A stretch of DNA of 64,000 nucleotides from Planctomycetota bacterium (lineage in GTDB: Bacteria; Planctomycetota; Phycisphaerae; FEN-1346). The translations under genes and the position numbers were made by a program. Below are positions 1 to 64,000 of this stretch, in pieces. The stretch lies in NCBI GenBank assembly GCA_030602705.1, contig JAUVZF010000005.1:2663-66662 (forward strand), in the 5' to 3' direction. How positions within the stretch are numbered: the first letter of the stretch is position 1; every line of letters starts with the position of its first letter. Below the pieces are notes generated by a model. It searched no databases. It was not told where the DNA came from and saw only the letters and a list, made by a program, of their open reading frames with translations.

Positions 1-233
1 GCATCAGCGTCAGCGTCCACGAGACGCGGCCGGGCCACCGCTGGTCGATCATCCAACCCAGGAGGATGCCCAGCACGGTCGGCACGGCCACCGACCAGCC
101 GACGATGCCGAACATGCCGGCGTAGAACAAGGGGCTCCGGCGCCGCTGGCGTCGGCCCTTGATCTTGCGTTTCTCCTTCGTACCGACCTCGCGGGCGAAC
201 TGTGCCCGCTCGGCCCGTCCGCGTTCGGCGGTT

Positions 234-250
<17 letters not shown>
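1..250 (-). CDS. AtpZ/AtpI-like small membrane protein (ATPase_gene1 family; N-ATPase AtpQ-like). Partial: C-terminus runs off the window start.
   Basis: Reverse-complement translation from ATG at 250: MARTDKTAERGRAERAQFAREVGTKEKRKIKGRRQRRRSPLFYAGMFGIVGWSVAVPTVLGILLGWMIDQRWP..., a basic N-terminus followed by a TM helix. Lies 15 nt downstream of atpC on the same strand. It is absent from the supplied ORF track because no stop codon falls inside the window. Confidence 0.55.
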
Positions 251-2149
<1,899 letters not shown>

Positions 2150-2265
2150 TCAGTGACGTTTTGGGAACTGAATCGCTGAACTCGGCAGCGCTATGCGTGT
2201 CGCGCCGAGGAACACGCGGTCACGCTGCGCGTGGCCGTGTAAACAGGTGCCACCCCAAGAGGGCC

Positions 2266-3387
2266 TCACGGGCACCACGGCAGTCTCATGGCCCAGCGCC
2301 TCCAGGCGGGCGAAAATATGACGCGGGCCTTGATAAACTTCCGTGCCACACGCCGGGCCAGCCTTCGAAACGTCCGGCCGTAGGCGACCTCCGGCGACGG
2401 TTCCCCGGCGGCGCGACCGGCGGCGGCGCCGCTTGCGATGGCGAAGGAGAGTCCCTCGCCGCTCGACGGGCTTACGAGCCCGGCCGCCTCCCCCGCAAGG
2501 AGCACCCGTCCTGAGCCGGCCAACAGGTCATGGCCGGCTCGCGGCCGCGTGAGCCGCCGCGCCGAGTTCTCGAGCACCTCACCGTCCAGGCCGAACGTCT
2601 CGCGGTACCACGCGAGGATTTGCTGAAATCGCTCGCGTGCCCCGCGCGGCCGCCCGAACGCGCTGCCCACCAGCACGGCACCCGGCTTCGGGATGGACCA
2701 CGCGTAGAAGTCCGTCATGCGGCTGGCGAACAGGACCTCGTGAACGGGCGTCGGCTCGGCGGCCGCCAGCCGTACCTGGATCGCCAGCATGGTTGGGGGG
2801 GCCGGTGCGAGCGGCAGCGCCGCCCGGCGCACGGCCGACGCCGCACCGTCGGCGCCGACGAGCAACCGTGCCCGCACGTTCTCCTCGATGCCGGCCGACG
2901 CGATGCGCGCTGCCACGCCTTCGCCCTGTATATCCAGGCCGACGAGCCGCGTATGCGGACGAAACTGGGCCCGCGCCGCCGCAAGACCCAGCAGCCACGC
3001 GTCGAACCGCCTGCGGTCAAGGTTCAGGTAGTCTCGGCGATAGACCTGGTCTCGCCCGGAATCGAGATCGTGGACGTGGACGGCCTGCGGCTCCGGACGG
3101 ACGCGTACGTCCTGCGGCAGCGTAAGGCCAAGCCGTGCGATCACGCGCTGCGCATCCGGCGCCAACAGCCCGCCGCAGCAGCGACCGTCGGACGGCTGGC
3201 CGCGATCCACAAGCAGCGCTCTCACGCCCCGTGGCAGATTCATGGCGGCGGCACAACCGGCTGCGCCGGCCCCAACGATCAGAACATCGTAGGTCCGCTC
3301 GCTCAAGCGCCACCCCGCAAACGGCGTCCTCGGGCCACGCACGAAGTCTAGGGCCGGTCCAGCCGCGTGCAAGCGGATTATCCGCAC
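2266..3387 (-). CDS. FAD/NAD(P)-binding oxidoreductase (geranylgeranyl-reductase-like family).
   Basis: YDVLIVGAGAAGCAAA Rossmann GxGxxG near the N-terminus, GGLLAP, and the overall ~370-aa flavoprotein layout. The start codon is uncertain and may lie downstream of the listed M1. Confidence 0.65.
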   Translation of the reverse strand: MRIIRLHAAGPALDFVRGPRTPFAGWRLSERTYDVLIVGAGAAGCAAAMNLPRGVRALLVDRGQPSDGRCCGGLLAPDAQRVIARLGLTLPQDVRVRPEPQAVHVHDLDSGRDQVYRRDYLNLDRRRFDAWLLGLAAARAQFRPHTRLVGLDIQGEGVAARIASAGIEENVRARLLVGADGAASAVRRAALPLAPAPPTMLAIQVRLAAAEPTPVHEVLFASRMTDFYAWSIPKPGAVLVGSAFGRPRGARERFQQILAWYRETFGLDGEVLENSARRLTRPRAGHDLLAGSGRVLLAGEAAGLVSPSSGEGLSFAIASGAAAGRAAGEPSPEVAYGRTFRRLARRVARKFIKARVIFSPAWRRWAMRLPWCP

Positions 3388-3449
3388 GCGCCGTTACGCG
3401 GCCGTTACCGACGCTGCGGCCCCCTGCGCGTCTATGAGCAGGTAGGAAC

Positions 3450-5114
3450 GTGGTCTGGAACGAACCGCACGAAAGGAGGTGTCTTATGAGAGGCTCACAT
3501 GGAAGATGCCGGCTGAAGCATCCGGCGACCGTCGCGCTTGCCGTGTTGCTGGTGTTCGTTGCCGCCGCATGCGCGGCCGCGCCCGCACGCGCTGCTGCGC
3601 CCCCGGCGGCGGACGGGGACGAGAACCCCTATCTCTGGGAACCGCGCGTCACGAGCGTCGCGGTCTTCAAGAACGGCCTGGGGTTCTTCGTGCGGGAAGG
3701 GGAGGTAGGCCTGCGCGACGGCTGGTGCGTCGCACGGGAGGTCCCGCCCGCAACGTTCGGCACGCTGGCCATCTACTCGCACTCGCTCCAGGAGACGGTG
3801 GACGTCGTCGGCTCCGGGCCGGGCGAAGTCGTCGAGTTCGATGGCATCGACGCCCCGAAGGACCTGGAAACCAAGCGGGCGCGCCTGAGGTCCTGCCTGC
3901 ACCTGAAGGTTCAACTGACCTACACCCACAAAGGCGGCGAGCGGACGGCGGCGGGACGGCTCGTGTCGGTCGAACGCGATTACGCCGCACTCGAAACCGG
4001 CACCAACACCTTCGCCGTGCCGGTCGAAGGGGTCAAGCGGCTGGTAGTTCTCGAACTGCCGGTCCGCGTCCACCTTACGGGCCGCGACGAGGAGCCGCCG
4101 AAACGGGCGAAGATCGGCATGGCGTACCTCAGGAAGGGCATCACGTGGATCCCCGAATACACGCTCAAGGTCATCGACGAGGAGACGGCGGAACTCGTGC
4201 TCCGCGGCACGCTCGTCAACATGGCCGAGGACCTGATCCACGCCGACGTCAACTTCGTCGTCGGCGTGCCGCACTTCGTGCACACCGATTACCTGGCGCC
4301 CGTCGCGGTGGGTCAGATCATCCGGACGATCGGCGCAGCGGTCGCACCGGCGCAGGTTCGGACGCAGATCGCCAGCCGCGCCGCCATCACGTCAAACCTC
4401 CAGCGGGCGAACCAGTTCGGCGTGGGCCCGAACGTGGTCGATCGGCCCGTGGCCGGCGGCGGCGACGTGAAGGCGGCCGTCGGAAACCTGCCGCAAATGG
4501 CGACCGTCGCCGGAACCGATTTCACCGTCTACACGAAGAAGAACCTGACCGTCCGCCGGGGCGAGAAGGCCATCGTCACGCTTTTCACGAAACGGATCAA
4601 ATACGCGCACCTGTACCGTTGGACGCCGCCCGAGCGGATGAAACATTTCCTCGTGCTGCACAACGCGACCGACACCGCCTGGACGACCGGCCCGTGCCTG
4701 GCCGTCAGCGGCGCCAGCCCCTTGAGCGAGGACCTCTTGAAGTACACGCCGCGCGGCGGCAAGGTCGAGATTCCCGTGACGGCGGCCGTCAACGTCGCCC
4801 ACGACCAGACCGAGAAGGAGGCCGACCGCAAACTCCGGGCCTACTCGCCGGCGCACAACTACTGGCTCGACCTCGTGACGATCGACGGCCGCCTCAAGGT
4901 CCGAAACTATGAGAAGAAAACCGTGGACATCATCATCGAGCCGGCCATCATCGGCAAACCGACCGATGCGTCCGACCGCGGGGCCATCTGGCTCGATACA
5001 TCCAAACTCAAACTGCTGGAGCGGCGCGGCCGGATTCGCTGGCGCGTCACGCTTGAGCCGAGCGAGACACGCGAGTTCACCTACACCTACGAGCGCTACG
5101 TCCCGTCGCGGTAG
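3450..5114 (+). CDS. Secreted hypothetical protein (possibly DUF4139-like). The start is probably at M13, near 3486.
   Basis: Signal-peptide-like N-terminus MRGSHGRCRLKHPATVALAVLLVFVAAACAAAPARA, no TM segments afterwards, and high GC3. I cannot assign a function from sequence alone. Confidence 0.55.
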   Translation: MVWNEPHERRCLMRGSHGRCRLKHPATVALAVLLVFVAAACAAAPARAAAPPAADGDENPYLWEPRVTSVAVFKNGLGFFVREGEVGLRDGWCVAREVPPATFGTLAIYSHSLQETVDVVGSGPGEVVEFDGIDAPKDLETKRARLRSCLHLKVQLTYTHKGGERTAAGRLVSVERDYAALETGTNTFAVPVEGVKRLVVLELPVRVHLTGRDEEPPKRAKIGMAYLRKGITWIPEYTLKVIDEETAELVLRGTLVNMAEDLIHADVNFVVGVPHFVHTDYLAPVAVGQIIRTIGAAVAPAQVRTQIASRAAITSNLQRANQFGVGPNVVDRPVAGGGDVKAAVGNLPQMATVAGTDFTVYTKKNLTVRRGEKAIVTLFTKRIKYAHLYRWTPPERMKHFLVLHNATDTAWTTGPCLAVSGASPLSEDLLKYTPRGGKVEIPVTAAVNVAHDQTEKEADRKLRAYSPAHNYWLDLVTIDGRLKVRNYEKKTVDIIIEPAIIGKPTDASDRGAIWLDTSKLKLLERRGRIRWRVTLEPSETREFTYTYERYVPSR

Positions 5115-5377
5115 AGTTACCCGCGGGGCTTGTCCCGCCGGGTCGAAACAGAGAACAGGGAGCAAGTCGATGCGCGGCCCGTACGGGCCGCGCTCGGCCC
5201 TCACGTTGTTACAAAGTCGTTACCCGCGCGGCGGGCGTCGTGTACGATACTGCTTGTGGAGAGCGACGTTGCGAGCCGGTGCGCGGGCAGTGTGTTGTGT
5301 GGTGGCGTTGAAGAAGTAGAATGGATTGATGCAGGCGCACGGGCATCCGCGCCAATTGCGTCCGGGGAGCCTGAAAC

Positions 5378-6085
5378 ATGCAGCAGCGGACCGTCCTGGT
5401 TATCGAAGACGACGACGCCATCCGCACCGGCATCGTCGATACCCTCTCCTACGCCGGCTACACGCCGCTTGAGGCCGCAGACGGCGATGACGGTCTGCGG
5501 CTGGCGCGGGAGGCCGAGTGCGACCTCATTCTGCTCGACCTGGTGCTGCCCGGCCCCGACGGCCTGGAGATCCTGAAGGCGGTTCGGACGGAGCGGCCGA
5601 CGCTTCCGGTCATCATCCTGACTGCCCTCGGCTCGGAGGACGACCGCGTCCAGGGCCTGCGCCTGGGCGCCGACGACTACGTCGTCAAACCGTTCAGCGT
5701 GAAGGAACTCCTGGCCCGGGTCGAGGCCGTCCTTCGCCGCAGCCCCGAGCGGCCGGCCGACGTTACGGTGGTCAAGATTCCGGGCGGGGAGGCCGACCTC
5801 GCTCGCCGCGAGGTCCGCTTCGACGGCGGCGCGCGCGAGGAACTCTCGGAAAGGGAAGCGGCGCTCCTGGAGTACCTGGCCGCCAACGCCGGACGGGCCA
5901 TCTCGCGCGATGAGATCCTGACGCGGGTCTGGCGGCTCGACCCGCGGGGCCTTGCGACCCGCACCATCGACATGCACGTGGCCCGCCTGCGCGAAAAACT
6001 CCACGACGACCCGTCCGAGCCGTCCGTCATCCTGACCGTCCGCGGCACCGGCTACATGTTCGCCGAGCGGAGGGCGAGCGGATGA
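5378..6085 (+). CDS. OmpR-family two-component response regulator.
   Basis: Receiver domain (VLVIEDDDAIR...DLILLDLVLPGPDG...DDYVVKPF) plus a winged-helix trans_reg_C domain (LTVRGTGYMF). Confidence 0.9.
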   Translation: MQQRTVLVIEDDDAIRTGIVDTLSYAGYTPLEAADGDDGLRLAREAECDLILLDLVLPGPDGLEILKAVRTERPTLPVIILTALGSEDDRVQGLRLGADDYVVKPFSVKELLARVEAVLRRSPERPADVTVVKIPGGEADLARREVRFDGGAREELSEREAALLEYLAANAGRAISRDEILTRVWRLDPRGLATRTIDMHVARLREKLHDDPSEPSVILTVRGTGYMFAERRASG

Positions 6086-7884
6086 AACGCCCGTGGCAGA
6101 TCGCACTGGCCTTTGCCCTGGCGCTGGCCGTTCTCCTGGCCGCCATGGGATGGATCAGCCGCGAGGTCCTGCGCCTGGACCGGGCCCAGGCCGAGGCGAA
6201 GCGTCTCGCGCTTCGGGAAGAGAACGTGCGCCTGGCGCTGTGGCGGATGGACTCGGCCGTGGCGCCGCTCTTGGCACGGGAGAACGCGCGCCCGTACTTT
6301 GTGTACGCCTCCTTCTACCTGCCCGAACTCCCATACGCTGAGATGCTCAAGGACGTCTCGACGCATCAGCGGGTGTATGCCCATCTGCCGTCGCCGATCC
6401 TCGTCCAGACGTCGCCGTACATCCGGCTGCATTTTCAGATCGGGCCCGATGGGCGCCTCACCTCGCCGCAGGTCCCGCCTCCATCGGAGGCTGCCGGCGG
6501 ATATGCTCTGCCGAAGTACGTGAGTGCGAAGACCATCGCTGCTGCCAGGGCTCGGCTCGCGCGACTTGAGAAAATCGTCGGCCGCGAGGCGCTCGAGACG
6601 GCGCTCGCCGTGCGCCCCGAGCCGATGCCTCCGATGGCGGCTGCCGCGCAGGCCGATCTGCAACAGGAGATCCAGGACCCGTCCCAGGCTCCTCAGCAGG
6701 AACGGCCGCAGACCCAGGCCCGACGCAACGTTCAGGAATGGCAAGCCAGGTACCAGCAAATGACCATGATGCACCGTGACATCAACGACCAGATCGCCGG
6801 CAACCTGTACGCCTTCGGCGCCGTCGGGGCTAGCGTGATGCGGCCGGTTTGGGTTGGCGGCGAACTGCTCCTGGTGCGTTGGGCACGGATCGACGGCGCG
6901 GATCATATGCAGGGCGTGTGGCTTGCCTGGCCCGCGATTCGCCGGTGGCTCCTCGACGGTGCGGCCGACCTCGTGCCGCAGGCAGACCTGGCGCCCATCA
7001 CCGATGGTCCGGGCGAAGCCCATGCGCGGCGGCTGGCGGCGCTGCCCGTACGACTCGTGCCGGGCAAGGTGCCGGCCGACGCCGTGGACGGCCTCTCGCC
7101 GGTCGTCCTGTCGCTGGTCGTGGCGTGGGCGTGTGTGCTGGCGGGGGCGGCGGCGGTCGGCGTGCTGCTGATGGGGGCCGTTGCCTTGAGCGAGCGCCGC
7201 GGCGATTTCGTCTCGGCCGTCACGCACGAACTGCGCACCCCCCTGACCACGTTCCGCATGTACTCCGAGATGCTCGCCGAAGACATGGTTGCCGACCCAG
7301 ACAAGCGCCGCCGCTACCTTACCACCCTGTGCGCCGAGGCCGAACGCCTGACCCACATGGTCGAGAACGTCCTGGCCTACGCGCGCCTGGAGCGAGGCCG
7401 GGCAAGCGACGAGGCCGAGCGTCTGACGCTCGCGGACCTGGTGGGCCGGGTTCGCGATCGTCTCGAACACCGCGCCAGCGGGACCGGCATGGAACTGGTT
7501 GTCGAGGTGCCCGAAGAGGCCGGCTCCGTCGCCGTATGGGCACGCGTCTCGGCCGTCGAACAGATCCTCTATAACCTGGTGGACAACGCGTGCAAGTATG
7601 CCGCCTCGGCCTCCGACAGGCGCATCCATCTGACGGCGTCTCTCGCCGCCGGCGGCACCGTCCTCACGGTCCGCGACTACGGGCGGGGTATCTCGCGGGC
7701 CGAGGCCCGGCGCCTGTTCCGTCCGTTCTCGAAATCGGCCCGCGAGGCGGCGACCAGTGCACCCGGCGTGGGCCTGGGCTTGGCGCTGGCGCGGCGGCTG
7801 GCGCGCGACATGGGCGGCGACCTGGTCTTTGATCGCTTGGACGCCGAGGGCGCGTCTTTCACCCTCCAACTGCTGTCCGCGTGA
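6082..7884 (+). CDS. Sensor histidine kinase.
   Basis: N-terminal TM segment and a second TM around residues 330-360, a HisKA H-box (VSAVTHELRTPLTT) and an HATPase_c region (NLVDNACKYA...DYGRGIS...GVGLGLALARRLA). Its start overlaps the response-regulator stop (ATGA). Confidence 0.85.
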   Translation: MKRPWQIALAFALALAVLLAAMGWISREVLRLDRAQAEAKRLALREENVRLALWRMDSAVAPLLARENARPYFVYASFYLPELPYAEMLKDVSTHQRVYAHLPSPILVQTSPYIRLHFQIGPDGRLTSPQVPPPSEAAGGYALPKYVSAKTIAAARARLARLEKIVGREALETALAVRPEPMPPMAAAAQADLQQEIQDPSQAPQQERPQTQARRNVQEWQARYQQMTMMHRDINDQIAGNLYAFGAVGASVMRPVWVGGELLLVRWARIDGADHMQGVWLAWPAIRRWLLDGAADLVPQADLAPITDGPGEAHARRLAALPVRLVPGKVPADAVDGLSPVVLSLVVAWACVLAGAAAVGVLLMGAVALSERRGDFVSAVTHELRTPLTTFRMYSEMLAEDMVADPDKRRRYLTTLCAEAERLTHMVENVLAYARLERGRASDEAERLTLADLVGRVRDRLEHRASGTGMELVVEVPEEAGSVAVWARVSAVEQILYNLVDNACKYAASASDRRIHLTASLAAGGTVLTVRDYGRGISRAEARRLFRPFSKSAREAATSAPGVGLGLALARRLARDMGGDLVFDRLDAEGASFTLQLLSA

Positions 7885-7896
7885 CCGGCCGCTGCC

Positions 7897-7980
7897 GCGG
7901 CCGGCTCGAACGGCTCGCGCGGTGGGCAATCTTGCCCACCGCGCCCAAGGCCAACCCTGCGCGCGGCCGGCTCGAACGGC
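7897..7980. repeat. Perfect palindrome CGGTGGGCAA-TC-TTGCCCACCG (7920-7941) flanked by two 18-bp direct repeats GCGGCCGGCTCGAACGGC (7897-7914 and 7963-7980). Hairpin or protein-binding site just after the kinase stop.
   Basis: Read directly from the sequence. GC-rich 10-bp stem with no U-tract, so not a canonical intrinsic terminator. Confidence 0.35.
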
Positions 7981-8434
7981 AATCCGAAATCGTTTTGCTG
8001 CTCCATCCGCTTGCTTTGGCGTCCGATTCTGGTATACTTTGGGTGTGTGGCGAAGTCGCACTGTGGTACGCGATTTGCACACGCTTTCTGGAGAGGGAAA
8101 AATGGCCGTGCTAGGCGGGGGGTCAGGCGCGGCTTCCTCTTTATCTGCTTTGCCCTTCCACATCCGCTGAAGACTGAACCAGTTCATGGCGCGGGACCAT
8201 GAAGTATAGAACTGGATTAGCCAAGGGGGTGTTCCGCGTGGCGGGTTAGCGAACTGGACCTTTTCGGCCGTCACGCACACCCCCCTTGCCCGGAAGGAAA
8301 AGCACATGGGCACACGGCATAAGCCACCGTGTTGGACCGCCTAAAGGCGTCCAATGCTGCTGCGGGGCGCTTCGGTGCGTTCCCGCCTCGCAGCGGCTGC
8401 CCCTTATTGGCCAGGAACGCAAAAAGAAAGTGCC

Positions 8435-9346
8435 ATGAAGAAGCTAGGTTACGAGTATCTTGATGAAGCCCCCTATGTCAGCATCCCCCTTCCCCTTCTT
8501 TGGCATACAAGGTTGAGTGCCACCGACAGGGAAGTTCTTTGCTACATCAGGGGTCGGCAGGGAGCCCAAAGTTTCATCTCTTTGGGCCAACGGCTCATAG
8601 CGAAAGAATTGGGCCACAATCGAACTACGGTCACGCGTTGCATCCGGGTATTAGAGGCAGAGGGTTTGTTGGTGACAAAAGGCGAGGAGAAACGGCGACT
8701 CGACTATGATGCACGTCCGTTGGATCGGTGGCTCAAGAAATGGGCGCCCAGGTGGTTGAAGAAAACCAATCATCAAAACTGGTCGCGTAACGCGACCAGC
8801 GCATGTAGCCAAAAGCGACCAGCGCATGTGGCCAAAAGCAACCAGATTCGCCCAAACTGGTCGCATGCTTCAACCACGGTAAGAAAAGGGAAGAAGGGGA
8901 AGAAGGGGAAGAAGGCGAAAACGGCCCCCTTTGCTTCGCATCCCTCAAAACGGCCATCTTCCCTGGTAGGACGACGTCTGGTTCGACGGATTGAATCTGC
9001 CCTGGGTTCGGACTTCTGTCTGGAACGGAAAGATCGGCAAGCGCGGCTGGATCACTTAGCGCAGCGGTTGGATTATGTCAACCGAAGAGAGGCCGGTGCC
9101 CTGGAGGAGTTGTTGGAAGAAGCTCGGCGGTTTGCCGCCCGCCCTGGCTTTGATCCGCCCATGCGGGTTTCGACCCTGCTAAGCGCCCGGCTTTGGAAGC
9201 CGCTGCTAACGCGCCGAGGGTTTGCAATGGAAGAATTCTTTCCCAAACAGGACAAGGGGATAATAGATTACAACCACCCCGAAGACGACGGAGATGATCT
9301 GGATCGCAGGAACATCAGGAATCCGTATGAAGGGCTGCTTGATTGA
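8435..9346 (+). CDS. Winged-helix DNA-binding protein, replication-initiator (Rep)-like, with a poly-Lys/Gly linker.
   Basis: The N-terminal wHTH (LGQRLIAKELGHNRTTVTRCIRVLEAEGLL) resembles the helix-turn-helix of plasmid or phage Rep/O proteins. Start taken at MKKLGYEY (ATG 8435). The gene contains direct and inverted repeats at about 8776-8868. Confidence 0.5.
   Translation: MKKLGYEYLDEAPYVSIPLPLLWHTRLSATDREVLCYIRGRQGAQSFISLGQRLIAKELGHNRTTVTRCIRVLEAEGLLVTKGEEKRRLDYDARPLDRWLKKWAPRWLKKTNHQNWSRNATSACSQKRPAHVAKSNQIRPNWSHASTTVRKGKKGKKGKKAKTAPFASHPSKRPSSLVGRRLVRRIESALGSDFCLERKDRQARLDHLAQRLDYVNRREAGALEELLEEARRFAARPGFDPPMRVSTLLSARLWKPLLTRRGFAMEEFFPKQDKGIIDYNHPEDDGDDLDRRNIRNPYEGLLD
8776..8868. repeat. 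Iteron-like repeats inside the Rep-like gene.
   Basis: AACTGGTCGCGTAACGCGACCAG is an inverted repeat. CGACCAGCGCATGT(A/G)GCCAAAAG occurs twice in tandem, and the ..CAAACTGGTCGCATGC element recurs. Confidence 0.4.
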
Positions 9347-9504
9347 ACCCCCCGCTGCGGCGAAGGCGCAGGACAAGCAGCAGGAGGCCCGGACGTATCG
9401 AAGTGCCCCGATGTCTAAAATGTCATCATCCGCTGGCCCGCTTCCGATATCGCACAGGGAAGCGGGCTCGCCACTTTGAGCCGGTTCTAAAGACCCAATT
9501 TTAG

Positions 9505-9533
9505 TTGACTTTTGAATATCTAACCCCTACACT
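9505..9533 (+). promoter_or_regulatory. Sigma-70-like promoter for the serine recombinase gene.
   Basis: -35 TTGACT (9505-9510), 17-nt spacer, -10 TACACT (9528-9533). The SD GGGGGAAAGGAA precedes the ATG at 9568. Confidence 0.4.
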
Positions 9534-9567
9534 CATCGGGGCACGTGAGGGGGAAAGGAAATTGACG

Positions 9568-10173
9568 ATGGAACGGCACACCGCGATTTACGTAAGGGTT
9601 TCAACGCGGCAGCAGAGGGACCGCAGCCAGCGGGATGCGCTGGAGCGGTGGATTGCCGCTCAGAACGGCATCGGGCCGGTCAAGTGGTACGCCGACGAGT
9701 TCACGGGCAAGACCATGAAGCGGCCCGGATGGGCAAGGCTTGAAGCCGCGATGCGTAAGGGACTCGTGACGCGCCTTGTAGTGTACCGGCTGGACCGCCT
9801 GGGCAGGACGCTCTCAGGCTTGGCCGCGCTGTTCGATGAGTTGCAGGAACGCGGCGTTGGGTTTGCATCCTTGACCGAGGGCCTTGATCTGGGCACGCCA
9901 GCAGGACGGCTCGTGGCGGGTGTCCTGGCGAGCGCGGCCCAGTACGAGACGGAGATACGGGCCGAGCGTGTCAAGGCGGGCCAACAAGCCGCCCGCGAGA
10001 GGGGCAAGCGCTGGGGCGGCAGCAAGAAGGGGCGCATCTTGAAACTGACGCCGCAGGTGTTGGACGCGATCAAGGACGGCAGGCAGCGGGGTGAAAGCAA
10101 GACCGCGCTTGCTCGGTTGCTAGGGCTATCGTGGCCGACCGTGCACGAGGCCTGCCGACGGCTGGGGGTGTGA
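9568..10173 (+). CDS. Small serine recombinase (resolvase/invertase family) with a C-terminal HTH.
   Basis: AIYVRVSTRQQ (catalytic Ser), LVVYRLDRLGR, and C-terminal HTH ALARLLGLSWPTVHEA. Start at MERHT with a strong SD. Confidence 0.85.
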   Translation: MERHTAIYVRVSTRQQRDRSQRDALERWIAAQNGIGPVKWYADEFTGKTMKRPGWARLEAAMRKGLVTRLVVYRLDRLGRTLSGLAALFDELQERGVGFASLTEGLDLGTPAGRLVAGVLASAAQYETEIRAERVKAGQQAARERGKRWGGSKKGRILKLTPQVLDAIKDGRQRGESKTALARLLGLSWPTVHEACRRLGV

Positions 10174-10350
10174 GACTTGCTGTGAGGCGTTGACTCAGGG
10201 CGCCTCAAGGGCGCTGGCGGTGGGATAAGGGTTTGACGTACCCTTAGCGGCACAAGCCCACCAGCAAAAGGTTTCAAGGAGCCACGAAGCAGGCTTGCGA
10301 CGTTTGCGCCTGGCAGGAAGTGGCAGCCTTCCATGCAGCCAAACTCAATG

Positions 10351-10599
10351 TCAACGGGAAGGATGTTCAATAAGTCGCATACGAATTCTGGGCATGAGAC
10401 GGCCAGGCTGGACCCCCAGCGCAACGGCAAGTCTCTCAACGGTTTCCAGGCGTACGGATCGCTTGCCGCGCTCGATCAGGCTGATATGCGTCCGGTGTAA
10501 CCCCGCAGCGTCTGCAAGCGCCTCTTGTGACATGCCTCTGGCCCCCCTGAAGGCTCGGACCCTTCCGCCGAACTCTTGTGCAAACCGGTCGCCTTTCAT
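10351..10599 (-). CDS. XRE-family HTH transcriptional regulator (~82 aa).
   Basis: MKGDRFAQEFGGRVRAFRGARGMSQEALADAAGLHRTHISLIERGKRSVRLETVERLAVALGV is a canonical Cro/C1-type HTH. The upstream part of the listed ORF is probably non-coding. Confidence 0.75.
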   Translation of the reverse strand: MKGDRFAQEFGGRVRAFRGARGMSQEALADAAGLHRTHISLIERGKRSVRLETVERLAVALGVQPGRLMPRIRMRLIEHPSR

Positions 10600-10842
10600 G
10601 CTTGACAAGCATCCGGTTTTATAGACAATCAAGCCACAGACAATGCGCAACACAAAGAGGAAGAAAAAACATCTGCCCCCGGAAAACCATCCGGCCAAAA
10701 GGCCGTGAACGGTTACGGTTTTTGTCTTGCACTTTGCGGGCGGAGTATGCTCTTGGTTATCAGGCTCATCGGGATCCTGAACGACTGTAGAACCGTGAAC
10801 GGTTACGAGTCTGGGCTGTCGCATGGACACAAGGACCGATTG

Positions 10843-11175
10843 ATGCGAACTGCCGACCTGATCCGCCCATACAAACCGGCGATCCTCGACTTGTTGTCCG
10901 TGCGCACTCTCATGCTTCCCGCGCTCGTTGCCTATGGATTCCTGGTGAATCCGCTCACCGGTCACGGAGGACTACCGTGCATTTGGCGAGTGTGCTTTGG
11001 ATTTGAATGCCCTGGTTGTGGCCTCTCCCGGGCTGATGCGCTCCTTGTGCGTGGCTCTTTCCGGGATGCAGTGGCCTTGAATTGGCTCATCGTTCCGGTG
11101 TGGCTGGTCGCCATTAAGTCATTTGTGTCCCAAGTGCTCACCCTCATCAAGAAAGGCGGGGAGACCCATGGCTGA
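10843..11175 (+). CDS. DUF2752-family membrane protein.
   Basis: ECPGCGLSRA motif plus flanking hydrophobic helices. Start taken at MRTADLIRPY. Confidence 0.55.
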   Translation: MRTADLIRPYKPAILDLLSVRTLMLPALVAYGFLVNPLTGHGGLPCIWRVCFGFECPGCGLSRADALLVRGSFRDAVALNWLIVPVWLVAIKSFVSQVLTLIKKGGETHG

Positions 11176-11470
11176 ACTAGGCGCTGCAGAAATCGCACAA
11201 CTCACGAAAGGCTTTGACGACTCGAAGAAAATGATCTTCCAGTCGCAATTCGCTTCCGAGAAGAAGGACCGCGGAACGGCGACGATCCTGGCGCTGTTTC
11301 TCTACGACCGCATCTGGCTGGGTGATATCGGCCTCGGCATCGTGAAGATGATTACCTTCGGTGGTTGCGGCATTTGGGGGTTGATCGATATCTTCACCGC
11401 CGGCTCTCGGTGCGACAAGTACAACCGGCGGAAATCTCAGGAAATCATCGCGGCCTTGAAGGCATCCTGA
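11168..11470 (+). CDS. TM2-domain membrane protein.
   Basis: TATILALFLYDRIWLGDIGLGIVKMITFGGCGIWGLIDIF is the TM2 two-helix signature. DUF2752 and TM2 proteins commonly co-occur. Start MAELGAAE has an SD. Confidence 0.65.
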   Translation: MAELGAAEIAQLTKGFDDSKKMIFQSQFASEKKDRGTATILALFLYDRIWLGDIGLGIVKMITFGGCGIWGLIDIFTAGSRCDKYNRRKSQEIIAALKAS

Positions 11471-11499
11471 GCAGCGCGAGTGCCGCGCGACCGAGTTCC

Positions 11500-11578
11500 G
11501 GGGACACCCATAACCGTACCCGTCAAGGCCCTGGCCACAGGGGTCCAGAGTTTTTTTCCCACAGCATGGGGTGTCCCC
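11500..11578. repeat. Inverted repeat GGGGACACCC ... GGGTGTCCCC (about 58 nt apart) containing CCACAGGGGT twice and a T7 run. Possible structured RNA or regulatory element.
   Basis: Read from the sequence in the non-coding gap between the TM2 gene and the methyltransferase 3' end. Confidence 0.25.
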
Positions 11579-11769
11579 AAGAAATAGGCACGACCAGATT
11601 CGTGCCAGGTAGCATTGAGGACGTATCCCACAGGGGTATGGCGCGCCGACGCCCTCGGCGCTTGGCGCTCAGTTTGGCGCTCGGCGCGCCCGGGACCGAC
11701 GCTGAGAGCCACAAAAGCGCTGGCCGGAATATGCCTGCTCTCCGACTTGCGACGGCATCCTCAGTTTGG

Positions 11770-14604
11770 CTACGCCTCGGTGTCATACACCCTCAACACC
11801 TCATCCCCGTAGTGGTTGATGACCTTGATGGCGATCTTGCCGGTTTCGGGCGGGTCGAAGGGGCGGCTCACGGTCGAGTAGAGGGCCGACCACGCGCCCT
11901 CGTCGATCTCGGCGCGGAGGGCACGCTTCAGTTTGTCGTAGGGCTCGTCGCCGCCGGTGAAGTAGGCGTGGCGGACGAAGAATGACTCGCCGTTGTAGTT
12001 CGTGTCAATGAACCAGCACGCGATGTCGTCGGTCGAGTTCGAGCGGATCTCGCCCGTCGTCGGGTCGTAGATGTCCACGCCCTTGATCTCGACCGTCAGT
12101 TTCCCGTCCTTGGCCTTTTTGACCTCCAGGTCCGGCTCGCCGAAGACCATGAACAGGTTCCCGGCCCCGGTACGCTTGAGGAACTCATCGCCCATCGCCA
12201 GGTCAGCGTTCATACGGCAGGGAAGGACCACAAGTTCCCCGTACCGCTTCGCCTCCTCCGAGACGTGCGGATCGAAGGCGAGGCCGCAGACGATGAGCAC
12301 GTCGAACCCGACGCCCTGCACAGCCTCCTTGGCCGCCTCCTTGATGAGTTCCGGCCCGACCGTGCCGTATTCGGGGCCAATCGAAATGGCCGCGCGCCGC
12401 TCCGTGCCGTCTTTCTCGGTGTAGCGGCCCTCGCCGTGAATCCACACGCCGGGGTACGGGTCGAGTGTGTCAAACTTCAGGCGTTCGTTCTTGATCGTGT
12501 TCTGGACGCCGGCCTTCTTGAGGTTCTCAAGGATGATGTTGCCGAACTCGTTGGGTCCGCGCGTATCGACGGTGACGCCGATCTCCGGCATGCCCTTCTC
12601 GGCCCGCTCCTTCTTCTCTTGGGCGCTGATGGTGCGGTGGGGCGAGAGGCTTTCGACGGTCAACGGCCCGCTCACGCGCACGCGCTTCGTGTCCTCATAG
12701 GGCTGGTCGTAGAGGATCTCGGTGTCACTGGCGCGGGCGATGGAGGCGTCGATCTCGTCCTGGCGTTTCCGCCGCAGCCGCCACCACTCGGCCAGGAGGT
12801 CCTTGGCCTTCTTGGGCCACTCCTTGTCCGCCGTGCGCGGCACCTCCCATTCCTGCCACTTCTTTTTGAGCAGGCTATTGAGTTCCTTTCTGAGTGGTTC
12901 CAGGCGCTCCTCGTACCTGGCGTGGATATCGTTGATCTCCTCGTTGTTGGCGATGGACTTGAGCGTGACGTGCGGCACGCGCTTGTAAACAAAGCCCATC
13001 TTGATGTCGCCTTGGGGCGTTGCCATCGAGGGCGGGCGGCCGGTGACTTCGGCCTCCTTCTTGATGCCTTCGGGCGAGTCGGCGAGGAGATAGTACGGAT
13101 ACCGTGCGGCCATCAGGCGCGTCCGCGCCAGAGCCAGGGCCACGCGGCTCGTGTCGATGGTGATCCAGCGCCGGCCCCACTGTTCGGCAACGTAGGCCGT
13201 CGTTCCACTGCCGCATGTGGGATCGAGAACCAAGTCGCCTGGGTCTGTCGTCATGAGCACGCACCGCTCGATAACCCGGCGTGCCGTTTGCACCACGTAG
13301 ACCTTCCCAGAGGCCGGGGCTGTGTACGCCCATATGTTGTGAATGGGCGAGACGGGGTAGTCAGAGAGTTTCAGCACGTAGCGAACGGTGTTCCCGCCCG
13401 CGTAGGGTTCGAGCCGCTCTGCCCAGTCAAGCCTCCTCATCCCCTCTATGGGGCTCTTCCACGAGCGTCCGGTGGGGGGCCTGTAAGTCCTGCCTCGGCA
13501 GTCGAAGGCGTAGATCCCCGTGTCAAACGGCCCGGCCGGATATAGAGAAGCCAACTGGTAGATCTCCGCCTCGGCTGGGATTTTCTTGGGATCGTTGATC
13601 TGCTCGCGGGCCAGGGCGTGTCTGGTTCCGTCCGGGAGCATGTACTTGTTCCAATGGGAGTCGCCAGCCGTCTCCGTCTGCTCATACAGCCGCCTGAACT
13701 TGGCTGCTCCCTTGTCCTTCGCGTACCAGACGATATAGTCGCAGACGCCCTCAAGCATCGTCCCCCCAAGCGTCATGCTCTTGGTACGGTAGGCGATGAG
13801 TTCCACGAAGTTCTCGCAGCCAAAGACCTCATCCATCAGGCAGCGAACCAAGTGGACATTCTCGGTACCGATCTGAACGAAGACGGAGCCCGTTTCCGTC
13901 AGGAGTTCGCGTGCCGTGACCAGCCGGTCACGCCAGTAGGACAAATAGGAGTGGATGCCGAGTTTCCAGGTGTCGCGAAAGGCCCGGATCTGTTCCGGCT
14001 GACGGGTCGCGTCCTCTACCTTGCCGTCCGTCACCCTTCTCTTACGCGTGGAGACCTGCCAGTTCGACTTGAACTGGATGCCGTAGGGCGGGTCGATGTA
14101 GATCATCTGGACCTGCCCTTTGAGACCCTCCTTCTCGACGAGGCTGGTCATCACGAGGAGCGAGTCGCCCAGGATCATCCGGTTCGACCAGTTCGCCTCG
14201 TGCTGGTAGAACTCGATGAGTTGCTCGAAGTCGATGCCGTTGAAATCGGCAAAGAGTTCCAGTTGCTCCTCGGCCGGCTCTCTCTTCGCCTGGGCCCGCA
14301 CGTCCTCGATGATGGCCTGGGGATGAATCTTCTCCTGGATGTAGATCGGGACCGACGGGGCCGTCAGTTCTTCCTGGTCCTGCTCGTCCTTCCCTTTCCA
14401 CACGAGTTGCGGATCGAGCGACGGATCCCGCGCATAGAGGAGGCCGGGGTAGGTGATCTCCTCCGGCCGCGCCTCGTCCTCGGCCACGAAATCCCGCAGT
14501 TCCTCGGTGGGGATGTTCCTGCGCTTGTCCTTGTGCCGGACAGACTCCACCTTCTTCTTCGATCCGGCGCTTCGCTTCCGTCCGCGTGTGCTCTTTTTGG
14601 CCAT
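11770..14604 (-). CDS. N6-adenine-specific DNA methyltransferase, beta-class (Type III Mod-like order), 944 aa, with a ~450-aa C-terminal extension of unknown function.
   Basis: Motif IV IYIDPPYG lies upstream of motif I LDPTCGSGTTAYVAEQ, about 300 aa apart, which is the TRD position in the beta-class arrangement. Basic N-terminus MAKKSTRGRKRSAGSKKK. Confidence 0.8.
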   Translation of the reverse strand: MAKKSTRGRKRSAGSKKKVESVRHKDKRRNIPTEELRDFVAEDEARPEEITYPGLLYARDPSLDPQLVWKGKDEQDQEELTAPSVPIYIQEKIHPQAIIEDVRAQAKREPAEEQLELFADFNGIDFEQLIEFYQHEANWSNRMILGDSLLVMTSLVEKEGLKGQVQMIYIDPPYGIQFKSNWQVSTRKRRVTDGKVEDATRQPEQIRAFRDTWKLGIHSYLSYWRDRLVTARELLTETGSVFVQIGTENVHLVRCLMDEVFGCENFVELIAYRTKSMTLGGTMLEGVCDYIVWYAKDKGAAKFRRLYEQTETAGDSHWNKYMLPDGTRHALAREQINDPKKIPAEAEIYQLASLYPAGPFDTGIYAFDCRGRTYRPPTGRSWKSPIEGMRRLDWAERLEPYAGGNTVRYVLKLSDYPVSPIHNIWAYTAPASGKVYVVQTARRVIERCVLMTTDPGDLVLDPTCGSGTTAYVAEQWGRRWITIDTSRVALALARTRLMAARYPYYLLADSPEGIKKEAEVTGRPPSMATPQGDIKMGFVYKRVPHVTLKSIANNEEINDIHARYEERLEPLRKELNSLLKKKWQEWEVPRTADKEWPKKAKDLLAEWWRLRRKRQDEIDASIARASDTEILYDQPYEDTKRVRVSGPLTVESLSPHRTISAQEKKERAEKGMPEIGVTVDTRGPNEFGNIILENLKKAGVQNTIKNERLKFDTLDPYPGVWIHGEGRYTEKDGTERRAAISIGPEYGTVGPELIKEAAKEAVQGVGFDVLIVCGLAFDPHVSEEAKRYGELVVLPCRMNADLAMGDEFLKRTGAGNLFMVFGEPDLEVKKAKDGKLTVEIKGVDIYDPTTGEIRSNSTDDIACWFIDTNYNGESFFVRHAYFTGGDEPYDKLKRALRAEIDEGAWSALYSTVSRPFDPPETGKIAIKVINHYGDEVLRVYDTEA

Positions 14605-14606
14605 GT

Positions 14607-15149
14607 TTATGCCGCCTCGTTACTCGGTGTCTTGTCAGCCCAGGGAACCTCCACCACAGCACCCAAGCCTCTGCTGACCAGCCTGTTTCCGTAATCCCCG
14701 TGATGATCGAACAGACGCAGAAGGACCATCTCCAAGTACCACAGGCCTAGATTCCAGGCTTCGTAAAACGCCTTCTCGTACTTGCCATACTGCTTGTGTT
14801 CTGGGTGAACGATGGAGTTGCGCACCTCAGTGAGCCCGTCCATCGCATCTCTCCAGTTCCAGCCCTTCTGCAACGCGGTCAATTTGGCCAGGCTCGCAGG
14901 AATGACAGACGGGATATCCAGCGAAGCGAATAACAACCTGAGCCTGTCCGACGCAGTGAGCCTTTTGAACCCGTCCTTCGTGATTAGCCCTCTGTCCTCA
15001 ACGGTGTACGTCCATGACAGGAGCTCCAGGGCCGTCTGAGTTAGGACGATGCCCCCATCGACACCGCGGCGACCGCTGTTGCTCGAAAGATACCAGTAGA
15101 TCGCGGTTTGAGTGGGCCTCCTCCAGACTTCGCTGTTCCACCGAACCAT
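14607..15149 (-). CDS. Hypothetical protein (~180 aa) with an R-x4-H HEPN-like motif, 3 nt upstream of and co-oriented with the methyltransferase.
   Basis: Start taken at MVRWNSEVW; the listed ORF's N-terminal 180 aa look like a non-coding extension. Motif EVRNSIVHPEH. Function not established. Confidence 0.4.
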   Translation of the reverse strand: MVRWNSEVWRRPTQTAIYWYLSSNSGRRGVDGGIVLTQTALELLSWTYTVEDRGLITKDGFKRLTASDRLRLLFASLDIPSVIPASLAKLTALQKGWNWRDAMDGLTEVRNSIVHPEHKQYGKYEKAFYEAWNLGLWYLEMVLLRLFDHHGDYGNRLVSRGLGAVVEVPWADKTPSNEAA

Positions 15150-15310
15150 GAAGCCAGGAAACACTTCCTCGCCTACGTTCACTCGTCTGATAGGCGTGCG
15201 GTTCGCCTGGACGCCGCGGCAGACGTGTGAGAGCAAACCGTATGCGGTCGTCGGCTTGGAGTGATCAGAGGCTTGGGGGGGCGTTCGCCGTCGAGTCCCC
15301 AAGTGCCCGT

Positions 15311-15907
15311 CTATGCGTCCGGAGGGGAACCGCCGGGCAGGCGGGATACGGCGATGTCTTCGGGAAGGCCCTCGTGGACCCGGTGGACGAGTCCGATGAG
15401 CAGGAGGCCCGTCCCGTCGTCCGGCAGCGTCGCGTCGATCCTCTTGCGTATGTATGCATCGCGCCGCTTCAGCAGGTCGTCGGCCTCCTTCTGACAGGCC
15501 TTGCCGGCGGCCCGTTCCTGAGCGGCTGCGGCGAAGACGTTCCGCATGAGTTCGTATTCTTCGAGGAGGAGTTTCGGCGCCTCGGTTCCGACGAGGGTGG
15601 CTCCCTGGTCGACGAGCCAGAGGATCAACTGGTGGTTCCGGCTGTCGCGGCGCGCCAGGTCGGTGACGATCTGGAGTTCTTTGCCACACACAGGGAGACC
15701 GTCCTGGTAAACGTAGGTGCGCGCGTAATCCAGACCGAAGCCGTCAATGCGTTCCCGCAGGTTGCGCCAGAACTGTTCGATGGTCTCGATGTGTTCTTGC
15801 CACTCGCGCTGAGTGTACCTGGAAAGGAACTCAGCCTTGGCCCCCGGCAGGAGCGAACCCATATCGGCCCCCGTGTGGACGATCGGGACGTGGATCAGTC
15901 TTCTCAC
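15311..15907 (-). CDS. Hypothetical protein (198 aa).
   Basis: ORF with high GC3 and no recognisable motifs. Confidence 0.45.
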   Translation of the reverse strand: MRRLIHVPIVHTGADMGSLLPGAKAEFLSRYTQREWQEHIETIEQFWRNLRERIDGFGLDYARTYVYQDGLPVCGKELQIVTDLARRDSRNHQLILWLVDQGATLVGTEAPKLLLEEYELMRNVFAAAAQERAAGKACQKEADDLLKRRDAYIRKRIDATLPDDGTGLLLIGLVHRVHEGLPEDIAVSRLPGGSPPDA

Positions 15908-15929
15908 GGCTCCTCTTTCGAGGGTGGGT

Positions 15930-16595
15930 TCAGGAAGAGACTTCCACCACCTGGCGCCAGCGGTCGCGCACCCTGCTGCGCACTTCCTCCAACTGCTCGA
16001 CGACGTGGAAGATATCCTTCTCTCTAGTCACCCAGCGTGTCGTCAGCGTCTTGACCGCGCTGCGTAGATGTGTAACGGTGGCCTTCTCTCCTTTATCGAG
16101 CAGCCACCGTAACGAAGTCAGCAGTTCGTGCTCCTGGATTTCGAACTTGCGCAAGACGGCGATGACTTCTCGCTCGCGTTGTTTCTGGCGCGTGAGGATA
16201 TCCTCCCGTATCTTACGCAGGTCGGCAAGGTCGCTCGCCTTGCCGCCGGCAAGAATGCGGCGCAGCCGCATGATCACATCTTCGTCTTCCGCGGCGAAGG
16301 CGTCAAGACGTTCCGAGACCTGCTGTTGGCAACGGGCGCGGGTGTCGGCCAGGTCGCGGATGATGCTGTCGAAGTCGCAGCGGCGCAAACTCTGGCCTTT
16401 GGCCATGTTGCGCTGCAGGAGAGCCAACATGTTCTCCACGTCCTGCTGGTACGATCCGACCAGTTCATAGGCCTGCTTCATCATTTGCGAGATCGTCCTG
16501 ACGCGGACCTCGTAGGCGTCAATGACGCTTTCGGCCAAGTCGCGCAGCATCTGGCCCTTCTCCGCGAGGGGACTGGTTCTGTCGTCCGGCATCAC
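15930..16595 (-). CDS. Hypothetical coiled-coil protein (~221 aa).
   Basis: Start at MPDDRTSPL. The ATGA overlap with the upstream gene's stop suggests translational coupling. Heptad-rich and charged throughout. Confidence 0.5.
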   Translation of the reverse strand: MMPDDRTSPLAEKGQMLRDLAESVIDAYEVRVRTISQMMKQAYELVGSYQQDVENMLALLQRNMAKGQSLRRCDFDSIIRDLADTRARCQQQVSERLDAFAAEDEDVIMRLRRILAGGKASDLADLRKIREDILTRQKQREREVIAVLRKFEIQEHELLTSLRWLLDKGEKATVTHLRSAVKTLTTRWVTREKDIFHVVEQLEEVRSRVRDRWRQVVEVSS

Positions 16596-17554
16596 CGTTT
16601 CCCCTGTTCCACAGCCGGGGCCGACCGATCCGGGCCGCCCCAGCACAGTTCAAGGATTCCATTGCGAAACGTCTGCCGGCAGTTCTCCGGCTCCAGGCCG
16701 GGCGGCAGCGGGACCCTTGCGGGCTTTCCGCCACCGTCGGAGGAGATCTCGACCGCTCCCCCGCAAAACGAGACGCTCACGTCGCGTGCCTCGCCACACG
16801 GCAGGCACGCGAGGATTCGGAAGCCATCCGCCTCATGGAAGGTATCGACCGTGACCTCGGGACGCCGCTGTTCCTGGGTGCGCCGGGCTCCGACGAGCCA
16901 CCAACTGTTGGGGACGTTCCGGCCGGTAAGCGCGTCGGTCCGCGCCGGCACAAAAGTGAGCAGGGGGAAGCCGAGCACGTCCTCCGCGACCGGATTGATG
17001 ACCTCCCTGATCTTCAACAGGACGTCCATCTGCGAGGGTATCCGGGCGTGCTGGGCCAGTTCTCCGACGGTTGCGTGGCGTTGCTGCCAGAGGAACCAGA
17101 CGATGCTCTCGGCGTCGGCATCGAGGTGGGAGGCCAGACGTTCGAGAGCGGCCAGGTCGATCGGCGCTGCCAGGTCGGCCAGTCGTTCCCGCACGGCGTG
17201 CAGGTTGGGCGCTGTCAGCCAAAGGCGCGAACGCTTGTGCTTGGCGTGGCCCGAGCGGTAGTCCAGGCACAGGGCTTCTTTCTTTCGGCCCAGAACGGAG
17301 CGGACGCCCTCAATGCGGAGTCCGGCGATGCGATCGGCGGTCAGGTCGAAGACGGGGCGCCCTCCCTGCGTCAGCGTGATCCCGTTCGGCGTCAGGCGGA
17401 TGCGACACGGCCGCCACCCGGAACGCAGCACGGTTTTGAAGGTTGCCCTGGTCTCGAGGACGGCCTCGCGCGCATCGCAAGCCGCTGCGCGGTCGGTGGC
17501 GACCTTCCGCCTCAGCGGCGCGACGGGCGTTTGGATTCCTGATGCCCTCGTCAT
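16592..17554 (-). CDS. Hypothetical protein with a C-terminal Hsp20/alpha-crystallin-like segment.
   Basis: C-terminus ...FHEADGFRILACLPCGEARDVSVSFCGGAVEISSDG...FRNGILELCW resembles the ACD beta-sandwich ending. The N-terminal domain is unknown. Confidence 0.45.
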   Translation of the reverse strand: MTRASGIQTPVAPLRRKVATDRAAACDAREAVLETRATFKTVLRSGWRPCRIRLTPNGITLTQGGRPVFDLTADRIAGLRIEGVRSVLGRKKEALCLDYRSGHAKHKRSRLWLTAPNLHAVRERLADLAAPIDLAALERLASHLDADAESIVWFLWQQRHATVGELAQHARIPSQMDVLLKIREVINPVAEDVLGFPLLTFVPARTDALTGRNVPNSWWLVGARRTQEQRRPEVTVDTFHEADGFRILACLPCGEARDVSVSFCGGAVEISSDGGGKPARVPLPPGLEPENCRQTFRNGILELCWGGPDRSAPAVEQGKR

Positions 17555-17570
17555 GGCAACGGCCCTCTAC

Positions 17571-17822
17571 CTAGAGTTGATCTTTCTGTGGCGCACGAAT
17601 TAAATACAGATCCATCTGGCGCGAGTATTCGAGGAGCCCGTCGTTCTGCATTCTGGTCAAGTGTTTCTCGAGGCGGTCGCGGGCGGCCAGGATTCTCCCT
17701 CCCCGGATGCCTGCTGCCAGGAGCAGGTCCGCCTCGCGAATCCTCAGTTTGCCGCCGGCACGGTGGACCTGTTCATAGATTCCGCGAGCCACCGGCGGCA
17801 AAGCGGATTTGATTCCGGACAT
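17571..17822 (-). CDS. Small hypothetical protein, possibly wHTH-like. It may be the C-terminal part of a longer gene interrupted by an in-frame TAG at 18012-18014.
   Basis: It is in the same frame as the 18012..18311 ORF. The 190-nt gap between them is open in that frame. Confidence 0.3.
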   Translation of the reverse strand: MSGIKSALPPVARGIYEQVHRAGGKLRIREADLLLAAGIRGGRILAARDRLEKHLTRMQNDGLLEYSRQMDLYLIRAPQKDQL

Positions 17823-18011
17823 CTCATACCCGCCAAGTAGTTTCAGAACCTTCAGGGCATCCGCGTCCTGCTCATCGACCTCGCATTGTTGAGCGGCCTG
17901 CTCCTTGTTCCCGGCAATGGCTTTCGCGTAGAGGTCTCGGTCATGTGGGCGCGAATCGAGGAACTGCGATTCGGCCGACCGGATGGTGGAGTTCAGTTCG
18001 GTGATCTCGTC

Positions 18012-18311
18012 CTACATGGCGCAGATTCTGACGGCCTCCTTGCGTGCTCGCGCAATCCAGGTATTCATGGCTGAGGCGAGTTTGGCCTGGCGGCGTCGTT
18101 CTTCAATGTACATTGGGCCCAGTTCCCGTTGGACGGCCTGCATCGCTTCTTGCCAAGTCGCTTCACGGAGCGCCTTCTCCGCCTCCACGATTTGCGCGTC
18201 CAATTGTGCGAGGGTTTGCTTCATATCGACAGATGTGCTCTCTTTTTGCCCTCTCAGCCTCTCGAACTGCGATTTGCGGTCTGCGACCATGTTAGCGGCT
18301 GTTTTCATCAT
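18012..18311 (-). CDS. Small coiled-coil protein (99 aa).
   Basis: ORF only; lower GC3 than the surrounding cluster. Confidence 0.35.
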   Translation of the reverse strand: MMKTAANMVADRKSQFERLRGQKESTSVDMKQTLAQLDAQIVEAEKALREATWQEAMQAVQRELGPMYIEERRRQAKLASAMNTWIARARKEAVRICAM

Positions 18312-18348
18312 GCGCTCCTTTCGTGGTTGATCATGTCTCAGGTCGGCC

Positions 18349-18930
18349 TCAGCGAATTGAGCCGGAGGTCCTATTCTTGAGTTTCCTCATTGCCCTCTGT
18401 CCTTTGGCAGTCAGGCGACAAGCCCCATCGGCCGCCACGTCGATGAAGTCCTGCCGTCCCAAGGAATTGCAGAGCATCCTGGCATAAGCATTGCTGAGGC
18501 CCATTTTCATTCGAACGGTTCCCACCCTGCCGTGGTCGGCGGCGTCGATGATGATCTCGAGCGCCTCCAGTTCGCTTCCGCCAGGGAGGGCTACGCCGCC
18601 CTGGCGGTCGTGTATGTCGCCGATTTCCCATCCGAAGTCGAAGACCCTGGACTGCTCGTGCTTAAGATCCGCCCGGAGTTCGTTGGCCCCCTCAACCGCG
18701 ACGTTCAGTTCCTCGCGGACCGCCGCGATACTGTCCAGTTGACTGTCTATTTCGTCGGCCAGTCTCCGGCACCCGATGTCCGACGCTTCCAAACCCAAGG
18801 CGTCCAGCCTGGCCTGAAGTTTGCGGACCCTCTCTTGCCCGTATCGGATCGTACTTTGGAGGCCCTCTGCGCGAGTGAGAGCATCTTGCAGTTCGTGCCT
18901 CAACCGAGCAATCCTGTCTTGGGTCTGCAT
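18349..18930 (-). CDS. Coiled-coil protein with a C-terminal wHTH of the cluster-specific family.
   Basis: C-terminal LSNAYARMLCNSLGRQDFIDV matches the recurring x-YA(R/E)-x-(I/L)-C-R-x-L motif. Confidence 0.5.
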   Translation of the reverse strand: MQTQDRIARLRHELQDALTRAEGLQSTIRYGQERVRKLQARLDALGLEASDIGCRRLADEIDSQLDSIAAVREELNVAVEGANELRADLKHEQSRVFDFGWEIGDIHDRQGGVALPGGSELEALEIIIDAADHGRVGTVRMKMGLSNAYARMLCNSLGRQDFIDVAADGACRLTAKGQRAMRKLKNRTSGSIR

Positions 18931-18977
18931 GCAGGGCGACTCCTTTGATCAGGCTGAGTGCAAACTTGGTGCCACAC

Positions 18978-19682
18978 TCACACCTTGCTCACCGAAGAGG
19001 CCACGACTCCCTGGCCGTTGCACGTGAGGCAGTGTTGGCGCATGCGGCGTTTGCCGCGGGCCGTTTTCAGCGTATGCCGCCCCGTGCCATCGCAGTCTTG
19101 ACACATCGCGGGGTTCTTGATCGCCGGGACCTCCCCCGTGCCGCCGCAGGCGAGGCAACTCAGGTTGTCCGTATTGTCCGGCTGTATACCTGTCCCCTTG
19201 CAGAAGGCACACTGTGTCATGCCCCGGCGTTTGGTTTTGCGCATGACTGCGGCACGCGCCCTGGCTATCAGACGTTGGCCGTTGCAGACGAGGCAGCGCT
19301 GCCGCACGGGCCTCTTGCCCTTGGCAGTTCGCTTCATCTGATGCCCGGTTCCATCGCACGCCGGACACTTCACCGGGTCCTCGATCACGGGAACCACGCC
19401 TGTGCCACGACAGGCCAGGCAATGGAGGCGGTCCGTCGTGTTGGGTTGGACGCCGGTTCCGTTGCAGAACACGCAGGGCAGGACAGGCTGGTTCGCGTGG
19501 ATTTCTCCGGTTCCGCCGCACACCTGGCAGTTCGACAGAGCGGAAAGGCAGCCGAAAGGATCTTTGCCGGTGCCCCGGCAGAAAGCGCACTTAATCGTGC
19601 CGGTCGTCGGCTTGGGTTTGGCACGGGTTGCAGTTGCGGGGGTTCGTTTGATCTTCTTCCTTTGCAACTTGGCTTTTCCCAT
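18978..19682 (-). CDS. DnaJ-type zinc-finger repeat protein, with about eight CxxCxGxG units.
   Basis: CAFCRGTGKD...CQVCGGTGE...CVFCNGTGV...CLACRGTGV...CPACDGTGH...CLVCNGQ...CAFCKGTGI...CLACGGTGE...CQDCDGTGR. Basic N-terminus. Confidence 0.7.
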   Translation of the reverse strand: MGKAKLQRKKIKRTPATATRAKPKPTTGTIKCAFCRGTGKDPFGCLSALSNCQVCGGTGEIHANQPVLPCVFCNGTGVQPNTTDRLHCLACRGTGVVPVIEDPVKCPACDGTGHQMKRTAKGKRPVRQRCLVCNGQRLIARARAAVMRKTKRRGMTQCAFCKGTGIQPDNTDNLSCLACGGTGEVPAIKNPAMCQDCDGTGRHTLKTARGKRRMRQHCLTCNGQGVVASSVSKV

Positions 19683-19850
19683 CTTGTTTTCCCCTAACTA
19701 TGGGCAGCGCGCCGGCGGATATCTCTGCGAGTCTGCCGCATCGGCGGCGCAATTGATGCTTGAGTCCTGAATTTGGTCTCCGTCGGGCTATGGGGTCCGC
19801 ACCGTTCGCTTTTCAGTCCGCGTGTGCCATCAGTCAGACAACTTGCTCCT

Positions 19851-20303
19851 CTAGCCCGCCACAACTCCCTGGCCTTTGCAGGTGAGGCAGTACTGACGCA
19901 TGCGTCGCTTGCCACGGAACGTCCGCAATGTATGCCGGCCGGTGCCATCGCAATCCGGGCACTTGACCGAGTCCTTGATGGCGGCGACTTCCCCCGCGCC
20001 GCCACAGACCAGACAGTGAAGGCGGTCTGTGGTGTTGGGCTGCACGCCCGTTCCCTTGCAGAATGCACACATGCGCGTGGGCCCCTTGACAGGGCTCTTT
20101 CCGGTTCCGCCGCAGACCTGACAGTTCGACAGGCGGGAAAGCGAACCGAAACGATCCTTGCCCGTGCCCTCGCAAAAAGCGCACACGCCGTTGCCGACCT
20201 TGCGCTTCGGGGCAACAGTGGTTTTGGGTTCAACCCTTGGGTTGCCCTTCTTCCCCTTCGGTGAACTACCCCCTGCGGTCACTTTTGACTTGGCTCTTGG
20301 CAT
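19851..20303 (-). CDS. DnaJ-type zinc-finger repeat protein, paralog of 18978..19682.
   Basis: CAFCEGTGKD, CQVCGGTGKS, CAFCKGTGVQ, CLVCGGAGE, CPDCDGTGRH. About 70% identical to its neighbour over the repeats. Confidence 0.65.
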   Translation of the reverse strand: MPRAKSKVTAGGSSPKGKKGNPRVEPKTTVAPKRKVGNGVCAFCEGTGKDRFGSLSRLSNCQVCGGTGKSPVKGPTRMCAFCKGTGVQPNTTDRLHCLVCGGAGEVAAIKDSVKCPDCDGTGRHTLRTFRGKRRMRQYCLTCKGQGVVAG

Positions 20304-20494
20304 CTATCGGCCTCCTGTTCTGTTGAGCCCAAATTGCCGGCTATCACAAACAACCAATCCGCCGCGCGCCGCTGCAATTCACGTAAGCGCCGGTTCTCGC
20401 AAGAAGGTGCCCCACCCCTCCTGCAGTGGGCTTTTCGTCAGGCTCCGGACGGTCGGCTCCGGCGCTTCAACCTTCTTTCCCAGAGTGCTGCTGT

Positions 20495-21901
20495 TCAACC
20501 GCCTTCGACGGACAACGGCGCAAACATCTCGTCCATCTCTCCTGCCAAATCGTCCTTGAGACTGCCGAGAACGGTCATGGAATGCGCCTTCCGATACAGG
20601 GAAACCAATTCAAGGTCGTCGTTGATGTTCGGCAGATTGATTATTCCGTGGTCCGGATGGAAGTAACTGTATTCTTCCCAGTTATCCGATCGGAGCCAGC
20701 CATTGCGCTTGCATTTGTCGTACAGATCGGTGCCTGGAAACGGGACGACAATGGAGGCAGTGCTGAACTCGAGGCCGAGGGTCTCGATCAGGTCAATGGT
20801 GGCCTCGATGTCCGCTCTCGTCTCTGTGGGGTAGCCGATCATGAAATTCCCCGTCGGCGTTATTCCAGCGTCGTTTGTCATCTGGACGGCCTTCTTTATC
20901 TGGGAAGGTTTGGTCCTCTTGCCACACTCATCCAGTATTCTCTGGCTGCCGAATTCAATTCCGTAGAATATGACTTGGCAGCCGGCTGCCTTCATTTCTT
21001 CAAGAATATCCTCCGAAACTGTGTCCACGCGGCTATCACAGTTCCAGGCAACCTTCCGGCTCAGGCCTCTTTCGATCATGCCCCGGCAAAGCGAGACGAG
21101 CCACTTCTTGTTCGCCGTGATCAGTTCATCGGTGAAGCGCACGATCCTGATCCCGTACACGTCGGCGATCTCGGCCAGTTCGTCGAGCACATTCTGCACG
21201 GACCTTCGCCGCAGGACCGGCCAGAATCGCGGAACGGAGCAGTAGTCGCAGTGGAAGGGACAACCTCTGCTGGCTGAGACCGCTGTGAACCGCCCCCGGC
21301 TCTTTCCCAACCTGGTCACGTAGAGGTGATTCGGCAACAGATCTCTTGCCGGGAAAGGCAGCGAGTCAAGGTCCTCGATAAACGGACGAGCTGGCGTAAC
21401 CACGACGTGGTCTCCGTCCTTGAACGTGAGTCCTTTCACCTTCTCGAGACTCCCGTCGCCGGAGAGCGCCCGAGCCAGTTCGACGATGGTGATCTCGCCC
21501 TCTCCCCTGACGCAGAAGTCAATGAACGGCTTCTCAATGAGTTCCCTGTGGCAGGGATGGACGTGCGCCCCTCCAAGAACGATCTTTGCTGGAGGATAGG
21601 CCGCCCTTATCTGCCTACAGGCGTCCAGGGCGCTCTTCAAGTTCGAGGTGAAAACGGTAAGGCCGACGAGGTCCGGCTGTGCCTCCGCCACCTGCTGGGC
21701 AAGTCTGTCATGGGGCATCCCGATTGATTTTGCATCCACGATCTCAACCCCGGCCCCCTGTGCCCTCAGTGCCGAGGCGAGATAAGCCAGCCCGATGGGC
21801 GGGAACTTCGAGCCGGTCCGGACCGCTTGCCGGATCACCTTTTCTTTGGTGATGTTGACCGAACGTCGTAGCGGGTCAACAAGAACGCACTTGAGGGTCA
21901 T
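20495..21901 (-). CDS. B12-binding-domain radical SAM protein.
   Basis: N-terminal cobalamin-binding Rossmann region (IGLAYLASALRAQGAGVEIVD...LVGLTVFT) followed by the radical-SAM cysteine triad SRGCPFHCDYCSVP. Confidence 0.85.
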   Translation of the reverse strand: MTLKCVLVDPLRRSVNITKEKVIRQAVRTGSKFPPIGLAYLASALRAQGAGVEIVDAKSIGMPHDRLAQQVAEAQPDLVGLTVFTSNLKSALDACRQIRAAYPPAKIVLGGAHVHPCHRELIEKPFIDFCVRGEGEITIVELARALSGDGSLEKVKGLTFKDGDHVVVTPARPFIEDLDSLPFPARDLLPNHLYVTRLGKSRGRFTAVSASRGCPFHCDYCSVPRFWPVLRRRSVQNVLDELAEIADVYGIRIVRFTDELITANKKWLVSLCRGMIERGLSRKVAWNCDSRVDTVSEDILEEMKAAGCQVIFYGIEFGSQRILDECGKRTKPSQIKKAVQMTNDAGITPTGNFMIGYPTETRADIEATIDLIETLGLEFSTASIVVPFPGTDLYDKCKRNGWLRSDNWEEYSYFHPDHGIINLPNINDDLELVSLYRKAHSMTVLGSLKDDLAGEMDEMFAPLSVEGG

Positions 21902-22080
21902 GTAGTAGTTTCCCCTTCTTCGTTCTCGGTTTCGCCTTTTTCGCCCTGCTCCTCCGGACTCGGTTCACGCTCGTCGCCGCGCGTTTCCTTGGACCCACCA
22001 AACATGCCGCCCACCATGTCGGTGATCTTGTTTGCCGTGTCGCTAACGACTCTGACCACACGCGTAACTGTGTCCATCAT
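21898..22080 (-). CDS. 60-aa peptide with a hydrophobic N-terminal half and a highly acidic C-terminal half, start-overlapping the downstream radical-SAM gene. Candidate substrate or partner peptide.
   Basis: MMDTVTRVVRVVSDTANKITDMVGGMFGGSKETRGDEREPSPEEQGEKGETENEEGETTT. Its stop overlaps the radical-SAM start. Confidence 0.35.
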   Translation of the reverse strand: MMDTVTRVVRVVSDTANKITDMVGGMFGGSKETRGDEREPSPEEQGEKGETENEEGETTT

Positions 22081-22092
22081 TGGTTCACTCCT

Positions 22093-22374
22093 TTACTGTT
22101 GTGATCGCTCCAGTTCCAACAAGAACTGCTCACCCTTCTCGGTAATCTCGTAGCCGGTTACGGTCGTTCCCCTTATATAGTCGCCCCTCCATAAAGACCG
22201 GCAAAGGATGGCGGCATACTTCGTTGAGAACCCCATCTCGGTGCCCACGGCCTCGGCCTTCACCTTTCCCAACTCATCCGCTTTCCCCAGTTCACGGATC
22301 AGTTTGAGCGCCTCTCGTTCGCTGGCCACGATTGATGCCATGTTCATGCCCTCCGAGGCCTTGGGGGCAGACAC
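22093..22374 (-). CDS. Small wHTH protein of the cluster family. Start is probably an internal Met near 22341.
   Basis: MGFSTKYAAILCRSLWRGDYIRG motif. Confidence 0.5.
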   Translation of the reverse strand: MSAPKASEGMNMASIVASEREALKLIRELGKADELGKVKAEAVGTEMGFSTKYAAILCRSLWRGDYIRGTTVTGYEITEKGEQFLLELERSQQ

Positions 22375-22408
22375 GCGAGAAACCGATTCCCGGCCGCGTC
22401 GATCAGGT

Positions 22409-22669
22409 TCATGATGCCGGCCCCGCTGTTCCAGAGAGAAGACGGTATTGGCATTTTTTTCTTTGCTTCACCGCGTCGTCTACCAGTTTGAGTATCGCAT
22501 CCTCATCTCGGCGGCGCCCCTCCTGTGCAATCCGGTTATACTTGGCGAGGGCTTCTCTGGCGCGGCCGGCCACAAGCAGTCTGCCCGCCTCCGAATAGAG
22601 CCCGACCATTCGAGCCCAGATTTCGGCAGCCGTCTCGGTCCGTCCTTCTTCAGCACCCTTCACGGTCAT
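22409..22669 (-). CDS. Small hypothetical, helical or TPR-like protein (86 aa).
   Basis: ORF only. Confidence 0.3.
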   Translation of the reverse strand: MTVKGAEEGRTETAAEIWARMVGLYSEAGRLLVAGRAREALAKYNRIAQEGRRRDEDAILKLVDDAVKQRKKCQYRLLSGTAGPAS

Positions 22670-23487
22670 GGTGCTCCCTGGTTCGCCTTATCGCCAAGCG
22701 TTTGACGTTCGTGCTGCGTTTGCGGCGCGCATGGGACAGGCTTGCACTGTTGGCTCAGCAGGTCCCGCCACAGGCCGGTTGTTTCCGGCGGAACCTCGTG
22801 CCGCGGTGATGGGTCCGCGGCCGCTGCCGGCTGCTGCTCGTGCTGCGTTTGCGGCGCGCGTGGGACAGGCTGTTGGCTCAGCAGGTCCCGCCACGGTCCG
22901 GTTGTTATTTCCGGCGGAACCTCGCGCCCCGGTGATGGGCCCGCGGCTGCTGCCGGCGTCTGCTCCTCGCCTATTCCACGAAGATGTCGCACGAACCCCC
23001 TCATCTGCTCCCTGCGCCTGGCCGACTGCTCCCGCCAGGCCTCTCGCTGCTTCGCGGTCTCTTCCTTATGCTTTCTAATGAGCGCGCGCATATCTTGCCG
23101 CCTAGTCGTCCCCTTTCCCGAAGGCGGCGGCTGGTGCTTGGGGCGAGAGGGCCGCGCCACCACCTTGTCCGGCCCAACCTCGGGCTGTTTATTGGCAGCC
23201 GCGGATATCCATTTCGCGTATTTTTCATCCGCCGACAAACGAGGCCCCTGCCGTTGTTCTTCGCGCTGCTTCTTGCCGATCGCTCCCATTCCTAAGTCCG
23301 TGATCCTGACCCTTCCCGCGGCGGACACGTCAAGGAAACCCCTCCTGCCCACTGAGGCCAGCACCGTTCTGGCATAATCGACGCGCCATCCCATGTGGTT
23401 GGCGATCCGCACCTCGTGAAGTTCGCCGTCGCCCTCTTCCAGCAGAAACTCCATGATCTCCTTCTCATCAGGAGTAGGCATGCTCAC
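22666..23487 (-). CDS. N-terminal wHTH protein with a long disordered tail containing a ~125-bp tandem duplication.
   Basis: N-terminus ...HMGWRVDYARTVLASVGRRGFLDV. The repeated peptide PSPxxEVPPExTTGxWRDLLSQQ occurs twice, and the DNA repeat lies at about 22680-22930. Confidence 0.5.
   Translation of the reverse strand: MSMPTPDEKEIMEFLLEEGDGELHEVRIANHMGWRVDYARTVLASVGRRGFLDVSAAGRVRITDLGMGAIGKKQREEQRQGPRLSADEKYAKWISAAANKQPEVGPDKVVARPSRPKHQPPPSGKGTTRRQDMRALIRKHKEETAKQREAWREQSARRREQMRGFVRHLRGIGEEQTPAAAAGPSPGREVPPEITTGPWRDLLSQQPVPRAPQTQHEQQPAAAADPSPRHEVPPETTGLWRDLLSQQCKPVPCAPQTQHERQTLGDKANQGAP
22680..22930. repeat. Tandem direct repeat (2 units, ~125 bp, ~90% identical) within the coding sequence.
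   Basis: gttcgtgctgcgtttgcggcgcgc(a/g)tgggacaggc...ccggcggaacctcg is repeated. Confidence 0.6.
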
Positions 23488-23867
23488 GCTCCGTCTGCCG
23501 ACGGGGCGTTACGCTCTCCCCGCCTTGGGTTCCTCTTGCGAAGATGCGCGACAAGGTCCCTCCCCTCCCGGCGAATCCACTTGATTTCCGACCTGGACCT
23601 GCCTCGTATCTCATGGATGTCGTCCTTGCATCGTGCGCGGAGTTCCTTTACGGCTTCTCGTCTCTGTTGCTTGTTCACCTCGCACAGCGCCTTACGTGCC
23701 TCACGGCCCGCTTGCCAGTCCTGCATCCAGGTCGCGACGTCGCCACGACGGTACCGGCGTTCATCCGCCGCGGTCCGTCGGGTCTTGCGGTTTGACTCAC
23801 TGAGTCGCTGGCGTAACTCTTGGCAGTCGTGCCGCCGGGCGCCCGCATTGAAAGCGCTTACCCCCAT
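23484..23867 (-). CDS. Hypothetical basic protein (127 aa).
   Basis: ORF only; highly Arg-rich. Confidence 0.35.
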   Translation of the reverse strand: MGVSAFNAGARRHDCQELRQRLSESNRKTRRTAADERRYRRGDVATWMQDWQAGREARKALCEVNKQQRREAVKELRARCKDDIHEIRGRSRSEIKWIRREGRDLVAHLRKRNPRRGERNAPSADGA

Positions 23868-23875
23868 GGATCACT

Positions 23876-24301
23876 TCACCCCCTTTTCACGGAGCGCTGG
23901 GGGGCTACTTGCTGTTGGTTTCGCCTAACCCCGCGCCTGCTCTTCTCCGTTTTCGATTTCGTCTGCCGCCTCTTGTCCTTGACCTTCCGGGGGACGAAGC
24001 CTTCGCCCTGACAGTGCAGGCAAACAAGATTCTTATCAGTGCCGGCGCCTGTCCCGCCACAGACCTGACAGGTGTCGTAAGGCTTGTCCACGTACACGCT
24101 CTTACGGCCGTGGCAAACCGGGCATTCCGCCAAAGACGGCACGCCGTAGAAGTGCCCCAATCCGGTGCCTTTGCAGAATGCGCAAGGAAGTTTTGCCAGT
24201 TCCCGCACGGCTTCATGAGCGCCCCGCTTTCTCCCCTTCCCAGGCGCCTCGTTCGCAGCATTCTTTCGGACGTGTTTCGTTTTCACTGCTGTTCTTGCCA
24301 T
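23876..24301 (-). CDS. DnaJ-type zinc-finger repeat protein (paralog).
   Basis: Start at MARTAVKTKH. Repeats CAFCKGTGLG, CPVCHGRKS, CQVCGGTGAG, CLHCQGEGF, with a basic C-terminal tail. Confidence 0.6.
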   Translation of the reverse strand: MARTAVKTKHVRKNAANEAPGKGRKRGAHEAVRELAKLPCAFCKGTGLGHFYGVPSLAECPVCHGRKSVYVDKPYDTCQVCGGTGAGTDKNLVCLHCQGEGFVPRKVKDKRRQTKSKTEKSRRGVRRNQQQVAPQRSVKRG

Positions 24302-24459
24302 TTGCGTGATTTCCTCTCGCTCATTGAGCCGGACACTTGACGGGCATCCCATGCCGCATGCCCCGCCATGTAAGGGACACGCCACGCCTTGGCGCGCCCG
24401 ATGCCGAAGCCCTCAGGCTCGGCGACTGCACCGGTTCGCCGATAACCTCCCTCGCCGTC

Positions 24460-24684
24460 TCACTTGCGGAACTTGCCCGCCACGTCTTTCCCCGTGGGAG
24501 TCAAGCCGAATCGGTGCGACTCCGGCTGTTGTGCTATACAACCGGTTCGGAGCAGCCTCCGACAAATGAGTCGCGCATAACGAGGCTCGATATTCAGCCT
24601 CTTGGCCAGCGCAAATGCGGTGCAGTCGCCTGCATCGGCAATACTCTGGAGTACTTCCCGTTCAACCCCAACGACGCTAACCAT
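24460..24684 (-). CDS. Small wHTH protein of the cluster family.
   Basis: LAKRLNIEPRYARLICRRLLRTGCI. Confidence 0.5.
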   Translation of the reverse strand: MVSVVGVEREVLQSIADAGDCTAFALAKRLNIEPRYARLICRRLLRTGCIAQQPESHRFGLTPTGKDVAGKFRK

Positions 24685-24736
24685 ATTTTCACCCTCCTCC
24701 CTTCAGCCCAGGGCGTCCCCCGACGCGTCGCCGCTC

Positions 24737-24946
24737 CTACTCGCTGCCGGAGAACACGTGCTCAGCCTTGCTCAAAGGTACGTAGTGATAGCCAACCTTG
24801 CGCAGTTTTTTCTTGCGGATGAGGATGTTGCACAGTTGTTCGGCGTAACCGCTGGTTAGGCTTAGCAACTGACCGATTTTCCGCGGCGTTGCTTTCTCGC
24901 CCAAGGTTGCAACAGCATCCATCACGTCCTTCTCCCTTCCGGTCAT
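24737..24946 (-). CDS. Small wHTH protein of the cluster family.
   Basis: Start at MTGREKDV, preceded by AAGGAGGTG. Motif LTSGYAEQLCNILIRKKKL. Confidence 0.55.
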   Translation of the reverse strand: MTGREKDVMDAVATLGEKATPRKIGQLLSLTSGYAEQLCNILIRKKKLRKVGYHYVPLSKAEHVFSGSE

Positions 24947-25018
24947 CGCAGCCACCTCCTTATCTGTAGCCTGTCTGCTCTTGTCCGACAACGCGCCGGG
25001 CAGAACTCCGAGGCCAAT

Positions 25019-25933
25019 CTACTGCCTTCCCATATCCTTCGCGAACACTCCGCGGCAGCACGGGGCGCCGTCGGGGACGGTTGCGCTGAACGAGAAACCG
25101 ATCGCCGGGTTGATGGCGCGTGCGGCGCAGTCCATGTGTTCGGCACATGAGACCGAACACGGTATCCACCCCGGCGAGGCGTCCAAGCCCATGCTTCGTA
25201 TGACGCTGTGCCGCCAGCAGGCGAGGACTTGTATGGTGCAGCGGTCGGCGGTTTGCTCGCCGAGCGTCACTTGCTGTGCGCCGGTAACGGCGGCCATGGC
25301 GCCAACGGTTCTGGCGATGGCAGAGGGTCCATCTCCGTGGATGCCGACTTTTTGCTTGAACCGCCGATAATTCGCTGCGACATCCTGGAGTGCCCCCTGC
25401 CGGATTTCGTGGAGGAAGTGCCAGGAAACGCCCTTCTGGACGTAACCCAGTTCCACCTTGCAGGTTTCGACGAGCGACTTGACCACGTAAATGACCCTGA
25501 TCCACTCCTTGCCGGCCAGTTCGAACTTGGCCCTGGTTGAGAGCCTCTTGACCAGCCGCTCGATTGAGTCGAAGGTTATGCCCTCGAACTCCGGCACAAG
25601 CCTTTCGAGTTTGTGTTGCGCCTGAAGGACGCGGGCCACGGCCTCCTTGTGCTTTCCCTGACCCTGGAGGACCTGCCCAAGCGTAACGTCGGGAAACGCG
25701 TCATCCGGCGCCGCTTCGACGGCCCTGTTCGCGTAGGAGGCGGCCCGGTCGATCCGGCCGCCCTTAAGGCATGCGTCCGCCAGATTGTTGAGCAGGGCCA
25801 CGTCGTTCGGGTTCTGCGCGAGGCCCTTCTTGTAGAAAGAGATCGCCTCCGCATAGAGCCCCTTCGTAGCGCTTCGGCGTCCTATGCGGAGCGCTTCGCT
25901 GGAACGGATTGCCTGTGCGCTATGGACGGTCAT
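25019..25933 (-). CDS. TPR-repeat protein with a C-terminal cysteine-containing domain of unknown function.
   Basis: N-terminal TPR-like repeats (YAEAISFYKKGLAQNPNDVALLNNLADACLKGGRIDRAASYANRAVEAAP). Confidence 0.55.
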   Translation of the reverse strand: MTVHSAQAIRSSEALRIGRRSATKGLYAEAISFYKKGLAQNPNDVALLNNLADACLKGGRIDRAASYANRAVEAAPDDAFPDVTLGQVLQGQGKHKEAVARVLQAQHKLERLVPEFEGITFDSIERLVKRLSTRAKFELAGKEWIRVIYVVKSLVETCKVELGYVQKGVSWHFLHEIRQGALQDVAANYRRFKQKVGIHGDGPSAIARTVGAMAAVTGAQQVTLGEQTADRCTIQVLACWRHSVIRSMGLDASPGWIPCSVSCAEHMDCAARAINPAIGFSFSATVPDGAPCCRGVFAKDMGRQ

Positions 25934-25949
25934 CGATCCATCTCCTCGG

Positions 25950-27308
25950 TCAAGCGAACTGCCGCAGTTGCTCCCTGAACTGGAATTCCAGGCCGGCCCT
26001 CTCGTATAGTTCGCGCAGTTGGGTATCCGTAATATGTTCGAGTTTGATAACGCCCTGCTTCAACTGGTAAGAGTAATACCGCCAGTCCGAGGTCCTCAGC
26101 AGGTTGTGCTCTTTGCAGTAATCGTAGAGCGGGGTGCCGGGGAAAGGAGTTACGATCGAGAAGCCGGCACTATCCAGACCGTGATCGATGGCAAGTTCCT
26201 TGGCGAAGTTGATGGTGTCCTCGACCGTTTCGACGGTTTCGGTCGGATACCCCATCATGAAGTAGCCGTAGGAGGAGATGCCGCTCTTTGCAGTCATTTC
26301 TACGGTCCGGCGAACCTGCTCTGTCGTGAACCCCTTCTTGCAAAGGTCCAGTATCCTCTGATTTCCGAACTCAATCCCGTAGAAGACCACCCGACAGTTG
26401 GCCTGGCTCATGGCGGCCAAGAGTTCCTCCGACATCAGGCCGACCCTGCCGTCGCAGGCCCAGGCGAGGTCCTGGAGGCCCCTGCGGACCATTCCCTCGC
26501 ACAGCGCCATTGCCCACCGGCGGTTCGCAAGGAGGAGGTCATCGAGGAAGCGGACATACGTAACGCCAAGGTTGTTGCGGATCTGTTCGAGTTCATCGAG
26601 CACGTCGTCCACCGACCGTCTCCGTTGCCGTCTGCCCCAAATGGCCGGCGCGTCGCAGAACGCGCAGCAATACGGACAGCCCCGAGACGCGAGCACCGGG
26701 CTGAAGGGGACGCCACCGGTCCACGAGCCTGTGTAGGCGGGATGCCGCAACAGATCGCGAGCCGGAAGCGGCAACGTATCCAAGTCCTGAACGAACGGCC
26801 TGTCGGGCGTTACATGGACCTGGCCGTCGCGCCTAAAAGTGATACCTGCCACATCGGCCGGGTTTGTGCCGTCCCGCAGCGCTCTGAGCAACTCGACGGC
26901 TGTCAGTTCGCCCTCGCCTCTTACGCAGAAGTCGACCGCGTCGTGCTCAATAACCGCCCGATGCTCAAAATGGACGTGCGGCCCCCCAAGGATCACCGTC
27001 GTTTCGGGGTCGAGGCGCTTTACTGCGGCCGCGATACGCACAGCACTGTGGATTCTGGCGGTGATCGCCGTTATACCGACGACTTCGGGGCGTTCTCTCT
27101 CCACCTCAGCCAGCACGTCGTCGCTTGACAGGCGCAGGGCTCTGGACTCGACTATTCCAGAATCGACACCGTGGGCCCGCAGTGCTGCGGCGATGTACAG
27201 AAGGCCGAGAGGCGGATATGCCTCGTGCATTTCGGTGGCGATCTCCTGATCGCCCCCGCAGGAGCCAGCGAACAACTCGTCCGGCGGGTCTATAAGGAGG
27301 CATTTCAT
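25950..27308 (-). CDS. B12-binding-domain radical SAM protein (second paralog).
   Basis: Cobalamin-binding N-terminal region plus radical-SAM cysteine triad SRGCPYCCAFCDAP. Same overall layout as 20495..21901. Confidence 0.85.
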   Translation of the reverse strand: MKCLLIDPPDELFAGSCGGDQEIATEMHEAYPPLGLLYIAAALRAHGVDSGIVESRALRLSSDDVLAEVERERPEVVGITAITARIHSAVRIAAAVKRLDPETTVILGGPHVHFEHRAVIEHDAVDFCVRGEGELTAVELLRALRDGTNPADVAGITFRRDGQVHVTPDRPFVQDLDTLPLPARDLLRHPAYTGSWTGGVPFSPVLASRGCPYCCAFCDAPAIWGRRQRRRSVDDVLDELEQIRNNLGVTYVRFLDDLLLANRRWAMALCEGMVRRGLQDLAWACDGRVGLMSEELLAAMSQANCRVVFYGIEFGNQRILDLCKKGFTTEQVRRTVEMTAKSGISSYGYFMMGYPTETVETVEDTINFAKELAIDHGLDSAGFSIVTPFPGTPLYDYCKEHNLLRTSDWRYYSYQLKQGVIKLEHITDTQLRELYERAGLEFQFREQLRQFA

Positions 27309-27778
27309 GTGGTCAGTCGCTTCCTCGGTGGTGTCCGTGCAGGGCGAGGGCCGGGCTTCGGCTGAAGTTCTCCGCCGCCAGGCTCCGCCTCGGCGCCGTC
27401 CACCGTCCGAATGAGGGCCTGCAACCGGTCCCGCCAGGACTCGAGGTCATCGATGCGCAGGTGGATGGTGCTTTCGCCGTGTGCGGTTGCCCGCCGCACG
27501 GCCAGTTGCGGGCACGTCTTCTTGGAGATCCAGCGGCGCTCGACGATCTCGACGCCGAGAACGGCTTCGGCCGGCAGTTCCCACAACTTGTTCGGGCCCT
27601 GGTAGAACAACAGGCGCGTCGGAGCCTGGTAGAGATACCCGGGTTTCCAGGACGGAAACATCTTGTTGCCGCCGTCCCACGAGGCCTGCTCGCGCCGGGT
27701 GTACCTCTCGCCGTCTATCACCGGCGGGCCGAGCGACTCGCGGTGCCTTTCCAGGGCGCTTTTGAGAATGCCGCGCAT
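27305..27778 (-). CDS. Hypothetical protein (157 aa), start-coupled to the radical-SAM gene.
   Basis: Its stop overlaps the radical-SAM start (ATGA). No recognisable motif. Confidence 0.45.
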   Translation of the reverse strand: MRGILKSALERHRESLGPPVIDGERYTRREQASWDGGNKMFPSWKPGYLYQAPTRLLFYQGPNKLWELPAEAVLGVEIVERRWISKKTCPQLAVRRATAHGESTIHLRIDDLESWRDRLQALIRTVDGAEAEPGGGELQPKPGPRPARTPPRKRLTT

Positions 27779-27851
27779 CAGCCGCGTTCCTTCACACGTC
27801 TTGCCCAGTCAGCGCGTACGGCTCTACGCCCAAGGTGTCCTTGAGCGGGTC

Positions 27852-29627
27852 TCATTGCGCGCTCTCGACACTTTCGGGAATGCCGGCTCGCCGCGCGCCG
27901 GCTCCCGCACGTTCGGCGGCCTGGATTGCTGCCACCGCCTTGTCGGTCTCGGCTGCGAGGCGTTCGATGTCGCCGTCCGCGAGCAGCGTTTCGAGTGTAG
28001 CGTGTGCCTGTTGGATATCGGCCACACGCTCGTCCGGCAACTGCTCGCCGGCGTCGCCGGTTCCCGCCAGGATGGCGGCGCTTTCGCTGAGCGCGTTGCG
28101 CGCACGGGTGCGTGCCTCGAATTCGCGACGGCGCCGCCTGTCTTCGGCGTAGAACGCCTCGGCTTCTCTGAGCCGCGCCCGCACGTCCGCCTCTCCAAGG
28201 AGGGCGTCGCTGCGGATCTCGATGCTGCTGCACTCGTCGGTCCGCAGGTCTTCCGCCTCGACCCGAACAACGCCGTCGGCATCGACGAAGAACGTCACTT
28301 CGACGCGGCCTCGCCCGCGTTCGAGCGGGTGGATGTCGAGGTTGAAACTACCGAGCGAGACGTTCTCGCCGGCCACCTCGCGTTCGCCCTGAAGCACCTC
28401 GATGTTCATCGATTGCTGTCCGTCGGCGGCGTTGGTGAACAACCGGTTTGCGGAACAGGGAATCGTAGTATTGCGGCGGATGAGCCGCGAGAACAGCCTG
28501 CCCTCGGTCTTGATTCCCAGCGACAGTGGAATGACATCGACCAGGACGGCCCTTCGCGGCAGCCCCGACAGCATGCCCGCCTGCACCGCGGCCCCGATTG
28601 CCACAACCTCGTCGGGGTTGACCTTTGTGTAGGGTTCCTGTCGAAACATCTCCCGGACCAGCGCCCGCACGGCGGGCATGCGCGTTGAGCCGCCGACCAA
28701 CACCACGCGGTCGATCTGATCGACCTCCAGGCGAGCGTCCTTGAGGGCTTGGCGGGTCGGCCCGACCATGCGGCCGAGGAGGTGCCTGGTGGCCGCCTCG
28801 AATTCAGCGCGCCTCACGCGCGATTGCAGTTCGTGATGCCGGTCCGTCTCGGCGGAGGCGACCGTCAGAGAGACGAATGCCTCGGCGTGGTCGGAGAGGT
28901 CGCGTTTGGCCTTCTCGGCGGCGTCCAGGGCTCGGCGCCTCAGTCTCCGGTCTGCCAAGACATCAAAGCCGGACTGCCGGCGGAACCGTTCCGCCAGGAG
29001 CATGAGCATGACCTCATCCCAATCATCTCCGCCCAGATGGTTGTCGCCGTTGACCGCCTTGACCTCGAACAGGCCGTCACCGAGTTCCAGGATCGAGACG
29101 TCGAACGTGCCGCCGCCCAGGTCCCAGATCAAGACGGTTTGGAGGTCCTCCCGGTCGAGGCCGTAAGCCAGTGCTGCGGCCGTAGGCTCGTTGATGACGC
29201 GCAGGACCTGGAGTCCGGCCAGCCGCCCCGCCTCGAGAGTTGCCTGACGCTGCGTATGGGTGAAGTACGCGGGTACGGTGATGACGGCGCGGCGGATTTC
29301 GGTGCCGAGCCGGGCGGCGGCCCGGGCCTTGACACCTTCCAGTATGCGGGCAGAGACTTCCTGGGGTGTCATCCGGCGTCCGCCCAGAGAGACGACATGG
29401 GCCGTGCCCATGCGTCTCTTGATCGAGAAGACGGCGTCGTCCGGCTCCGCTTCGGCGCGGGCGCGGGCCGGGGCGCCGGCGAGCACTCTGCCGCCGGCAT
29501 CGACTGCGACGACGGACGGCAACAGCCGCTCGCCGGCAGCGTCTGTGATGACCTCCGCGCGCCGGCCGTCGTAGAGTGCCGCGACGGAGAACGTTGTCCC
29601 CAGGTCGATGCCGATGGCCTCATGCAC
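27852..29627 (-). CDS. Hsp70-family chaperone (DnaK-like), about 590 aa.
   Basis: IGIDLGTTFSVAAL, AVITVPAYFTHTQRQAT, VLIWDLGGGTFDVSIL. Start taken at the GTG (VHEAIGIDLG) at 29627, 6 nt after a perfect AAGGAGG; the listed upstream extension overlaps gvpJ. Confidence 0.85.
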   Translation of the reverse strand: MHEAIGIDLGTTFSVAALYDGRRAEVITDAAGERLLPSVVAVDAGGRVLAGAPARARAEAEPDDAVFSIKRRMGTAHVVSLGGRRMTPQEVSARILEGVKARAAARLGTEIRRAVITVPAYFTHTQRQATLEAGRLAGLQVLRVINEPTAAALAYGLDREDLQTVLIWDLGGGTFDVSILELGDGLFEVKAVNGDNHLGGDDWDEVMLMLLAERFRRQSGFDVLADRRLRRRALDAAEKAKRDLSDHAEAFVSLTVASAETDRHHELQSRVRRAEFEAATRHLLGRMVGPTRQALKDARLEVDQIDRVVLVGGSTRMPAVRALVREMFRQEPYTKVNPDEVVAIGAAVQAGMLSGLPRRAVLVDVIPLSLGIKTEGRLFSRLIRRNTTIPCSANRLFTNAADGQQSMNIEVLQGEREVAGENVSLGSFNLDIHPLERGRGRVEVTFFVDADGVVRVEAEDLRTDECSSIEIRSDALLGEADVRARLREAEAFYAEDRRRRREFEARTRARNALSESAAILAGTGDAGEQLPDERVADIQQAHATLETLLADGDIERLAAETDKAVAAIQAAERAGAGARRAGIPESVESAQ

Positions 29628-29880
29628 GGATGGCCTCCTTCGGCTCCGGTGTTCTGCGGGCGCGTTCCCATGCGCGGATGTTCTCATCCCACTGGGTGAA
29701 TATGCCGTAGTTGAGCATGGTTTCCATGCCGGCCAGGGCCGCCCGCAGTTTCACGCCCAGCAGCGGAATGCCCGCCACCGAAATGACGACGTCGGCGTCG
29801 ATGATCAGTCCCTTTTCCAGGACGCGATCCAGCAGATCGACGAGTGTCGCTTTCGCCGCGAATTCGGGAACGTCGTTCAT
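29620..29880 (-). CDS. Gas vesicle protein of the GvpA/J/M family (GvpJ-like).
   Basis: ATLVDLLDRVLEKGLIIDADVVISVAGIPLLGVKLRAALAGMETMLNYG matches the GvpA-family core LxDxLDRxLDKGxVIxAD...GIELL. Confidence 0.8.
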   Translation of the reverse strand: MNDVPEFAAKATLVDLLDRVLEKGLIIDADVVISVAGIPLLGVKLRAALAGMETMLNYGIFTQWDENIRAWERARRTPEPKEAIRA

Positions 29881-29896
29881 CTCGAATTACCCCAGG

Positions 29897-30895
29897 CTAT
29901 GTAAAACTGTAAGGCGGCCACGGGCCCGTCACGCGGACCGAGAGGCCCTTGCCGGTGCAGTAATCCGTGAAGGCCGCCCTCAACGCCTCATCCGTGCCGT
30001 TCTCGACCAGGCAGGAGAGGTTCGCCACCATGCGCAGGTTGTCTTCGCCTGTCTTGAGTTTGCCGACCGACACCTCGACCGCGTGTCGGCCGGCCAGATC
30101 GAACGCCTCGCGGAAAACGGTCTCGGCACGTTTCAGGATCTGTTCCCTCACCCGCTTCTCCAACTCCTGCCTCTGGAAGTAGAGGGCGCCCTCGGATTTG
30201 CCGGTCAGGCCCTTTTTGAGTTCGACAACCTCCGGGCAGGTCGCCATCACGTCGGGCGTGGCCGATTCCACGTCCAGAAAGACCTGGACGCCGTACTCCT
30301 GCCGGCGTCGCACCCGGTCGGCTTTCTGGAGCAGTACGTCGCCCTCATCGTGGAGCCACCTTCGGAGGTGATCCGCGGCATCCGCACGGTCCTTTCCGGA
30401 GACCATCGTGTCGAACGCCATCGGCAGGACGGCCGCATAGCGCTGGCATGCTTCCGCCACCACCGCCTGATGGCGGATGACCCACTTCTCAACGGTTTCC
30501 TTGTCTTTCGAGGCATACGGCTTCGCCGCGCACTCATGGACAACGGCCACCAGGCCATTCCCAGGAACGGCAAACACTTCGGCGTCGTCGATGCCGGCGG
30601 TTTCAAACGGGATGGGCTCTCCCACCGTCACGGCATAGACGTAGAGGGCCCGCTGATGGGTGTCCTGGGCGTTTTCCGTTCTCGGCCGTGGGGATGCCTG
30701 TCTCGCCGGCCGCCCTTGGGGACCCGTTGCCGGCCCGCCCTCGACGAGGGAAAGCAGGGCGTCGACCTCGGCCGGGTCCGTCTGGACGCCGGCCGCGCCC
30801 AGCAGCGTGCTCAGGTTCTCACGTGTCACCGGTTTACCGGCCGATCTCAGCGTTGCTGCCGCATAGATCAGGCTCGCGTCGTCTCTTTTGTTCAT
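29897..30895 (-). CDS. GvpF/L-family gas vesicle protein with an N-terminal extension resembling the ribosomal P-stalk (aL12/P1/P2) N-terminal domain.
   Basis: The C-terminal two-thirds is GvpF/L-like (ALYVYAVTVG..., ending VTGPWPPYSFT). N-terminus LIYAAATLRSAGKPVTRENLSTLLGAAGVQTDPAEVDALLSLVEGG versus archaeal P1 [47 protein letters not shown]. Start overlaps the gvpK 3' end by ~60 nt, so the start is uncertain. Confidence 0.7.
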   Translation of the reverse strand: MNKRDDASLIYAAATLRSAGKPVTRENLSTLLGAAGVQTDPAEVDALLSLVEGGPATGPQGRPARQASPRPRTENAQDTHQRALYVYAVTVGEPIPFETAGIDDAEVFAVPGNGLVAVVHECAAKPYASKDKETVEKWVIRHQAVVAEACQRYAAVLPMAFDTMVSGKDRADAADHLRRWLHDEGDVLLQKADRVRRRQEYGVQVFLDVESATPDVMATCPEVVELKKGLTGKSEGALYFQRQELEKRVREQILKRAETVFREAFDLAGRHAVEVSVGKLKTGEDNLRMVANLSCLVENGTDEALRAAFTDYCTGKGLSVRVTGPWPPYSFT

Positions 30896-31214
30896 CGTTC
30901 ACCGCTCTGTTGGCCGCCTCCGTCACGCCCGGCGCGACGAGGGTCCGCAGGGCGTCGTCCACCAGGTCGTCGAGGCCTTCGCGGACGTTGGCGACCGCTT
31001 CTGAAATGCCCTGCTCCCGTTTGATCTGCTCGATGGCCTTGTCGAGTTCGATAAACGCGTTGCCGAGCCGCTCGACCTCCTCTTCGGTAAGGCTGCCGCC
31101 TTCCACACGGCGCATGGCCTGGAGGCGCAGGGCGTCTCGAATGATCTCGATAAGCGCGAGGACGAGCCCCAACAGGCCGGCCTTGAGTTTTTTCTCGTCG
31201 ATATTGATTGCCAC
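30834..31214 (-). CDS. gvpK: Gas vesicle protein GvpK.
   Basis: LLGLVLALIEIIRDALRLQAMRRVEGGSLTEEEVERLGNAF is the GvpK signature. Confidence 0.8.
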   Translation of the reverse strand: MAINIDEKKLKAGLLGLVLALIEIIRDALRLQAMRRVEGGSLTEEEVERLGNAFIELDKAIEQIKREQGISEAVANVREGLDDLVDDALRTLVAPGVTEAANRAVNDEQKRRREPDLCGSNAEIGR

Positions 31215-31241
31215 GATAGATACACTCCCGGCTTTGAGCCT

Positions 31242-31634
31242 TTAGGCCTTCATCGCCTCCGCGCTGATCCAACCGCACCACGGGCAGCCCTGCTCGATCA
31301 ATTCCGTACGCGCCATGCGCTTGCCGCACTGCGGGCAGGTGTCCTTGGCCTCCATTGCGTCCTTCCATGCTGGCGTCTGGAGGTTGGTGCCGGAGGGGAA
31401 CTCAAGGCCGTACTGGGCGGCGGTCTCAAACGATGCCAGCGCCGCCCGGATCCTGATGCCCAGCAGTTCCACGCCGACAAGGTCAATCGTGATATCGGCG
31501 TTGATCACGAGGCCCTTGTCGAGGATACGGTCAACGAGATCGACAAGGGTGCCGCCCTGTCGCTGGGGGGCCTGTTGCTGGAGGGCCTGTTCAGGAGCCA
31601 CGAATTCTCCTTCCCTTCGCCTTGGCAAGCGCAA
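31242..31634 (-). CDS. GvpA/J-family gas vesicle protein fused to a C-terminal C4 zinc ribbon.
   Basis: GvpA-family core [48 protein letters not shown], then ...CPQCGKRM...CPWCGW at the C-terminus. Confidence 0.7.
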   Translation of the reverse strand: MRLPRRREGEFVAPEQALQQQAPQRQGGTLVDLVDRILDKGLVINADITIDLVGVELLGIRIRAALASFETAAQYGLEFPSGTNLQTPAWKDAMEAKDTCPQCGKRMARTELIEQGCPWCGWISAEAMKA

Positions 31635-32625
31635 CCATTTCCCTGCCGAGATCGGTGGTGTGGTATCGGCGTCCCCCTAGCGCGGCCAGAAGCCCCTTGT
31701 CGCACAGTTTCTTGCGCAGCATTTGCACGTAGCCGTCGGTCAGACGGGTACGGTACGGGACATTGGGGGCCTGGCCGGCGTCTTCCGCCTCACAGTAGGC
31801 TCGGAGGACCTGTAGTTCCGTGGCGGTGGGTGACGCCCGCGTTTGAGGGGCCCCGCCGGTGTCCGAACGGTGTGGAGTGACCACGCCCTTGCCTTTGCAC
31901 CCCTTACAGTACAAGTTAGTACCGGGCTCTTTGCCCCTTCCCCGACAGGTGGCGCACGTGATCGCCCCCTCATCAACCTCGACGTATCCGCGCCCTCGGC
32001 AGACCAGACAGGTCACATAGTTCCTGGCCTCTTTCGAACCGCGGCCCTTGCAGAAAGCGCACACGACCACAGGCGGCTTAAGCACGATCGCTCCCGTGCC
32101 GTGACAGACGGGACACCTGGTGCCGGCCGGGCGTTCGCCCTTGCCCTTGCAGAAGGAGCAAAGCAGGTGGCTCTCGTACAAGAGTTCAGCCGGCCCCGAA
32201 GTCCACTTCTTGACAGTGCCCTTTGGGCTGGACCCGCCACTGCCGGCCACCCTGATCGCATTCCACAGATCAGGTTCTTGGCCCGGCTTTGCAAAGGACC
32301 TGGCTTGCGGCGAGCGACGAACGCCACGGCCCATAACCTTCCAGGGCTCGCCTTCCCGGAAGGAGACGGGCTGGGCCCCTGTGTCACCGCCGGCGGGCGC
32401 CAGCACATCCCCATTGCCGCCAACCGCCTGTTTACCTTTTTGGGTGACACAGAATCCCCGATTGGGCTTGAAAGCCACATAATCGGCCTTGACGAGGTCG
32501 ATGCACAGCCCGAGGGCCTCTTCGACGGTCGTACCGATTCTCTCGCTGACAGCGCCCGTGGATGCATGTCCATCCAACGCAGCCACGGCCTCCAGTGCTT
32601 GTTGTTCGATCGTGCTCGCACTCAT
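31591..32625 (-). CDS. wHTH, DnaJ-type zinc-finger repeats, wHTH three-part protein.
   Basis: N-terminal wHTH, central CSFCKGKGE/CPVCHGTGA/CAFCKGRGS/CLVCRGRGY/CATCRGRGK/CKGCKGKGV, and C-terminal ...TDGYVQMLRKKLCDKGLL. Start probably at MSASTIEQ with SD GGGAGA. Confidence 0.6.
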   Translation of the reverse strand: MSASTIEQQALEAVAALDGHASTGAVSERIGTTVEEALGLCIDLVKADYVAFKPNRGFCVTQKGKQAVGGNGDVLAPAGGDTGAQPVSFREGEPWKVMGRGVRRSPQARSFAKPGQEPDLWNAIRVAGSGGSSPKGTVKKWTSGPAELLYESHLLCSFCKGKGERPAGTRCPVCHGTGAIVLKPPVVVCAFCKGRGSKEARNYVTCLVCRGRGYVEVDEGAITCATCRGRGKEPGTNLYCKGCKGKGVVTPHRSDTGGAPQTRASPTATELQVLRAYCEAEDAGQAPNVPYRTRLTDGYVQMLRKKLCDKGLLAALGGRRYHTTDLGREMVALAKAKGRRIRGS

Positions 32626-32739
32626 GTTTACCGTCTCCCTTGCCATGAGGTGTTGGCTCAGTTCCAGGCTGACTTGGGCCGGTTTTCATCGGCGCCGCGA
32701 GGCTGCAACGGCCCGCGTGCCGCGTTCGGCCGCGGCGGT

Positions 32740-33018
32740 TTATTCTGCGGCAGCCTCGTCTGCCCGCGCGCGCCTTGCCCTTTGTTCTGCTTGCAGTTCT
32801 CGGACCTTCGACCGCCAGGTTTCGCGAGGGACGTCCGGTTCGTCGTCCGTCTCCTTTCCGGTCCGTGTGCCCGTAAAATGCTCTATAGGCGACTCGCGCC
32901 CTGTTGAATAGCGGATCCTGCCGTAGCGCCTGTTTTTCCGCTGATACCGCCTCAGTTCGTCCCAGTCCATGCCCGTGGACTTCTTGACCTTTGACTTTCT
33001 ACCGATCGAGTACCTCAT
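32740..33018 (-). CDS. Small 'YSTG'-motif protein (92 aa), paralog of 34305..34556.
   Basis: MRYSIGRKSKVKKSTGMDWDEL...RIRYSTGRESPIEHFTGTRTG aligns with MKYSTGKSGRVLHSTGTEWDEV...RVRYSTGRDSRMLHFTGTMTG. Confidence 0.5.
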   Translation of the reverse strand: MRYSIGRKSKVKKSTGMDWDELRRYQRKNRRYGRIRYSTGRESPIEHFTGTRTGKETDDEPDVPRETWRSKVRELQAEQRARRARADEAAAE

Positions 33019-33060
33019 CTTCCGTCCTCCGATCGTGCCCGCGGTTGCAAAGAAGAGCGC

Positions 33061-33753
33061 CTACTCGTCAGGCACATACTGAATCTTGGTTCCACAGTTG
33101 TGACACGCTACTTTCTTCCCGCTGAGAGGAAGTGAAACGATCTCGTCACATGTGGGACAGTATTCCCAAGACTTGCCTTCAACGGGCTCTCGATCGATTG
33201 GTTTGCCAGCCTTCAAACCTCGTCTTCCCCGCACCGGGACAGGCCTGTAGGGCTTGATGGGGACAGGGGTGTAAGGCTTGATGGGGACCGGCGTGTAGTC
33301 CTTGATGGGCACCGGCTTGTAGGGTTTGAGCGGCGCCGGCGTATAGTCCTTGAGGGGGGCCGGCCTATAGTCCTTGAGCGGCGCCGGCCTATAGGGCTTG
33401 AGCGGCGCCGGGGTGTAGGCCTTGGGAGGGACAGGCTTGTAGGGCTTAGGCGGCACCGGCGTGTAGTCCTTGACAGGGACAGGCTCGTAAGGCTTAAGCG
33501 GCACCGGTGTATAGTCCTTTAGCGGGGCTGGCGTGTAGTCCTTCAGAGGGGCGGGCTTGTAAGGCTTAAGCGGCACTGGCGTGTAGTCTTTGAGTGGGAC
33601 CGGCTTGTAAGGTTTAGGCGGCACTGGCCTGTAGGGCTTTAACGCCACCGGCCTGTAGGGTTTGGACGAACCCGGCGACGGTGTCCGCTTTGTAGTTGAA
33701 GGTTGATGACGGCTGTCGGTCCGCATGTTAATCTGCTTTCCTGTGAGGGGCAA
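33061..33753 (-). CDS. Proline-rich octapeptide-repeat protein (about 25 copies of KPYxPVPLK/DYTPxPLK) with a C-terminal zinc ribbon.
   Basis: The protein is dominated by P-x-P-L-K-(D/P)-Y-(T/K) octads. The DNA shows the matching 24-bp periodicity at 33200-33700. C-terminus CPTCDEIV...CHNCGTK. Confidence 0.6.
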   Translation of the reverse strand: MPLTGKQINMRTDSRHQPSTTKRTPSPGSSKPYRPVALKPYRPVPPKPYKPVPLKDYTPVPLKPYKPAPLKDYTPAPLKDYTPVPLKPYEPVPVKDYTPVPPKPYKPVPPKAYTPAPLKPYRPAPLKDYRPAPLKDYTPAPLKPYKPVPIKDYTPVPIKPYTPVPIKPYRPVPVRGRRGLKAGKPIDREPVEGKSWEYCPTCDEIVSLPLSGKKVACHNCGTKIQYVPDE

Positions 33754-34039
33754 CTCCTTCCGCGATTTCGTTTCGATCCAGGTACGACTTCAGAATCCAG
33801 AGTTGCCGATAGCCCATGATTCGGCGGAACCTTTTTTCGGCGTCCCGTCCCGATCCCGAGGCCTCGGAAAGACCGGGGCGGCCCGGTGAAGCACCATCGC
33901 TCCAGCCTGCCACCGGCTCACGCCGCGCGTCCGCCGCTCAGCGGAACCTCTGGAAGCATCGAGGCGGCCCATAGCCGCGCCACCGGCCGCTGGACCACCC
34001 GTTCCGTAAGCGAGCCATCTTGTCCGTAGGCCCGGACCG

Positions 34040-34175
34040 CCTCGGCCTCGACCACATGGACGGTTTTTCGGGCTTTGAAAACCGCGAGCGTTTTTCGGGC
34101 GGCCCGGAGAACACAGAGGGACGTTCGGGCCGCTCGGAAAACACGGAGGGACGTTCTGGCGGCTCCGACCAGCGC
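34040..34175. repeat. Three to four tandem ~30-bp repeats, TTYKGGCBGCYCGGARAACACRGAGGGACG, in an apparently non-coding gap.
   Basis: Read from the sequence. The overlapping ORF 33938..34399 has GC3 near 65%, against 85-90% in the neighbouring genes. Confidence 0.4.
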
Positions 34176-34304
34176 GATGATTCCCTGTGCCGTCGTCTTG
34201 GCGCGACTATCCAGTTTTCCATTCTGTTTTGCTCCCGGCTATGCGCTATCTCGGGCCGGCTGACCTGCCCGGCAAGGACTGCCGGCACAGGTTGACCTGG
34301 CCAT

Positions 34305-34556
34305 TCACCAAGGGAACCGCTCTTGCCGACTTTCGTTTTCATCCCTGACGTCGGGCTTGGGCCGGGGCTCAGGTTCGTCCTCGTCCTCAGGGGGCTCATA
34401 GCCCGTCATTGTGCCCGTGAAATGCAGCATGCGCGAGTCGCGGCCCGTTGAATAGCGGACCCTGCTATTGCGCTTCTTCTTTTGTCGTTCCACTTCATCC
34501 CATTCGGTACCCGTTGAATGGAGTACTCGTCCGCTTTTTCCGGTGGAGTATTTCAT
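34305..34556 (-). CDS. Small 'YSTG'-motif protein (83 aa), paralog of 32740..33018.
   Basis: See the paralog alignment above; acidic C-terminal tail. Confidence 0.5.
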   Translation of the reverse strand: MKYSTGKSGRVLHSTGTEWDEVERQKKKRNSRVRYSTGRDSRMLHFTGTMTGYEPPEDEDEPEPRPKPDVRDENESRQERFPW

Positions 34557-34645
34557 GCCACACTGCTCCTCGTGATTGCGAGTTTCCGGCGCTTGTCCTT
34601 TTCCTGTTTCGCCTGCTCAGTCGGTCGGTGCGCTTGTATCCTTCA

Positions 34646-35101
34646 TCAGTACTCCATTGGCATTCGCTGCCATTTGCCGCGCTTGCCCTTCCGCGTTCTC
34701 GGAAATCCGCGAACGTTCATGCGCTCCTGGAGCGTCGAGACGATCACGGGGCCTCGCCAGCGGATCGCCAGCCATCGCAGCGTGCCGGTGCCTGCAAGTT
34801 TAATCGCCACGTGGCTGTTGGGGGCAAAGCACGTGTCCGTAAGGAGTTTGTCCCCAAGGCAGATACAACCGTCCTCGATCGCGAACCGACCGGTCGCCAA
34901 AACACACTCGAATATGCTCAATGCCGGCACGAAGCCGATTCGAAAAACAAAAAGGTACTCCTTGCGGCTGCCGCAATTCTTCAGACCCACGAGAATATAC
35001 GCCGCTTCGGTGGCATCGAGCATGCGGCAGTGTCTCCAGAGATTGCGTCCGACGTGGATACGTCCGTCGTCGTCCACCTTACTGAAGGCGCGCATCAACA
35101 T
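34646..35101 (-). CDS. Hypothetical protein with an N-terminal AbrB/SpoVT/MazE-like swapped-hairpin motif.
   Basis: MLMRAFSKVDDDGRIHVGRNLWRHC resembles the AbrB-N fold (KVDxxGRIxIP). Noticeably lower GC. Confidence 0.4.
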   Translation of the reverse strand: MLMRAFSKVDDDGRIHVGRNLWRHCRMLDATEAAYILVGLKNCGSRKEYLFVFRIGFVPALSIFECVLATGRFAIEDGCICLGDKLLTDTCFAPNSHVAIKLAGTGTLRWLAIRWRGPVIVSTLQERMNVRGFPRTRKGKRGKWQRMPMEY

Positions 35102-35109
35102 TCCGATGG

Positions 35110-35880
35110 TTACCCCTTACGCCGTTTTCTCTTGGCAGGCGATTTTTTCTTCGCCGGCTTGGCAGTTTTCGCGGCAGGTTCTTCGCCGGCGGCCTCGATC
35201 TGCGCTTTCAGGCGGCGGAACTCGGCCTGGGTGATGTCGCCGGTCTCCAGTTTCATCCGCATGGCGAGCAGTTGCTCGGCCGCGCTCCGTTTCTGTCTTG
35301 ATGCGGCATCGCGAACGCCCTTGGCGATTCGATGCACTAAGCGCGGCCCGCCCAGCACCGGCTGGCTCAGGAACCAGGCCAGCGCGCTGATCAGGCCTAT
35401 CTCTTTGGGTCGGCCGGGGCGGAAAGGCGTGTCCCGGAACTCGGCCGGCCAGTTCGCGCCCCGGGTCCCGAAGTGCCGCGCAAGCGTAATCCGGCCTGTA
35501 ACATTCGCCGGCGACGGGAGACGCCTGCTGATCGATGCGGCGGGAAACTGGCCGGCACCCGGCAGATACCGGCAGGTACGAACCTTCGACACTGCGGCCG
35601 TGGGAGGCAAGGCCGCTGCGGCGATCGTGGGTTCGGCCTTCTTCGCGGCCGCGCGGGGTGCCGCGGCTCTGCGCGCCCCCTCGCCGTCGCCTCCGGAGGG
35701 TCTTTTCTTCGCGCGCGCGGCCTTCTTCGCGGCCGCGCGGGGGTCCACGGCGCTGCGTGCCCCTTCGCCGTCGCCTCTGGGAGGCTTCTTCTTCGCACGC
35801 GCGGTCCGCCTCGCCGCCGTGCGGGTCTTGACGTTCCTGCGGGCGGTCTTGGCGCGGTCTGTGGAAATCTTTCTGATCAT
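35110..35880 (-). CDS. Basic, low-complexity N-terminus joined to a GvpG-like C-terminal domain.
   Basis: C-terminus LISALAWFLSQPVLGGPRLVHRIAKGVRDAASRQKRSAAEQLLAMRMKLETGDITQAEFRRLKAQIEAA parallels GvpG (LLLxPVxG...W...I......LL.LQ...GEISEEEF). N-terminus is a KKA/RAA-rich repeat. Confidence 0.5.
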   Translation of the reverse strand: MIRKISTDRAKTARRNVKTRTAARRTARAKKKPPRGDGEGARSAVDPRAAAKKAARAKKRPSGGDGEGARRAAAPRAAAKKAEPTIAAAALPPTAAVSKVRTCRYLPGAGQFPAASISRRLPSPANVTGRITLARHFGTRGANWPAEFRDTPFRPGRPKEIGLISALAWFLSQPVLGGPRLVHRIAKGVRDAASRQKRSAAEQLLAMRMKLETGDITQAEFRRLKAQIEAAGEEPAAKTAKPAKKKSPAKRKRRKG

Positions 35881-37928
35881 CCTTTTCTCCCCACGTCAAA
35901 CAAGATCGACTCGATGTCCCTGAGGGCGTCCAGCCCTGCAATCGGCTGGGGCAACAGGGGCACCGAGACGACGCGCAGACCGGGATGTGCCTTGCGAAAC
36001 CTGGCCCGGTGCTGCTCCTGTACCTTTCTGGTGCGTCGGCAGAAGGCGCACCGGTTCTTGGGGATCATCTTGTTGAAGACGACCGAATGGACACCGACGC
36101 CCAGTCCGGAGAGCCGTTCGATGAGGCGCTGCGACTCGCGGACGGCCATCTTCTCGGCGACCGTCACAACGACCGATTCGGCCTGCGCGGGGTCCGTCAG
36201 GATGGCCTGAAAACGGCGCAGGCCGCGGGCCAGATCGACCATCTCCTCGCCGGCGGTGTGCCCGTACTTGAGCAATACTTTGAAGATGGCTCGCAGCCAG
36301 GCATGGGCCAGTTCAGGCAGTTCGAGAAACCGCAGCGCATGGCCGGTAGGCGCCATGTCGAAAACGAACAAGTCGTACTGCCCGCCGTCGGCCAGGTCCA
36401 TCACGCTCTTGAGGAACATGATCTCATCGACGCCGGGAGGAGAAAGCGACGCGAACTGCTGCATCGATTCCTTTTCGAACCGGACTTGCACTCCGCTGGA
36501 GGTGAGATTGTCGAAGATGCCGGTAATCGAATCGCCGTAACGCTGCCGGAAACGCTCGAACATCACCTCCGGATCCTGCTCGCAGGCGAAGAGGTTCTCG
36601 GCCGCCACGGACACGATCTCAGGACCGACGGGCGAACCGAGGCAATCGGCCAGGGAATGGGCCGGGTCCGCCGAGAACACGAGGACCCGCTTGTCGGGGT
36701 GGGCACCGGCCAGGCGCAGGCCCGTGGCGGCGGCCAGCGATGTCTTGCCCACGCCGCCCTTGCCCGCGAAGAACGTGAAACGAACGCCCTCGGTGAGCAC
36801 CAGTGGTTCGCCCGGCTTGCACCGGACGGGACGCGTCTCCTTCCCTTGCTTTGGCACCGATCGGACGAACGGATTGACCGAGGTAGGTTCGTCGGCGAGG
36901 CCCTCCAGCACGCCCACAACGCGGTTCAGGCCCTCTTTGCCGTGCACCTCGCCGGCAAACAAGGGGACAGGCAGCAATTTCCGGGGTGACAGCGCCGTCG
37001 TAGCGGCGAGCACCGATGATTGCCAGTGATTTCTGGCGGCACAGAACGCACACTTGGCCGGCTCGACCAACTGATTCACGATCAGTCGTTTTACATGGAT
37101 TCCCAGAGCGGCCAGTTCTTGCAGAAGGCGCTCTGTCTCGGCAAGGGCCATCGGCTCGGCGATCGTCACCGGAACGAATTCCGCCCGGTCACGCGCCGTG
37201 AACATTTGCCTGGCCCTCTCAATCCTCCGATCAAAGTTGATCAGGAACCGCTCCGCGGCGTCAACCGGCGGACGCTTCCGACCGCGGAAATGACGTTTCA
37301 GATAGCGGAACTTGCGCTGCATGATGTCCAGGGCCTTCAGCCAGCGCTTCATCTCCCCCGGCATGGTCAGGAAGCACAGCGCGTGCCCGGTCGGCGCGGT
37401 GTCCACCAGGATTAAACCCCATTGGCCCTCGTCCAGCAGGCGTGCGATCTCCACGACCGCCATCACCTCGTCCACGCCCGGAAGCGTCAGGTCGAAGAAG
37501 CCATCGATGTCGGAGCGGTCCAGGAGCGTCCCCCGATCGAGCAGGGTGCGCAAGGCTTCGCCGTTCTCCCTGGCAAAGGCGTCCGCCAGGCTCGCCGCGT
37601 CGAGTTCCATCGCCCACAGGCCGTCGGCGCCCCGGACGGGAACCGCCTCCGCGCCGACGGTCTGGCCGAGGCTGTCGGCCAGCGAGTGGGCCGGGTCGAC
37701 AGACAGGACGAGAATCCTGCGACCGTCGCGCGAGGGGCGGCGGGCGATGGCGAGTGCGGCGGCGGCTGCCAGCGTCGTCTTGCCCACACCGCCCTTGCCG
37801 CCGAAGAACACGAGTTGTGCCCCGGCCCATTCGTCGAGAAACCCCTTCGGCGGGGCGACCTGCGGCCGCGCTGCCGGCGGCCGCGCCGGCGGCGCCGTCG
37901 GGATCGCTTGTGCCATGGACACAGCCAA
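35877..37928 (-). CDS. ArsA/Get3-family ATPase, internally duplicated into two halves.
   Basis: Two P-loops (FFGGKGGVGKTTLAAAAALA and FFAGKGGVGKTSLAAATGLRLA), two DPAHSLAD(S/C)LG motifs, and two A-loops (VDTAPTGHALCFL, FDMAPTGHALRFL). Confidence 0.8.
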   Translation of the reverse strand: MAVSMAQAIPTAPPARPPAARPQVAPPKGFLDEWAGAQLVFFGGKGGVGKTTLAAAAALAIARRPSRDGRRILVLSVDPAHSLADSLGQTVGAEAVPVRGADGLWAMELDAASLADAFARENGEALRTLLDRGTLLDRSDIDGFFDLTLPGVDEVMAVVEIARLLDEGQWGLILVDTAPTGHALCFLTMPGEMKRWLKALDIMQRKFRYLKRHFRGRKRPPVDAAERFLINFDRRIERARQMFTARDRAEFVPVTIAEPMALAETERLLQELAALGIHVKRLIVNQLVEPAKCAFCAARNHWQSSVLAATTALSPRKLLPVPLFAGEVHGKEGLNRVVGVLEGLADEPTSVNPFVRSVPKQGKETRPVRCKPGEPLVLTEGVRFTFFAGKGGVGKTSLAAATGLRLAGAHPDKRVLVFSADPAHSLADCLGSPVGPEIVSVAAENLFACEQDPEVMFERFRQRYGDSITGIFDNLTSSGVQVRFEKESMQQFASLSPPGVDEIMFLKSVMDLADGGQYDLFVFDMAPTGHALRFLELPELAHAWLRAIFKVLLKYGHTAGEEMVDLARGLRRFQAILTDPAQAESVVVTVAEKMAVRESQRLIERLSGLGVGVHSVVFNKMIPKNRCAFCRRTRKVQEQHRARFRKAHPGLRVVSVPLLPQPIAGLDALRDIESILFDVGRKG

Positions 37929-37932
37929 GGGA

Positions 37933-38262
37933 TCAGCCTCCCCCTTTGAGGACGGGGATGAAGCCGCGCGAAACGGTCCTGGACACGGCCCTGAGGCCGG
38001 CCTCGGAAAGCACGTAGGTCTTTACCTTTGGAAGGGTCTTTATGGGCGAGGGGCCGCGGCCAGGGGCTGCTTCAGAGCCGCCCCTGATGTGGGCTCCGGT
38101 GTTCGCCTGTTTATGGCACCGGAGATAGCCGTCCTCGACCAGGACCTGGCACGCGGCCTCTACCTTGGAGGCTTGCATGCAGATTCGCCGGGCGATACTG
38201 ACCGCCCTGGCCTTTCGGAGTTCGCGCACGACGCTGAGTATCTGTTTCTCAATGCCTTTCAA
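37933..38262 (-). CDS. Small wHTH protein of the cluster family.
   Basis: ARRICMQASKVEAACQVLVEDGYL. Weaker match to the family motif. Confidence 0.45.
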   Translation of the reverse strand: MKGIEKQILSVVRELRKARAVSIARRICMQASKVEAACQVLVEDGYLRCHKQANTGAHIRGGSEAAPGRGPSPIKTLPKVKTYVLSEAGLRAVSRTVSRGFIPVLKGGG

Positions 38263-38687
38263 GGGACTACCCTCCCTCCGTCTCCGATTGCGCCCGCAAC
38301 CGCCCGGGCGTCGGCCTGGGGCGGCTCTGCTGAACCCGTGGTCCAGAGGCGGTATTTCTCTTGTGGGGAAAGCGGCTTCTGATCATCGCTCCGGCTGTCG
38401 GCATCTTGGGATCCGCCGTGGCCGGGCTTCCCGGCGTCGGCCCCTTCGGAAGCCTCCGGCGGCACTGCGGGTTCGGGCGCGGCTTTGCGCAGAGCGGCCA
38501 TGCCCTTTTCGGTGAGCCTGACCCGGCCGTTTCTGAACACGTCCACGTAGTCGCTCATTCCCAGGCCGCGGCAGACAATTCGGGCATAGTCGGAACTCAT
38601 CTTGATCTGGGCGGCGATGGCCGAGACCGACGCTTCGCCGCCTTTTTTTCGCACGGCTTTCAGGACTTCAAGTTCGGTTCCTCCCAC
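38259..38687 (-). CDS. wHTH protein of the cluster family with an acidic disordered tail.
   Basis: VSAIAAQIKMSSDYARIVCRGLGMSDYVDV. Confidence 0.5.
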   Translation of the reverse strand: MGGTELEVLKAVRKKGGEASVSAIAAQIKMSSDYARIVCRGLGMSDYVDVFRNGRVRLTEKGMAALRKAAPEPAVPPEASEGADAGKPGHGGSQDADSRSDDQKPLSPQEKYRLWTTGSAEPPQADARAVAGAIGDGGRVVP

Positions 38688-38696
38688 GACAGCCTC

Positions 38697-38882
38697 CTAC
38701 TTGGTTGTCCTGGTGGTGAAGTGACGGCCCTTGCGGAAAAGTTTCTTGTGCCATACCAGGTCGCGGCAGATCTGTTCGGCGTAGTCCGGTGAGATTCCCA
38801 TCTGACGTCCGATCGTCGCGGGGGATGCGCTTCCGCCCCCTTTGTTAATCGCCTTGAGTACTTCCTGTTCTCGACTGGTCAT
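38697..38882 (-). CDS. Small wHTH protein of the cluster family.
   Basis: Start at MTSREQEVL after GGAGAAGGGAGG. Motif PATIGRQMGISPDYAEQICRDLVWHKKL. Confidence 0.55.
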   Translation of the reverse strand: MTSREQEVLKAINKGGGSASPATIGRQMGISPDYAEQICRDLVWHKKLFRKGRHFTTRTTK

Positions 38883-38981
38883 CTCAGTCCTCCCTTCTCC
38901 TCGTTCTTGCGGCGCGATGGCGTGCTCGCAGCGACTGGAATCGTGTGCGAGCACGCCTGGCGCCTGTTCGCCACTTGCGGA

Positions 38982-39152
38982 CTACCGCACGTCTAGTGGC
39001 TGGTACTTGCCCAGGGTCTTTTCGTACCCGGCGTGCGTGGCCAGGCAGGCCTTGCGCCGTTCCTTGAAGACGCCGGCATCGGCCTTTAGCCGAGCCTTCG
39101 ACTTCGCGGCGTACTCCCTGGACGTGGCCCTCTGCTTGTCCATGTAAGCCAT
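38982..39152 (-). CDS. Unlisted small basic ORF (56 aa), MAYMDKQRATSREYAAKSKARLKADAGVFKERRKACLATHAGYEKTLGKYQPLDVR.
   Basis: Preceded by GGAGGTGAGGAAC. Hand-translated; falls below the ORF-track length cut-off. Confidence 0.3.
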   Translation of the reverse strand: MAYMDKQRATSREYAAKSKARLKADAGVFKERRKACLATHAGYEKTLGKYQPLDVR

Positions 39153-39168
39153 GTTCCTCACCTCCTTT

Positions 39169-39238
39169 CTTTGGGCCCAAAGTGTTCTCTATCTCAAACA
39201 GTCGGGCTGGGCGTGGCCTAACCGGTGTTGCCACGCCC
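39169..39238. promoter_or_regulatory. Perfect 14-bp palindrome CTTTGGGCCCAAAG (39169-39182) followed by an inverted repeat GGGCGTGGC-N12-GCCACGCCC (39209-39238). Possible operator or terminator-like structure between ArsA-like gene 2 and the small ORF.
   Basis: Read from the sequence. Confidence 0.3.
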
Positions 39239-39262
39239 TTTGCGGGCAACGGCCTTTCCCGG

Positions 39263-41560
39263 TCACCGATTCTCCTCTTCCAGCAGGACTTCCTCCCGTG
39301 GTGCGTCTGACAGACCGTGTCTGAACCGTCGTGGCGGCGGCTTTCTTGGCGGATGCGCCTCAAGAACCGGACGTTGCCATGCACGCTCGTGATGATGGCC
39401 GGCGTGAGTCGGGCAAGGCGGGGCATCGGCCGCGCCGCCGCCGTAGAGTTCGGCGCCCATGCGGTCGAGGGCGTCCGGTCCCCGCACCTCTTGAGGAAAC
39501 TGGCGGACCGCCGTTACGACGCAGCCGATGGACGAGGCGAAGTCGGCGATCTCATCGACGCAAGCGAGTTGCTGGCACCGTTTGGCGGCGCAGAACGCGC
39601 AGTCCGTCGCGGGCGCCAGGAAGTTGCAGACGATGCGTGCTACGGGGATTCCGGCCGCCGTCACCGTCTCGAGCATCCGCTGCATCTCGAGTTTGCCCAT
39701 GGCCTCGGCGATCGTGACGGCGACCAGTTCCGTTTGGGCCGGGTCGGTCAGGGCGGCGTGCATCGTCTTGACGGCGTTGGTTGAGCGCACCATTCGCTCC
39801 GCAAGCGTGGCCAGGTGCTCGACGGGGCGCCTCTGTTGGTACTTGAGGATGGCCCGGTAGGTTACACGGAGCCAATCCTTGATTAGTTCCGGGAAGGCCA
39901 GGAGTTTGAGCATGTGCCCGGTGGGCGCCGGGTCGAGCACGTAGAGGTCGAACCGGTCGGCCTCGGTGAAGTCAAAGAGACGCTCCATCACGAGCACTTC
40001 CTCGACGCCCGGCGGGTAACTCTTGACGTACTCGAGCAGGGTGCCGCGGTCGAACTTGATCCGGTCCAGGTTCATGACGCCGATTTCGTGGCTTTCCCAG
40101 GCCTCGAAGGCGGCGTTGATGTTCTCGACGTACTCGGCACGGAACTTCTCGTAGAGCGCCGCGGCGTCCAGTTCCAGCGCGGTCAGGTTGTCGCGGCCGG
40201 GAACCGCGGTCAGGGAGTCGCCGATCTCCAGGTCGAGCGAGTCTCCGAGCGAATGCGCCGGGTCGGTCGAGACCACGAGAACTCGCTTCTCGGGGTAACG
40301 CCGCGCCAGGCGCAGCGCGGTGCTTGCCGACACGGACGTCTTGCCGACGCCGCCCTTGCCGGCGAAGATGAGGAACCGTTTGCCCGCTTCCACGGCCAGT
40401 TCGCTGGGAGGGGCGATTGAGCCGGACACGCTCACGCGGTTCGGCCCGGCCGGCTGCGGGGGCATCGGCTGCACGGAATCATTCTCGCCGGCCAGGACCT
40501 GGCCGTAGCGCACCAGGGCTTCCTGTCCGCGTATCTCTTCGGGGGAAAGTGGAACCTGGAGGATGCGGCGGGGAGCGAACTGCTCCTGAATCTGCTTCAG
40601 ATACGGCGTTTGCCCTTCCGCCTGCGACCGGCAGAAGGGGCAGTCCGGGTCGGCACGTCGCACGCGGTTGACGATCACGTTGCCGGCGGCAATGCCCTGG
40701 CGGTCGAGCGCCCGGGCGAGGCGCACCGTCTCGGCGACGCCCATCTCCTCGGGGATGGTCACCATGACGAACTCGCATCGCGCGGGGTCGGTGAGGAGTT
40801 TCCCGACAAACTCCATGTGCTTAATCAATTTGCTCAGGAACTGCGGCACTCCCCGTCCGCCCCTTTCCTGGCCGGGAATATTGAACAGACCCAGGCCCTG
40901 CAGGCCGGCCGAGGTCCGGTGATACTTGTTGAACGACCTCTTGAAGAGCGTGACCCAGCGAGCGTATTTTTCGGGCATCGTCAGCAGCCGCAGAGTGTGG
41001 CCCGTCGGCGCGGTGTCGATGACCACCAGGTCGCAGCGTGTGGAGGGGAGCGGATCGTGCGGGATGCCGCGCTGCAAGTACTCCGCCACGGCGGCGAAGA
41101 TCATCAGGTCTTCCATGCCGGGCAGACGGAAGGCGAGGAAATCGCGGATATCCGCCTGGTTGGAGAAGACGGTGCCGCGGGCCATTTGCTTGAGGTGCTT
41201 GCCGTACCTGCGTTTGAAGGTCGCCAGCAGGGAGGGCGGATCGACCTCGACCGCCGAGAGGTTGGGGACACCGCGCACGCGAACGATCTTCGGCCCCACG
41301 GACTGGTCAAGACTGTCGCCGAGCGAGTGGGCCGGATCGGTCGACATGATCAGCACCTGGCGGTCGGGCATGGCTTGGACCAGGCGCAGAGCGGTGGCGG
41401 CCGACGAGGTCGTCTTGCCGGTTCCACCCTTGCCGCCGAAGAACAGCAGTTGCAGAGAAGACGGGGCGCTCAGGAAACTCGGCGCCGCCTGCTTGCCGCC
41501 GCTATCCTGCTGGACAGCCTGTTGCTGTGTGGCTTCGGCTAGTAACGCTTGCGCGCTCAT
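39263..41560 (-). CDS. ArsA/Get3-family ATPase, internally duplicated (second paralog, 765 aa).
   Basis: FFGGKGGTGKTTSSAATALRL / STDPAHSLGDSL / IDTAPTGHTLRLL in half 1, and FAGKGGVGKTSVSASTALRLA / STDPAHSLGDSL / LDPAPTGHMLKLL in half 2. Confidence 0.8.
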   Translation of the reverse strand: MSAQALLAEATQQQAVQQDSGGKQAAPSFLSAPSSLQLLFFGGKGGTGKTTSSAATALRLVQAMPDRQVLIMSTDPAHSLGDSLDQSVGPKIVRVRGVPNLSAVEVDPPSLLATFKRRYGKHLKQMARGTVFSNQADIRDFLAFRLPGMEDLMIFAAVAEYLQRGIPHDPLPSTRCDLVVIDTAPTGHTLRLLTMPEKYARWVTLFKRSFNKYHRTSAGLQGLGLFNIPGQERGGRGVPQFLSKLIKHMEFVGKLLTDPARCEFVMVTIPEEMGVAETVRLARALDRQGIAAGNVIVNRVRRADPDCPFCRSQAEGQTPYLKQIQEQFAPRRILQVPLSPEEIRGQEALVRYGQVLAGENDSVQPMPPQPAGPNRVSVSGSIAPPSELAVEAGKRFLIFAGKGGVGKTSVSASTALRLARRYPEKRVLVVSTDPAHSLGDSLDLEIGDSLTAVPGRDNLTALELDAAALYEKFRAEYVENINAAFEAWESHEIGVMNLDRIKFDRGTLLEYVKSYPPGVEEVLVMERLFDFTEADRFDLYVLDPAPTGHMLKLLAFPELIKDWLRVTYRAILKYQQRRPVEHLATLAERMVRSTNAVKTMHAALTDPAQTELVAVTIAEAMGKLEMQRMLETVTAAGIPVARIVCNFLAPATDCAFCAAKRCQQLACVDEIADFASSIGCVVTAVRQFPQEVRGPDALDRMGAELYGGGAADAPPCPTHAGHHHERAWQRPVLEAHPPRKPPPRRFRHGLSDAPREEVLLEEENR

Positions 41561-41578
41561 GTAGGCTCCGTTGTTCCG

Positions 41579-42484
41579 CTATGCGCCACGCAGGGCCGTC
41601 CACCGCAGGCCGTTCTCCCAAGCGTCTGACGGCACCGGAGCGGAGGCGGTGGCCGGCGGCCGGTCCACCTGGTTCTGTTCGAGGGCTTCAGGTCCGGCAG
41701 TACGGTCATCTTTCTCTACAGTCTCGATCCCGCCCCGCTTGCGAACTACCTGCAAGCCGGTGTCGGTGATCTGACATCTGCGGGAGCCGGCTCCGCGCAA
41801 CAACCCCTTCTTGATGAGCGACTTCTGGAGCAGGTTGACGTACGCTGGTGTGTGGCGGGCTTCCCTGGACAGAACAATCCGTTCGCCGAGAGACGCACGG
41901 GCGTAAAGTCGCAGGATCTCCAGTTCGCTCGCGAGGACGGCCGGGAGGTGGGCGGCAGTCGAACCCGCCGCGACCCTTCTGGCCGCCGCGCTCGCGGTGG
42001 CCGCTCTACGGTTGCCGGTTGAAGGCTGCTCGCCTATGCGGAAGGTAAAGGCAGGCCGCGGCACCCGTCCCCCGACCGACACGGCTTTTGTCTCTTCGCC
42101 CCGCGGCTTCACGCTCACGACGCCGGCGCCGCGGCAGGCGATGCACGTCAGGCGCGAGCCTTGCTGTCGGCCCGTGCCGCGGCAAGATGCACACTTCTCC
42201 ACGGGCGGCTTAACCGTGACGTAACCTTTGCCGCGGCAGGCGTTGCAGGTGACGTTGCCTCGGGGTCGTTCTTCGCCTCGGCCCTTGCAGAGGGCACACC
42301 TGACGGCCGGCGGACGGATCTCGACCGTGCCTTTGCCCCGGCACACCGAGCACTTCGAGCCGGCCGGCTTCTCGCCCTTGCCCCGGCAGAAGGCGCAGGC
42401 CTGAACGGGGTCCTCGATGATCGCATAGGCCGCGCCGGTTCCCCGGCTGCTGTCTTTGTCGTCCTTCACTGGACGCCATTGCAT
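41579..42484 (-). CDS. DnaJ-type zinc-finger repeat protein with a C-terminal wHTH.
   Basis: CAFCRGKGE/CSVCRGKGT/CALCKGRGE/CNACRGKGY/CASCRGTGR/CIACRGAGV, then ...PAYVNLLQKSLIKKGLL. Start at MQWRPV after GGAGG. Confidence 0.6.
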   Translation of the reverse strand: MQWRPVKDDKDSSRGTGAAYAIIEDPVQACAFCRGKGEKPAGSKCSVCRGKGTVEIRPPAVRCALCKGRGEERPRGNVTCNACRGKGYVTVKPPVEKCASCRGTGRQQGSRLTCIACRGAGVVSVKPRGEETKAVSVGGRVPRPAFTFRIGEQPSTGNRRAATASAAARRVAAGSTAAHLPAVLASELEILRLYARASLGERIVLSREARHTPAYVNLLQKSLIKKGLLRGAGSRRCQITDTGLQVVRKRGGIETVEKDDRTAGPEALEQNQVDRPPATASAPVPSDAWENGLRWTALRGA

Positions 42485-42619
42485 GATGTGGCCTCCGCAC
42501 AATCCGGCGATCCTCTCCGGCGGGGCATGGCAGGTCCGGCACAGGCCGGTTGGTCAGGCCTGGAGCGGTCCCGCCGTCACGGCCTGTCCGCGCTATGCCA
42601 ACCATCCAGCCGGAGGCGG

Positions 42620-42895
42620 CTACTCTTCGACGAGGGCAACCGCGGTGTCGATGCGCTTCCGCAGTCCGGTCCGCTTGAATCCCGCGACGTTGCCATTGTC
42701 GTCGAGGACGACGTCGTAGGTGGCGAGGATGTCCATGCCGTCGGGCAGTGAGTGCTTCTCGACCACGTCGATCGAGACGCGCCATCCTTCGCCTTCGCGG
42801 TTGGCGGAGAGCGTGCTTCCGAGTTCCAGCCCCGTCAACGAGGCCAACTCGCTACGGGCGGCCTCAACGATGTCAGCCATTCCCATTCCTGCCAT
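42620..42895 (-). CDS. gvpO: Gas vesicle protein GvpO.
   Basis: GEGWRVSIDVVEKHSLPDGMDILATYDVVLDDNGNVAGFKRTGLRKRID matches the GvpO core (..GW.a.vEvvE...vPDtqDilg.Y.v.lDd.G.v.gy.R...Y.R.D). Confidence 0.7.
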   Translation of the reverse strand: MAGMGMADIVEAARSELASLTGLELGSTLSANREGEGWRVSIDVVEKHSLPDGMDILATYDVVLDDNGNVAGFKRTGLRKRIDTAVALVEE

Positions 42896-42936
42896 TGCGA
42901 TTCACTCCTTTCGTTGGATTGCTGTCGGTGCGGCCC

Positions 42937-43152
42937 TTAGCGGACCGTTTGCTCCTGCTCGATGCGCGTCTCGATGCGCGTCCCGCACTTGGGGCAGAAC
43001 GCGTAGTCCGCCTCCCAGTACCGCCATTCTTGGCCACACTCGGGGCACCCGACGTGCAGGCTGAGGCCGCACTCGGGGCAGTTGTCAAAATTGCCTATTG
43101 TCGTGGCCCCGCACCGGGGACATTTGAACGCTCCTGTCGCTTGGTTACCCAT
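42937..43152 (-). CDS. Small double zinc-ribbon protein (71 aa).
   Basis: CPRCG...CPECG...CPECG...CPKCG. Confidence 0.5.
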   Translation of the reverse strand: MGNQATGAFKCPRCGATTIGNFDNCPECGLSLHVGCPECGQEWRYWEADYAFCPKCGTRIETRIEQEQTVR

Positions 43153-43190
43153 TTCGATAGACTCCTTGTGTTTGGTGCCCGCCCGGCCCC

Positions 43191-43439
43191 CTAAACGGGG
43201 GCGCCTTCTTCCTTGAGTTTTCGGATGCGTTCGATCTCCTCGAGCAGGTCGGCCTCTCGCCGCTCGTACTCCTCCTCGGAGACCTCGCCTAGTTCGAGGC
43301 GCATCTGGAGTTCGAGCAGTTGCTGTCGGACCGAGTTTTCGTCGGTCATCTCCGCGTACGCGGCTTCCCCGAGCTTCTTGGAGACCCAGACCGGGACCCT
43401 GATTGGCGCGAGCAAGATGTCGTCTAGCACGAAAGCCAT
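43191..43439 (-). CDS. gvpG: Gas vesicle protein GvpG.
   Basis: MAFVLDDILLAPIRVPVWVSKKL...QLLELQMRLELGEVSEEEYERREADLLEEIERIR is the GvpG pattern. Confidence 0.75.
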   Translation of the reverse strand: MAFVLDDILLAPIRVPVWVSKKLGEAAYAEMTDENSVRQQLLELQMRLELGEVSEEEYERREADLLEEIERIRKLKEEGAPV

Positions 43440-43452
43440 AGGTCCTCTCGCA

Positions 43453-44205
43453 TCATTCCCAGGTCACCACGACCTCAACGAAGTTCAGGGGGGGAATCGG
43501 GCCGACGTACTTGAGGCGCACCCGGCCGTTCGTTTCGCCCTCCAGCGCCTCGACGCACCCGTCGAACTCCTGCTCGTGCCTGCGTTCCACGAGGAACGAC
43601 GCGTTGAGGATCATGGGGTCGCCGAAGACGTCGTTCACTTTGCGGTCGAACCAATGGCCGTCGAAGCGGCGGAGGATGTGCCTGGCTTCCCTGGCTTTCT
43701 TGCGCTCGAGGGCGTTCTTGACCATCTCTCCAAGGCGGACGCCGTCGGCCGGCGTGACGGCTGTGCGGCTGCTGGCGTGGGCGCGGGCGGCCTTGATGCG
43801 GGGGTTTTCGTCGACGATTTCGGCGAAGATGGCCGGCATGTCGGTCCACAGGACTTTGAGGCCCAGTTCGGCCTTGTCCGCCACCATTTCGAGCAGATCG
43901 CACAACTCGTCGTGTCGGGCGAGCAGGACTTTCTCAACGATCTGGTCCCGATGGTTGGCAATGCAGCCAAAGCGGACCGGCAGCATCGGCCAGCGCGCCA
44001 TCGCCGCCTCCATGACGCGCTGGTGCGCGATCACGCTGGCGCGGGCCACGTCGTAGCGGTCGGCCTTGCAGCGGCTGACAACGGCGGCGATATCGCCGTG
44101 CGGCAGCATCTCGACCGGCTCGCCGTTTCCATCGATGCCGGGCACGTCCAGGACGGCCGGTTCGGCTGTGCCGACGATGGCGTAGATGTAGAATCCCCCT
44201 TCCAT
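43453..44205 (-). CDS. gvpF: Gas vesicle protein GvpF/L family.
   Basis: FYIYAIVGTAEP...AAVVS..., VLPVRFG, and C-terminal YVGPIPPLNF. Confidence 0.8.
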   Translation of the reverse strand: MEGGFYIYAIVGTAEPAVLDVPGIDGNGEPVEMLPHGDIAAVVSRCKADRYDVARASVIAHQRVMEAAMARWPMLPVRFGCIANHRDQIVEKVLLARHDELCDLLEMVADKAELGLKVLWTDMPAIFAEIVDENPRIKAARAHASSRTAVTPADGVRLGEMVKNALERKKAREARHILRRFDGHWFDRKVNDVFGDPMILNASFLVERRHEQEFDGCVEALEGETNGRVRLKYVGPIPPLNFVEVVVTWE

Positions 44206-44207
44206 CG

Positions 44208-45227
44208 CTAGGGCGCCTCCACCGGTTCGACGAGCAGGACCTCGGGGCGGTCGGTGTCGCGAAGGTCGAGTCCTTGCGGCGGGCAGAAACGCTTGAGGAG
44301 GTCCGCCGCCGCCTTGACGCGTTCGAACTTCTGCGGGAGGTTAGGGTCTGCGGGATCGGTGTCCGGATGAAAGCGGCGCATGGCGGACCGGGCGGCATCC
44401 GCCACCATCTGCGGGGTGATGCGTTCCGCCAAGTCGATCTCGCGCCGGGCCGCATCCAGGTCAGCCACCCGCGCACGATGCAACTGGACCGTGGTGAAAC
44501 TGTACGGCGGCAGTGGGCCGACGATGCGGAAGTTCAGGGCGCCCTGTTCCTGCCGGTCGGCTTCTGCGACCCGGGCTTCGAGCCGGTCACGCCCCTCGGC
44601 ATTAACCAGGAAGGCCGCGTTGATGATCATGGCCTCGTGGCGGGTCTGGTGCCGGACGGTCCGGCGCGCCACCTGTTCCCACTGCGGCAGGATGCGGTCT
44701 TCGAGGGCACGCTTCCTGTCATCGAGGCGGTCCTTGACGAGTTTGCCCAGGCCCAACCGTTCGGCCATCGACCGGCCGGGCGGGAGTTCGGCAATCCGGT
44801 TCTTGTGTTCCACGATGTCTTCTTCGCGGCCTATCTCCCGGAACACCTGCTGGATGTCCGGCCACATGGCCACCACGTCGATTTCGATCAGGCCGTCGAC
44901 TTCGGCGAGCAAAGCCTGCAGGTTGTCGCGGTTGGTCCGGAGCATCTCGGCCACCTGGACCTCGCTGTCAAGCACGGTTCCGAACTTCATAGGCAAGACG
45001 GTATGGCCGGCGTTCATAACCGTCTCAGAAACGAACTGGTGCTGGGCCAGGTGCCTGGCCAGTTCCTCCTTCGGCACCGAGGTGACGTCGCCGTTGCCGG
45101 TGTCGCTGACGACGGCGGCAATGCTGCCGTAGGCGATGCTATGGACGCTGGTCGCCTCGCCACCGACGCCGATCGGCCCGAAATCGGCGGATGCGCCGTC
45201 CGCGATGAATCCGTAGGTGTACTTCAT
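44208..45227 (-). CDS. GvpF/L-family protein fused to a C-terminal J-domain (Hsp70 co-chaperone module).
   Basis: GvpL core (YTYGFIADGA...IAAVVSD...LPMKFGTV...IVGPLPPYSF) followed by RREIDLAERITPQMVADAARSAMRRFHPDTDPADPNLPQKFERVKAAADLLKRF, which contains the J-domain HPD motif. Compare ...AYRKLAMKYHPDRN...KFKEIKEAYEVL. Confidence 0.75.
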   Translation of the reverse strand: MKYTYGFIADGASADFGPIGVGGEATSVHSIAYGSIAAVVSDTGNGDVTSVPKEELARHLAQHQFVSETVMNAGHTVLPMKFGTVLDSEVQVAEMLRTNRDNLQALLAEVDGLIEIDVVAMWPDIQQVFREIGREEDIVEHKNRIAELPPGRSMAERLGLGKLVKDRLDDRKRALEDRILPQWEQVARRTVRHQTRHEAMIINAAFLVNAEGRDRLEARVAEADRQEQGALNFRIVGPLPPYSFTTVQLHRARVADLDAARREIDLAERITPQMVADAARSAMRRFHPDTDPADPNLPQKFERVKAAADLLKRFCPPQGLDLRDTDRPEVLLVEPVEAP

Positions 45228-47419
45228 CAGGGGGCGTCTCCTTTTGCCGGCGGCTCGGCCGATTCGCCGATGACCTCACGCACCGCGGCATCCATATCGG
45301 CCGCCGTAAGGGCCATCTTCGAGAGCGGCAATTCCTTCTTCTCGGCAAGGTGGATGAACCGCCGGATGGCGTTAAGCGCGGCACAGCGGCAGATAGCGGC
45401 AATCCGGGCGCCGCTGGCGTGACCGCAGGCTTTTGCGATCCGCTTCAGGTCCACGTCGTCGGCCAGCGGCTTGCCGCGCATGTGCACCTTGAAGATCTCC
45501 AGTTTCGCGTCCTCGTCCGGAAACGGCAGTTCGATGATGAGGTCGAAACGGCCTTCTCGCAGGAGTGCGGGGTCGAGCATGTCCATGCGGTTCGTGGCCG
45601 CCAGGACAATGACGTCTTTGAGTTCTTCGATGCCGTCCATTTCGCTGAGGAACTGGCTGATGACGCGGTCTGCGGCGCCCTGGGCGGTGCCCCGCCTGGG
45701 CACCAGGGCGTCGATTTCGTCGAAGAACACGATGCAGGGCGCCGCCTGCTTGGCCTTGTGGAAGACCTCTCGCACGCCGCGCTCGCTCTCGCCCACCCAC
45801 TTGGACATAAGTTCCGGCCCTTTGACGGGGATGAAGTTGAGGCTGCTCTCCTTGGCCAGCGCTTTCGCCGCCAGCGTCTTTCCGGTGCCGGGGGCGCCGT
45901 GCATGAGGATGCCCTTGGCTGGCCGGGTCTTGGCGTGCTCGAAGAGTTTGCGGTGCTTGAGCGGCCACTCGACGGCTTCGCGGAGCGACTGCTTGACCTC
46001 CTGGAGGCCGCCGACGTCCGCCCAACCGACGTTGGGCACTTCGACGAAGACCTCGCGCATGACGGACGGCTCGACCTCGCACAGGGCTTCGCGGAAGTTG
46101 TCCATGGTGACCTCAAGCGTCTCGAGCGTCTCGTAGGGTATCTCTTTGAGTTCGAAGTCGATGTCGGGGAAGATGCCGCGCAGCGCTGCCATGGCGGCTT
46201 CGCGGCCGAGGGCCTCGAGGTCGGCGCCGACGTAGCCGTGTGTGATCTCGGCGATCTTGTCGAGGTCAACGTCTTCGGCCAGGGGCATGCCGCGGGTATG
46301 GATCTGGAGGATGTCGGCCCGGCCGTTGCGGTCCGGAATGCCGATCTCGAGTTCCCGGTCGAACCGCCCCGGCCGCCGCAGGGCGGGGTCGACCAGGTTG
46401 GGCAGGTTCGTGGCGCCGATGACGATGATCTGGCCGCGGCTCTTCAGGCCGTCCATCAGGGCGAGCAACTGGGAGACGACGCGTTTTTCGAGTTGCTTCT
46501 CGCCGCCCAACTCCGCGCGCTTCGGCGCGATGGCGTCGATCTCGTCGAGGAACACAATCGCCGGGGCGTGCGCGGAGGCGTCCTCGAAGATCTGGCGCAG
46601 GTGAGCCTCGCTCTCTCCGTAGTACTTGTGCATGATCTCCGGGCCGCTCAGGTGGGTGAAATAGGCGTCGGTCTCGTTGGCCACCGCCCGCGCGATCAGC
46701 GTCTTGCCGCATCCCGGAGGACCGTGAAGAAAGACCCCTTTCGGCGGTTCAATGCCAAGCCGCTCGAAGACCTCGGGGTACTTCAGCGGCAGTTCGATCA
46801 TCTCGCGTACCCGCTGGGTCTCACGCGCCAGCCCTCCGATGTCCTCATAGGTGACCCTTGCGCGAGCCGCGGGTTCGCCGGCCTTGGCTTCGCCGCGCAT
46901 CTCAATCGTGGTGGTCGATTGAATGAGCACGGCGCCCTTGGGCACGGTGGTAACGACCTCGAAATCCTGTGTCCGCGAGCCGAACATCGTCGCGCGCACG
47001 GAATCCCCCGCCGTAAGCGGCAGGCTCTCCAAAAGCGTTCCGATGTAACGCATGTCCCGCTTGCCGCGCAGGCCGCGCATCTCTGTCAGCGGCGCCAGGA
47101 CGATCTTCCTGGCGGGGGCGGCGTCGGCCTTCTCGATCTGGACGTGCTCGTCGATCCCGGCGCCCGCATTGCCGCGAAGGATGCCGTCGATGCGGATCAT
47201 GTCGGTGCCGCGATCCTCGACGTACGTCGGCATGACCTTCGCCGGCGTCGCACGCTTGCCGCGCACCCAGACAACGTCGCCGACCTTCACACCGAGCGGA
47301 TCGAACAGTTTCGGGTCGAACCGTGCGAGGCCGCGGCCGACGTCCTTGGACGCGGCTTCGGCCACCTTCAGCGAGAGCGTTGGGGCCTTCTTCTCTTTCT
47401 TCTTCGCGCTCGGAGTCAT
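45227..47419 (-). CDS. Cdc48/VCP-like AAA+ ATPase (N-domain, D1 and D2).
   Basis: Cdc48-type N-domain ([22 protein letters not shown]...[12 protein letters not shown]), two Walker A sites ([15 protein letters not shown]; [15 protein letters not shown]), and second-region-of-homology motifs. Start taken at MTPSAKKK. Confidence 0.85.
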
Positions 47420-47535
47420 GACGACTTTCCTGTTGCTCTCCCGCCGCTCGCCCGGTAGGCGCACGCCGCGGATGGGTATGCCGGCGCCGTCGCTTGCGTT
47501 CCTCGAGCCCGCCGCCTCAGGAGACCGGCAGTAAC

Positions 47536-48126
47536 CTATTCGCCTTTCTTCTTGAGGACGATCTCGAGGATGCCGTTCTCGTAGGAGGAGGTGACGTTCT
47601 CCTCGTCGACGACTGCGGGGAGCAGGACTTCCTTCTGGTACTTCCTCTTGCCCTCGGCCGAGAGCGTGAGCATGTCGCCCTTGACCTCCACGTGGATGTC
47701 GGCTTCCTGGATTCCCGGCAGTTCCGCGATGGCCCGGATGGTGTCGCCTTCCTCGAAGACGTCGACGATCGGCTCGCGCATTTCCTCGACGACCGGCCCC
47801 TTGGGGGTCTTCTTGATGTTGCCGAACGTCTCGACCTTCGGCTTGCCTCCGGCCATGGTGCGGACCGTGAAGCCGTAAACGCCTTTGATGTCCCTTCCGC
47901 GCCGCACGCCGGGAGGGATACCCCCGACGCGGAACTCGCCGGTCTTGCTCAGTTCCTCGCCCTTCTCGGCGAGTTCGGTGGCCTTGTCCACGAGGCTGCT
48001 GAGACCATTGATGAGCCCGCCAAGGCCAAGGCCCTTGAAGATGCCGCCAAGGTCAACCACGGGCGTGGCATCTTCCTCTGCGGCTTCCTCTTTCTTGTCC
48101 TGGTCTTTCTCTTCTTTTTTCGCCAT
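47536..48126 (-). CDS. Hsp20/alpha-crystallin-family small heat-shock protein (GvpH-like position).
   Basis: Start at [11 protein letters not shown] segment ...[34 protein letters not shown]...[13 protein letters not shown]. Confidence 0.75.
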
Positions 48127-48200
48127 GGTTCGATTCCTCTCTCGGTTTGTCGGCCCGGCGCCGCTTCCGATTGCGGAGGGTCTGCCCCGCGGCGCCTTGT

Positions 48201-48551
48201 TCACTCGTCGGACACGTTGGCGGCGGTCGCCATTTCCTCGATCCGGTCGGCCCGCTCCTCGACGATGGCGGTGATGCGGCGTGCTCTGGCAACCCGGCCT
48301 CTCAGGTTCTTCACCACTCCGCGCCACATGTCCGCCAGGATCGCTTGCGACTTCGGTGTCAACCGGTAAGCGCGCCTGGGCCTTTTGCCCGAATCGTCCA
48401 CGCATTCGGTCAGAAGGTCGCGGTTGACCATCCCCGCGCAGAGGTACTTCGTGTACTCAACGGAGTTCTCCAGGTGTTTGGCAACCTGGCGGAGGGTGAC
48501 CGTGTCGGTGTCGTCGAACAGGAGCAGGATGTGGTATTCGTTGGGCGTCAT
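48201..48551 (-). CDS. Small wHTH protein of the cluster family.
   Basis: LRQVAKHLENSVEYTKYLCAGMVNRDLL. Confidence 0.5.
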   Translation of the reverse strand: MTPNEYHILLLFDDTDTVTLRQVAKHLENSVEYTKYLCAGMVNRDLLTECVDDSGKRPRRAYRLTPKSQAILADMWRGVVKNLRGRVARARRITAIVEERADRIEEMATAANVSDE

Positions 48552-48563
48552 CCAGGCGGCCCC

Positions 48564-49469
48564 TTAACAATGCTTCTCGATCAGTGTGATGAGCCCTTTT
48601 TCCAGGCCGGGATCGGCATCTCCGTCCCCCCCGCCCGCGAGCACGTCGAGACACGTTTGCCGGAATGCCACGTCGGAAGCCGACATTCTCATGCCGTTCG
48701 TGCTCACGAGTCTGGCGATCATGATGCTGGCCCGGACGGTGGGAACCGTGCCGGTGTCCGTTTCCCTGGCGCCGCGCACAACGTCCACGATGGCGCGGGC
48801 CGTCTCGTTCGCCACGCCGCCCTTGGCGGCGGCGATGGCGATCTCGCTGTCGCGATCGTAGTGGCCGAGCCGGATGGTGATCATGCGGTCCAGCAGCGCA
48901 TCCTGTGCCCTGTGGATCCCGGCGTACTCCTCGGGGTTGCTGGTGAAGATGGCGCAGAACTCCGGTGCCACGCGCAGGTACCCGTCCTCTCCCCGGGCGG
49001 CCGGCAGGTCGAGAATCTTCTCCTCCAGGATGGGCAGCAGGACGTTGTTGGCCTCGGCCTTCGAGCGTGTGAACTCGTCGTAGAGCAGCGTGTAGCCGTT
49101 TTTGCAGGCCGCGGTCACGCGGTTGTCGACCCATTCGGGCGAGACGCTCTCTTCCGACTTGAGGACCGTGTGGATGAAGTTATCGACGAGTTTCTTTCGC
49201 CGGTATCCGTACTGGCCGCCGATCAGGTCCGAGGTGCCGAACTCCTCGTCGCCGTGGATCAGCATCACGGGGCGGCCGATCTGGCCCGCGACGTACATGG
49301 CGATCGTCGTTTTGCCCGTGCCGGCCGGCCCGCTCAGATGGACGGGGAAGCCTGCCGCCAAGTACCTCATGGCCCGTTCCACCACGTTCTGCACCGCGGG
49401 CGTGACGACGAAGCCGGGCTGCTCCTTGTCGATGAGGATCGGTGAGACCTCTGAATGTGTTGCGGTCAT
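48564..49469 (-). CDS. gvpN: Gas vesicle AAA+ ATPase GvpN (CbbQ/NirQ/MoxR-like).
   Basis: FPVHLSGPAGTGKTTIAMYVAGQIGRPVMLIHGDEEF...LLYDEFTRS...AIFTSNPEEY. Start at MTATHSEV after GGAGG. Confidence 0.85.
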   Translation of the reverse strand: MTATHSEVSPILIDKEQPGFVVTPAVQNVVERAMRYLAAGFPVHLSGPAGTGKTTIAMYVAGQIGRPVMLIHGDEEFGTSDLIGGQYGYRRKKLVDNFIHTVLKSEESVSPEWVDNRVTAACKNGYTLLYDEFTRSKAEANNVLLPILEEKILDLPAARGEDGYLRVAPEFCAIFTSNPEEYAGIHRAQDALLDRMITIRLGHYDRDSEIAIAAAKGGVANETARAIVDVVRGARETDTGTVPTVRASIMIARLVSTNGMRMSASDVAFRQTCLDVLAGGGDGDADPGLEKGLITLIEKHC

Positions 49470-49594
49470 GGTCTGCCTCCGGGTCTGGAGAGGCGCCTTC
49501 CTCGGGAAGCCAGGCGAACCGCCGGTGCCATCTCTATGGTTTTGATGGGGCACATGTGCGGGTCCCCGAACGGCTTCCGAGGAAGGCTCCCTCT

Positions 49595-50515
49595 CTAATG
49601 ACAGGGCTCACAACGGATGTTCTCCAGTGCAGGGTCGGCGCTGACCATGTACACGATGGCCGGCGCCTGCCCGGTTCGTTCCAGCCTGCGTCGTCTGACC
49701 TCTTCCCAGGGCTCGACGCCCGTGGCGATGCCGCCGTCGCTCATGTCTCTGTGGCCGACGACGCGGCCGACCCGGCGGAGCGCATTGTGCAAGGCCTGGG
49801 GTGTGCGGCCGTGGGTGCGCAGGGCTGCCTGGAGGCGGTCCACAATGGATTCGCGTCGCGATGCCTCGTAGCGCGCACCCTCCAGCGGCACGCAGTCCGT
49901 CAGGTGGAGGCCGGCGTCCACGCTGGCCCGGAACAGGACCGGGCGTCCAGCCCGGTTCTTGCGTCTCAGCCGCCTTTCGTCCCAAGGCTCGAATACGATG
50001 TGACACCCGTCCGAGTCCCAGTGGACGTGGTCGACCTCGCCCACAGGGCGTATCGACTCGGCGAGGAGGTCCGCGGCACGGGCGGGGCGTTCTTCGGGCG
50101 GCAGTTCGCTAAGACGGGGCCCGAAGGCGGACAGCGCCTCCTGAAGCGAACCGCTCAGGCGCGCCGCCCGCCCCAGCGCAAGGGCCCTCATTCTCTTCTT
50201 CCTCTCGTTTCCCTGCTGGTACTCGGCCGCCTCTCGTTCAAGCCGGGCCACCCGCTGTCTTGCGAGCCTTGTCCCGAGCGTTCCCCTGGCCCTCGCCCAT
50301 TCCCGCGCCATGATCTTTCGGGCAAGGCGGTTCAGGCCGGATGCGGAAAGGCTCTTCGGCTTTTTCTTCTTGCGGAAGGCGGCGCCGGCGGGCGTTGCGG
50401 GCAGTTCCCTCCACCCGGCGGAATCCGGCTCGGAGGGCCACAAAGGGGCCAATTTCTTCGCAGGATCGCCGCCCTTCTTGAAGGCAATCGTGGAACCCGA
50501 CGGTCCATCGGTCAT
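49595..50515 (-). CDS. Hypothetical protein (306 aa).
   Basis: ORF with high GC3 and no recognisable motif. Confidence 0.45.
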   Translation of the reverse strand: MTDGPSGSTIAFKKGGDPAKKLAPLWPSEPDSAGWRELPATPAGAAFRKKKKPKSLSASGLNRLARKIMAREWARARGTLGTRLARQRVARLEREAAEYQQGNERKKRMRALALGRAARLSGSLQEALSAFGPRLSELPPEERPARAADLLAESIRPVGEVDHVHWDSDGCHIVFEPWDERRLRRKNRAGRPVLFRASVDAGLHLTDCVPLEGARYEASRRESIVDRLQAALRTHGRTPQALHNALRRVGRVVGHRDMSDGGIATGVEPWEEVRRRRLERTGQAPAIVYMVSADPALENIRCEPCH

Positions 50516-50529
50516 GCCAGGTCCTTTCC

Positions 50530-50868
50530 TCAGTATGGCAGGTCCATCTTCTTCATGGATCGGGGGAGTTTCTTGGCTTTGCCGGCACCCGGCTTAGGCG
50601 TCCCATGCGCGTTTGCGGGCAATTGGGCCTCGAGCACCTGGCCCAGTTTTTGCTGGATCCTCTGCATGTCTTTCAGCATAAGTTTTTGATCCAGGGCGAC
50701 GAACTCCTTGCGGGTCTCCATGTTTTCACATTCGCGTTCGTGGCGTTCCTGCCTCTTCTGCTGAAGGTACATGTCGAGGAACTCTTGCCCGACTTGCTTG
50801 GGCATAGCCCGCAGTCGCATCTTCTGCGAGGTCCTCAGGTTGTTGATCCCCGTCATTTTCTGTTGCAC
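50530..50868 (-). CDS. Hypothetical coiled-coil protein (112 aa).
   Basis: ORF only. Confidence 0.4.
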   Translation of the reverse strand: MQQKMTGINNLRTSQKMRLRAMPKQVGQEFLDMYLQQKRQERHERECENMETRKEFVALDQKLMLKDMQRIQQKLGQVLEAQLPANAHGTPKPGAGKAKKLPRSMKKMDLPY

Positions 50869-50882
50869 GAGGGGCCTCCCTT

Positions 50883-51059
50883 CTATCTCAGCCGGCCCTT
50901 CTTGCGTGCGTGAACGGTGATGAACCGGCCCGGCCCGGGGCCGCAGGCCTTGATCTCGACGGTGGCTCCGGGCTTGAGGCCCGTCTCGCGCGCGATGTTC
51001 TTGGCGATTCGGATCTTGCCTTCTTCGTCCACCTTCGCGAACGCTCTCATCAGCGCCAT
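50883..51059 (-). CDS. Unlisted small AbrB/SpoVT/MazE-like protein (58 aa), MALMRAFAKVDEEGKIRIAKNIARETGLKPGATVEIKACGPGPGRFITVHARKKGRLR.
   Basis: Hand-translated. The KVDEEGKIRI swapped-hairpin motif is paralogous to the N-terminus of 34646..35101. Sits 3 nt downstream of gvpN-2. Confidence 0.45.
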   Translation of the reverse strand: MALMRAFAKVDEEGKIRIAKNIARETGLKPGATVEIKACGPGPGRFITVHARKKGRLR

Positions 51060-51062
51060 GGT

Positions 51063-52088
51063 TTACTCTCCTTCCGTTGCGCCCGCCATTTCGAGGACAG
51101 GCTGCTCAGACTCAGGCCCGAGGCCGGGCTGTTGCGGCTCGGGCGGCCCTTCGGCCGGCATCGGCCGCGAGGCGCAGTGCTTGTCGATCAGATTCGAGAT
51201 CACCTCCGCCGCCCTGGAGTGGTGCGCGCGGTCGCCCACGCGGCTGGTCTCGGAGGACAGGATGTCGATGCAGGTCTGCCTGAAGACGGTGTTGTCGCGG
51301 GCGACGACGCCCTTGCGAATCCTGAGCGTCTTGGCAATCATCATGGCGCCGCGCACCGTCGGGGCGAACTCGATCGCGTCGGACTCGCGCAGGGCGCGCA
51401 CGATCCGCACGATGCTCGTGGCGTCGGCCTCGGACAGGCCCGACTTGGCCACCGTAATCTGGATCTCGGTCTCCTCGTCGTAGTGGTCCAGGTCGAGGGT
51501 GATCATGCGGTCCCTGAGGGCGTCCTGGCTGCGGTGGACGCCGGCGTATTCCTCCGGGTTGCTGGTGAAGATGGCGGTGAAGTCCGGGTCGACCCGCAGG
51601 TAGTTCCCGTCACCCTCGCGTGCGGCGGGCAGGTCCATCATGCGTTCCTGGAGGACCGAGAGCAGGACGTTGTTGGCTTCGGGCCGCGAGCGCGTGAACT
51701 CGTCGTAGATGAGCGTAAAGCCGTGCTTGCAGGCGACCGTCAGGCGGTTGTCCACCCAGCGGCGCTGCATGTCCTCTTCGGTCTTCAGGACCGAGTGGAT
51801 GAAGTTGTCCACGACCTTTCGGATGCGGTACCCGTACTCGCCGCCCACCAGGTCGGAGGTCGAGAACTCCTCGTCGCCGTGGATCATCACGACCGGCCGG
51901 CCGATCTTGGCCGCAACGTGCATCGCCAGCGTGGTCTTGCCGGTGCCGGAGACGCCCCGGAAGTGAATGGGGAACCCGGCAGCGACGTACCCGAGTGCCC
52001 GCGCCGTGATGTCCTTGACCGCCTTGGTCTCGACGAAGTTCGGCAAGGGGCGCGGTTCCAGAACCGTCGTCATCTCCTCGATTGGCAT
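51063..52088 (-). CDS. gvpN: Gas vesicle AAA+ ATPase GvpN (second paralog).
   Basis: FPIHFRGVSGTGKTTLAMHVAAKIGRPVVMIHGDEEF...LIYDEFTRS...AIFTSNPEEY. Confidence 0.85.
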   Translation of the reverse strand: MPIEEMTTVLEPRPLPNFVETKAVKDITARALGYVAAGFPIHFRGVSGTGKTTLAMHVAAKIGRPVVMIHGDEEFSTSDLVGGEYGYRIRKVVDNFIHSVLKTEEDMQRRWVDNRLTVACKHGFTLIYDEFTRSRPEANNVLLSVLQERMMDLPAAREGDGNYLRVDPDFTAIFTSNPEEYAGVHRSQDALRDRMITLDLDHYDEETEIQITVAKSGLSEADATSIVRIVRALRESDAIEFAPTVRGAMMIAKTLRIRKGVVARDNTVFRQTCIDILSSETSRVGDRAHHSRAAEVISNLIDKHCASRPMPAEGPPEPQQPGLGPESEQPVLEMAGATEGE

Positions 52089-52200
52089 GAGTCTTCTCCC
52101 TCCCTTTAGTAAGGATCCCGGTGCAGCCCTCGCGCTGCCGGTCGGACCGTTCCCACCCTCGCACGGAGCCTGGAGGCCGGAGACGACGAGATCACAAACG

Positions 52201-52788
52201 TCACTCGTTCGCCTTGGCCTTTTTCTTCTTCTTCGCCCTCTTGTTTTTGTTCGCCTTCTTGTTCCTATTCGCTTTCTTGCGGGCCGCTGCTTTGGGGGCA
52301 GCGACCGTCGTCTTCCGGTCGGCTGAGGACGTCCAACGCATCGAGGTCGAACTGGGAGCGGCGGCCGTCGTCTTAGGCCTGGGTACGTCTCGCGGGGCCC
52401 CTTGCTCGATGCCCTCCGGGTGCAGCGCTGCGTGCTCCTTGCTCACAACGCCCGTGCCGCCACAGTCGGTGCAGGTCAGGTAGTACCCGTGCACGTGGCC
52501 TTTGCCGTCACAGGAAGGACACTTGACGGCGTCCTTGGGCACCGTGACCATGCCCTTGCCCCTGCATACCATGCAGGTGATGCGTTTGTTTCGTTCGACG
52601 CCCGTGCCGCCGCAGAAGGCGCACTCGATGGCCGGCTTGGTGAGGCTCACCTTGCCGCGCCCGCCGCACACCTGGCACTTCGAGAGTTTTGACATTATTT
52701 CAAAGGGGTCCTTCCCGGTTCCTCCGCAGAAGGCACACGTCGTGGTCAACCTTCCGGCGGTCCTGGTTAACACTTTTATCTGTGCCAT
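52201..52788 (-). CDS. DnaJ-type zinc-finger repeat protein with a Lys/Ala-rich basic tail.
   Basis: CAFCGGTGKD/CQVCGGRGK/CAFCGGTGV/CMVCRGKGM/CPSCDGKGH/CTDCGGTGV, and C-terminus ...KKANRNKKANKNKRAKKKKKAKANE. Confidence 0.65.
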   Translation of the reverse strand: MAQIKVLTRTAGRLTTTCAFCGGTGKDPFEIMSKLSKCQVCGGRGKVSLTKPAIECAFCGGTGVERNKRITCMVCRGKGMVTVPKDAVKCPSCDGKGHVHGYYLTCTDCGGTGVVSKEHAALHPEGIEQGAPRDVPRPKTTAAAPSSTSMRWTSSADRKTTVAAPKAAARKKANRNKKANKNKRAKKKKKAKANE

Positions 52789-52891
52789 TGGTTATCTCCT
52801 CATCCGTTGCCCGCAGGTCCGGGCCGTCAGGCGCGCCTGGCGGCGTGCCGGCGTCCGGCCGCTCGGGCGGCCGGCGGTTACCGAAGGCTCG

Positions 52892-54088
52892 CTACGCGAA
52901 ATAGACCGAACCTTCCTTCTCCACCTTGCCTTCCTCAACCAGTTCCCGGGCAACGGGAAGGAGGTCGCGCCAACTCTCGAAGCCCAACCGCTCGGCCACG
53001 GCGGCCAGTTTCATGCCGTCTTCGCTCCCGGCGATCAGGGCCAGGACCTTCCGTTTCAACTCAGCGGGTGAAGGCCCTTCCTTGGCGCCTTTGGCAGGCT
53101 TGGGCTTCGCGGGCGCCGGCCTGCCGTCGCCGCCGTGGACATGTCTCATCTTCGCGAGCAGGTCCTGCCACGCCGCCGCCGTCTCGGCACGGTCCGCAGC
53201 AGCCTCTGCCTTGAGTTCGACGTTCTCTTTGTGGAATTGGTCCAGAAGGCCCGCCACCTCCTGTGCACGCGCCTTGTCCTGTTCGGCCGCCTCGGCGATC
53301 AGTGCGGTGTTCTGCTGCGCGAGATCCTTGACCGTGGCGTCAGCCTCCGCCCTGATATCAAGATTCTCCTGATGGAACTGGGTGACCAGTTCCGTCATCT
53401 CCTGGGCCCTGGCCTTGTCCTCCTCGGCGGCCTCAGCCTTCAGGGCGACGTTCTGCTGCGCGAGGTCCTTGACGGTCGCGTCAGCCTCCGCCTTCAGGTC
53501 CACGTTCTCTTTGTGGAATTGGGTGACCAGTTCCGTCATCTCTTGTGCCCGCGCCTTGTCCCCCTCGGCGGCCTCAGCCTTCAGGGCGACGTTCTGTTGG
53601 GCGAGGTCCTTGACCGTGGCGTCAGCCTCCGCCTTCAGGTCCACGTTCTCTTTGTGGAATTGGTCCACAAGACCCGCCATCTCCTGTGCCCGCGCCTTGT
53701 CCTCTTCGGCGGCCTCGGCGATCAGGGCGGCGTTCTGCTGCGCGAGATCCTTGACCGTGGTGTCAGCCTCCGCCCTGATATCAAGATTCTCCTGATGGAA
53801 CTGGGTGACCAGTTCCGCCATCTCCTGCGTCCGCGCCTTGTCTTCCTCGGCGGCCTCGGCGATCAAGGCGACGTTCTGCTGCGCGAGATCCTTGACCGTG
53901 GCGTCAGCCTCCGCCTTCAGGTCGACGTTCTCTTTGTGGAATTGGTTCAGAAGGTCCGCCACCTCCTGCCTCCTGGCCTTGCTCTCCTCGGCGGCTTCGG
54001 CGATAATGCGCGGCACGTCCTGCTTGCGCTGCGTGTGACAGGCAGCCATCTCCTCGGCCAGGCTCTTTAGATCCGTTGCGTTCGACAT
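52892..54088 (-). CDS. GvpC-like repeat protein (about seven 45-aa repeats) with a C-terminal wHTH-like domain, directly downstream of gvpA.
   Basis: Repeats of AEAAEEDKARAQEM(A/T)ELVTQFH(K/Q)ENVDLKAEADATVKDLAQQNVAL(I/K), with matching 135-bp DNA periodicity at 53150-54050. Start taken at MSNATDL after GGAGGA. Confidence 0.6.
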   Translation of the reverse strand: MSNATDLKSLAEEMAACHTQRKQDVPRIIAEAAEESKARRQEVADLLNQFHKENVDLKAEADATVKDLAQQNVALIAEAAEEDKARTQEMAELVTQFHQENLDIRAEADTTVKDLAQQNAALIAEAAEEDKARAQEMAGLVDQFHKENVDLKAEADATVKDLAQQNVALKAEAAEGDKARAQEMTELVTQFHKENVDLKAEADATVKDLAQQNVALKAEAAEEDKARAQEMTELVTQFHQENLDIRAEADATVKDLAQQNTALIAEAAEQDKARAQEVAGLLDQFHKENVELKAEAAADRAETAAAWQDLLAKMRHVHGGDGRPAPAKPKPAKGAKEGPSPAELKRKVLALIAGSEDGMKLAAVAERLGFESWRDLLPVARELVEEGKVEKEGSVYFA

Positions 54089-54254
54089 TGCCTGTTCCTC
54101 CATCCTGCATCGACTTGACGTTACTGACTCAGGAGAGGGGTGCCCGTTACACGCCTCTTCGCAAAGACTCCAGGCTGCGCCCGAACCGCCTGCCTTGCAT
54201 CGGCCGGTGCAGGAGGGCCCGTGTCGGACGCTCCTACCGCTCGGGGGCAACCCA

Positions 54255-54281
54255 GCGTCCTGTCCGACTCAGAGCCGGACG
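54255..54281 (-). terminator. Stem-loop immediately 3' of the gvpA stop (between gvpA and the gvpC-like gene). Possible attenuator or partial terminator, or an mRNA-stabilising hairpin.
   Basis: Minus-strand RNA ACGUCCGGCUCUGAGUCGGACAGGACGC forms a 5-6 bp outer stem plus a 5 bp inner stem. No U-tract. Confidence 0.25.
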
Positions 54282-54488
54282 TTACGCCTCTTCGGGAAGA
54301 AGCCCCACGGCCTCGGCGTACTTCAGGAACGTCTCGACGCCGGCGATGACGATCCGCGCCTCGATGGCCAGGAGTTCGATCCCGACGAGCGACACCCGCA
54401 CCCAGGCATCGATGACGATGCCCTTGTCGAGGATGCGGTCCACGACTTCGACCAGACTGGAACTCGCGATTGCTTTCTCGACAGCCAT
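54282..54488 (-). CDS. gvpA: Major gas vesicle structural protein GvpA.
   Basis: [63 protein letters not shown] is near-identical to the GvpA consensus. Start at MAVEK. Confidence 0.92.
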
Positions 54489-54924
54489 TTCCGTCTCCCT
54501 TCCTAAGAACGTGTGCGTACATAGCGATACGGCGAGCCTGCACCGAGCAGGCTCCACCTCCGGAGGTTATCAGGTAAGATCCGACGTGCCGGCGGCGCGC
54601 GGCGGCGGCGCTTATCGCCTCGGCGCCGCCTCGAGAGCGTTTGGGAACGAGGAAGAAGGGAATAAGCCGCCCCGGCCCGGCCGCATCGGACGGCCGGCGG
54701 GGCGGGCGACTGATCACCGCGACTTTACTCCTACGCATCTCCATCCCAGCGTTCCCAGCGCTTACGGCATCGAGACGTGCATCCTTGCAACCACTAATTG
54801 ACGGGTTGCGGGTGCAACTTAAAGGTTTTTCTGCTTTTCATCAAAAATTCCGGCCGAGCCAATCACGCATGCACAATCGTCGTACCCGCCCGTCCTCGCC
54901 GGCGTCCTTCCGCGGCCGCCGGTG

Positions 54925-54950
54925 CCTTCTGTGTGTGTGTGGGGGGGTGT
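54925..54950. repeat. (GT)5 followed by a G7 homopolymer, CTGTGTGTGTGTGGGGGGGTG, in the gvpA leader.
   Basis: Read from the sequence. A simple-sequence tract with slipped-strand potential. Confidence 0.5.
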
Positions 54951-55059
54951 GCGTCGCGGCCGCGCGTGGGGGACGCGGCCGCGACGACGTGGGGTCCAAC
55001 GCGTGCAGGCCGTTGGTCATGTCGATGCGGGCTCCAGTGCTCATTGCTGATTCCAGAAG

Positions 55060-55078
55060 GGGCAAACGCCGTGCCATC
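55060..55078 (-). promoter_or_regulatory. Consensus sigma-54 (-24/-12) promoter, TGGCAC-GGCGT-TTGC, oriented toward gvpA.
   Basis: Plus-strand GCAAACGCCGTGCCA at 55062-55076 is the reverse complement of TGGCACGGCGTTTGC. A sigma-54 activator gene sits immediately upstream. Confidence 0.5.
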
Positions 55079-55247
55079 GGGAGCGAGCGCGTCGCGGCGC
55101 CAAGCATGCGGCCATATCAGTATTGGCAGAGGCGATGCGCGACGATGGCCGTTCGCGCGGCAGGAGCGGAAGCACCTGCGGTTGTGGAGAGCGTTCCCCA
55201 TAGTTGCGGAATCCATTCCATAGGCGGCAGGGGCTGCCCATCCGGCG

Positions 55248-56291
55248 TTATGCCCGAGAGATGCCGTAATCCCTTGCCTTGGTGAGGAGGGTTTTGTAGT
55301 CGATCCGGAGGAGCCGAGCGGCCTTGGCCTTGTTTCCGCCGGTCCGCCTGAGGACCTCGGCGAGGATCTGCCGTTCGACGCGGGCCACGACTCGCCGCAC
55401 GACTTCCTTGAAGGAAGCGCTGCCCCCGATCACCTCGTTGATGTCGGGCGGCGCGGCATCGGCCTCCAGGGGCGCCCCGGAGATGTCCAGGTGGTCGGGT
55501 TCGATGCGGGTATCGGCCATGAGGACGCCCCGGCGGACGACGTTGCGGAGTTCGCGGACGTTGCCCGGCCACGGGTAGTTCAGGAGCCGCTCGATGGCGG
55601 CCTCGGAGAGCCCGCGGACGTCCTTTTCGAGTTCGCGGTTCGTCAGTTCGACAAACCGGTTCGCTAGTGGGATGATGTCGGCCCGGCGCCGGCGCAGCGG
55701 CGGCACCTCGATGTGGAACTCGTTCAGGCGGTGATACAGGTCGCGGCGAAAGCCGTCGGCCCGAACGAGCGAGCCGACATCGCGATTGGTGGCGGCGATG
55801 ACGCGGATGTCCACCTCGATGCCGTCTGTGCTGCCGACGCGCCAGATGCGCCTCTCCTGGAGCGCGCGGAGGAGCCTTGGCTGGAGGTCAAGGGGCAGGT
55901 TCGAGACCTCATCGAGGAAGAGCGTCCCGCCGGAGGCCAGTTCGAACTTGCCCGGCCGTGCCCGGTCCGCCCCCGTAAAGGCGCCCTTCTCGTGCCCGAA
56001 CAGTTCGCTCTCGATGAGGGTCTCGGGTATCGAGCCGCAGTCCACCGCGATGAACGGCGCCGAGGCGCGGCGGCTGATGCGGTGAATCGCCCGGGCGACG
56101 ACTTCCTTTCCGGCGCCGGTCTCGCCGGTGATGAGCACCGTAAAGGACGTGGGGGCCACCCGCTCGACGGTCGCGAAGACCGCCTGCATCGCCTCGCTTG
56201 ATCCGATGACGTCGCGCGTGGAGATGCCGCTGTCCAGGCAGGGGGCTTCTGCGACGTTCTCCTGGATGGTGCCGCTCGTTGCCGTAGTCAT
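55248..56291 (-). CDS. Sigma-54-dependent transcriptional activator, PspF-like (AAA+ domain plus C-terminal HTH, no receiver or sensor domain).
   Basis: [33 protein letters not shown] (GAFTGA motif), and C-terminal [22 protein letters not shown]. Start taken at MTTATSGT; the upstream part of the listed ORF is probably non-coding. Confidence 0.85.
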
Positions 56292-57010
56292 GAGGAGCCC
56301 TTTCCGTTGCTCGCCATGAGATTGTGGCCGGCTCTCGACGTACGCAATCTGCCGTGGGAGCAGGCGACGAACACGGGACAGGCGCGGCGTGAGGGCGGAC
56401 AGAGCACCACCGCTGAAGAACGGCCGGACCTCTGGTCCAGGCATGCGCTCAACATTCTCTCCCATCCCAGCAGCGCCAACTAGGACGGTTATCGGACGTT
56501 CTCCGCCGACGGCTTGAGGAATTCTTGCACGGATTCGGAGTCTGTGAGACGGAGCCGCACCAGGCGTCTTGGGGAAGACGAATCAGGGCGGGCACGTTCT
56601 TCGCATCTCCGGCGGCGCTGCCGACGAGACACACGAACTCTCTCGCCCCGGCGCCGGAGGCGTCTGTTCCAACAAGGACCGAACGCGAGAACCTAGCACA
56701 CGCCCTGCCCGCCTGTCCGAAGTCCGGACCCGTTCCGGGGAAGACCGCCGGGTGGATGGACTCCAGGAAGATAGAGTGGTGGTATCGGCGGGCGAGGCGC
56801 CTCGCCCGGGCCTGCCGACGGCCAGATACCCCAGGACGCCCAGCACGAGGACGGCACGATGTGGGTCTGGGACTTCGAGGTCACGCTGCTGTAGCCGCAT
56901 CACACATCTGCCTTCGCCCCGGTCATAGCCATGGCTGGGGCGCTCTCCGGGCCTTCGGGCCAGCCTTGACCGTTGCAGCAGAGAATCGGCCAACGACTTC
57001 CATCTGAGGC

Positions 57011-58081
57011 TTGGCGCGCCGCCCGGCGCCGGTTAGACTCCGCCATCACAGTCCAGGCGATGGGAATGGCACACGTCTGGCGAGGGGCCCTGCGTTGGCA
57101 GACGACTTCTCCGACACGATCATTGACGCCATCGACCGCGAGGTGCTCTCGCTTCTGCGCACGGCGTCGCCGGACTGGAGCCCGGCAGACGTCGACCGGA
57201 TGCCACACAACCGTGCCGTGGCCTTGGCCTTGCTGGTCCAAAGCCACCTCGTTGAAATGCGTTTGCACGTCCGGGCGTGGGGAGAAGGGACGCCGCGGGT
57301 CGTCCACGCCGACTGCATTGTCTCCGGCCGCTGGCGCGACGTCCTGCCCGAGGAGGTGCGCCGCGCGATTCCGGATTTCCCAGGCCATGTCATGGTCCAG
57401 CCGGAGCCGCAGTTTGAGTACCGCCTGACGCTCGAGGGCCAGGAGGCCCAGCGGGACGCCACGAGGGCACAGGGCCCCGACCTCATCGGCTTCCTCATCG
57501 CCATCAAACGGGTGCTTCCGGGCCGGGTGCAGGTCCGTATCACAGGCTTTGGCGAGGAGACACATGAGCAGATCCCGACGGCAGTCGCCTCGTCGCAGGC
57601 GAGTGCGAGTGTGGGGGATGTTGACATTAGCCTCGCGCCGGTCTTCAACATCGACGTCTCGAAGGTCGTCCATCCCCAGGAGCAGACGGGGCACGGCAGA
57701 GCCGAGGCGCCGGAAGAAAGCCATCCTGCTCCGGAAGCCACTGATGGCACGAAAGGGCGGCCGCTGGAATCTGAGGAGTCCGACGATCCCGTGGACAGGC
57801 TGCCGAACCGGGTGCGTCGGGCCTATGCTCAGTATCTGCTCGCCGCGGAGCAGTACGAGGGCAACGCAGGCGGACCACCAACGGACCGCCAGTTGCACGC
57901 TTGGCTGAAGCGCCACTCCGAGGAGCGTCTGCCAGCCTTCGAGACGTGGGCGAGATACCTCCGGGATGCTCGACAGGCCTTGGGTACGCAGAAGAACTCC
58001 CCGCTCGCGGGCCGCGAACACGGCCGGTCCGTTGTTTCCTGCCACGACGTTGAGCCGCTCCGCCGACACGAGGTGGACTAA
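57011..58081 (+). CDS. Hypothetical protein (356 aa; start uncertain).
   Basis: High GC3 in this frame. The antisense ORF 56900..58069 was judged spurious. Confidence 0.4.
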   Translation: MARRPAPVRLRHHSPGDGNGTRLARGPALADDFSDTIIDAIDREVLSLLRTASPDWSPADVDRMPHNRAVALALLVQSHLVEMRLHVRAWGEGTPRVVHADCIVSGRWRDVLPEEVRRAIPDFPGHVMVQPEPQFEYRLTLEGQEAQRDATRAQGPDLIGFLIAIKRVLPGRVQVRITGFGEETHEQIPTAVASSQASASVGDVDISLAPVFNIDVSKVVHPQEQTGHGRAEAPEESHPAPEATDGTKGRPLESEESDDPVDRLPNRVRRAYAQYLLAAEQYEGNAGGPPTDRQLHAWLKRHSEERLPAFETWARYLRDARQALGTQKNSPLAGREHGRSVVSCHDVEPLRRHEVD

Positions 58082-58267
58082 AGCGGACCCCTCCGCAGAA
58101 ATCCCCCCTCCTTCCCGCCTGACCGAAGTGCCTTAGCATCAGCAGCTTACTGTTCCCTGGTGCGGATTCCGCGCCGGCATCCGCCCCCCATCCGCCCATC
58201 CGTTTTATGGACTGTGGAATCGCGCGTGCGGAATCACACACGGATGGTTCCGAAAGGAGAAGCGGCC

Positions 58268-58474
58268 ATGATCGGCACGAAGCAGGCGGCGGCCATCCTG
58301 GGTGTCCGGCCGGGGACGCTGACCCGAGCGATATGGGAAGGGCGCATCCCTGCACCCGCGAAGGGGCCCGGCGGGGCCTACGTCTGGAGCCGCCGGGACA
58401 TCGAGCGCGCCAGTTGGGTGCTACGGCACTGCAGCGCCGCCAATGTCCTGCCCGAGGAACGGGGTGACCGGTGA
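58268..58474 (+). CDS. Excisionase/AlpA-like HTH DNA-binding protein (~68 aa).
   Basis: MIGTKQAAAILGVRPGTLTRAIWEGRIPAPAKGPGGAYVWSRRDIE is the HTH_17/Xis-like pattern. Confidence 0.5.
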   Translation: MIGTKQAAAILGVRPGTLTRAIWEGRIPAPAKGPGGAYVWSRRDIERASWVLRHCSAANVLPEERGDR

Positions 58475-58734
58475 AAACGGACACCTCCAAGACCAAACCC
58501 GTCGGCCGGTTTACGGTCTGGGTCGAGCGCGCCGAACCGTCCCCTGAAAGCCAGGAGCGCTGGTCCCGTCGCGCCGAGGCGTTGTGCGCATGGCTTGTGC
58601 GCCGGTGGGAGGAGAAGCGATCAGAAAGGGAATGCGCATGAGACAGGTGGAACGCGCCTGGTCTGGTTTGAGGGGTGGATCTCGCTTGTGCAGCGGGCGG
58701 CCACGGCTGCGGTGTGGATGATCGAGGGGGCGCG

Positions 58735-59382
58735 ATGAGCATCCTGGAGACGGCCACGTCGTATCGCCGCACCGGCCTGTGCGTCCTGCCGGCCATTGCG
58801 ACCGAAAAACGGCCGGCCCTCTCCTCCTGGAAGCCGTACCAGACCCGTCTGCCGACCGACGACGAACTGCGCGCCTGGTTCACGGACAGCCAGGTCATGT
58901 GCCTAGTTACCGGGGCCGTCAGCGGCAACCTCGAGATGCTCGACTTCGATGGCGGCGGTGCACTGTACGGTCCGTGGGCCGAACTCGTCATGAGTGAAGC
59001 CCCGGGGCTTCTGGAGCGGCTCGTCATTGAGCGCTCGCCGTCGGGTGGTTGCCACGTCGTTTACCGGTCCGAAGTGGCCGTGTCCGGCAACCAGAAACTT
59101 GCCCAGCAGCTCGTCGACGGGCGGCCGGTCACGCTCATCGAAACGCGTGGTGAAGGTGGCCTCTTCCTGTGCGACCCGACTCCCGGCTACGAACTCAAGC
59201 AAAGCCGGTTCGAGGACATGCCAACCCTCTCGGCCGTTGAGCGCGACGTCCTGATCAAGGCGGCCGGGGCGCTGAACGAGGTTATCCCCGGGCCCGACTC
59301 GCCTCGTGTGCCATCCGAGCCATGCGGTCGGCCCGGCGGGAGAGTGCCGTCTGAGTCCGCCGGTCGTGCCGTTGACCTGTGA
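58735..59382 (+). CDS. Bifunctional primase-polymerase (Prim-Pol) N-terminal-domain protein.
   Basis: GLCVLPAIATEKRPALSSWKPYQT...NLEMLDFDGGG...LIETRGEGGLFLCDPTPG matches the Prim-Pol motif pattern. Start MSILETAT after GAGGGGG. Confidence 0.65.
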   Translation: MSILETATSYRRTGLCVLPAIATEKRPALSSWKPYQTRLPTDDELRAWFTDSQVMCLVTGAVSGNLEMLDFDGGGALYGPWAELVMSEAPGLLERLVIERSPSGGCHVVYRSEVAVSGNQKLAQQLVDGRPVTLIETRGEGGLFLCDPTPGYELKQSRFEDMPTLSAVERDVLIKAAGALNEVIPGPDSPRVPSEPCGRPGGRVPSESAGRAVDL

Positions 59383-59851
59383 GGGCCAGCACCGCGACGA
59401 TACGCCCGGCCACTGGCCCATCGTGTTCGCGTCGGGCTGGTGCGGCCAGTATCGACCGCGGGAATCGCCGGAGGCGAGGCCGGCCGAGCCCGAACCTGAG
59501 AAAACCGGGGCACGGGAGCGGTTGTGCAGACCTGTAAGGCGGTCGGGAAGGCACCGAGAGGACGATCAGGAAGACGCTGAAGGCGAACCGACGCTCATCA
59601 TCGACGGCAACGCCCTGACGATCCGCTGGAACAACTTGGCCGCAGGCGGCATCTGCCCCGTCTGTGGCGGACCGACGGACCCGCAGGAGGGACCGGAACT
59701 GTGCATTCGTGGAACGTGGAAGGTCGTCTGCCACGAGTGCGGCAAACGGCTGAATCCTGAGCTGATGGCAACACTCCAGGAGATGTGGGACGATCCGGCA
59801 TGGCCGCACCATGCGTACCTGTTCGGCCGGGCCGAGACGCCTTCGCGCTGA
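59306..59851 (+). CDS. Hypothetical Zn-finger protein (CPVCGG...CHECG). It overlaps the Prim-Pol 3' end in another frame, so the start is uncertain.
   Basis: ORF with a C4 motif. It may be a frameshifted continuation of the Prim-Pol gene or a separate gene. Confidence 0.35.
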   Translation: MCHPSHAVGPAGECRLSPPVVPLTCEGQHRDDTPGHWPIVFASGWCGQYRPRESPEARPAEPEPEKTGARERLCRPVRRSGRHREDDQEDAEGEPTLIIDGNALTIRWNNLAAGGICPVCGGPTDPQEGPELCIRGTWKVVCHECGKRLNPELMATLQEMWDDPAWPHHAYLFGRAETPSR

Positions 59852-60052
59852 GGTGGGACCCTGATGGGCGGCGTTGCCGGCCACGAGGGCCCGTCCGCTC
59901 CAGGAGTTCCGACAGCGATGATGGATATGTGGGGAATAGGTACTTCGCCGCCGGCGGTCCGTTCTCGATGGCCGCGGGAACAATCGCAGGCCATCTTTTA
60001 GTTTGTTTGTTAGCGCGCGAAAACGCCGCGATGTTAGCGCAGGAGGCCAGAC

Positions 60053-60514
60053 ATGGCATTGACGCCGCACATGGAGACCATCCTGACGGCCGTGCTGCAC
60101 GACATGCGCCGGATCGAAGCCGTCCCGGACCGCCCCCTGCCCAGCATGGACCGGGACACATGGCGTACGCTCTGCCAGGAGAAGCAGGAACTCAGCCTCC
60201 ACGGCGTGCGCTACGACTTGGCTCGGTGGCTCGGCTATCCGCCCACGCGGTCCGACTCGGCAGTCTTCTCCCGGGCGCTTCGGCGCATGGAGGACCTGGG
60301 CCTCCTGGTCCGTGTGAACTACTGGGGCGGCCGACGGACAACGCACCTACGGCTCACGCCCCTGGGGAGGCGCGTCGTGGAGCAGTTCATGGCTGCGGAC
60401 AACGCAGCGGAGGGGGCCGGCACAGAGGTGAACAACGGCGTGCCCATCGACTGGGCCCACCCCGACCTCTTGCCCCTGGAGCCGCCGCCGGAAGACGGGT
60501 TGGCCGACAATTAA
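60053..60514 (+). CDS. Hypothetical wHTH-like protein (153 aa).
   Basis: ...RALRRMEDLGLLVRV... helix-wing pattern. Preceded by an AT-richer region with duplicated GTTAGCGC. Confidence 0.45.
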   Translation: MALTPHMETILTAVLHDMRRIEAVPDRPLPSMDRDTWRTLCQEKQELSLHGVRYDLARWLGYPPTRSDSAVFSRALRRMEDLGLLVRVNYWGGRRTTHLRLTPLGRRVVEQFMAADNAAEGAGTEVNNGVPIDWAHPDLLPLEPPPEDGLADN

Positions 60515-60588
60515 GTGGATTCCCCCGGCCCCGTGAGTAAAGGTCCAGGTGCGGCCGGGTCGGCCGGCACGGGACAAGGAGAAGCGAC

Positions 60589-62379
60589 ATGGCAGCCAAG
60601 CGCAAGGTCAGGGCGGTCGGATATGCCCGACGCTCGACGGACATGCAAGAGCGGTCCATCCCGGACCAGAAGGCCTACGTCCAGCGCTGGGCCGAGGAAC
60701 ATGGCTACACGATCCGCCGGTGGTTCACGGACGACGCCGTCTCGGGCACGTCCACCAAAGGCCGCGAGGCCTTCGAACGATTCATCCACGACGCCGAGAA
60801 CAGCCGCGACTTCGACGCGGTGCTTTGCTACGACATTTCCCGCTTCTCCCGCGGCGGTACGAACGAGATTGGCTACTACCTGTATCGCCTTGAGCAGGCC
60901 GGCGTCCGGGTCATCTTTTGTGCGGAGGCCCTTCCCGATGACGACGGCGGCGAACTCCTGTTGGGCGTCAAGTCGTGGCAGGCTCATCAGTACAGCGTGA
61001 AGTTGTCGCGCGACTGCATCCGAGGGGCCGTCTCCAGCATCACGGTCAAACGCAGCGCCCCCGGCGGCCGGGCGCCCTACGGCTACGACAAGCGGTTCCT
61101 GACGGCCGACGGCCAGGTCCTTCGGACCATCCGGTACCTGCCCGACGGGCGCAAACGGGAGTTCGACGCCCAGGGCCGCCACGTCCGGTTCATCCCGGGC
61201 TCGGAGGGGGTCGGTAAGGTGAAGTCCGACGTCGTTCGCTACGTGCCCGGCGATCCGCAGTACGTGAAGACCGTCCGCCGCATCTTCGAGATGTGCTGCC
61301 AGGGCTACGGGTTCCGCTGCACCGCCATCGCCCTGAATGACGACGGTATCCCGAGCCCGACCGGTGGCCGCTGGAACCACAGGCAGGTCAAACTGATGCT
61401 CACCAACCCCGTCTACCGCGGCGCGCTCTGCTACAACAAAACAAGCCAGGCGAAGATACACGGAATCGCGGCCGACGGTCGGCCCCGCACGAGGCAGGGC
61501 AAGGGCACGGAACGAAACAGCCGCGACCGCTGGCTCGTCGTCGAGGATGTGCACGAGCCGCTCGTGAGCAAGGAGGTCTTCGAGAAGGCCCGGGCCGAGA
61601 TGGCCTGCCGACGCGACGCCAAGGGTGAGGCGCGGCCGACGCACCGATACCTCTTGTCGGGCCTGCTCAAGTGCACCCACTGCCGTCTGAACTTCTGGGG
61701 CGCCATCCTGACGCTGTACCCCAAGAACGCTCGCCGCCGCTATTATGTGGACGCCGGGTACAGGAAGTACGGGCCGAAGGTGTGCAAGTCGACCAGCATC
61801 CAGGCCGAGCCGCTGGACCGCTGGGTGCTGGGCAAGGTCCGCGAGGTCATCCTGGCCGACGCCGAGGGGACTCAGGCGGCGGTGGACGCGTTCGTCAAGG
61901 CCGTCATGGCCAAGCAGAAACGCGGTGCGGATACGTCGGCCATCGAGAAGGAATTGGCGGCCGTGAACAGGCGCATCAAGACCACGGTCGCCATGCTGGC
62001 CGACCACGACTTGGCGGACATGGACGAACTCAAGGTGGCGCTGGTGGACCTGAAGCGTCAGCGCGAACTGCTGGAGGCCAGGAAGGAGAAGGCGGCGGGC
62101 AAGAAGGGCGAACGGCTTGACGAGGCCGCGCTGCGGAAGTGGGCGATGGAAAAACTCGACCGGCTGGGCGAGGCCCTGGACGGGAACCTCTCGCCGCTGG
62201 AGACGCGGCGGCTGGTCCACAGTTACGTGAGCCACATCGACATCGACCCGTACGCCTGCACCGGCACCATGTTCATGGTGCCCGACGCCCTGGCCGCCCT
62301 CGAGGCCGAATCTATCAGACGAGTGAACGTATCCTCAAGAAGATTGCCGTGGTGTGTGTCGAACCAACTCGGGACATAG
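60589..62379 (+). CDS. Large serine recombinase (integrase).
   Basis: N-terminal resolvase domain (AVGYARRSTDMQ with catalytic Ser, VLCYDISRFSR), recombinase domain, zinc ribbon (CTHCRLNFWG...C), and C-terminal coiled coil. Confidence 0.85.
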   Translation: MAAKRKVRAVGYARRSTDMQERSIPDQKAYVQRWAEEHGYTIRRWFTDDAVSGTSTKGREAFERFIHDAENSRDFDAVLCYDISRFSRGGTNEIGYYLYRLEQAGVRVIFCAEALPDDDGGELLLGVKSWQAHQYSVKLSRDCIRGAVSSITVKRSAPGGRAPYGYDKRFLTADGQVLRTIRYLPDGRKREFDAQGRHVRFIPGSEGVGKVKSDVVRYVPGDPQYVKTVRRIFEMCCQGYGFRCTAIALNDDGIPSPTGGRWNHRQVKLMLTNPVYRGALCYNKTSQAKIHGIAADGRPRTRQGKGTERNSRDRWLVVEDVHEPLVSKEVFEKARAEMACRRDAKGEARPTHRYLLSGLLKCTHCRLNFWGAILTLYPKNARRRYYVDAGYRKYGPKVCKSTSIQAEPLDRWVLGKVREVILADAEGTQAAVDAFVKAVMAKQKRGADTSAIEKELAAVNRRIKTTVAMLADHDLADMDELKVALVDLKRQRELLEARKEKAAGKKGERLDEAALRKWAMEKLDRLGEALDGNLSPLETRRLVHSYVSHIDIDPYACTGTMFMVPDALAALEAESIRRVNVSSRRLPWCVSNQLGT

Positions 62380-63125
62380 CGCCACGAGTCACATGAACCG
62401 CTGCCCCACATCTCCCAGGCACAAACGCTGTCCCGGTCAAAACCCACGGGAAGGATCGGAGCCGCCCAACCACCCTTTGCGAAGGACAGGAAGTAGTGCA
62501 GCGCGGTTAGGATTTCCTCTGCGTCACGTTGGCCAATTGCCTGCTCGTCGTCGCGCTCAACCAGCCCTACTTGCGTAATCGCAAATCCCCCGGACTCCTT
62601 CAGGAGTTTGACGTGCTCCCGCGTCGTAACGAGGAGGGACAGGGCGATTCTCCAACCATCCGCCGATAGGGTGACCCGATCAATCCGGTGCTGCTTCTTT
62701 CCTTCCCCTGCGGTTGCAGCGGCTGTACCTGTGAATGCGGGAAAGTTCACGAGATGGAAAACCACGTGCGTGATATTCTTCGCGCCTGGCCTGAGGGCAG
62801 TAATCGGCTCGCATGTTGGCGTCAGCACAAGGTGCTTGCCCTCGGCCCGCACGCACAATGTGGGAACAACAATCTCGCGCTCCGTGAAGGTCAGTTCCGA
62901 ACCCACTTCATCGATGAGTATGAAGGGGGAACCGTTCTCGACTTCTACTTCGAAGACAAGGCGTGGCGCGGGGAGAAATCGCACGGACACCTGGGCGGTT
63001 CCCGTCACTTGCTCTCCACGAATTTCGAGGCTGACTGCTTCCCGGGCTAGGGAAATGGTCTCGTTGGGCGAAGGGGTCGTGTAAATGGGCGTGATTCCCT
63101 GCGACACGTTGTCGTTCGAGCCCAT
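62223..63125 (-). CDS. Hypothetical protein (300 aa). Its 3' end overlaps the recombinase 3' end convergently by ~150 nt.
   Basis: ORF with no motif. The overlap suggests one of the two C-termini is an artefactual extension or an insertion junction. Confidence 0.4.
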   Translation of the reverse strand: MGSNDNVSQGITPIYTTPSPNETISLAREAVSLEIRGEQVTGTAQVSVRFLPAPRLVFEVEVENGSPFILIDEVGSELTFTEREIVVPTLCVRAEGKHLVLTPTCEPITALRPGAKNITHVVFHLVNFPAFTGTAAATAGEGKKQHRIDRVTLSADGWRIALSLLVTTREHVKLLKESGGFAITQVGLVERDDEQAIGQRDAEEILTALHYFLSFAKGGWAAPILPVGFDRDSVCAWEMWGSGSCDSWRYVPSWFDTHHGNLLEDTFTRLIDSASRAARASGTMNMVPVQAYGSMSMWLT

Positions 63126-63190
63126 GGCTAATCGATCCTGACGACCGCCTCCGCGGTGGTATCATCGCAAAGGCTGCTGCACTTTATGCC

Positions 63191-63730
63191 CTAGCGAGCC
63201 TTGCCGCTCCCGTCTTGCGTCATTGCCATCGAGAACAGGTGCAGCGTTCTCATCGTATCATCATCGTGGTAGGGCCGTTCGCCAATGACGGTCTGTGCAA
63301 TCTCTCTCATGAGGTCCCGGAAGTCCCACAGGACAATGCTATGTCGCCGGGCCTCTTCGGCTACGCCCTGCTCCCATCCCCACGAAACGATTACCTTGGT
63401 GTAGTTGCCGTTGCGGAAGCCAAACTTCGCCAAGGTTTCCAAAACGCTAGGGTTTCCGAACTTGCGCTCGACGAAATAGCCCAGTGTTCGTCTCTGGCCA
63501 GCAGCCTTGACGCGCTGTTTCAGATCCTCGCTGCTGAAGGGCTTGGTCGTCAACTTGCTGTATGCGCCGGAGATGGAGACGCCGCTCTCGATGTGGTAGC
63601 GCTCAAGATTGACCGGATCCACGGCCAACAGATCGATTTCAAGTTGGCCCTTGCACTTGATGTTGGGGATCGTGGCCCAGCCCTTGACGTAGCGGACGTA
63701 GGCTTCAACTACCTTCTCGGTCGTTTCCAT
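63191..63730 (-). CDS. Hypothetical protein (179 aa), possibly nuclease-fold; lower GC.
   Basis: ORF. Segment ...GQLEIDLLAVDP...YHIESGV... weakly resembles a PD-(D/E)xK nuclease. Confidence 0.4.
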   Translation of the reverse strand: METTEKVVEAYVRYVKGWATIPNIKCKGQLEIDLLAVDPVNLERYHIESGVSISGAYSKLTTKPFSSEDLKQRVKAAGQRRTLGYFVERKFGNPSVLETLAKFGFRNGNYTKVIVSWGWEQGVAEEARRHSIVLWDFRDLMREIAQTVIGERPYHDDDTMRTLHLFSMAMTQDGSGKAR

Positions 63731-63732
63731 CG

Positions 63733-64000
63733 CTATCGGGTTTCCTTAGCCCCAAGCCCCTCCAGCCTCGGTCGGATCAGGTTCTTAGCATCCCAGGGAT
63801 CGGCGATCTCGATGAACGCCCACCGCCCGAAGCCGCCGTGGTTGTTGACGGCGGGGACCCAGAGGTCGCGCGCCGTGGCGACCTTGGCCTCCTTGTCCTT
63901 CCTGCGCTCGCCCGTCACTTCGACGATGAGATTCAGTGGCTCCTCGGGGCCGCGGCCGTCGTCGAGGCGAACGATGAAGTCGGGGACGTAGTTTCGCTGC
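63733..64000 (-). CDS. C-terminal tail of a restriction-endonuclease-like protein (Type III Res-like nuclease-domain end); partial, the N-terminus runs off the window end.
   Basis: The frame is open to the window edge: ...QRNYVPDFIVRLDDGRGPEEPLNLIVEVTGERRKDKEAKVATARDLWVPAVNNHGGFGRWAFIEIADPWDAKNLIRPRLEGL. The YxPDF...(I/L)xVE(V)(K/T)G...AVNNxGxFGRWAF pattern is what I recall from Res-subunit C-termini. The ORF track lists only the last 61 aa from an internal GTG. Confidence 0.45.
   Translation of the reverse strand, partial: QRNYVPDFIVRLDDGRGPEEPLNLIVEVTGERRKDKEAKVATARDLWVPAVNNHGGFGRWAFIEIADPWDAKNLIRPRLEGLGAKETR

Follow-up and report, generated by a model that had tools for sequence, protein, structure and literature searches.

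A 41-kb gas-vesicle gene cluster with a putative chaperone and ATPase module in a Planctomycetota bacterium

The 64,000-nucleotide stretch of DNA analysed here (the window) carries a gas-vesicle gene cluster that is real and unusually large, with 55 genes in 41 kb of the minus strand. A complete canonical gvp set lies within the locus, and most of the helper genes recur in gvp clusters of many uncultivated bacteria, while some are private to this genome. From its sequence, the locus is read with moderate confidence as a gas-vesicle biogenesis cluster with a dedicated proteostasis module. This chaperone-assisted type of gvp cluster is widespread and essentially undescribed, and the island is its largest copy among the loci examined.

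Extent and packing of the locus

The count took in minus-strand ORFs no shorter than 58 aa, between the u198 stop codon (15311) and the position where the sigma-54 activator probably starts (56291). As 55 such ORFs tile the interval, covering 91% of its DNA and all intact, the gene total is 55 and not the roughly 60 of the original prediction, whose coordinates (15311-56291) and strand were correct, as was its one-directional array, no plus-strand genes being necessary to fill the interval. Most gaps were expected to be 0–50 nt, and 37 of the 54 junctions are indeed of 50 nt or less, with 11 of 51–120 nt and six of more than 120 nt. Overlaps make up 11 of the 37, only six of them 4-nt, so the many ATGA overlaps that had been claimed were slightly generous. 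Co-transcription of the whole array, which the original prediction drew from this packing, was put too strongly, with six gaps longer than 120 nt and a perfect sigma-54 -24/-12 consensus in an internal gap (18959..18974). Canonical gvp genes amount to about 16–20% of the island DNA, hence to less than a third of it, as predicted.

Table 1. Features of the locus and its surroundings, from the activator downwards (positions in the window).
Feature	Position	Strand	Evidence or remark
Sigma-54 activator, AAA+ plus Fis-type HTH	55248..56291	-	Sigma54_activat 8.6e-70, HTH_8
Sigma-54 -24/-12-like site TGGCACGGCGTTTGCC	55061..55076	-	Intergenic, activator/gvpA; one consensus mismatch
gvpA, major shell protein, 68 aa	54282..54488	-	PF00741 2e-16
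Coiled-coil repeat protein in gvpC position	52892..54103	-	Repeat family D2
DnaJ-type CXXCXGXG zinc-finger protein, 195 aa	52201..52788	-	PF00684 8e-11
gvpN copy 1 (AAA+)	51063..52088	-	TIGR02640, 347 bits vs cut-off 267
Three ORFs (58, 112, 306 aa), no assigned function	49595..51059	-	ORF calls
gvpN copy 2	48564..49553	-	AAA_5 1e-16
Winged-helix family protein, 116 aa	48201..48551	-	Local HMM 4e-22
Hsp20/GvpH-like small heat-shock protein, 196 aa	47536..48126	-	PF00011, ArsA_HSP20
Cdc48-like double-ring AAA+ ATPase	45227..47464	-	CDC48_N, CDC48_2, two AAA domains
GvpL/F with C-terminal J-domain-like tail (FHPD)	44208..45227	-	PF06386 1.5e-54
gvpF, gvpG, double zinc-ribbon protein, gvpO	42620..44205	-	Pfam
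DnaJ zinc finger plus C-terminal winged helix, 307 aa	41579..42502	-	PF00684; winged-helix HMM 8.5e-21
Tandem ArsA/Get3-like ATPase 1	39263..41560	-	PF02374 8e-128
59-aa ORF and three winged-helix proteins (85, 142, 109 aa)	37933..39161	-	Local winged-helix HMM
Tandem ArsA/Get3-like ATPase 2	35877..37928	-	PF02374 8e-127
GvpG-like 256-aa protein and 151-aa ORF, no assigned function	34646..35880	-	GvpG 1e-3
Two paralogous ORFs (83, 92 aa) flanking PYKPVPLK/DYTPVPLK repeat protein	32740..34556	-	Families D1, D13
Winged helix-DnaJ zinc finger-winged helix, 351 aa	31591..32646	-	Pfam and local winged-helix HMM
gvpJ-like (with zinc ribbon), gvpK, gvpF/L, gvpM-like	29620..31634	-	Pfam
Hsp70, cluster-encoded	27852..29687	-	PF00012 2e-174
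157-aa ORF, B12-binding rSAM (452 aa), TPR protein with Cys-rich C-terminal domain	25019..27778	-	Pfam
14-gene segment, this window only	17571..24991	-	7.4 kb, GC3 0.70
Perfect sigma-54 -24/-12 consensus TGGCACCAAGTTTGCA	18959..18974	-	Internal intergenic gap
320-aa protein (Hsp20-like C-terminus), 238-aa coiled-coil, u198 (198 aa)	15311..17554	-	
Inverted repeat, left arm, perfect 20 nt	15174..15193	.	L004 homology ends 8 nt outside
Inverted repeat, right arm, perfect 20 nt	62312..62331	.	L020 homology ends 5 nt outside
Prim-Pol, HTH protein, large serine recombinase at putative element's right end	58675..62379	+	Pfam

Canonical gvp genes and the activator

Pfam and NCBIfam confirmed the predicted family calls for gvpA, two gvpJ/M, gvpK, gvpG, gvpO, three gvpF/L, two gvpN and Hsp20, together with those for Hsp70, two tandem ArsA, Cdc48-like, two B12-rSAM, DnaJ zinc-finger and sigma-54 activator proteins. 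Residues 1–65 of GvpA align with the solved A. flos-aquae GvpA 8gbs (E 2e-29), and also with 7r1c. The two other PF00741 proteins are GvpJ/M-like, with a zinc ribbon fused to the GvpJ-like one (Pfam). The gvpN copies share 72–75% DNA identity over three stretches (families D4, D6 and D9). The order gvpF-gvpG-double zinc ribbon-gvpO is kept in L001, L002, L004 and L005, and the two proteins following the second ArsA gene have 72–80% identical copies in L004 and L005, the larger of them giving a weak match for the GvpG-like fusion that had been proposed. The protein in the gvpC position is a GvpC analog and no homolog: the predicted repeats are present (about six of 47 aa, or 141 nt), but no Pfam family is specific to it, its six coiled-coil or low-complexity matches being weak and without a significant stretch. 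A 31% identical homolog adjoins gvpA in L002.

The sigma-54 activator, with its start set at M58, has no receiver domain and is 53% identical to the activator of the Burkholderia gvp locus. Since sigma-54-like matches occur across the window in a number at chance level, only position argues for the site ahead of gvpA.

Chaperones and ATPases

The cluster-encoded Hsp70 is full length, scores under the DnaK equivalog cut-offs and has orthologs in five independent gvp clusters (L002, L004, L006, L007 and L010); the locus encodes no exchange factor of the GrpE type. In the GvpL/F protein with the J-domain-like tail (GvpL/F-J), the DnaJ Pfam match of 1.4e-3 falls below threshold (19 bits vs 27.8). 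Its HPD is invariant among orthologs and present in 10/10 GTDB loci, from Actinomycetota, Planctomycetota, Chloroflexota, Verrucomicrobiota and Aerophobetes, and the L002 ortholog matches PF00226 strongly. Directly upstream of GvpL/F-J stands the Cdc48-like gene, an arrangement found in eight GTDB genomes of five phyla plus Burkholderia, with copies 60–68% identical in L009-L012, L014-L016 and L018 and 58% identical in Burkholderia. The Hsp20/GvpH-like protein has 35% identity to the Burkholderia GvpH-like protein.

Both island ArsA copies are nearer to Get3/ARSA1 than to E. coli ArsA. ATPase 1 has a C-x-F-C motif in each half, while the C-terminal half of ATPase 2 has ARSA1/Get3 types as its best solved relatives and a CxxC that aligns with the CxxC of archaeal Get3 3zq6; the Get3-like CxxC was placed by alignment in one ArsA half and by eye in the other three.

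Zinc-finger, winged-helix and other accessory proteins

Six island proteins contain DnaJ_CXXCXGXG zinc fingers (Pfam), and fusions of zinc finger and winged helix are present. Twelve or more wHTH paralogs had been predicted, and the local HMM finds 12 copies of the winged-helix domain in 11 proteins. The fold is itself a prediction, with winged-helix topology in the AlphaFold model (pLDDT 94) and MarR/DtxR matches in Foldseek (TM 0.8–0.89). The family is rare, matching 625 of 1.84 billion cluster representatives, and is found also inside a second gvp cluster, L009.

A Pfam scan gave no match for the ORFs of 58, 112 and 306 aa; the first has an N-terminal motif in common with the 151-aa ORF at 34646, and the last has homologs 31–36% identical in L002 and L009. 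The PYKPVPLK/DYTPVPLK protein consists of about 22 repeats followed by a C-terminal zinc ribbon, and in L007, a locus of a Desulfobacterales MAG, a near-identical PYKPVPLK-repeat protein immediately precedes the rSAM. Two further gvp clusters have the pair of rSAM (452 aa) and TPR genes after Hsp70; the whole trio with the 157-aa ORF (u157) stands after Hsp70 in L006, rSAM and TPR are also found in gvp cluster L007, and the rSAM identity across these recurring pairs is 63–81%. The u198 protein, of TIKI/TraB/ChaN-like fold, is 34–65% identical across distant loci and 92% in L004.

Recurrence, mosaic structure and putative mobile element

The original prediction that the accessory genes belong to the cluster type is borne out for many non-canonical genes, which recur in other gvp clusters and are not chance neighbours. 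The recurrent accessory set travels with gvp genes in metagenomes of several phyla: ArsA, Hsp70, DnaJ zinc fingers, two GvpN, Hsp20 and u198 are 31–75% identical in the distant L002, and the gene order of long stretches is found again, at 88–95% DNA identity, on independent contigs of other samples.

The array is nevertheless not the uniform unit first supposed but a mosaic, in which some genes are shared and others occur in this window alone. The 14-gene segment (five winged-helix, three DnaJ zinc-finger, a second B12-rSAM of 468 aa and five unassigned small ORFs) has no detectable counterpart at that position in L004 or L006, Hsp70 being followed directly by the last three genes in L004 (proteins 75–96% identical) and by u157, rSAM and TPR and then the last three genes in L006. 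Six small genes are likewise without a detected counterpart wherever a relative's contig spans the position, and the first three genes of 37933..39161 gave none in L001, L004 and L005. Window-only genes have a GC3 of 0.70 vs 0.81 in the shared core. The prediction had named unrelated insertions of different codon usage, and relatives without the accessory genes, as evidence against it; codon usage does differ and relatives do lack the segment, but its genes are paralogs of cluster families. The rSAM genes, five winged-helix and three zinc-finger proteins are missing from L004, so not every cluster of the type requires them.

Perfect inverted repeats flank the locus, the right arm falling within the 3' end of the serine recombinase gene, and a serine-recombinase element of ~47 kb probably carries the entire gvp cluster as cargo. 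A defence-like HEPN-motif ORF and a DNA methylase immediately adjoin the locus.

Proposed function and alternative explanations

Every function proposed for the locus derives from homology and linkage. The sigma-54 activator would drive gvpA and the downstream genes from the -24/-12 promoter, and a dedicated proteostasis module would keep the very hydrophobic, aggregation-prone GvpA and GvpJ/M assembly-competent. Through its fused J-domain, GvpL/F would bring the Hsp70 encoded in the cluster to where assembly takes place. Holdase or adaptor roles are proposed for the DnaJ-type zinc-finger proteins, several of which carry the family-specific winged-helix fusion, and the two Get3-like tandem ArsA ATPases could shield hydrophobic segments and then hand them on. 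Misassembled or collapsed material may be cleared by the Cdc48-like unfoldase together with the small heat-shock proteins, with shell growth presumably powered by the two GvpN ATPases. Candidate enzymes are u198 (TIKI/TraB fold), as a processing hydrolase, and the B12-rSAM/TPR pair, as a protein C-methylase whose substrate would be a shell or coat protein and might be the PYK-repeat protein. Accessory and core functions are physically linked by the GvpL/F-J and GvpJ-zinc ribbon fusions.

The winged-helix proteins may do no more than bind DNA as regulators. More broadly, the 11 winged-helix and the zinc-finger proteins could be transcription factors or anti-factors instead of chaperone adaptors, in a multi-input circuit with internal sigma-54 promoters that sets the timing and choice of gas-vesicle variants. 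The MarR/DtxR-type winged-helix fold fits such a circuit, as do the perfect sigma-54 consensus inside the array and the weak Anti-TRAP matches (Pfam), Anti-TRAP-type DnaJ-like zinc fingers being regulators through protein binding. It is still rather unlikely, given that the winged-helix proteins are single 70-aa domains without MarR/DtxR dimerisation helices, that several are fused to chaperone-type zinc fingers, that so rare a family turns up again in gvp cluster L009 and that eleven regulators per operon are without precedent.

It is quite improbable that gas-vesicle formation involves the canonical gvp genes alone, with the others being unrelated stress or defence cargo accumulated on the same mobile element and adjacent by linkage alone. 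Cdc48, ArsA, Hsp70, zinc fingers, Hsp20 and u198 hold their gvp-cluster places across phyla at 30–70% identity, beyond what linkage alone would preserve, the J-domain is covalently joined to GvpL/F, and accessory genes are interleaved among gvp genes and not tacked on; the probable mobile element, the window-only, lower-GC3 segment and six small genes that L004 lacks, and the defence-like neighbours nonetheless suit such cargo. Duplication and junk in a locus no longer making gas vesicles, or a mis-assembled metagenomic contig, is very unlikely: the sequence does seem to come from a metagenome-assembled contig and has many small unannotated ORFs and repeat-rich genes, yet every ORF is intact at high coding density, independent contigs repeat the order of long stretches, and GvpA is highly conserved along the 65 residues aligned with the solved Anabaena protein.

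Comparison with known systems

The accessory genes were predicted to be absent from textbook gvp clusters, which does not hold for ArsA and hsp20, published inside gvp clusters in 2010 (Castillo and Saier; PMC2963123), for the NtrC-type sigma-54 activator GvrA and GvpH, members of the Serratia/Burkholderia cluster (PMC4982088), or for the Burkholderia Cdc48-like gene. No literature was found for the GvpL/F-J fusion with a cluster Hsp70, the zinc-finger/winged-helix proteins, the B12-rSAM and TPR pair or the PYKPVPLK-repeat protein, all of which recur in metagenomes of several phyla.

In Serratia sp. ATCC 39006, a gvpA1 operon is accompanied by a gvrA-gvpH-gvpZ-gvpF2-gvpF3 operon (Tashiro et al., 2016, PMC4982088). 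Burkholderia gvp loci keep the Serratia-type order with a sigma-54 activator, Hsp20/GvpH, a Cdc48-like ATPase directly before two gvpF, and a u198 homolog (49%) adjoining the activator. The 58%-identical Cdc48-like gene fills the gvpZ slot in Burkholderia, and gene order suggests that GvpZ is the Cdc48-like protein. Serratia gvpZ and gvpH are dispensable natively and needed for a good gas-vesicle signal in E. coli (PMC4982088, PMC10344784), which fits a helper role. The island shares with these clusters gvpA, N, F, G, K and J-type genes, GvpH/Hsp20, the sigma-54 activator and, as a candidate in the island, a -24/-12 promoter ahead of gvpA. It differs in being a single 41-kb same-strand array with an activator lacking the receiver domain, and adds Hsp70, the GvpL/F J-domain, two ArsA, a second GvpN, GvpO, six zinc-finger proteins, 12 winged-helix domains and two rSAM. 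Pfam scans of the 55 ORFs gave no match to gvrB/gvrC, gvpV/W/X/Y, GvpC (PF01304) or a response regulator.

The ArsA-containing clusters of Polaribacter, Pelodictyon, Anabaena/Nostoc, a deltaproteobacterium and an acidobacterium resemble the island in placing a two-domain ArsA (~600–700 aa) among gvpN/L/F/G/J/K/M and hsp20; this ArsA, without arsB/arsR, was proposed to energise a biogenesis step (PMC2963123). The island has two such ATPases, a Get3-like CxxC per half and a far larger chaperone context. As an analogy of mechanism only, Get3/TRC40 targeting of tail-anchored proteins would offer a CxxC zinc-site ATPase with a hydrophobic groove, and Hsp70/J-protein client delivery a J-domain that places Hsp70 at a specific client or site; the island differs in having no evident membrane receptor and in that a protein shell, not a lipid bilayer, would be the client.

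The ~20-kb L002 (JGI 3300009034) has the island's gene families in nearly matching order. At half the size, it has a single ArsA and no detectable Cdc48, rSAM/TPR or stand-alone winged-helix genes, wH85/wH93 matches lying only in the C-terminus of a zinc-finger protein. Its order runs gvpA, repeat protein, zinc finger, GvpN, zinc finger, GvpN, GvpL/F-J, GvpF, GvpG, double zinc ribbon, GvpO, ArsA, GvpG-like, GvpJ, GvpK, GvpF/L, GvpM, Hsp20-like, Hsp70, Hsp20 and u198.

The gene array and its canonical members

Minus-strand open reading frames (ORFs) of the window were tiled by third-position GC and then checked by hand, since raw ORF lists are noisy at its G+C content of 60-70%. Between 15311 and 56291, 55 ORFs follow one another in an unbroken minus-strand series that covers 91% of the DNA. 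This is a gas-vesicle locus, and the expanded same-strand array of the original prediction is real, though with 55 genes where about 60 had been claimed. Gene junctions measure 50 nt or less in 37 of 54 cases, including 11 overlaps (six of 4 nt), and exceed 120 nt in six. Profile HMM searches with Pfam and NCBIfam, the check proposed for the family calls, agree with nearly all of them one for one.

GvpF/L, G, J/M, K, N and O are all represented with Pfam scores above cut-off: PF00741, the family of gvpA, is also found in two GvpJ/M-like proteins, and there are three GvpL/F, a GvpK, a GvpG, a GvpO and two GvpN, with GvpN1 exceeding the TIGR02640 equivalog cut-off. Residues 1-65 of the window GvpA align to the solved GvpA of Anabaena flos-aquae (8gbs, E 2e-29). 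The protein of 47-aa repeats at the gvpC position is, by position and repeat structure only, a putative GvpC analogue; PF01304 (Gas_vesicle_C) has no match in it at E <= 0.01. The non-canonical families recognised by Pfam and NCBIfam are Hsp20, Hsp70, two tandem ArsA proteins, a Cdc48-type ATPase, two B12-binding radical SAM (rSAM) enzymes, six DnaJ_CXXCXGXG zinc-finger proteins and a sigma-54 activator. The ORFs at 50883-51059 and 34646-35101 have a common N-terminal motif, M(A)LMRAF(A/S)KVD(E/D)(E/D)G(K/R)I, which looks AbrB/SpoVT-type by eye, and neither has a Pfam match.

Features of the window located within and around the gas-vesicle cluster
Feature	Position	Strand	Detail
HTH protein	8354-9346		
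Small serine resolvase	9505-10173		
N6/N4 DNA methylase (944 aa) and preceding ORF	11770-15165	minus	preceding ORF with R-x4-H (RNSIVH)
Perfect 20-nt inverted repeat	15174-15193 and 62312-62331		CTATCAGACGAGTGAACGTA, inside to outside; encloses gvp cluster, Prim-Pol and recombinase
Perfect sigma-54 -24/-12 consensus	18959-18974		TGGCACCAAGTTTGCA; in the gap ahead of a coiled-coil/winged-helix gene, window-only segment
PYK-repeat protein	33061-33753		about 22 eight-residue repeats and C-terminal zinc ribbon
gvpA	54282-54488	minus	68 aa; PF00741 2e-16
One-mismatch sigma-54 site	55061-55076		between activator and gvpA, about 570 nt ahead of gvpA start
Prim-Pol, HTH protein, large serine recombinase	right of cluster	plus	

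Recurrence of the architecture

The original prediction had left to synteny comparison whether this architecture is found elsewhere, and it recurs in close relatives, in a distant compact cluster and across GTDB MAGs. Homologs of ArsA2, the second of the tandem ATPases, comprise one at 100% identity and an ortholog series at 61-87%, followed by a fall to 44%. In the close relatives L004, L005 and L001, whose proteins are 50-96% identical to those of the window, the genes run GvpN2, winged helix, Hsp20, Cdc48, GvpL/F-J (a GvpL/F with a C-terminal J-domain-like tail), GvpF, GvpG, double zinc ribbon and GvpO; then zinc finger/winged helix, ArsA, winged helix, ArsA, GvpG-like and u151 (an ORF of 151 aa); then zinc finger/winged helix, GvpJ, GvpK, GvpF/L, GvpM and Hsp70. 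The distant cluster L002 occupies 20 kb, with 31-75% identity for its non-GvpA proteins, and reads gvpA, repeat protein, zinc finger, GvpN, zinc finger, GvpN, GvpL/F-J, GvpF, GvpG, double zinc ribbon, GvpO, ArsA, GvpG-like, GvpJ, GvpK, GvpF/L, GvpM, Hsp20-like, Hsp70, Hsp20 and u198, the last being a homolog of the 198-aa protein that ends the array.

A search of GTDB species-representative contigs with a GvpL/F-J alignment gave ten MAG loci, spanning Actinomycetota, Planctomycetota (DG_23, Pirellulales, Sedimentisphaerales), Aerophobetes, Chloroflexota (including Ktedonobacteraceae) and Verrucomicrobiota; ArsA2 alone as query had found no relative in the first search of these contigs. An HPD-bearing J-like tail lies at or adjoining GvpL/F in all ten, and a Cdc48-like gene, 60-68% identical, is immediately upstream of GvpL/F in eight. 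ArsA is present in 4/10 and u198 in 5/10; Hsp70 lies inside the range retrieved in 1/10. The Actinomycetota locus L009 has two ArsA genes with winged-helix paralogs in between.

Relation to described gas-vesicle clusters

Two-domain ArsA homologs and hsp20 have been described inside gvp clusters of Bacteroidetes/Chlorobi, cyanobacteria, a deltaproteobacterium and an acidobacterium, with ArsA proposed to energise a step of gas-vesicle biogenesis (Castillo and Saier, 2010; PMC2963123). The second operon of proteobacteria has the order gvrA-gvpH-gvpZ-gvpF2-gvpF3, in which GvrA is a sigma-54 activator of NtrC type working on a -24/-12 promoter ahead of gvpA1 (Tashiro et al., 2016; PMC4982088). Serratia itself requires neither gvpZ nor gvpH, but in E. 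coli their deletion cut or abolished the signal (PMC4982088, PMC10344784).

A Burkholderia locus (L025, GCA_001522845.1), reached through its u198 homolog, has in order this homolog (49% identity), a sigma-54 activator (53%), GvpH/Hsp20 (35%), a Cdc48-like ATPase (58%) and two GvpF. Hsp20/GvpH, then the Cdc48-like ATPase, then two GvpF/L in tandem are therefore common to both loci, the window order Hsp20, Cdc48, GvpL/F-J, GvpF corresponding at identities of 35%, 58% and ~31%. From this gene order we infer that the Cdc48-like ATPase is the counterpart of Serratia GvpZ. The Burkholderia locus has the activator, the small heat-shock protein, the Cdc48-like ATPase and a u198 homolog, so that none of these four is new to gvp clusters, and the novelty claimed for the non-canonical genes was overstated for these and other components already present in Burkholderia/Serratia-type or ArsA-gvp clusters. 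The literature searched offers no link of gvp clusters to Hsp70/DnaK, DnaJ/J-domains, Cdc48 or radical SAM. The window activator, composed of AAA+ and HTH_8 domains with just ~28 residues ahead of the AAA+, differs from the Burkholderia/Serratia-type NtrC activator in being without a receiver domain: Response_reg is unmatched in it in Pfam scans, whereas the Burkholderia homolog has a receiver.

The array protein u198 has no match in Pfam, NCBIfam or PDB sequences, and the informative result came from the fold search alone, by which it shares the fold of the TIKI/TraB/ChaN/erythromycin-esterase superfamily. Residues H11, E77, R149 and H175 are invariant among 49 homologs and form a candidate catalytic His/Glu/Arg/His constellation. 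In the cultivated genus Burkholderia the homolog (L025 10001-10603) directly precedes the gvrA-like activator and is possibly the counterpart of the unannotated Ser39006_001280, deletion of which raised the gas-vesicle signal in E. coli (PMC10344784).

Hsp70, J-domain and winged-helix proteins

The cluster Hsp70 is full length, PF00012 spanning positions 1-591 of 599, and is not the housekeeping DnaK, because it falls below both DnaK equivalog cut-offs of NCBIfam. The J-like tail of the window GvpL/F, its putative partner, scores 19 bits against a Pfam J-domain cut-off of 27.8; the FHPD motif is unchanged in five GvpL/F-J orthologs, and the ortholog in the distant cluster L002 gives a strong J-domain match (PF00226). 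Pfam scans of the 55 cluster ORFs returned no match to a GrpE-type nucleotide exchange factor.

A domain of ~70 aa, detected with a local HMM, occurs in 12 copies over 11 proteins. Each copy is encoded on the minus strand within the cluster, and the count is in keeping with the predicted twelve or more wHTH paralogs. Its AlphaFold model (pLDDT 94) has the winged-helix topology H-beta-H-H-beta-beta and matches MarR/DtxR structures in Foldseek with TM 0.8-0.89, while the sequence profile matches winged helices of the PDB (CheF, MarR). By model and profile, the domain is thus assigned a winged helix of predicted MarR/DtxR-like fold. The family is rare, with 625 of 1.84 billion cluster representatives matching at E <= 1e-3, and some of these 625 are also joined to DnaJ zinc fingers.

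ArsA/Get3-like and Cdc48-like ATPases

Both ArsA proteins match PF02374 at ~1e-127 and have the P-loop and the DTAPTGH signature. The solved structures nearest to the C-terminal half of ArsA2 come from Chlamydomonas (ARSA1) and from archaeal homologs of Get3, with E. coli ArsA ranking lower. CAFC in this half aligns to the CEFC (CxxC) of archaeal Get3 3zq6, and C-x-F-C is visible by eye in the other three ArsA halves. The P-loop, DTAPTGH and CxxC mark these proteins as Get3-like ATPases with putative client binding. No arsB, arsD or arsR genes of an ars operon were found among the scanned window ORFs. The Cdc48-type ATPase consists of an N domain and two AAA domains.

B12-radical-SAM enzymes and the PYK-repeat protein

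Both rSAM proteins combine an N-terminal B12-binding domain (PF02310) with a radical SAM core (PF04055) and have the CX3CX2C motifs CPYCCAFC and CPFHCDYC. They fall below every NCBIfam equivalog cut-off, the closest models being HpnJ, BchE and the RiPP enzyme ApyD. The first (rSAM452, 452 aa), paired with a TPR protein, also lies within a gvp cluster of a Desulfobacterales MAG (L007/L008) at 63% identity. At L007 9168-9938, directly upstream of the rSAM gene, is a near-identical protein of PYKPVPLK/DYTPVPLK repeats with the same C-terminal zinc ribbon as the PYK-repeat protein of the window, which is possibly an rSAM substrate or a coat protein. An Rfam scan gave no match at all, so that a cobalamin riboswitch near the rSAM genes is absent from its results. 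Between rSAM and TPR, the Desulfobacterales cluster has an actin-like protein (Pfam Volactin, L007/L008 11397-12479); Volactin has zero matches among the window ORFs.

Conserved set and lineage-specific modules

One reading takes the rSAM region for an insertion unrelated to the array, and the relatives divide this reading. In L006, Hsp70 is followed by u157 (an ORF of 157 aa), rSAM452 (81% identical) and TPR, then homologs of the 320-aa protein u320 and of the coiled-coil protein, an extra Hsp20, a response regulator and u198. For u157-rSAM452-TPR insertion was dropped, the trio recurring in L006 and rSAM with TPR in L007. In L004, only 168 nt separate Hsp70 from homologs of the array's last three genes, 91-95% identical. 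From these two junctions, window segment 17571-24991 therefore has no detectable counterpart there in either relative, and for this segment alone the insertion reading is retained, as a lineage-specific acquisition. Its 14 genes comprise the second rSAM (468 aa), three zinc-finger, five winged-helix and five small ORFs. Six more small genes have no detectable counterpart in L004, namely the PYK-repeat protein, its two flanking paralogs, two winged-helix genes and a 59-aa ORF; the flanking paralogs have weak matches in L001, L002 and L005. GC3 is 0.70 in the 14-gene segment and likewise 0.70 in the six other window-only genes, compared with 0.81 in the 32 genes common to the window and L004 and 0.86 in the left flanking chromosomal genes. 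Since the window-only genes belong, as paralogs, to families of the cluster, and since for some of them the best match, at 38-48%, is in the Actinomycetota cluster L009, they are read as modules acquired from other gvp clusters and not as unrelated DNA; they clearly stand outside the conserved core.

Functional coupling of the extra genes, as originally proposed, is supported for the recurrent accessory set; it was overstated for the array as a whole, about one fifth of which is lineage-specific and compositionally distinct. The comparisons support a coupled set of Cdc48-like ATPase, ArsA/Get3-like ATPases, Hsp70 with GvpL/F-J, zinc-finger/winged-helix proteins, Hsp20, u198, and rSAM452 with TPR. 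The 320-aa protein, among the last three genes, ends in a C-terminal Hsp20-like domain. By eye, its N-terminal part (protein at 16592-17554) resembles the 157-aa ORF (27305-27778); the similar regions are possibly PH/GRAM-like, with no family match for either.

Mobile-element context

A perfect 20-nt inverted repeat arose in 2/200 Markov-1 simulated sequences, and a chance origin was dropped on this simulation together with homology breakpoints at both arms. L004 is ~95% identical to the window over a stretch that begins at the u198 stop and runs 8 nt past the left arm, where homology ends abruptly. L020, from a metagenome search with the arm, matches the 3' end of the recombinase gene at 93% identity; this match includes the right arm and 5 nt more, after which the sequences part. 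The large serine recombinase, with Resolvase, Recombinase and zinc-ribbon domains, lies at one end of the putative element. The predicted circular junction of the joined ends is CTATCAGACGAGTGAACGTA-TCCTCGCC-TACGTTCACTCGTCTGATAG, i.e. X-TCCTCGCC-rcX, which would be a palindromic site of the kind expected for a serine-integrase attP; from these ends we read the gvp cluster as cargo in a family of ~47-kb elements that can exchange what they carry. Three further contigs from the arm search have just ~85-90 nt in common including the left arm, and because they are without gvp homologs on the inner side, the ~90-nt arm module travels with different cargo. Alternatively, the inverted arms may mark a 47-kb invertible segment, not an integration. 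A tRNA scan gave no tRNA integration site. Judged from the sequence, the segment is probably an integrative or invertible element.

A gene annotated Phage_capsid_4 has its GTG start within the left-arm overlap in four metagenomic contigs (arm regions of L019, L021, L023, L024; L004 20838-21251) and is followed in L004 by Phage_cement_2; three of the four have no gvp genes on the inner side. The RNSIVH-motif ORF is fused in frame to the left arm. The resolvase/HTH stretch left of the cluster is of lower GC (0.58-0.60), and the region 8354-15165 looks like a defence or mobile island adjoining the gvp element.

A possible client-delivery module

The solubility of the extremely hydrophobic GvpA and its insertion into the growing gas-filled shell are a long-standing question, one that also holds back efforts to engineer gas vesicles for use as acoustic reporters. 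The favoured reading of the locus, resting on fusions and conserved linkage, is that of a dedicated proteostasis and client-delivery module for hydrophobic shell proteins. The J-domain on GvpL/F would position the dedicated Hsp70, zinc-finger/winged-helix adaptors and Get3-like ATPases would supply the shell, as it grows, with hydrophobic GvpA/J/M, and the Cdc48-like unfoldase would recycle shell protein. The B12-radical-SAM enzymes might methylate a shell or coat protein post-translationally, e.g. the PYKPVPLK-repeat protein, and the whole buoyancy organelle could move between phyla via the serine-integrase element. In its entirety, as a self-contained client-delivery machine with rSAM methylation and inter-phylum transfer on such an element in a broad set of uncultivated anaerobes, this scheme is rather unlikely.

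The main interest lies in the link of the GvpL/F-J-domain to Hsp70, which makes the shell-assembly question directly testable through the HPD motif. The fusion is found in at least five phyla, often with a cluster Hsp70, and leads to the hypothesis that GvpL/F is a site of Hsp70 handover or remodelling for shell protein. Get3-like ATPases and the Cdc48-like unfoldase in the same clusters hint at more client-handling steps, and the recurring B12-rSAM/TPR pair with the PYK-repeat protein makes modified shell or coat proteins possible. Such helper sets might raise heterologous gas-vesicle yield, and the probable mobile-element context would help account for the patchy distribution of gvp genes over phyla.

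Regulation

Neither the sigma-70 promoter scan nor the intrinsic terminator scan rose above chance, and no operon boundary came out of them. The sigma-54 pattern was observed 26 times in the whole window against 25.5 expected, so that the two intergenic, correct-strand sites are leads only. The perfect consensus within the window-only segment suggests a candidate internal promoter.

Follow-up and report, generated by a model that had tools for sequence, protein, structure and literature searches.

Gas-vesicle gene clusters can encode their own regulators, such as GvpD and GvpE in haloarchaea and GvrA, GvrB and GvrC in Serratia, all of which are single-copy. The winged helix-turn-helix (wHTH) genes described here are likewise encoded within a gvp cluster, a 45-kb gas-vesicle gene island carrying 12 copies of a small winged-helix domain, in a window of 64 kb (the whole stretch of DNA that was analysed). 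This family is distinct from the GvrA-like sigma54 activator of the window (55248-56465), and in its copy number it differs from the regulators named.

MarR regulators are proteins of ~140 aa whose N- and C-terminal helices form the dimer interface, whereas the family domain has ~75 residues and a single post-wing helix, the standalone copies being 60-93 aa long. The best copy, 24460 (copies are named by the first coordinate of their gene), scores 17.7 and 18.2 bits against MarR PF01047 and PF12802, under the cutoffs of 24.6 and 27; the other window copies score lower or give no match. With HTH_24 (PF13412, Lrp/AsnC-type), the same copy reaches 20.1 bits against a cutoff of 21.9, and no other copy matches. 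DtxR/MntR regulators (PF01325, Fe_dep_repress) are matched by none of the window copies and by 4 of 146 representative family proteins, and their downstream metal-binding domain is absent from the window family, as are the MarR dimerisation helices. Unlike both groups, the family occurs in 2-13 copies per gas-vesicle cluster, in operons, in arrays and fused to chaperone zinc fingers and repeats.

The best sequence-profile match in the PDB is the C-terminal domain of CheF, an archaellum switch adaptor (7OD9, E 3.3e-5 over 62 residues), which is a small helix-helix-helix-strand-helix module like the family domain. It dimerises via its beta-strand and binds CheY-P (PMC9126983). The similarity is modest, and CheF is an archaeal protein that carries PH domains, occurs in a single copy and has no link to gas vesicles. 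Weak Pfam matches are most often to PF24409 (wHTH-PRTase_assc; 12.7-14.5 bits in three window copies, 14 of 146 representatives below 1e-3) and PF08100, the O-methyltransferase dimerisation wHTH, whose domains are structural neighbours as close as CheF. Both score far short of their respective thresholds of 27 and 25.6 bits and come from different contexts. No Pfam or NCBIfam family reaches its curated cutoff for any window copy, and at these thresholds the copies belong to no known MarR, TrmB or ArsR-type family, the question raised by the first-pass annotation; the family is undescribed so far.

A last comparison concerns the partner domain and not the wHTH itself. DnaJ-type zinc-finger-only proteins (PF00684; anti-TRAP; plant BSD2-like assembly factors) are recurrent fusion partners or neighbours of the family. 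Such proteins are holdases, assembly chaperones or binders of specific proteins, roles that match the proposed chaperone context of Hsp70, Hsp20 and a GvpL with an HPD-containing J-like tail. No wHTH fusion of them is described in the literature searched.

One family of twelve winged-helix domains

The 12 domains are spread over 11 genes, all on the minus strand and all within 18.3-48.6 kb, and an HMM search of the whole 64-kb window detects no family copy outside this range. The features are as follows.

18349-18930, minus strand: 193-aa protein, N-terminal coiled coil (weak coiled-coil/SMC matches in Pfam and NCBIfam), C-terminal wHTH (~18370-18594), AYARMLCNSL; HMM iE 3.6e-30, leave-one-out 7e-19
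22093-22341, minus strand: standalone 82-aa wHTH (22102-22344), KYAAILCRSL; leave-one-out 4.9e-15
22666-23487, minus strand: 273-aa protein, N-terminal wHTH (23257-23487), DYARTVLASV without Cys, long low-complexity tail; leave-one-out 2.8e-9
24460-24684, minus strand: standalone 74-aa wHTH, RYARLICRRL, adjoining a zinc-finger gene (23876-24385); leave-one-out 1.3e-12
24737-24946, minus strand: short standalone wHTH, GYAEQLCNIL, in tandem with 24460; leave-one-out 3.4e-11
31591-32646, minus strand: wHTH (32407-32628), disordered linker of ~70 aa, DnaJ-type CXXCXGXG zinc finger (PF00684, 1.7e-12), second wHTH (31615-31839); N- and C-terminal copies, HMM 1.9e-26 and 4.7e-27, leave-one-out 1.3e-7 and 2e-9
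37933-38262, minus strand: divergent 109-aa wHTH without Y-A, aligned over 38113-38256, overlapping the stop of 38259 by 4 nt and lying 4 nt upstream of an ArsA gene (35877-37928); HMM E 6.2e-7 untrained, hhalign 92.7%
38259-38687, minus strand: 142-aa protein, N-terminal wHTH (38472-38687), DYARIVCRGL, disordered tail; leave-one-out 4.6e-20
38697-38882, minus strand: short standalone wHTH, DYAEQICRDL, first in a three-gene tandem; leave-one-out 2e-14
41579-42502, minus strand: DnaJ-type zinc finger (PF00684, 1.2e-10) and C-terminal wHTH (41729-41947), AYVNLLQKSL, directly upstream of an ArsA gene (39263-41560); leave-one-out 3.4e-11
48201-48551, minus strand: divergent 116-aa wHTH (48336-48551), EYTKYLCAGM, between GvpN (48564-49553) and an Hsp20 gene; HMM E 5.9e-7 untrained, hhalign 93.6%
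33061-33753, minus strand (context): KPY protein, ~18 proline-rich repeats of 8 residues (24-nt tandem repeat), C-terminal zinc ribbon; orthologs in six loci
52892-54250, minus strand: GvpC-like protein, 47-aa repeat (141 nt, 5.3 times), wHTH-like C-terminal 60 residues, membership not demonstrable; HMM E 0.12, hhalign 67.6%, no Y-A..C motif

These copies are one family of winged-helix modules, standalone and fused. In an all-versus-all phmmer comparison, whose E-values are calibrated to a database of 13 sequences, the best pair is 18349-38259 (6e-14), and significant pairs include 24737-38697 (1.7e-12), 38259-38697 (2e-10), 22666-38259 (1.5e-9) and 22093-18349 (2e-8). A family HMM trained on 10 core domains and applied to the full set of 882 six-frame ORFs in the window recovers these 10 and two untrained copies, the divergent members 48201 and 37933, the first match below the 12 members standing at E 0.12. 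Leave-one-out HMMs on the same ORFs recover every one of the 10 core copies (E 1e-7 to 5e-20).

The first-pass annotation had listed at least twelve copies carrying a shared motif. All its ORFs exist on the minus strand, its seven quoted motifs are found as given above, and both of its tandems (37933/38259/38697 and 24460/24737) hold. The strict motif Y-A-x-x-h-C is present in 7 of the 12 copies; the Tyr is kept in 10, and the Cys is missing from 22666, 41579 and the C-terminal copy of 31591. For the latter protein, a C-terminal copy had been recognized and an N-terminal one missed. The C-terminus of the GvpC-like protein, counted there as a copy, is left out here, and the ORF 17571-17822, from which the region had been made to start, is unrelated (hhalign probability 0.3%).

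The domain follows the order H1, short strand, H2, H3, beta-hairpin wing and H4, that is, a three-helix bundle with an HTH and then a wing. AF2 predicts this wHTH fold for 22093 (H1-b-H2-H3-wing-H4, pLDDT 82) and for both copies of 31591 (pLDDT above 90). In the model of 31591, three folded domains (pLDDT 90-97) and a disordered 70-aa linker (below 50) are strung together like beads; confident packing between wHTH and zinc finger is not found in it (pTM 0.45). The Y-A..L-C..L motif, first taken for a recognition helix, falls on the canonical core-packing positions 14, 15, 18 and 19 of the HTH, which argues, from HTH numbering and AF2 secondary structure, against its being a recognition surface.

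The nearest structures are overwhelmingly the DNA-binding domains of MarR, DtxR/MntR, CggR and HrcA. Two thirds of the family domains are basic (median pI 8.8), including 8 of the 12 window copies, and Arg or Lys often follows the motif Cys and often begins the wing. The other 34% are acidic and include the best-conserved subfamily, that of 22093 (pI 5.5). Among 57 orthologs of 22093, of the H3 positions that usually read bases, 40, 44 and 45 are variable and apolar and 41 is a conserved Glu; there is no variation in the wing (R57-G-T..T62-G-Y-E65) or at the N-terminal end of H1 (S7-E8-R9).

Gene context, related loci and age of the paralogs

The cluster comprises ~55 co-directional genes and only ~6 intergenic gaps above 150 bp. 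It encodes GvpA/J, F/L, G, K, N and O, together with Hsp70, a GvpL with a J-domain-like tail, many DnaJ-type zinc-finger proteins and Hsp20. A Cdc48-like AAA+ protein, two ArsA/Get3-like ATPases, B12-radical-SAM enzymes, a TPR protein and the KPY-repeat protein are also present. The wHTH genes overlap or abut their neighbours by -4 to +12 nt (37933/38259/ArsA and 22666/23484, for example) and sit in translationally coupled operons with structural and chaperone genes. The sigma54 activator gene, with two perfect -24/-12 elements, represents a separate candidate regulator.

Recurrent fusion partners of the domain are DnaJ-type zinc fingers (PF00684 in 20 of the 146 representatives), further copies in tandem arrays of 3-7, coiled coil, and KPY proline-rich repeats, the latter joined to 3-5 wHTH copies in other genomes (P0090, P0093, P0105). 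Related loci contain 2-13 copies. Among the labels of the 14 informative ones are Brocadiaceae, Scalindua, Nitrospirota, Acidobacteria, Atribacteria and Omnitrophica. Every one of these loci has gvp, zinc-finger, ArsA, Hsp70 or radical-SAM genes, and their GC content is 34-59%, against ~64% for the window. Core gvp genes are found in eight (L001, L006, L011, L012, L013-adjacent, L014, L017, L018), and the other six have an accessory set syntenic with the window (L004, L005, L007, L008/9, L010, L016). The family is thus co-localised with gvpA/F/L/K/N/O in unrelated genomes, and its multi-copy state is a conserved feature of an extended gas-vesicle cluster type in many lineages of several bacterial phyla.

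A paralogous burst inside one locus, as first proposed, does not agree with these data. In-window paralogs share at best ~21-41% identity and are not mutually closest: all 12 copies have external relatives closer than any in-window paralog, and for six of them reciprocal orthologs outscore any such paralog. The subfamily of 22093 has reciprocal orthologs in nine loci (54-80% identity), 18349 in L004 (66%), L010 and L012, 22666 in five loci, and 38697 in L001, L006, L007 and L011; external orthologs of 24737 are the proteins P0066 and P0071 (65-68%). Judged by sequence divergence, the paralogs are old, and as each has its own orthologs they appear specialised and not redundant.

Possible roles of the domain

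The family probably acts in vesicle assembly and not in gene regulation. The reading favoured here, with a probability of about 45%, is that the wHTH copies are protein-docking modules in chaperone-assisted gas-vesicle assembly. They would serve for protein-protein docking or oligomerisation, not as transcription factors. By holding together zinc-finger holdases, scaffolds of coiled-coil or low-complexity type and perhaps the KPY-repeat protein, or by linking these to the Hsp70/ArsA machinery or to the vesicle as it grows, they would organise the assembly of hydrophobic shell proteins with the help of chaperones. Docking is favoured because of the recurrent fusions with DnaJ-type zinc fingers, the tandem arrays, the translational coupling and the presence of the sigma54 candidate regulator; the arguments from operon embedding and copy number are ones of parsimony only. 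The share of acidic domains and the residues of H3, wing and H1 in the 22093 subfamily also count in favour of docking. Both protein rather than DNA binding and the partners named are inferred, with the CheF C-terminal domain and the O-methyltransferase dimerisation wHTH as non-DNA-binding precedents. Observations that weigh against docking are the DNA-binding nature of the nearest structures, the basic character of most domains with Arg/Lys after the Cys and at the wing start, the modest CheF match, and the 31591 model, devoid of confident interdomain packing. Of the two roles put forward in the first-pass annotation, adaptors docking zinc-finger chaperone modules fit better than a combinatorial regulatory set.

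In the latter role, which is unlikely, the copies would be sequence-specific DNA-binding transcription factors of the gas-vesicle cluster, the standalone ones forming homo- or heterodimers via H4 and the zinc-finger fusions acting as redox or metal sensors. The weak Pfam matches to HTH_24 and MarR and the basic charge of most copies are consistent with it, and the predicted DNA-contact residues differ among aligned paralogs as expected for different operators. However, a co-directional cluster with only a few gaps over 150 bp would then have twelve regulators, and palindromes, shared or paralog-specific, are absent from the four such gaps examined. The genes are embedded among structural and chaperone genes, to which they are translationally coupled. 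Arrays of up to 7 copies, and domains joined to coiled coil, KPY repeats or chaperone zinc fingers, are atypical of transcription factors, and the dimerisation and sensor domains of MarR and DtxR are lacking. Moreover, the most conserved subfamily has an acidic charge and apolar or acidic residues on its H3 face, and a sigma54 activator with matching promoters already exists.

Binding to nucleic acid without sequence specificity is less probable still. It would tether vesicles or their assembly machinery to the nucleoid, for positioning or segregation, or else to gvp mRNA, so that the hydrophobic shell proteins are captured during translation. A small wHTH followed by a C-terminal helix recalls AspA and Sso10a, proteins of chromatin and centromeres (Foldseek ranks 7 and 28), with weak NCBIfam matches to Sso10a and Sul12a, but this likeness is at fold level only. 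Arrays, being multivalent, could tether by avidity, and many copies are basic, although acidic domains make up one third. The adjacency of SIMIBI-class ATPases would fit as well, but these are ArsA/Get3-like and not ParA-type DNA-binding ATPases according to Pfam, and gas vesicles are not known to be tethered to the nucleoid.

Least probable are structural vesicle-surface proteins that bind the GvpA lattice directly like GvpC and recruit or stabilise other shell-associated proteins: the domain is fused to a coiled coil (18349) and to proline-rich KPY repeats, which could be periodic lattice binders, a wHTH-like domain ends the GvpC-like repeat protein and the family is strictly associated with gvp clusters, but the many distinct paralogs argue for several partners and not one lattice, and the known shell-binding GvpC uses amphipathic helical repeats, not wHTH.

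The docking reading could be extended, more doubtfully, to a multivalent non-DNA-binding scaffold in which wHTH copies, the KPY protein and the DnaJ-type zinc-finger proteins supply domains, short linear motifs and holdases and couple Hsp70 and the ArsA/Get3-like ATPases to the growing vesicle, Hsp70 being recruited by the J-like tail on GvpL. If so, this would be a previously unrecognised organelle-assembly chaperone network, with a transcription-factor fold recruited for docking, from which about ten specialised paralogs arose.

The protein encoded by 38259 is identical to a database protein (P0001). In locus L014, a family copy lies between GvpO and an Hsp20-like gene, a position similar to that of 48201.

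Composition of the gas-vesicle cluster and its winged-helix family

Gas vesicles are of interest both as buoyancy organelles and as ultrasound reporters that can be genetically encoded. Little is understood so far of how they are assembled, and those clusters that have been studied well comprise only 8-14 genes. In contrast, the ~40-kb block at ~15.3-54.6 kb is a gas-vesicle island of ~55 genes, all on the minus strand. It belongs to a far larger type of cluster, which occurs in uncultured anaerobes, anammox planctomycetes among them. About one fifth of these genes encode a winged-helix (wHTH) module of ~75 residues, and they are interspersed with genes for chaperone-like zinc fingers, Hsp70 and ArsA-like ATPases.

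Genes of the gas-vesicle island (named by start coordinate unless a range is given)
54282, minus strand: GvpA
52892-54250, minus strand: GvpC-like protein
52201, 41579, 31591, 23876, 19851, 18978, minus strand: six DnaJ-type CXXCXGXG zinc-finger proteins
51063, 48564, minus strand: two GvpN
47536, minus strand: Hsp20
45227, minus strand: Cdc48-like AAA+ protein
44208, 43453, 29897, minus strand: three GvpL/F
43191, minus strand: GvpG
42937, minus strand: double zinc ribbon
42620, minus strand: GvpO
39263, 35877, minus strand: two ArsA-like ATPases, each two-domain
33061-33753, minus strand: KPY proline-rich repeat protein
31242, 29620, minus strand: GvpA-like genes
30834, minus strand: GvpK
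27852, minus strand: Hsp70
25950-27308, 20495-21901, minus strand: two B12-radical-SAM enzymes
25019, minus strand: TPR protein

Members of the winged-helix family
18349 (C-terminal copy), 22093, 22666 (N-terminal copy), 24460, 24737, minus strand
31591 (N-terminal and C-terminal copy), 37933, 38259, 38697, 41579 (C-terminal copy), 48201, minus strand

The GvpC-like protein contains 5.3 copies of a 141-nt (47-aa) repeat, whereas a 33-aa repeat is typical of cyanobacterial GvpC. The genes of the wHTH family currently carry "hypothetical protein" as their sole annotation. Associations of gvp genes with ArsA and with Hsp20 were noted in 2010 (PMC2963123), and the gas-vesicle genes of Scalindua rubra in 2017 (PMC5486813). 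In the literature on gas-vesicle clusters, no description of the winged-helix family, the zinc-finger proteins or the KPY repeats was found, and the literature on winged helices, DnaJ, radical SAM and ArsA in such clusters yielded only the ArsA association and the Scalindua rubra note.

The ORFs named in the first-pass annotation all exist and their motif strings were quoted correctly. Its proposal of a single small winged-helix family is borne out by profile and pairwise comparisons, although the strict Y-A-x-x-h-C motif occurs in only seven of the twelve copies. In all-vs-all phmmer comparisons, the copies 18349 and 38259 match at E 6e-14, 24737 and 38697 at 1.7e-12, 38259 and 38697 at 2e-10, 22666 and 38259 at 1.5e-9, and 22093 and 18349 at 2e-8. 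An HMM built from ten core domains and run against the 882 ORFs from all six reading frames of the window regains these ten and two untrained copies, 48201 (5.9e-7; hhalign probability 93.6%) and 37933 (6.2e-7; 92.7%), the best non-member ORF standing at E 0.12. Leave-one-out models regain every core member (1e-7 to 5e-20). Chance or generic wHTH similarity between copies is ruled out by these three approaches, and the family amounts to 12 domains in 11 proteins. Two supposed members fall away: the C-terminus of the GvpC-like protein is only wHTH-like and without the family motif (HMM E 0.12, hhalign 67.6%), and ORF 17571 is unrelated by hhalign.

Fold and age of the family

The Pfam and NCBIfam scans gave no match above cutoff for any window copy, the best sub-threshold ones being HTH_24, MarR, PF24409 and the OMT "Dimerisation" wHTH. 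The fold is that of a winged helix, and the domain fails membership tests for MarR, DtxR and HTH_24. An AF2 model of 22093 (77-sequence alignment, pLDDT 82) has a canonical winged helix followed by a C-terminal helix. For 31591, AF2 was run to look for domain packing and gave only independent domains (pTM 0.45), namely two wHTH and the zinc-finger domain (pLDDT 90-97), with a 70-residue disordered linker. The top PDB sequence-profile match is the C-terminal domain of CheF (3.3e-5), which dimerises and binds CheY-P (PMC9126983). The motif had been described as one of the recognition helix. However, its Y-A and L-C residues occupy HTH positions 14, 15, 18 and 19, numbered from the conserved turn glycine, which usually pack into the core, so that the motif is probably a structural signature of the family rather than a surface for recognition.

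Profile searches of 1.84 billion representatives match 554 clusters (50% identity) at E<=1e-3, among which a few low-end matches are generic HTH repeats, and 124 clusters at E<=1e-10. Genomes were scanned with the alignment of 22093 orthologs, as that of the ten paralogs lacked a sufficiently conserved stretch. All related loci from other genomes with enough sequence belong to the same extended gas-vesicle cluster type (L001, L004-L014, L016-L018), with 2-13 copies per locus, these loci being partial. The domain can best be regarded as a new family of winged helices, specific to a single type of gas-vesicle cluster. Record labels of related hits include Candidatus Brocadiaceae, Candidatus Scalindua rubra, Nitrospirota, Acidobacteria, Atribacteria, a Clostridia MAG and Omnitrophica, and the GC content of the related loci is 34-59%, versus ~64% in the window.

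The copies had been regarded as a burst of duplication inside the locus, which is refuted. Indeed, identity between paralogs of the window does not exceed 41%, and each of the copies has nearer relatives outside the window. Orthology was assessed by reciprocal tests copy by copy, single-linkage clustering of reciprocal best hits having fused subfamilies owing to the incompleteness of the loci. Reciprocal orthologs scoring above the best paralog are found for six copies: 22093 (9 loci), 22666 (5), 38697 (4), 18349 (3), 24460 (1) and 24737 (1). Together with the closer external relatives, they show the expansion to be ancient and maintained. Gene order is also shared, as Hsp70, an unknown 150-aa protein, wHTH, zinc finger and wHTH follow each other in L001, L006 and L007, and variants of the Hsp70/wHTH/zinc-finger order occur in L008, L009 and L011.

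Docking adaptors or DNA-binding proteins

The preferred reading, tentative at a probability of roughly 0.45, is that the wHTH copies serve as docking adaptors in chaperone-assisted vesicle assembly. Two observations count against it, since the closest relatives of the fold bind DNA and most copies are basic. The same alternatives were raised in the first-pass annotation; its adaptor idea is retained, whereas its combinatorial regulatory set appears less likely and is ranked below. A set of twelve specific transcription factors is disfavoured on several grounds. The family genes are embedded in operons and often translationally coupled (4-nt overlaps, 4-12-nt gaps), only about six intergenic gaps of the block exceeding 150 bp. 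A search for inverted-repeat operators in these six gaps returned only GC-rich palindromes in two of them and no shared motif, and sigma70 and terminator scans stayed at background level. Moreover, a sigma54 activator gene (55248-56465) already adjoins the cluster upstream, with matching promoters. Two perfect -24/-12 elements (TGGCAC-N5-TTGC) lie on the coding (minus) strand, one at 55062-55076, within the 756-bp gap that precedes gvpA, and the other at 18960-18974, which precedes the coiled-coil+wHTH gene 18349-18930 by ~30 bp; with at most one mismatch, 8 matches are found versus 4.4 expected.

The proteins themselves also argue against specific DNA reading. Acidic domains make up one third of the family. 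In 22093, the best-conserved subfamily (57 orthologs), the usual base-reading positions of helix H3 either vary among apolar residues or hold a conserved Glu; the wing and the H1 N-terminus show no variation. The domain is found fused to zinc fingers of the chaperone type, to a coiled coil, to low-complexity tails and to proline-rich repeats, and PF00684, the DnaJ_CXXCXGXG zinc finger, is present in 20 of the 146 family representatives. Tandem arrays hold 3-7 copies, as in P0085 (7 copies in 1112 aa), a database protein whose contig ends in a GvpO gene. In P0090, P0093 and P0105, from other genomes, KPY repeats precede 3-5 wHTH copies. The separate KPY protein of the window, without any Pfam match, consists of ~18 eight-residue K-[PD]-Y-x-P-[VA]-P-[LIV] repeats (24-nt period in the DNA) and a conserved C-terminal zinc ribbon, and has orthologs in at least six other loci (L001, L005-L009). 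Non-specific nucleic-acid tethering by the wHTH copies is improbable, and their direct binding to the shell about equally so.

For the adaptor reading, a J-like tail in GvpL (44208-45227) is relevant. Its last ~70 residues carry an HPD motif (RRFHPDTDP) and match PF00226 below threshold (E 1.4e-3; 19 bits versus a cutoff of 27.8); the GvpL of L014 also shows a DnaJ match, marked as faint, and in L013 a complete DnaJ-domain gene stands close to a wHTH. The J-like tail, the cluster Hsp70 and the J-less zinc-finger proteins suggest a split DnaJ system, in which the DnaJ modules would have been separated and redistributed among cluster proteins, the wHTH providing a docking or oligomerisation element. 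If the copies are docking adaptors, the cluster would encode a chaperone-driven assembly line and provide reconstitution work with a definite list of parts; should they bind DNA instead, it would have an unusually dense regulatory layer for one organelle. Under either reading, the family deserves a curated model.

Other conserved genes and borders of the island

The B12-binding radical-SAM pair is conserved in the cluster type (57-79% identity; L001, L004-L006, L010, L013), which may indicate that vesicle biogenesis involves a post-translational modification step; one of the two is followed by a TPR protein gene. In the protein encoded at 31242-31634, a GvpA/J-like part is joined to a C-terminal CxxC...CxxC zinc ribbon (65-75% identity in L001, L006, L011). 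Around the KPY gene, 32740-33018 and 34305-34556 encode two small basic proteins, paralogs of each other, in which YSTG and HFTGT motifs recur; neither has a Pfam match. Five other proteins without Pfam match (16592-17554, 15930-16646, 15311-15907, 34646-35101, 27305-27778) recur in conserved and syntenic form across several of the related clusters; 16592, for instance, occurs in L004, L005, L006, L010 and L013, and the 34646 gene immediately follows Hsp70 in six loci. In L014, a gene at 9228-10256, between a zinc-finger gene and GvpL, matches PF25216 (Volactin, an actin-like family).

Between the sigma54 match and gvpA, a perfect 13-nt inverted repeat with a 9-nt spacer (54952-54986; CGTCGCGGCCGCG / CGCGGCCGCGACG) might form a hairpin in the 5' UTR or serve as an operator.

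Putative serine recombinases, so called from their N-terminal appearance (YVRVSTRQQ, YARRSTDMQ), flank the island at 9505-10173 and 60589-62379, and GC is 0.58-0.62 at 8-16 kb versus 0.67-0.70 at 1-8 kb. Judged from sequence, these features suggest a possibly mobile island, which would fit the spread of the cluster across phyla. Outside the island, the ATP synthase beta subunit is 82% identical to a Planctomycetota MAG protein.

What the first reader, a model, noticed from the sequence alone, without database searches (positions are those of the whole stretch)
20495..27778. Two B12-binding radical SAM enzymes, one immediately preceded by a 60-aa hydrophobic/acidic peptide that may be its substrate
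The rSAM at 20495-21901 has its start codon overlapping the stop of a small ORF (21898-22080), MMDTVTRVVRVVSDTANKITDMVGGMFGGSKETRGDEREPSPEEQGEKGETENEEGETTT. A wHTH gene lies just upstream. The second rSAM (25950-27308) is start-overlapped with a 157-aa unknown protein and followed by a TPR protein. B12-rSAMs typically methylate unactivated carbons in peptides, cofactors or lipids. They have no known role in gas-vesicle formation, so they may modify a peptide (RiPP-like) or a Gvp protein.
Basis: inference. Interest (0 to 1): 0.55.

Follow-up and report, generated by a model that had tools for sequence, protein, structure and literature searches.

The report
B12 radical SAM enzymes of gas-vesicle clusters
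Two related cobalamin-type radical SAM enzymes are conserved parts of an unusually large gas-vesicle gene cluster shared by several anaerobic phyla, which suggests an undescribed enzymatic step in building these protein-only flotation organelles; the small peptide gene next to one of them is real but is not a generally conserved partner.

Summary
Observation confirmed. Both genes encode B12-binding plus radical SAM proteins that are 44% identical. Each start overlaps the upstream stop by 4 nt (60-aa ORF; 157-aa ORF).

They lie in a one-strand gas-vesicle (gvp) supercluster of about 39 kb: gvpA, a gvpC-like gene, N, F/L, G, J, K, M, O, plus DnaK, two ArsA, CDC48, sHsps, and many wHTH and DnaJ-type zinc-finger genes.

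In about 20 independent contigs (Brocadiia, Scalindua, Desulfobacterota, Nitrospirota and others), close homologues of both enzymes sit in such clusters. Relatives at 49% identity or less do not; several sit in glycan-type clusters. No curated radical SAM family cut-off is met.

rSAM2 always travels with a TPR protein whose four-Cys C-terminal domain looks V4R-like. It often travels with a PH-like protein whose domain is also fused to GvpJ/M-type and sHsp proteins elsewhere.

The 60-aa ORF has a Shine-Dalgarno site and syntenic homologues only in close relatives. Motif-level look-alikes occur in two distant clusters, one of them beside an rSAM1-type gene.

Best reading: accessory enzymes that modify, probably C-methylate, an unfolded gas-vesicle assembly protein, as MgmA does with MCR. 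A RiPP reading is weakly supported. A small-molecule substrate remains a serious rival.

The parts
20495..21901 (-). rSAM1: B12-binding plus radical SAM enzyme, 468 aa; founding member of the gvp-linked 'rSAM1' clade
   Evidence: Pfam PF02310 and PF04055. CxxxCxxC at C214/C218/C221 is invariant in 34 homologues. Homologues at 50% identity or more (50-80%) lie in gvp clusters. NJ clade of 43 tips with no known non-gvp member.
21898..22080 (-). 60-aa small ORF: N-terminal amphipathic helix, GGMFGG motif, acidic tail; translationally coupled to rSAM1
   Evidence: AGGAG SD and ATGA overlap. Syntenic homologues of 46-76% identity in L001, L161 and L162 only. Motif look-alikes in L007 and L168.
22093..22374 (-). 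93-aa putative MarR-like wHTH protein upstream of the small ORF; one of at least 9 wHTH paralogues in the cluster
   Evidence: 78% identical orthologue in L001. Its own Pfam matches are sub-threshold only (HTH_45, E 0.13); paralogues give weak MarR/HTH_24/IclR hits; no PqqD hit.
19851..20303 (-). DnaJ-type CxxCxGxG zinc-finger protein downstream of rSAM1
   Evidence: Pfam DnaJ_CXXCXGXG. A zinc-finger gene follows rSAM1-type or rSAM1-like genes in L001, L006, L007, L162 and L166.
18978..19682 (-). Second DnaJ-type zinc-finger protein
   Evidence: Pfam 66.7 bits; NCBIfam DnaJ partial match.
25950..27308 (-). rSAM2: B12-binding plus radical SAM enzyme, 452 aa; founding member of the gvp-linked 'rSAM2' clade
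   Evidence: Pfam. Orthologues at 57-68% identity in 12 further gvp loci. NJ clade of 45 tips with no known non-gvp member.
27305..27778 (-). 157-aa PH-like protein, translationally coupled to rSAM2
   Evidence: The AF2 model has 7 strands plus a C-terminal helix, but pLDDT is only 51. Foldseek hits are almost all PH/PTB/FERM folds with weak TM of about 0.2. A profile finds the same domain standalone near rSAM2, duplicated inside GvpJ/M-type proteins, and at the N-terminus of sHsp proteins.
25019..25933 (-). TPR protein with a C-terminal V4R-like domain carrying four invariant Cys; invariable downstream partner of rSAM2
27852..29687 (-). DnaK/Hsp70 paralogue inside the cluster
   Evidence: NCBIfam DnaK 628.6 bits against a 648 cut-off. 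Conserved in sister clusters.
16592..17554 (-). 320-aa protein with an N-terminal PH-like domain (same family as the 157-aa protein) and a C-terminal Hsp20-like domain
   Evidence: PH profile E 1e-14 at residues 30-134. Hsp20 match at residues 224-303.
29620..31634 (-). gvpM-like, gvpL/F, gvpK and gvpJ (the last with a C-terminal Zn ribbon): core wall and assembly genes next to the rSAM2 block
   Evidence: NCBIfam and Pfam hits; sequences.
35877..41560 (-). Two double-domain ArsA/Get3-type ATPases (35877-37928 and 39263-41560) with two wHTH genes between them
   Evidence: Pfam ArsA_ATPase 423 and 426 bits. ArsA association with gvp clusters was described in PMC2963123.
42620..52088 (-). gvpO, Zn ribbon, gvpG, two gvpF, CDC48-type AAA, sHsp, AAA_5 ATPase, gvpN
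   Evidence: Pfam.
52892..54491 (-). gvpA (54285-54491) followed by a 452-aa repeat protein (47-aa repeats) in the gvpC position
   Evidence: tblastn 82% identity to Anabaena GvpA. Pfam Gas_vesicle. 141-nt tandem repeats, 5.3 copies.

Best explanation
The two genes are paralogous class-B-type (cobalamin-domain) radical SAM enzymes. They are dedicated, vertically conserved components of an 'extended' gas-vesicle gene cluster found in strictly anaerobic lineages.

Shown: the enzymes, their paralogy, their cluster membership across phyla, and their fixed partners.

Inferred: they act on a protein of the gas-vesicle assembly line, not on a secreted natural product. The cluster is full of holdases and unfoldases (DnaK, two ArsA/Get3-type ATPases, CDC48, sHsps, DnaJ-type zinc fingers) that would keep very hydrophobic GvpA/J/M-type proteins unfolded. 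I propose that rSAM2 is brought to its client by the co-translated PH-like protein, because the same domain is physically fused to GvpJ/M-type wall proteins and to sHsps in sister clusters. The TPR/V4R-like four-Cys protein would be the second subunit. The enzyme would carry out a radical modification, most likely methylation of an unactivated carbon via methylcobalamin, on the unfolded client before it enters the vesicle wall. This is the way MgmA methylates unfolded MCR.

rSAM1 would do the same on a second site or client. In the Brocadiia lineage the 60-aa glycine-motif peptide encoded just upstream is a candidate client or helper, but not the general one.
For: - Domains and motif.
- Paralogy.
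- Cluster map, all genes on one strand with short gaps and no excess of terminator-like sites.
- Close homologues of rSAM1 (50% identity or more) or rSAM2 (57% or more), and two intermediates (P0044, P0059), lie among gvp, ArsA, Hsp70, sHsp and zinc-finger genes in every contig long enough to tell. That is about 20 contigs from Brocadiaceae, Scalindua rubra, Desulfobacterales, Thermodesulfovibrionales, Nitrospirota, a 'Clostridia' MAG and unbinned metagenomes.
- None of the 61 genome loci with an rSAM at 49% identity or less has any of these genes.
- rSAM2 is followed by the TPR/V4R gene in all 14 loci checked.
- The PH-like domain is shared between the rSAM2-coupled protein, GvpJ/M-type proteins (two copies each in L003, L004, L010, L013, L017, L018) and sHsp proteins.
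- Among solved structures, the MCR glutamine C-methyltransferase MgmA (9CCB) is about as close as the best hit (E 3e-26 and 1e-24). It is a roughly 450-aa enzyme described as having a cleft fit for unfolded MCR (PMC11796369).
Against: - No substrate is identified and no modification has been observed. The chemistry is not predictable from sequence: the nearest models include BchE (a cyclase), HpnJ and AprD4 (a dehydratase whose B12-like domain, from my own knowledge, binds no cobalamin).
- The invariable partner of rSAM2 carries a V4R/H-NOX/Bet3-like fold, typical of small hydrophobic ligand binding.
- The nearest non-gvp relatives sit in glycan-type clusters.
- GvpA here is 82% identical to cyanobacterial GvpA, which comes from an organism without these enzymes, so nothing in its sequence signals a modification site.
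- The PH and V4R assignments rest on low-confidence models (pLDDT 51 and 64).
Confidence: 0.42

Rival explanations
1. Small-molecule substrate. rSAM2, with its TPR/V4R-like partner as carrier, and perhaps rSAM1, modify a hydrophobic small molecule (lipid, tetrapyrrole-like or glycan-derived compound) that the gas-vesicle system needs or uses as a signal. This would be analogous to the BchE cyclase working alongside the V4R protein BchJ.
For: - The best NCBIfam models are BchE and HpnJ. The best solved structure is AprD4, which acts on an aminoglycoside.
- Relatives at 40-49% identity lie among DegT aminotransferase, GT2, GT4, SAM methyltransferase and epimerase genes.
Against: - The 39-kb cluster contains no other small-molecule biosynthetic gene: no glycosyltransferase, lipid or tetrapyrrole enzymes.
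- Gas vesicles are protein-only structures by established knowledge.
- The PH-like partner domain is fused to Gvp wall-type proteins.
- All curated cut-offs are missed by a factor of 2 or more.
- The model behind the V4R call has pLDDT 64.
Confidence: 0.25
2. RiPP-like reading. The 60-aa peptide is the substrate of rSAM1, with the upstream wHTH protein acting as recognition element. The product is a modified small peptide, either a gas-vesicle-associated peptide or a natural product.
For: - Translational coupling and an SD site.
- The order wHTH, peptide, rSAM1 is conserved in four related contigs.
- A conserved N-terminal 35 aa with a variable charged tail.
- A 63-aa ORF with the same 'MFGG + K/E tail' motif lies 61 nt upstream of an rSAM1-type gene in the distant L168 cluster, and a 31-aa look-alike lies in the Scalindua cluster. 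The motif occurs in 3 independent gvp lineages in 0.37 Mb, against 0 hits in 1.77 Mb of control loci.
Against: - Six of the 7 non-Brocadiia loci with an rSAM1-type or rSAM1-like gene have other genes directly upstream: GvpF, wHTH or unrelated ORFs.
- HMMER against 1.84 billion representatives found only 2 true homologues.
- In Scalindua the look-alike sits before ArsA, not before the enzyme.
- No PqqD/RRE signal was found, and no peptidase or exporter domain among the cluster ORFs scanned. RiPP rSAM models are far below cut-off.
- The similarity between lineages is a short glycine motif plus low-complexity sequence.
- It does not explain rSAM2.
Confidence: 0.15
3. Non-methylating or non-catalytic role. 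The enzymes might serve as redox/oxygen- or cobalamin-responsive checkpoints, or as radical enzymes doing cross-linking or epimerisation, gating gas-vesicle assembly in anaerobes.
For: - They are restricted to anaerobic lineages.
- Class-B-type enzymes include non-methylases such as BchE, HpnJ, AprD4 and OxsB among the top matches.
- Several further invariant Cys (C130, C272, C288, C308, C397) are unexplained.
Against: - The full catalytic motif and SAM-binding core are strictly conserved over deep divergence, which argues for catalysis.
- No sensor-output domain is present.
Confidence: 0.1
4. Passenger genes. The two radical SAM genes are unrelated to gas vesicles and are merely inserted in the cluster.
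For: None beyond the absence of such genes from the classical, experimentally studied gvp clusters (own knowledge).
Against: Conserved linkage in about 20 contigs across at least four phyla, with shuffled gene order but constant company.
Confidence: 0.03

Closest known systems
MgmA / QCMT, the B12-dependent radical SAM glutamine C-methyltransferase of methyl-coenzyme M reductase (PDB 9CCB; TIGR04014)
   Same: Same compact architecture of about 450 aa: N-terminal cobalamin Rossmann domain, radical SAM barrel and a short C-terminal domain. It is among the two closest solved structures by sequence (E 3e-26 and 1e-24). It modifies a full-size, unfolded structural or enzymatic protein rather than a RiPP (PMC11796369), which is the mode of action proposed here.
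   Different: Only 138-140 bits against a cut-off of 360, so this is not the same family. The genomic context differs (methanogenesis versus gas vesicles). No PH-like or TPR/V4R partners are described for MgmA.
BchE (anaerobic Mg-protoporphyrin IX monomethyl ester cyclase, TIGR02026) together with the V4R protein BchJ
   Same: BchE is the best-scoring curated model for rSAM1 (229.7 bits) and second best for rSAM2. A class-B-type rSAM is paired with a V4R-fold protein, as rSAM2 is with the TPR/V4R-like protein. The BchE/BchJ pairing itself is recalled from my own knowledge.
   Different: Scores are below half of the 481-bit cut-off. There are no tetrapyrrole genes nearby. The host lineages are not phototrophs. 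The V4R-like domain here is fused to TPR repeats and carries four Cys.
AprD4 (radical SAM diol dehydratase of apramycin biosynthesis, PDB 6FD2, NF033070)
   Same: Closest solved structure by sequence (E 6e-27 and 1e-27). Same domain order.
   Different: 115-125 bits against a cut-off of 500. It acts on an aminoglycoside, and no sugar-pathway genes occur here.
RiPP class-B radical SAM C-methyltransferases (TIGR03975 family, PoyC-like; ApyD NF050148)
   Same: Class-B architecture. In this lineage a small ORF lies directly upstream and is translationally coupled.
   Different: 95-115 bits against 282, and 188-197 against 750. No RRE was detected, and no peptidase or exporter domain among the ORFs scanned. 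The peptide is not conserved with the enzyme.
ArsA/Hsp20-containing gas-vesicle gene clusters (Castillo and Saier 2010, PMC2963123)
   Same: gvpN/L/F/G/J/K/M(O) together with a double-domain ArsA homologue and Hsp20, as in Pelodictyon, Polaribacter and Geobacter uraniireducens.
   Different: That description lists no radical SAM, DnaK, CDC48, wHTH or zinc-finger genes. The cluster here is about 39 kb with roughly 45 genes.

Membership tests
Radical SAM superfamily | CxxxCxxC motif for the [4Fe-4S] cluster within a PF04055 core | tested here: met
   PF04055 at 84.1 and 79.9 bits against a 29.5 cut-off. C214, C218 and C221 are invariant in 34 homologues.
Class B (cobalamin-dependent) radical SAM enzymes | N-terminal B12-binding Rossmann domain preceding the radical SAM core | tested here: met
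   PF02310 at 84.6 and 88.8 bits against a 32.1 cut-off, residues 29-142. An invariant GGxH motif (G110, G111, H113) is present.
Class B (cobalamin-dependent) radical SAM enzymes | Actual cobalamin binding and methyl transfer via methylcobalamin | not testable with these tools
   Needs reconstitution. AprD4, the closest solved relative, is, from my own knowledge, a reminder that a B12-like domain need not bind cobalamin.
SPASM/twitch radical SAM enzymes | C-terminal auxiliary-cluster Cys motifs (SPASM/twitch domain) | tested here: not met
   No SPASM hit in Pfam or NCBIfam. Only one invariant Cys (C397) lies after the core.
BchE (TIGR02026) | Score at or above the equivalog cut-off of 481.35 bits | tested here: not met
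   229.7 bits (rSAM1) and 201.5 bits (rSAM2).
HpnJ (TIGR03471) / HpnR (TIGR04367), hopanoid enzymes | Score at or above the cut-offs of 577.6 / 650 bits | tested here: not met
   HpnJ 181.4 and 204.3 bits; HpnR 112.6 and 128.7 bits.
PhpK-type P-methyltransferases (TIGR04479) | Score at or above the 600-bit cut-off | tested here: not met
   151.2 and 159.7 bits.
MCR glutamine C-methyltransferase MgmA (TIGR04014) | Score at or above the 360-bit cut-off | tested here: not met
   140.3 and 137.8 bits.
RiPP biosynthetic gene cluster | Precursor peptide co-conserved with the modifying enzyme | tested here: inconclusive
   Adjacent in 4 closely related contigs and, at motif level, in L168. Absent next to the enzyme in L003, L004, L006, L007, L163 and L166. 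Only 2 true homologues among 1.84 billion representatives.
RiPP biosynthetic gene cluster | RiPP recognition element (PqqD-like), leader peptidase, exporter | tested here: not met
   The wHTH paralogues give only MarR/HTH_24/IclR-type weak hits and no PqqD hit. No peptidase or transporter domain was found among the cluster ORFs scanned; not every ORF was scanned.
RiPP C-methyltransferases (TIGR03975) / ApyD (NF050148) | Score at or above the cut-offs of 281.85 / 750 bits | tested here: not met
   TIGR03975: 114.6 and 95.3 bits. ApyD: 188.2 and 197.2 bits.
Gas-vesicle gene cluster | gvpA plus gvpN, gvpF/L, gvpG, gvpJ, gvpK (and gvpM, gvpO) in one locus | tested here: met
   gvpA, GvpN-type AAA, GvpF/L in three copies, GvpG and GvpO, GvpK and GvpJ, GvpM-like.
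V4R / H-NOX / Bet3-like ligand-binding fold (C-terminal domain of the TPR protein) | Structural match to V4R-type domains | tested here: inconclusive

The most novel reading that the evidence does not exclude
Gas-vesicle wall or assembly proteins of anaerobic bacteria are post-translationally C-methylated, or otherwise radical-modified, by two dedicated cobalamin radical SAM enzymes. These would be delivered by a PH-like adaptor and a TPR/V4R-like subunit while the clients are held unfolded by the cluster's own chaperones. This would be the first enzymatic maturation step known for gas vesicles, possibly tuning wall hydrophobicity or strength.
Probability: 0.25. Interest if true: 0.85.

Novelty: new variant of a known kind. 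Interest (0 to 1): 0.6.

Why it matters
Gas vesicles are regarded as purely self-assembling protein shells. None of the experimentally studied gvp clusters (Halobacterium, cyanobacteria, Bacillus megaterium, Serratia; own knowledge) contains an enzyme of covalent chemistry.

Two cobalamin-type radical SAM enzymes are fixed in a gvp supercluster across Planctomycetota, Desulfobacterota, Nitrospirota and others. That implies an additional, oxygen-sensitive biochemical step in these organisms.

If that step is a protein modification, three things follow:
- It would add a new class of full-length protein substrates for class B radical SAM enzymes, next to MCR.
- It could explain why such clusters might resist heterologous expression.
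- It would offer a handle for engineering the mechanical or acoustic properties of gas vesicles used as ultrasound reporters.

The full-text searches I ran found no paper linking gas vesicles with radical SAM or B12 enzymes in this sense.

Tried and rejected
It returned only relatives at 39% identity or less, so it was useless for synteny.
- Exact look-up of the window's own rSAM1 failed, although an identical protein (P0001) is in the collection.
- HMMER hits of the 60-aa peptide to P0139 and P0141 (2332 and 587 aa) are repeats of 'EEVQDIVGAMFSSNTE' in large repeat proteins. I rejected them as spurious motif matches.
- A first strict regex for the glycine motif suggested that only Scalindua had a look-alike, about chance level. 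A looser, tail-aware pattern then found the L168 ORF, with zero control hits. This is still a short, low-complexity motif.
- The wHTH as an RRE: no PqqD signal.
- Ladderane-lipid rSAM (TIGR04072), tempting in a Brocadiia genome: 118-120 bits against a 360 cut-off, and the clades also occur in non-anammox phyla. Rejected.
- BLASTP of the 157-aa protein against the sHsp protein found nothing. Only a profile built from orthologues showed the shared PH-like domain.
- Structure models of the two partner proteins are of low confidence (pLDDT 64 and 51), so the fold assignments are indicative only.
- The promoter and terminator scan gave nothing above shuffles.

Full report
**1. Observation**

- rSAM1 (20495-21901, minus strand, 468 aa) and rSAM2 (25950-27308, minus strand, 452 aa) each combine an N-terminal B12-binding domain (84.6 and 88.8 bits) with a radical SAM core (84.1 and 79.9 bits).
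- They are paralogues, 44% identical over 444 residues.
- The 60-aa ORF (21898-22080) ends in a TGA that overlaps the ATG of rSAM1. It has an AGGAG box 7 nt before its start.
- The 157-aa ORF (27305-27778) overlaps the start of rSAM2 in the same way.
- A TPR protein (25019-25933) follows rSAM2.
- There is no SPASM or twitch domain. After the CxxxCxxC motif (C214, C218, C221) only one further C-terminal Cys is invariant.

**2. Surroundings**

From about 15.3 kb to 54.5 kb all genes lie on the minus strand with short gaps. The excess of promoter- or terminator-like sites is nil. In the direction of transcription the genes are:
- gvpA (82% identical to Anabaena GvpA).
- A 452-aa protein with 47-aa repeats in the gvpC position.
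- gvpN, a second AAA_5 ATPase, an sHsp, a CDC48-type AAA, two gvpF, gvpG, a Zn ribbon and gvpO.
- Zinc-finger proteins and two double-domain ArsA ATPases.
- gvpJ, gvpK, gvpL and a gvpM-like gene, then a DnaK paralogue.
- The block PH-like protein, rSAM2, TPR protein.
- wHTH and zinc-finger genes, then the block wHTH, 60-aa ORF, rSAM1.
- Two DnaJ-type zinc-finger proteins, more wHTH genes and a PH-like/Hsp20 fusion.

A sigma-54 activator lies upstream of gvpA. ArsA and Hsp20 in gvp clusters were described earlier (PMC2963123). Radical SAM genes were not mentioned in that description.

**3. Are the enzymes part of the cluster or passengers?**

A protein search found an identical protein and many homologues. 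Names given to two near-identical neighbouring proteins point to a Brocadiia (Planctomycetota) MAG. I fetched loci through exact look-ups and one scan of species-representative genomes. I then compared all window proteins with them by tblastn.
- Loci whose enzyme is at least 50% identical to rSAM1, or at least 57% to rSAM2, carry gvp, ArsA, Hsp70, sHsp, zinc-finger and wHTH genes. This holds for every contig long enough to judge.
- Those contigs come from a Brocadiaceae MAG, Scalindua rubra (both paralogues on one contig), Desulfobacterales and Desulfobacteraceae MAGs, a Thermodesulfovibrionales MAG, a Nitrospirota MAG, Ca. Euphemobacter, a 'Clostridia' MAG and unbinned metagenome contigs.
- Two intermediate sequences (P0044 and P0059; loci L166 and L168) are also gvp-linked.
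- None of the 61 genome loci with an enzyme at 49% identity or less to both shows any of these genes.
- A neighbour-joining tree gives two clades of 43 and 45 sequences. Each holds all known gvp-linked members of its type and none of the checked non-gvp loci. Non-gvp Bathyarchaeota-type sequences fall between the clades (no bootstrap, so the branching order is tentative).

Gene order around the enzymes is shuffled between lineages, but the company stays the same. That is what selection for co-inheritance looks like. The Scalindua rubra genome paper noted 11 gvp genes but not the radical SAM genes (PMC5486813).

**4. Family placement**

No curated NCBIfam model reaches its cut-off.

| Model | rSAM1 / rSAM2 (bits) | Cut-off (bits) |
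|---|---|---|
| BchE | 230 / 202 | 481 |
| HpnJ | 181 / 204 | 578 |
| ApyD | 188 / 197 | 750 |
| PhpK | 151 / 160 | 600 |
| MgmA | 140 / 138 | 360 |
| RiPP C-methylase TIGR03975 | 115 / 95 | 282 |
| Ladderane rSAM | 118 / 120 | 360 |

By sequence, the closest solved structures are AprD4 (6FD2) and 9CCB. 9CCB is MgmA, the B12-dependent enzyme that C-methylates a glutamine of methyl-coenzyme M reductase. Its authors describe a large cleft suited to unfolded MCR (PMC11796369). No peptide family is matched either.

The nearest non-gvp relatives (40-49% identity) lie among DegT aminotransferase, GT2, GT4, SAM methyltransferase and epimerase genes, together with more B12-rSAM paralogues. These are glycan-type clusters. 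This keeps a non-protein substrate in play.

**5. The small ORF**

It is a real gene in this lineage. The order wHTH, small ORF, rSAM1 recurs in the Brocadiaceae MAG (57 aa, 46% identical, same ATGA overlap), in L162 (55 aa, 76%) and in L161 (55 aa, 47%). The N-terminal 35 residues are conserved: an amphipathic helix followed by GG[MAI][FL]GGS. The charged tail varies.

It is not a general partner of the enzyme.
- An exhaustive HMMER search of 1.84 billion representatives found only those two relatives. Two further hits are spurious repeat proteins.
- Directly upstream of the rSAM1-type or rSAM1-like genes in other lineages lie unrelated ORFs in L003 and L004, a wHTH gene in L006 and L166, and GvpF in L007 and L163.

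There is one twist. L168 is a distant gvp cluster of 43% GC. A called 63-aa ORF lies 61 nt upstream of an rSAM1-type gene (50% identical to rSAM1) and reads '...GVGKMFGGKEEKKEKKE...'. In Scalindua rubra a 31-aa ORF, 'MAEGMIGKIGGLIGGIFGGTKKKEKEEKEEK', lies 12 nt upstream of ArsA. A pattern for '[hydrophobic][FLIM]GG[STKGA][charged] plus charged tail' in ORFs of 120 aa or fewer hits three independent gvp lineages in 0.37 Mb and nothing in 1.77 Mb of control loci.

This is a short, low-complexity motif, so I treat it as a lead. A family of small glycine-motif peptides may belong to these clusters and is sometimes placed next to rSAM1.

**6. The partners of rSAM2**

The TPR protein follows rSAM2, within 1.7 kb on the same strand, in all 14 loci examined.
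- Its C-terminal 200 residues carry four invariant Cys: C239, C259, C263 and C293.
- Pfam gives a weak ATC_hydrolase hit in the same region.

The 157-aa protein has no Pfam match.
- Its model is poor (pLDDT 51) but shows seven strands and a C-terminal helix. Its Foldseek list is almost purely PH, PTB and FERM domains.
- A profile built from its orthologues is more telling. It finds the domain standalone near rSAM2 (window, L003, L012, L013, L016, L019, L020).
- It finds two tandem copies inside 334-394-aa proteins whose N-terminus is a Gas_vesicle (GvpM/J-type) domain (L003, L004, L010, L013, L017, L018).
- It finds the domain at the N-terminus of roughly 300-aa sHsp proteins, including window 16592-17554.

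These domain fusions tie the rSAM2 module to wall-type Gvp proteins and their chaperones.

**7. Mechanism**

Shown:
- Two conserved, intact class-B-type radical SAM enzymes.
- Their fixed membership in a chaperone-rich gvp supercluster restricted to anaerobes.
- Fixed partners for rSAM2.

Inferred (confidence about 0.4):
- They modify a protein of the assembly line while it is kept unfolded, as MgmA does with MCR.
- The PH-like protein acts as adaptor to GvpJ/M-type clients, and the TPR/V4R-like protein is a further subunit.
- Methylation of an unactivated carbon is the most common chemistry of this class, but it cannot be read from the sequence.

Main rival (about 0.25): a small hydrophobic molecule carried by the V4R-like domain, echoing BchE with BchJ. 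The V4R-like fold, the top hits to BchE, HpnJ and AprD4, and the glycan context of the nearest relatives support it. The complete lack of other small-molecule pathway genes in 39 kb and the Gvp-fused PH domain count against it.

The RiPP-like reading for rSAM1 and the 60-aa peptide keeps about 0.15. A non-methylating or checkpoint role keeps about 0.1. Passenger genes are practically excluded.

**8. Novelty**

The full-text searches found no paper that links gas vesicles with radical SAM or B12 enzymes as cluster components. The enzymes are new subfamilies of a known class. The cluster is a new, enzyme-bearing variant of a known kind of locus. Its function is unproven, so I score interest at 0.6. 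It would rise if a modification of a gas-vesicle protein were demonstrated.

Noticed in passing
window 52892-54250 (-), repeats at 53200-54004: The gene right after gvpA encodes a 452-aa coiled-coil protein built from 141-nt (47-aa) tandem repeats, 5.3 copies at 83% match. It sits in the position of gvpC, but its repeat unit is longer than the 33-aa cyanobacterial one (own knowledge) and it has no Pfam GvpC hit.
   Followed up: partly
window 33061-33753 (-), repeats at 33235-33676: A 230-aa protein made of about 15-20 proline-rich 8-aa repeats (KPY[KRT]PVP[LPI]K / DYTP...) ending in a CxxC...CxxC zinc ribbon. Its C-terminal part is 45-68% identical in many sister gvp clusters, often right next to rSAM2. 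Function unknown.
   Followed up: partly
window 17571-17822, 18349-18930, 22093-22374, 22666-23487, 24460-24684, 24737-24991, 37933-38262, 38259-38687, 48201-48551 (all -): At least nine paralogous small MarR-like winged-helix proteins share a '[DS]YA..(L/I)C..L...G(Y/F)(I/L)' motif and are spread through the cluster. L004 has six or more copies in a row. That is far more than a regulatory role would need, so they may be structural or adaptor proteins.
   Followed up: partly
window 18978-19682, 19851-20303, 23876-24385, 31591-32646, 41579-42502 (-), plus Zn ribbons at 42937-43152 and in gvpJ 31242-31634: Five proteins consist largely of repeated DnaJ-type CxxCxGxG zinc fingers without a J domain. 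There is also a double zinc ribbon protein, and GvpJ has a C-terminal zinc ribbon. In L166 a GvpF is fused to a DnaJ J domain.
   Followed up: no
window 9505-10173 (+), 60589-62379 (+), 11770-14604 (-), GC dip at 8-12 kb: The gvp supercluster is bracketed by a resolvase-type and a large serine recombinase gene. A 944-aa N6/N4 DNA methylase lies at its downstream edge. GC drops from about 0.69 to 0.58 near 8-10 kb. The cluster may lie on a mobile island, which would fit its spread over several phyla.
   Followed up: no
window 55248-56465 (-): A sigma-54-dependent activator (Sigma54_activat 234 bits, HTH_8) lies just upstream of gvpA and is a likely regulator of the cluster. The sigma-70 consensus scan of 17-30 kb found no promoter-like site.
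   Followed up: no
L007 17615-17710 (Scalindua rubra MAYW01000026.1) and L168 15498-15689 (-): Small glycine-zipper-like ORFs with K/E-rich tails occur in distant gvp clusters. The Scalindua one sits 12 nt before the ArsA/Get3-type ATPase gene, which hints at a link between these peptides and ArsA rather than, or as well as, the radical SAM enzyme.
   Followed up: partly
window 22709-22965: A 126-nt direct repeat (2 copies, 86% match) lies inside the 273-aa wHTH protein gene (22666-23487) and duplicates a proline- and glutamine-rich segment of the protein.
   Followed up: no
L168 9463-10650 (-): A geranylgeranyl-reductase-like FAD protein (GGR_cat, Lycopene_cycl) lies directly next to one of the two radical SAM genes of this distant gvp cluster. 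It is the only lipid-type enzyme seen beside a gvp-linked rSAM.
   Followed up: no
rSAM1 residues C130, C272, C288, C308, C397 (window 20495-21901): Five cysteines outside the CxxxCxxC motif are invariant across 34 homologues of both clades. They do not form a recognisable SPASM or twitch pattern, and their role (second cluster, cobalamin pocket, disulfides) is open.
   Followed up: no
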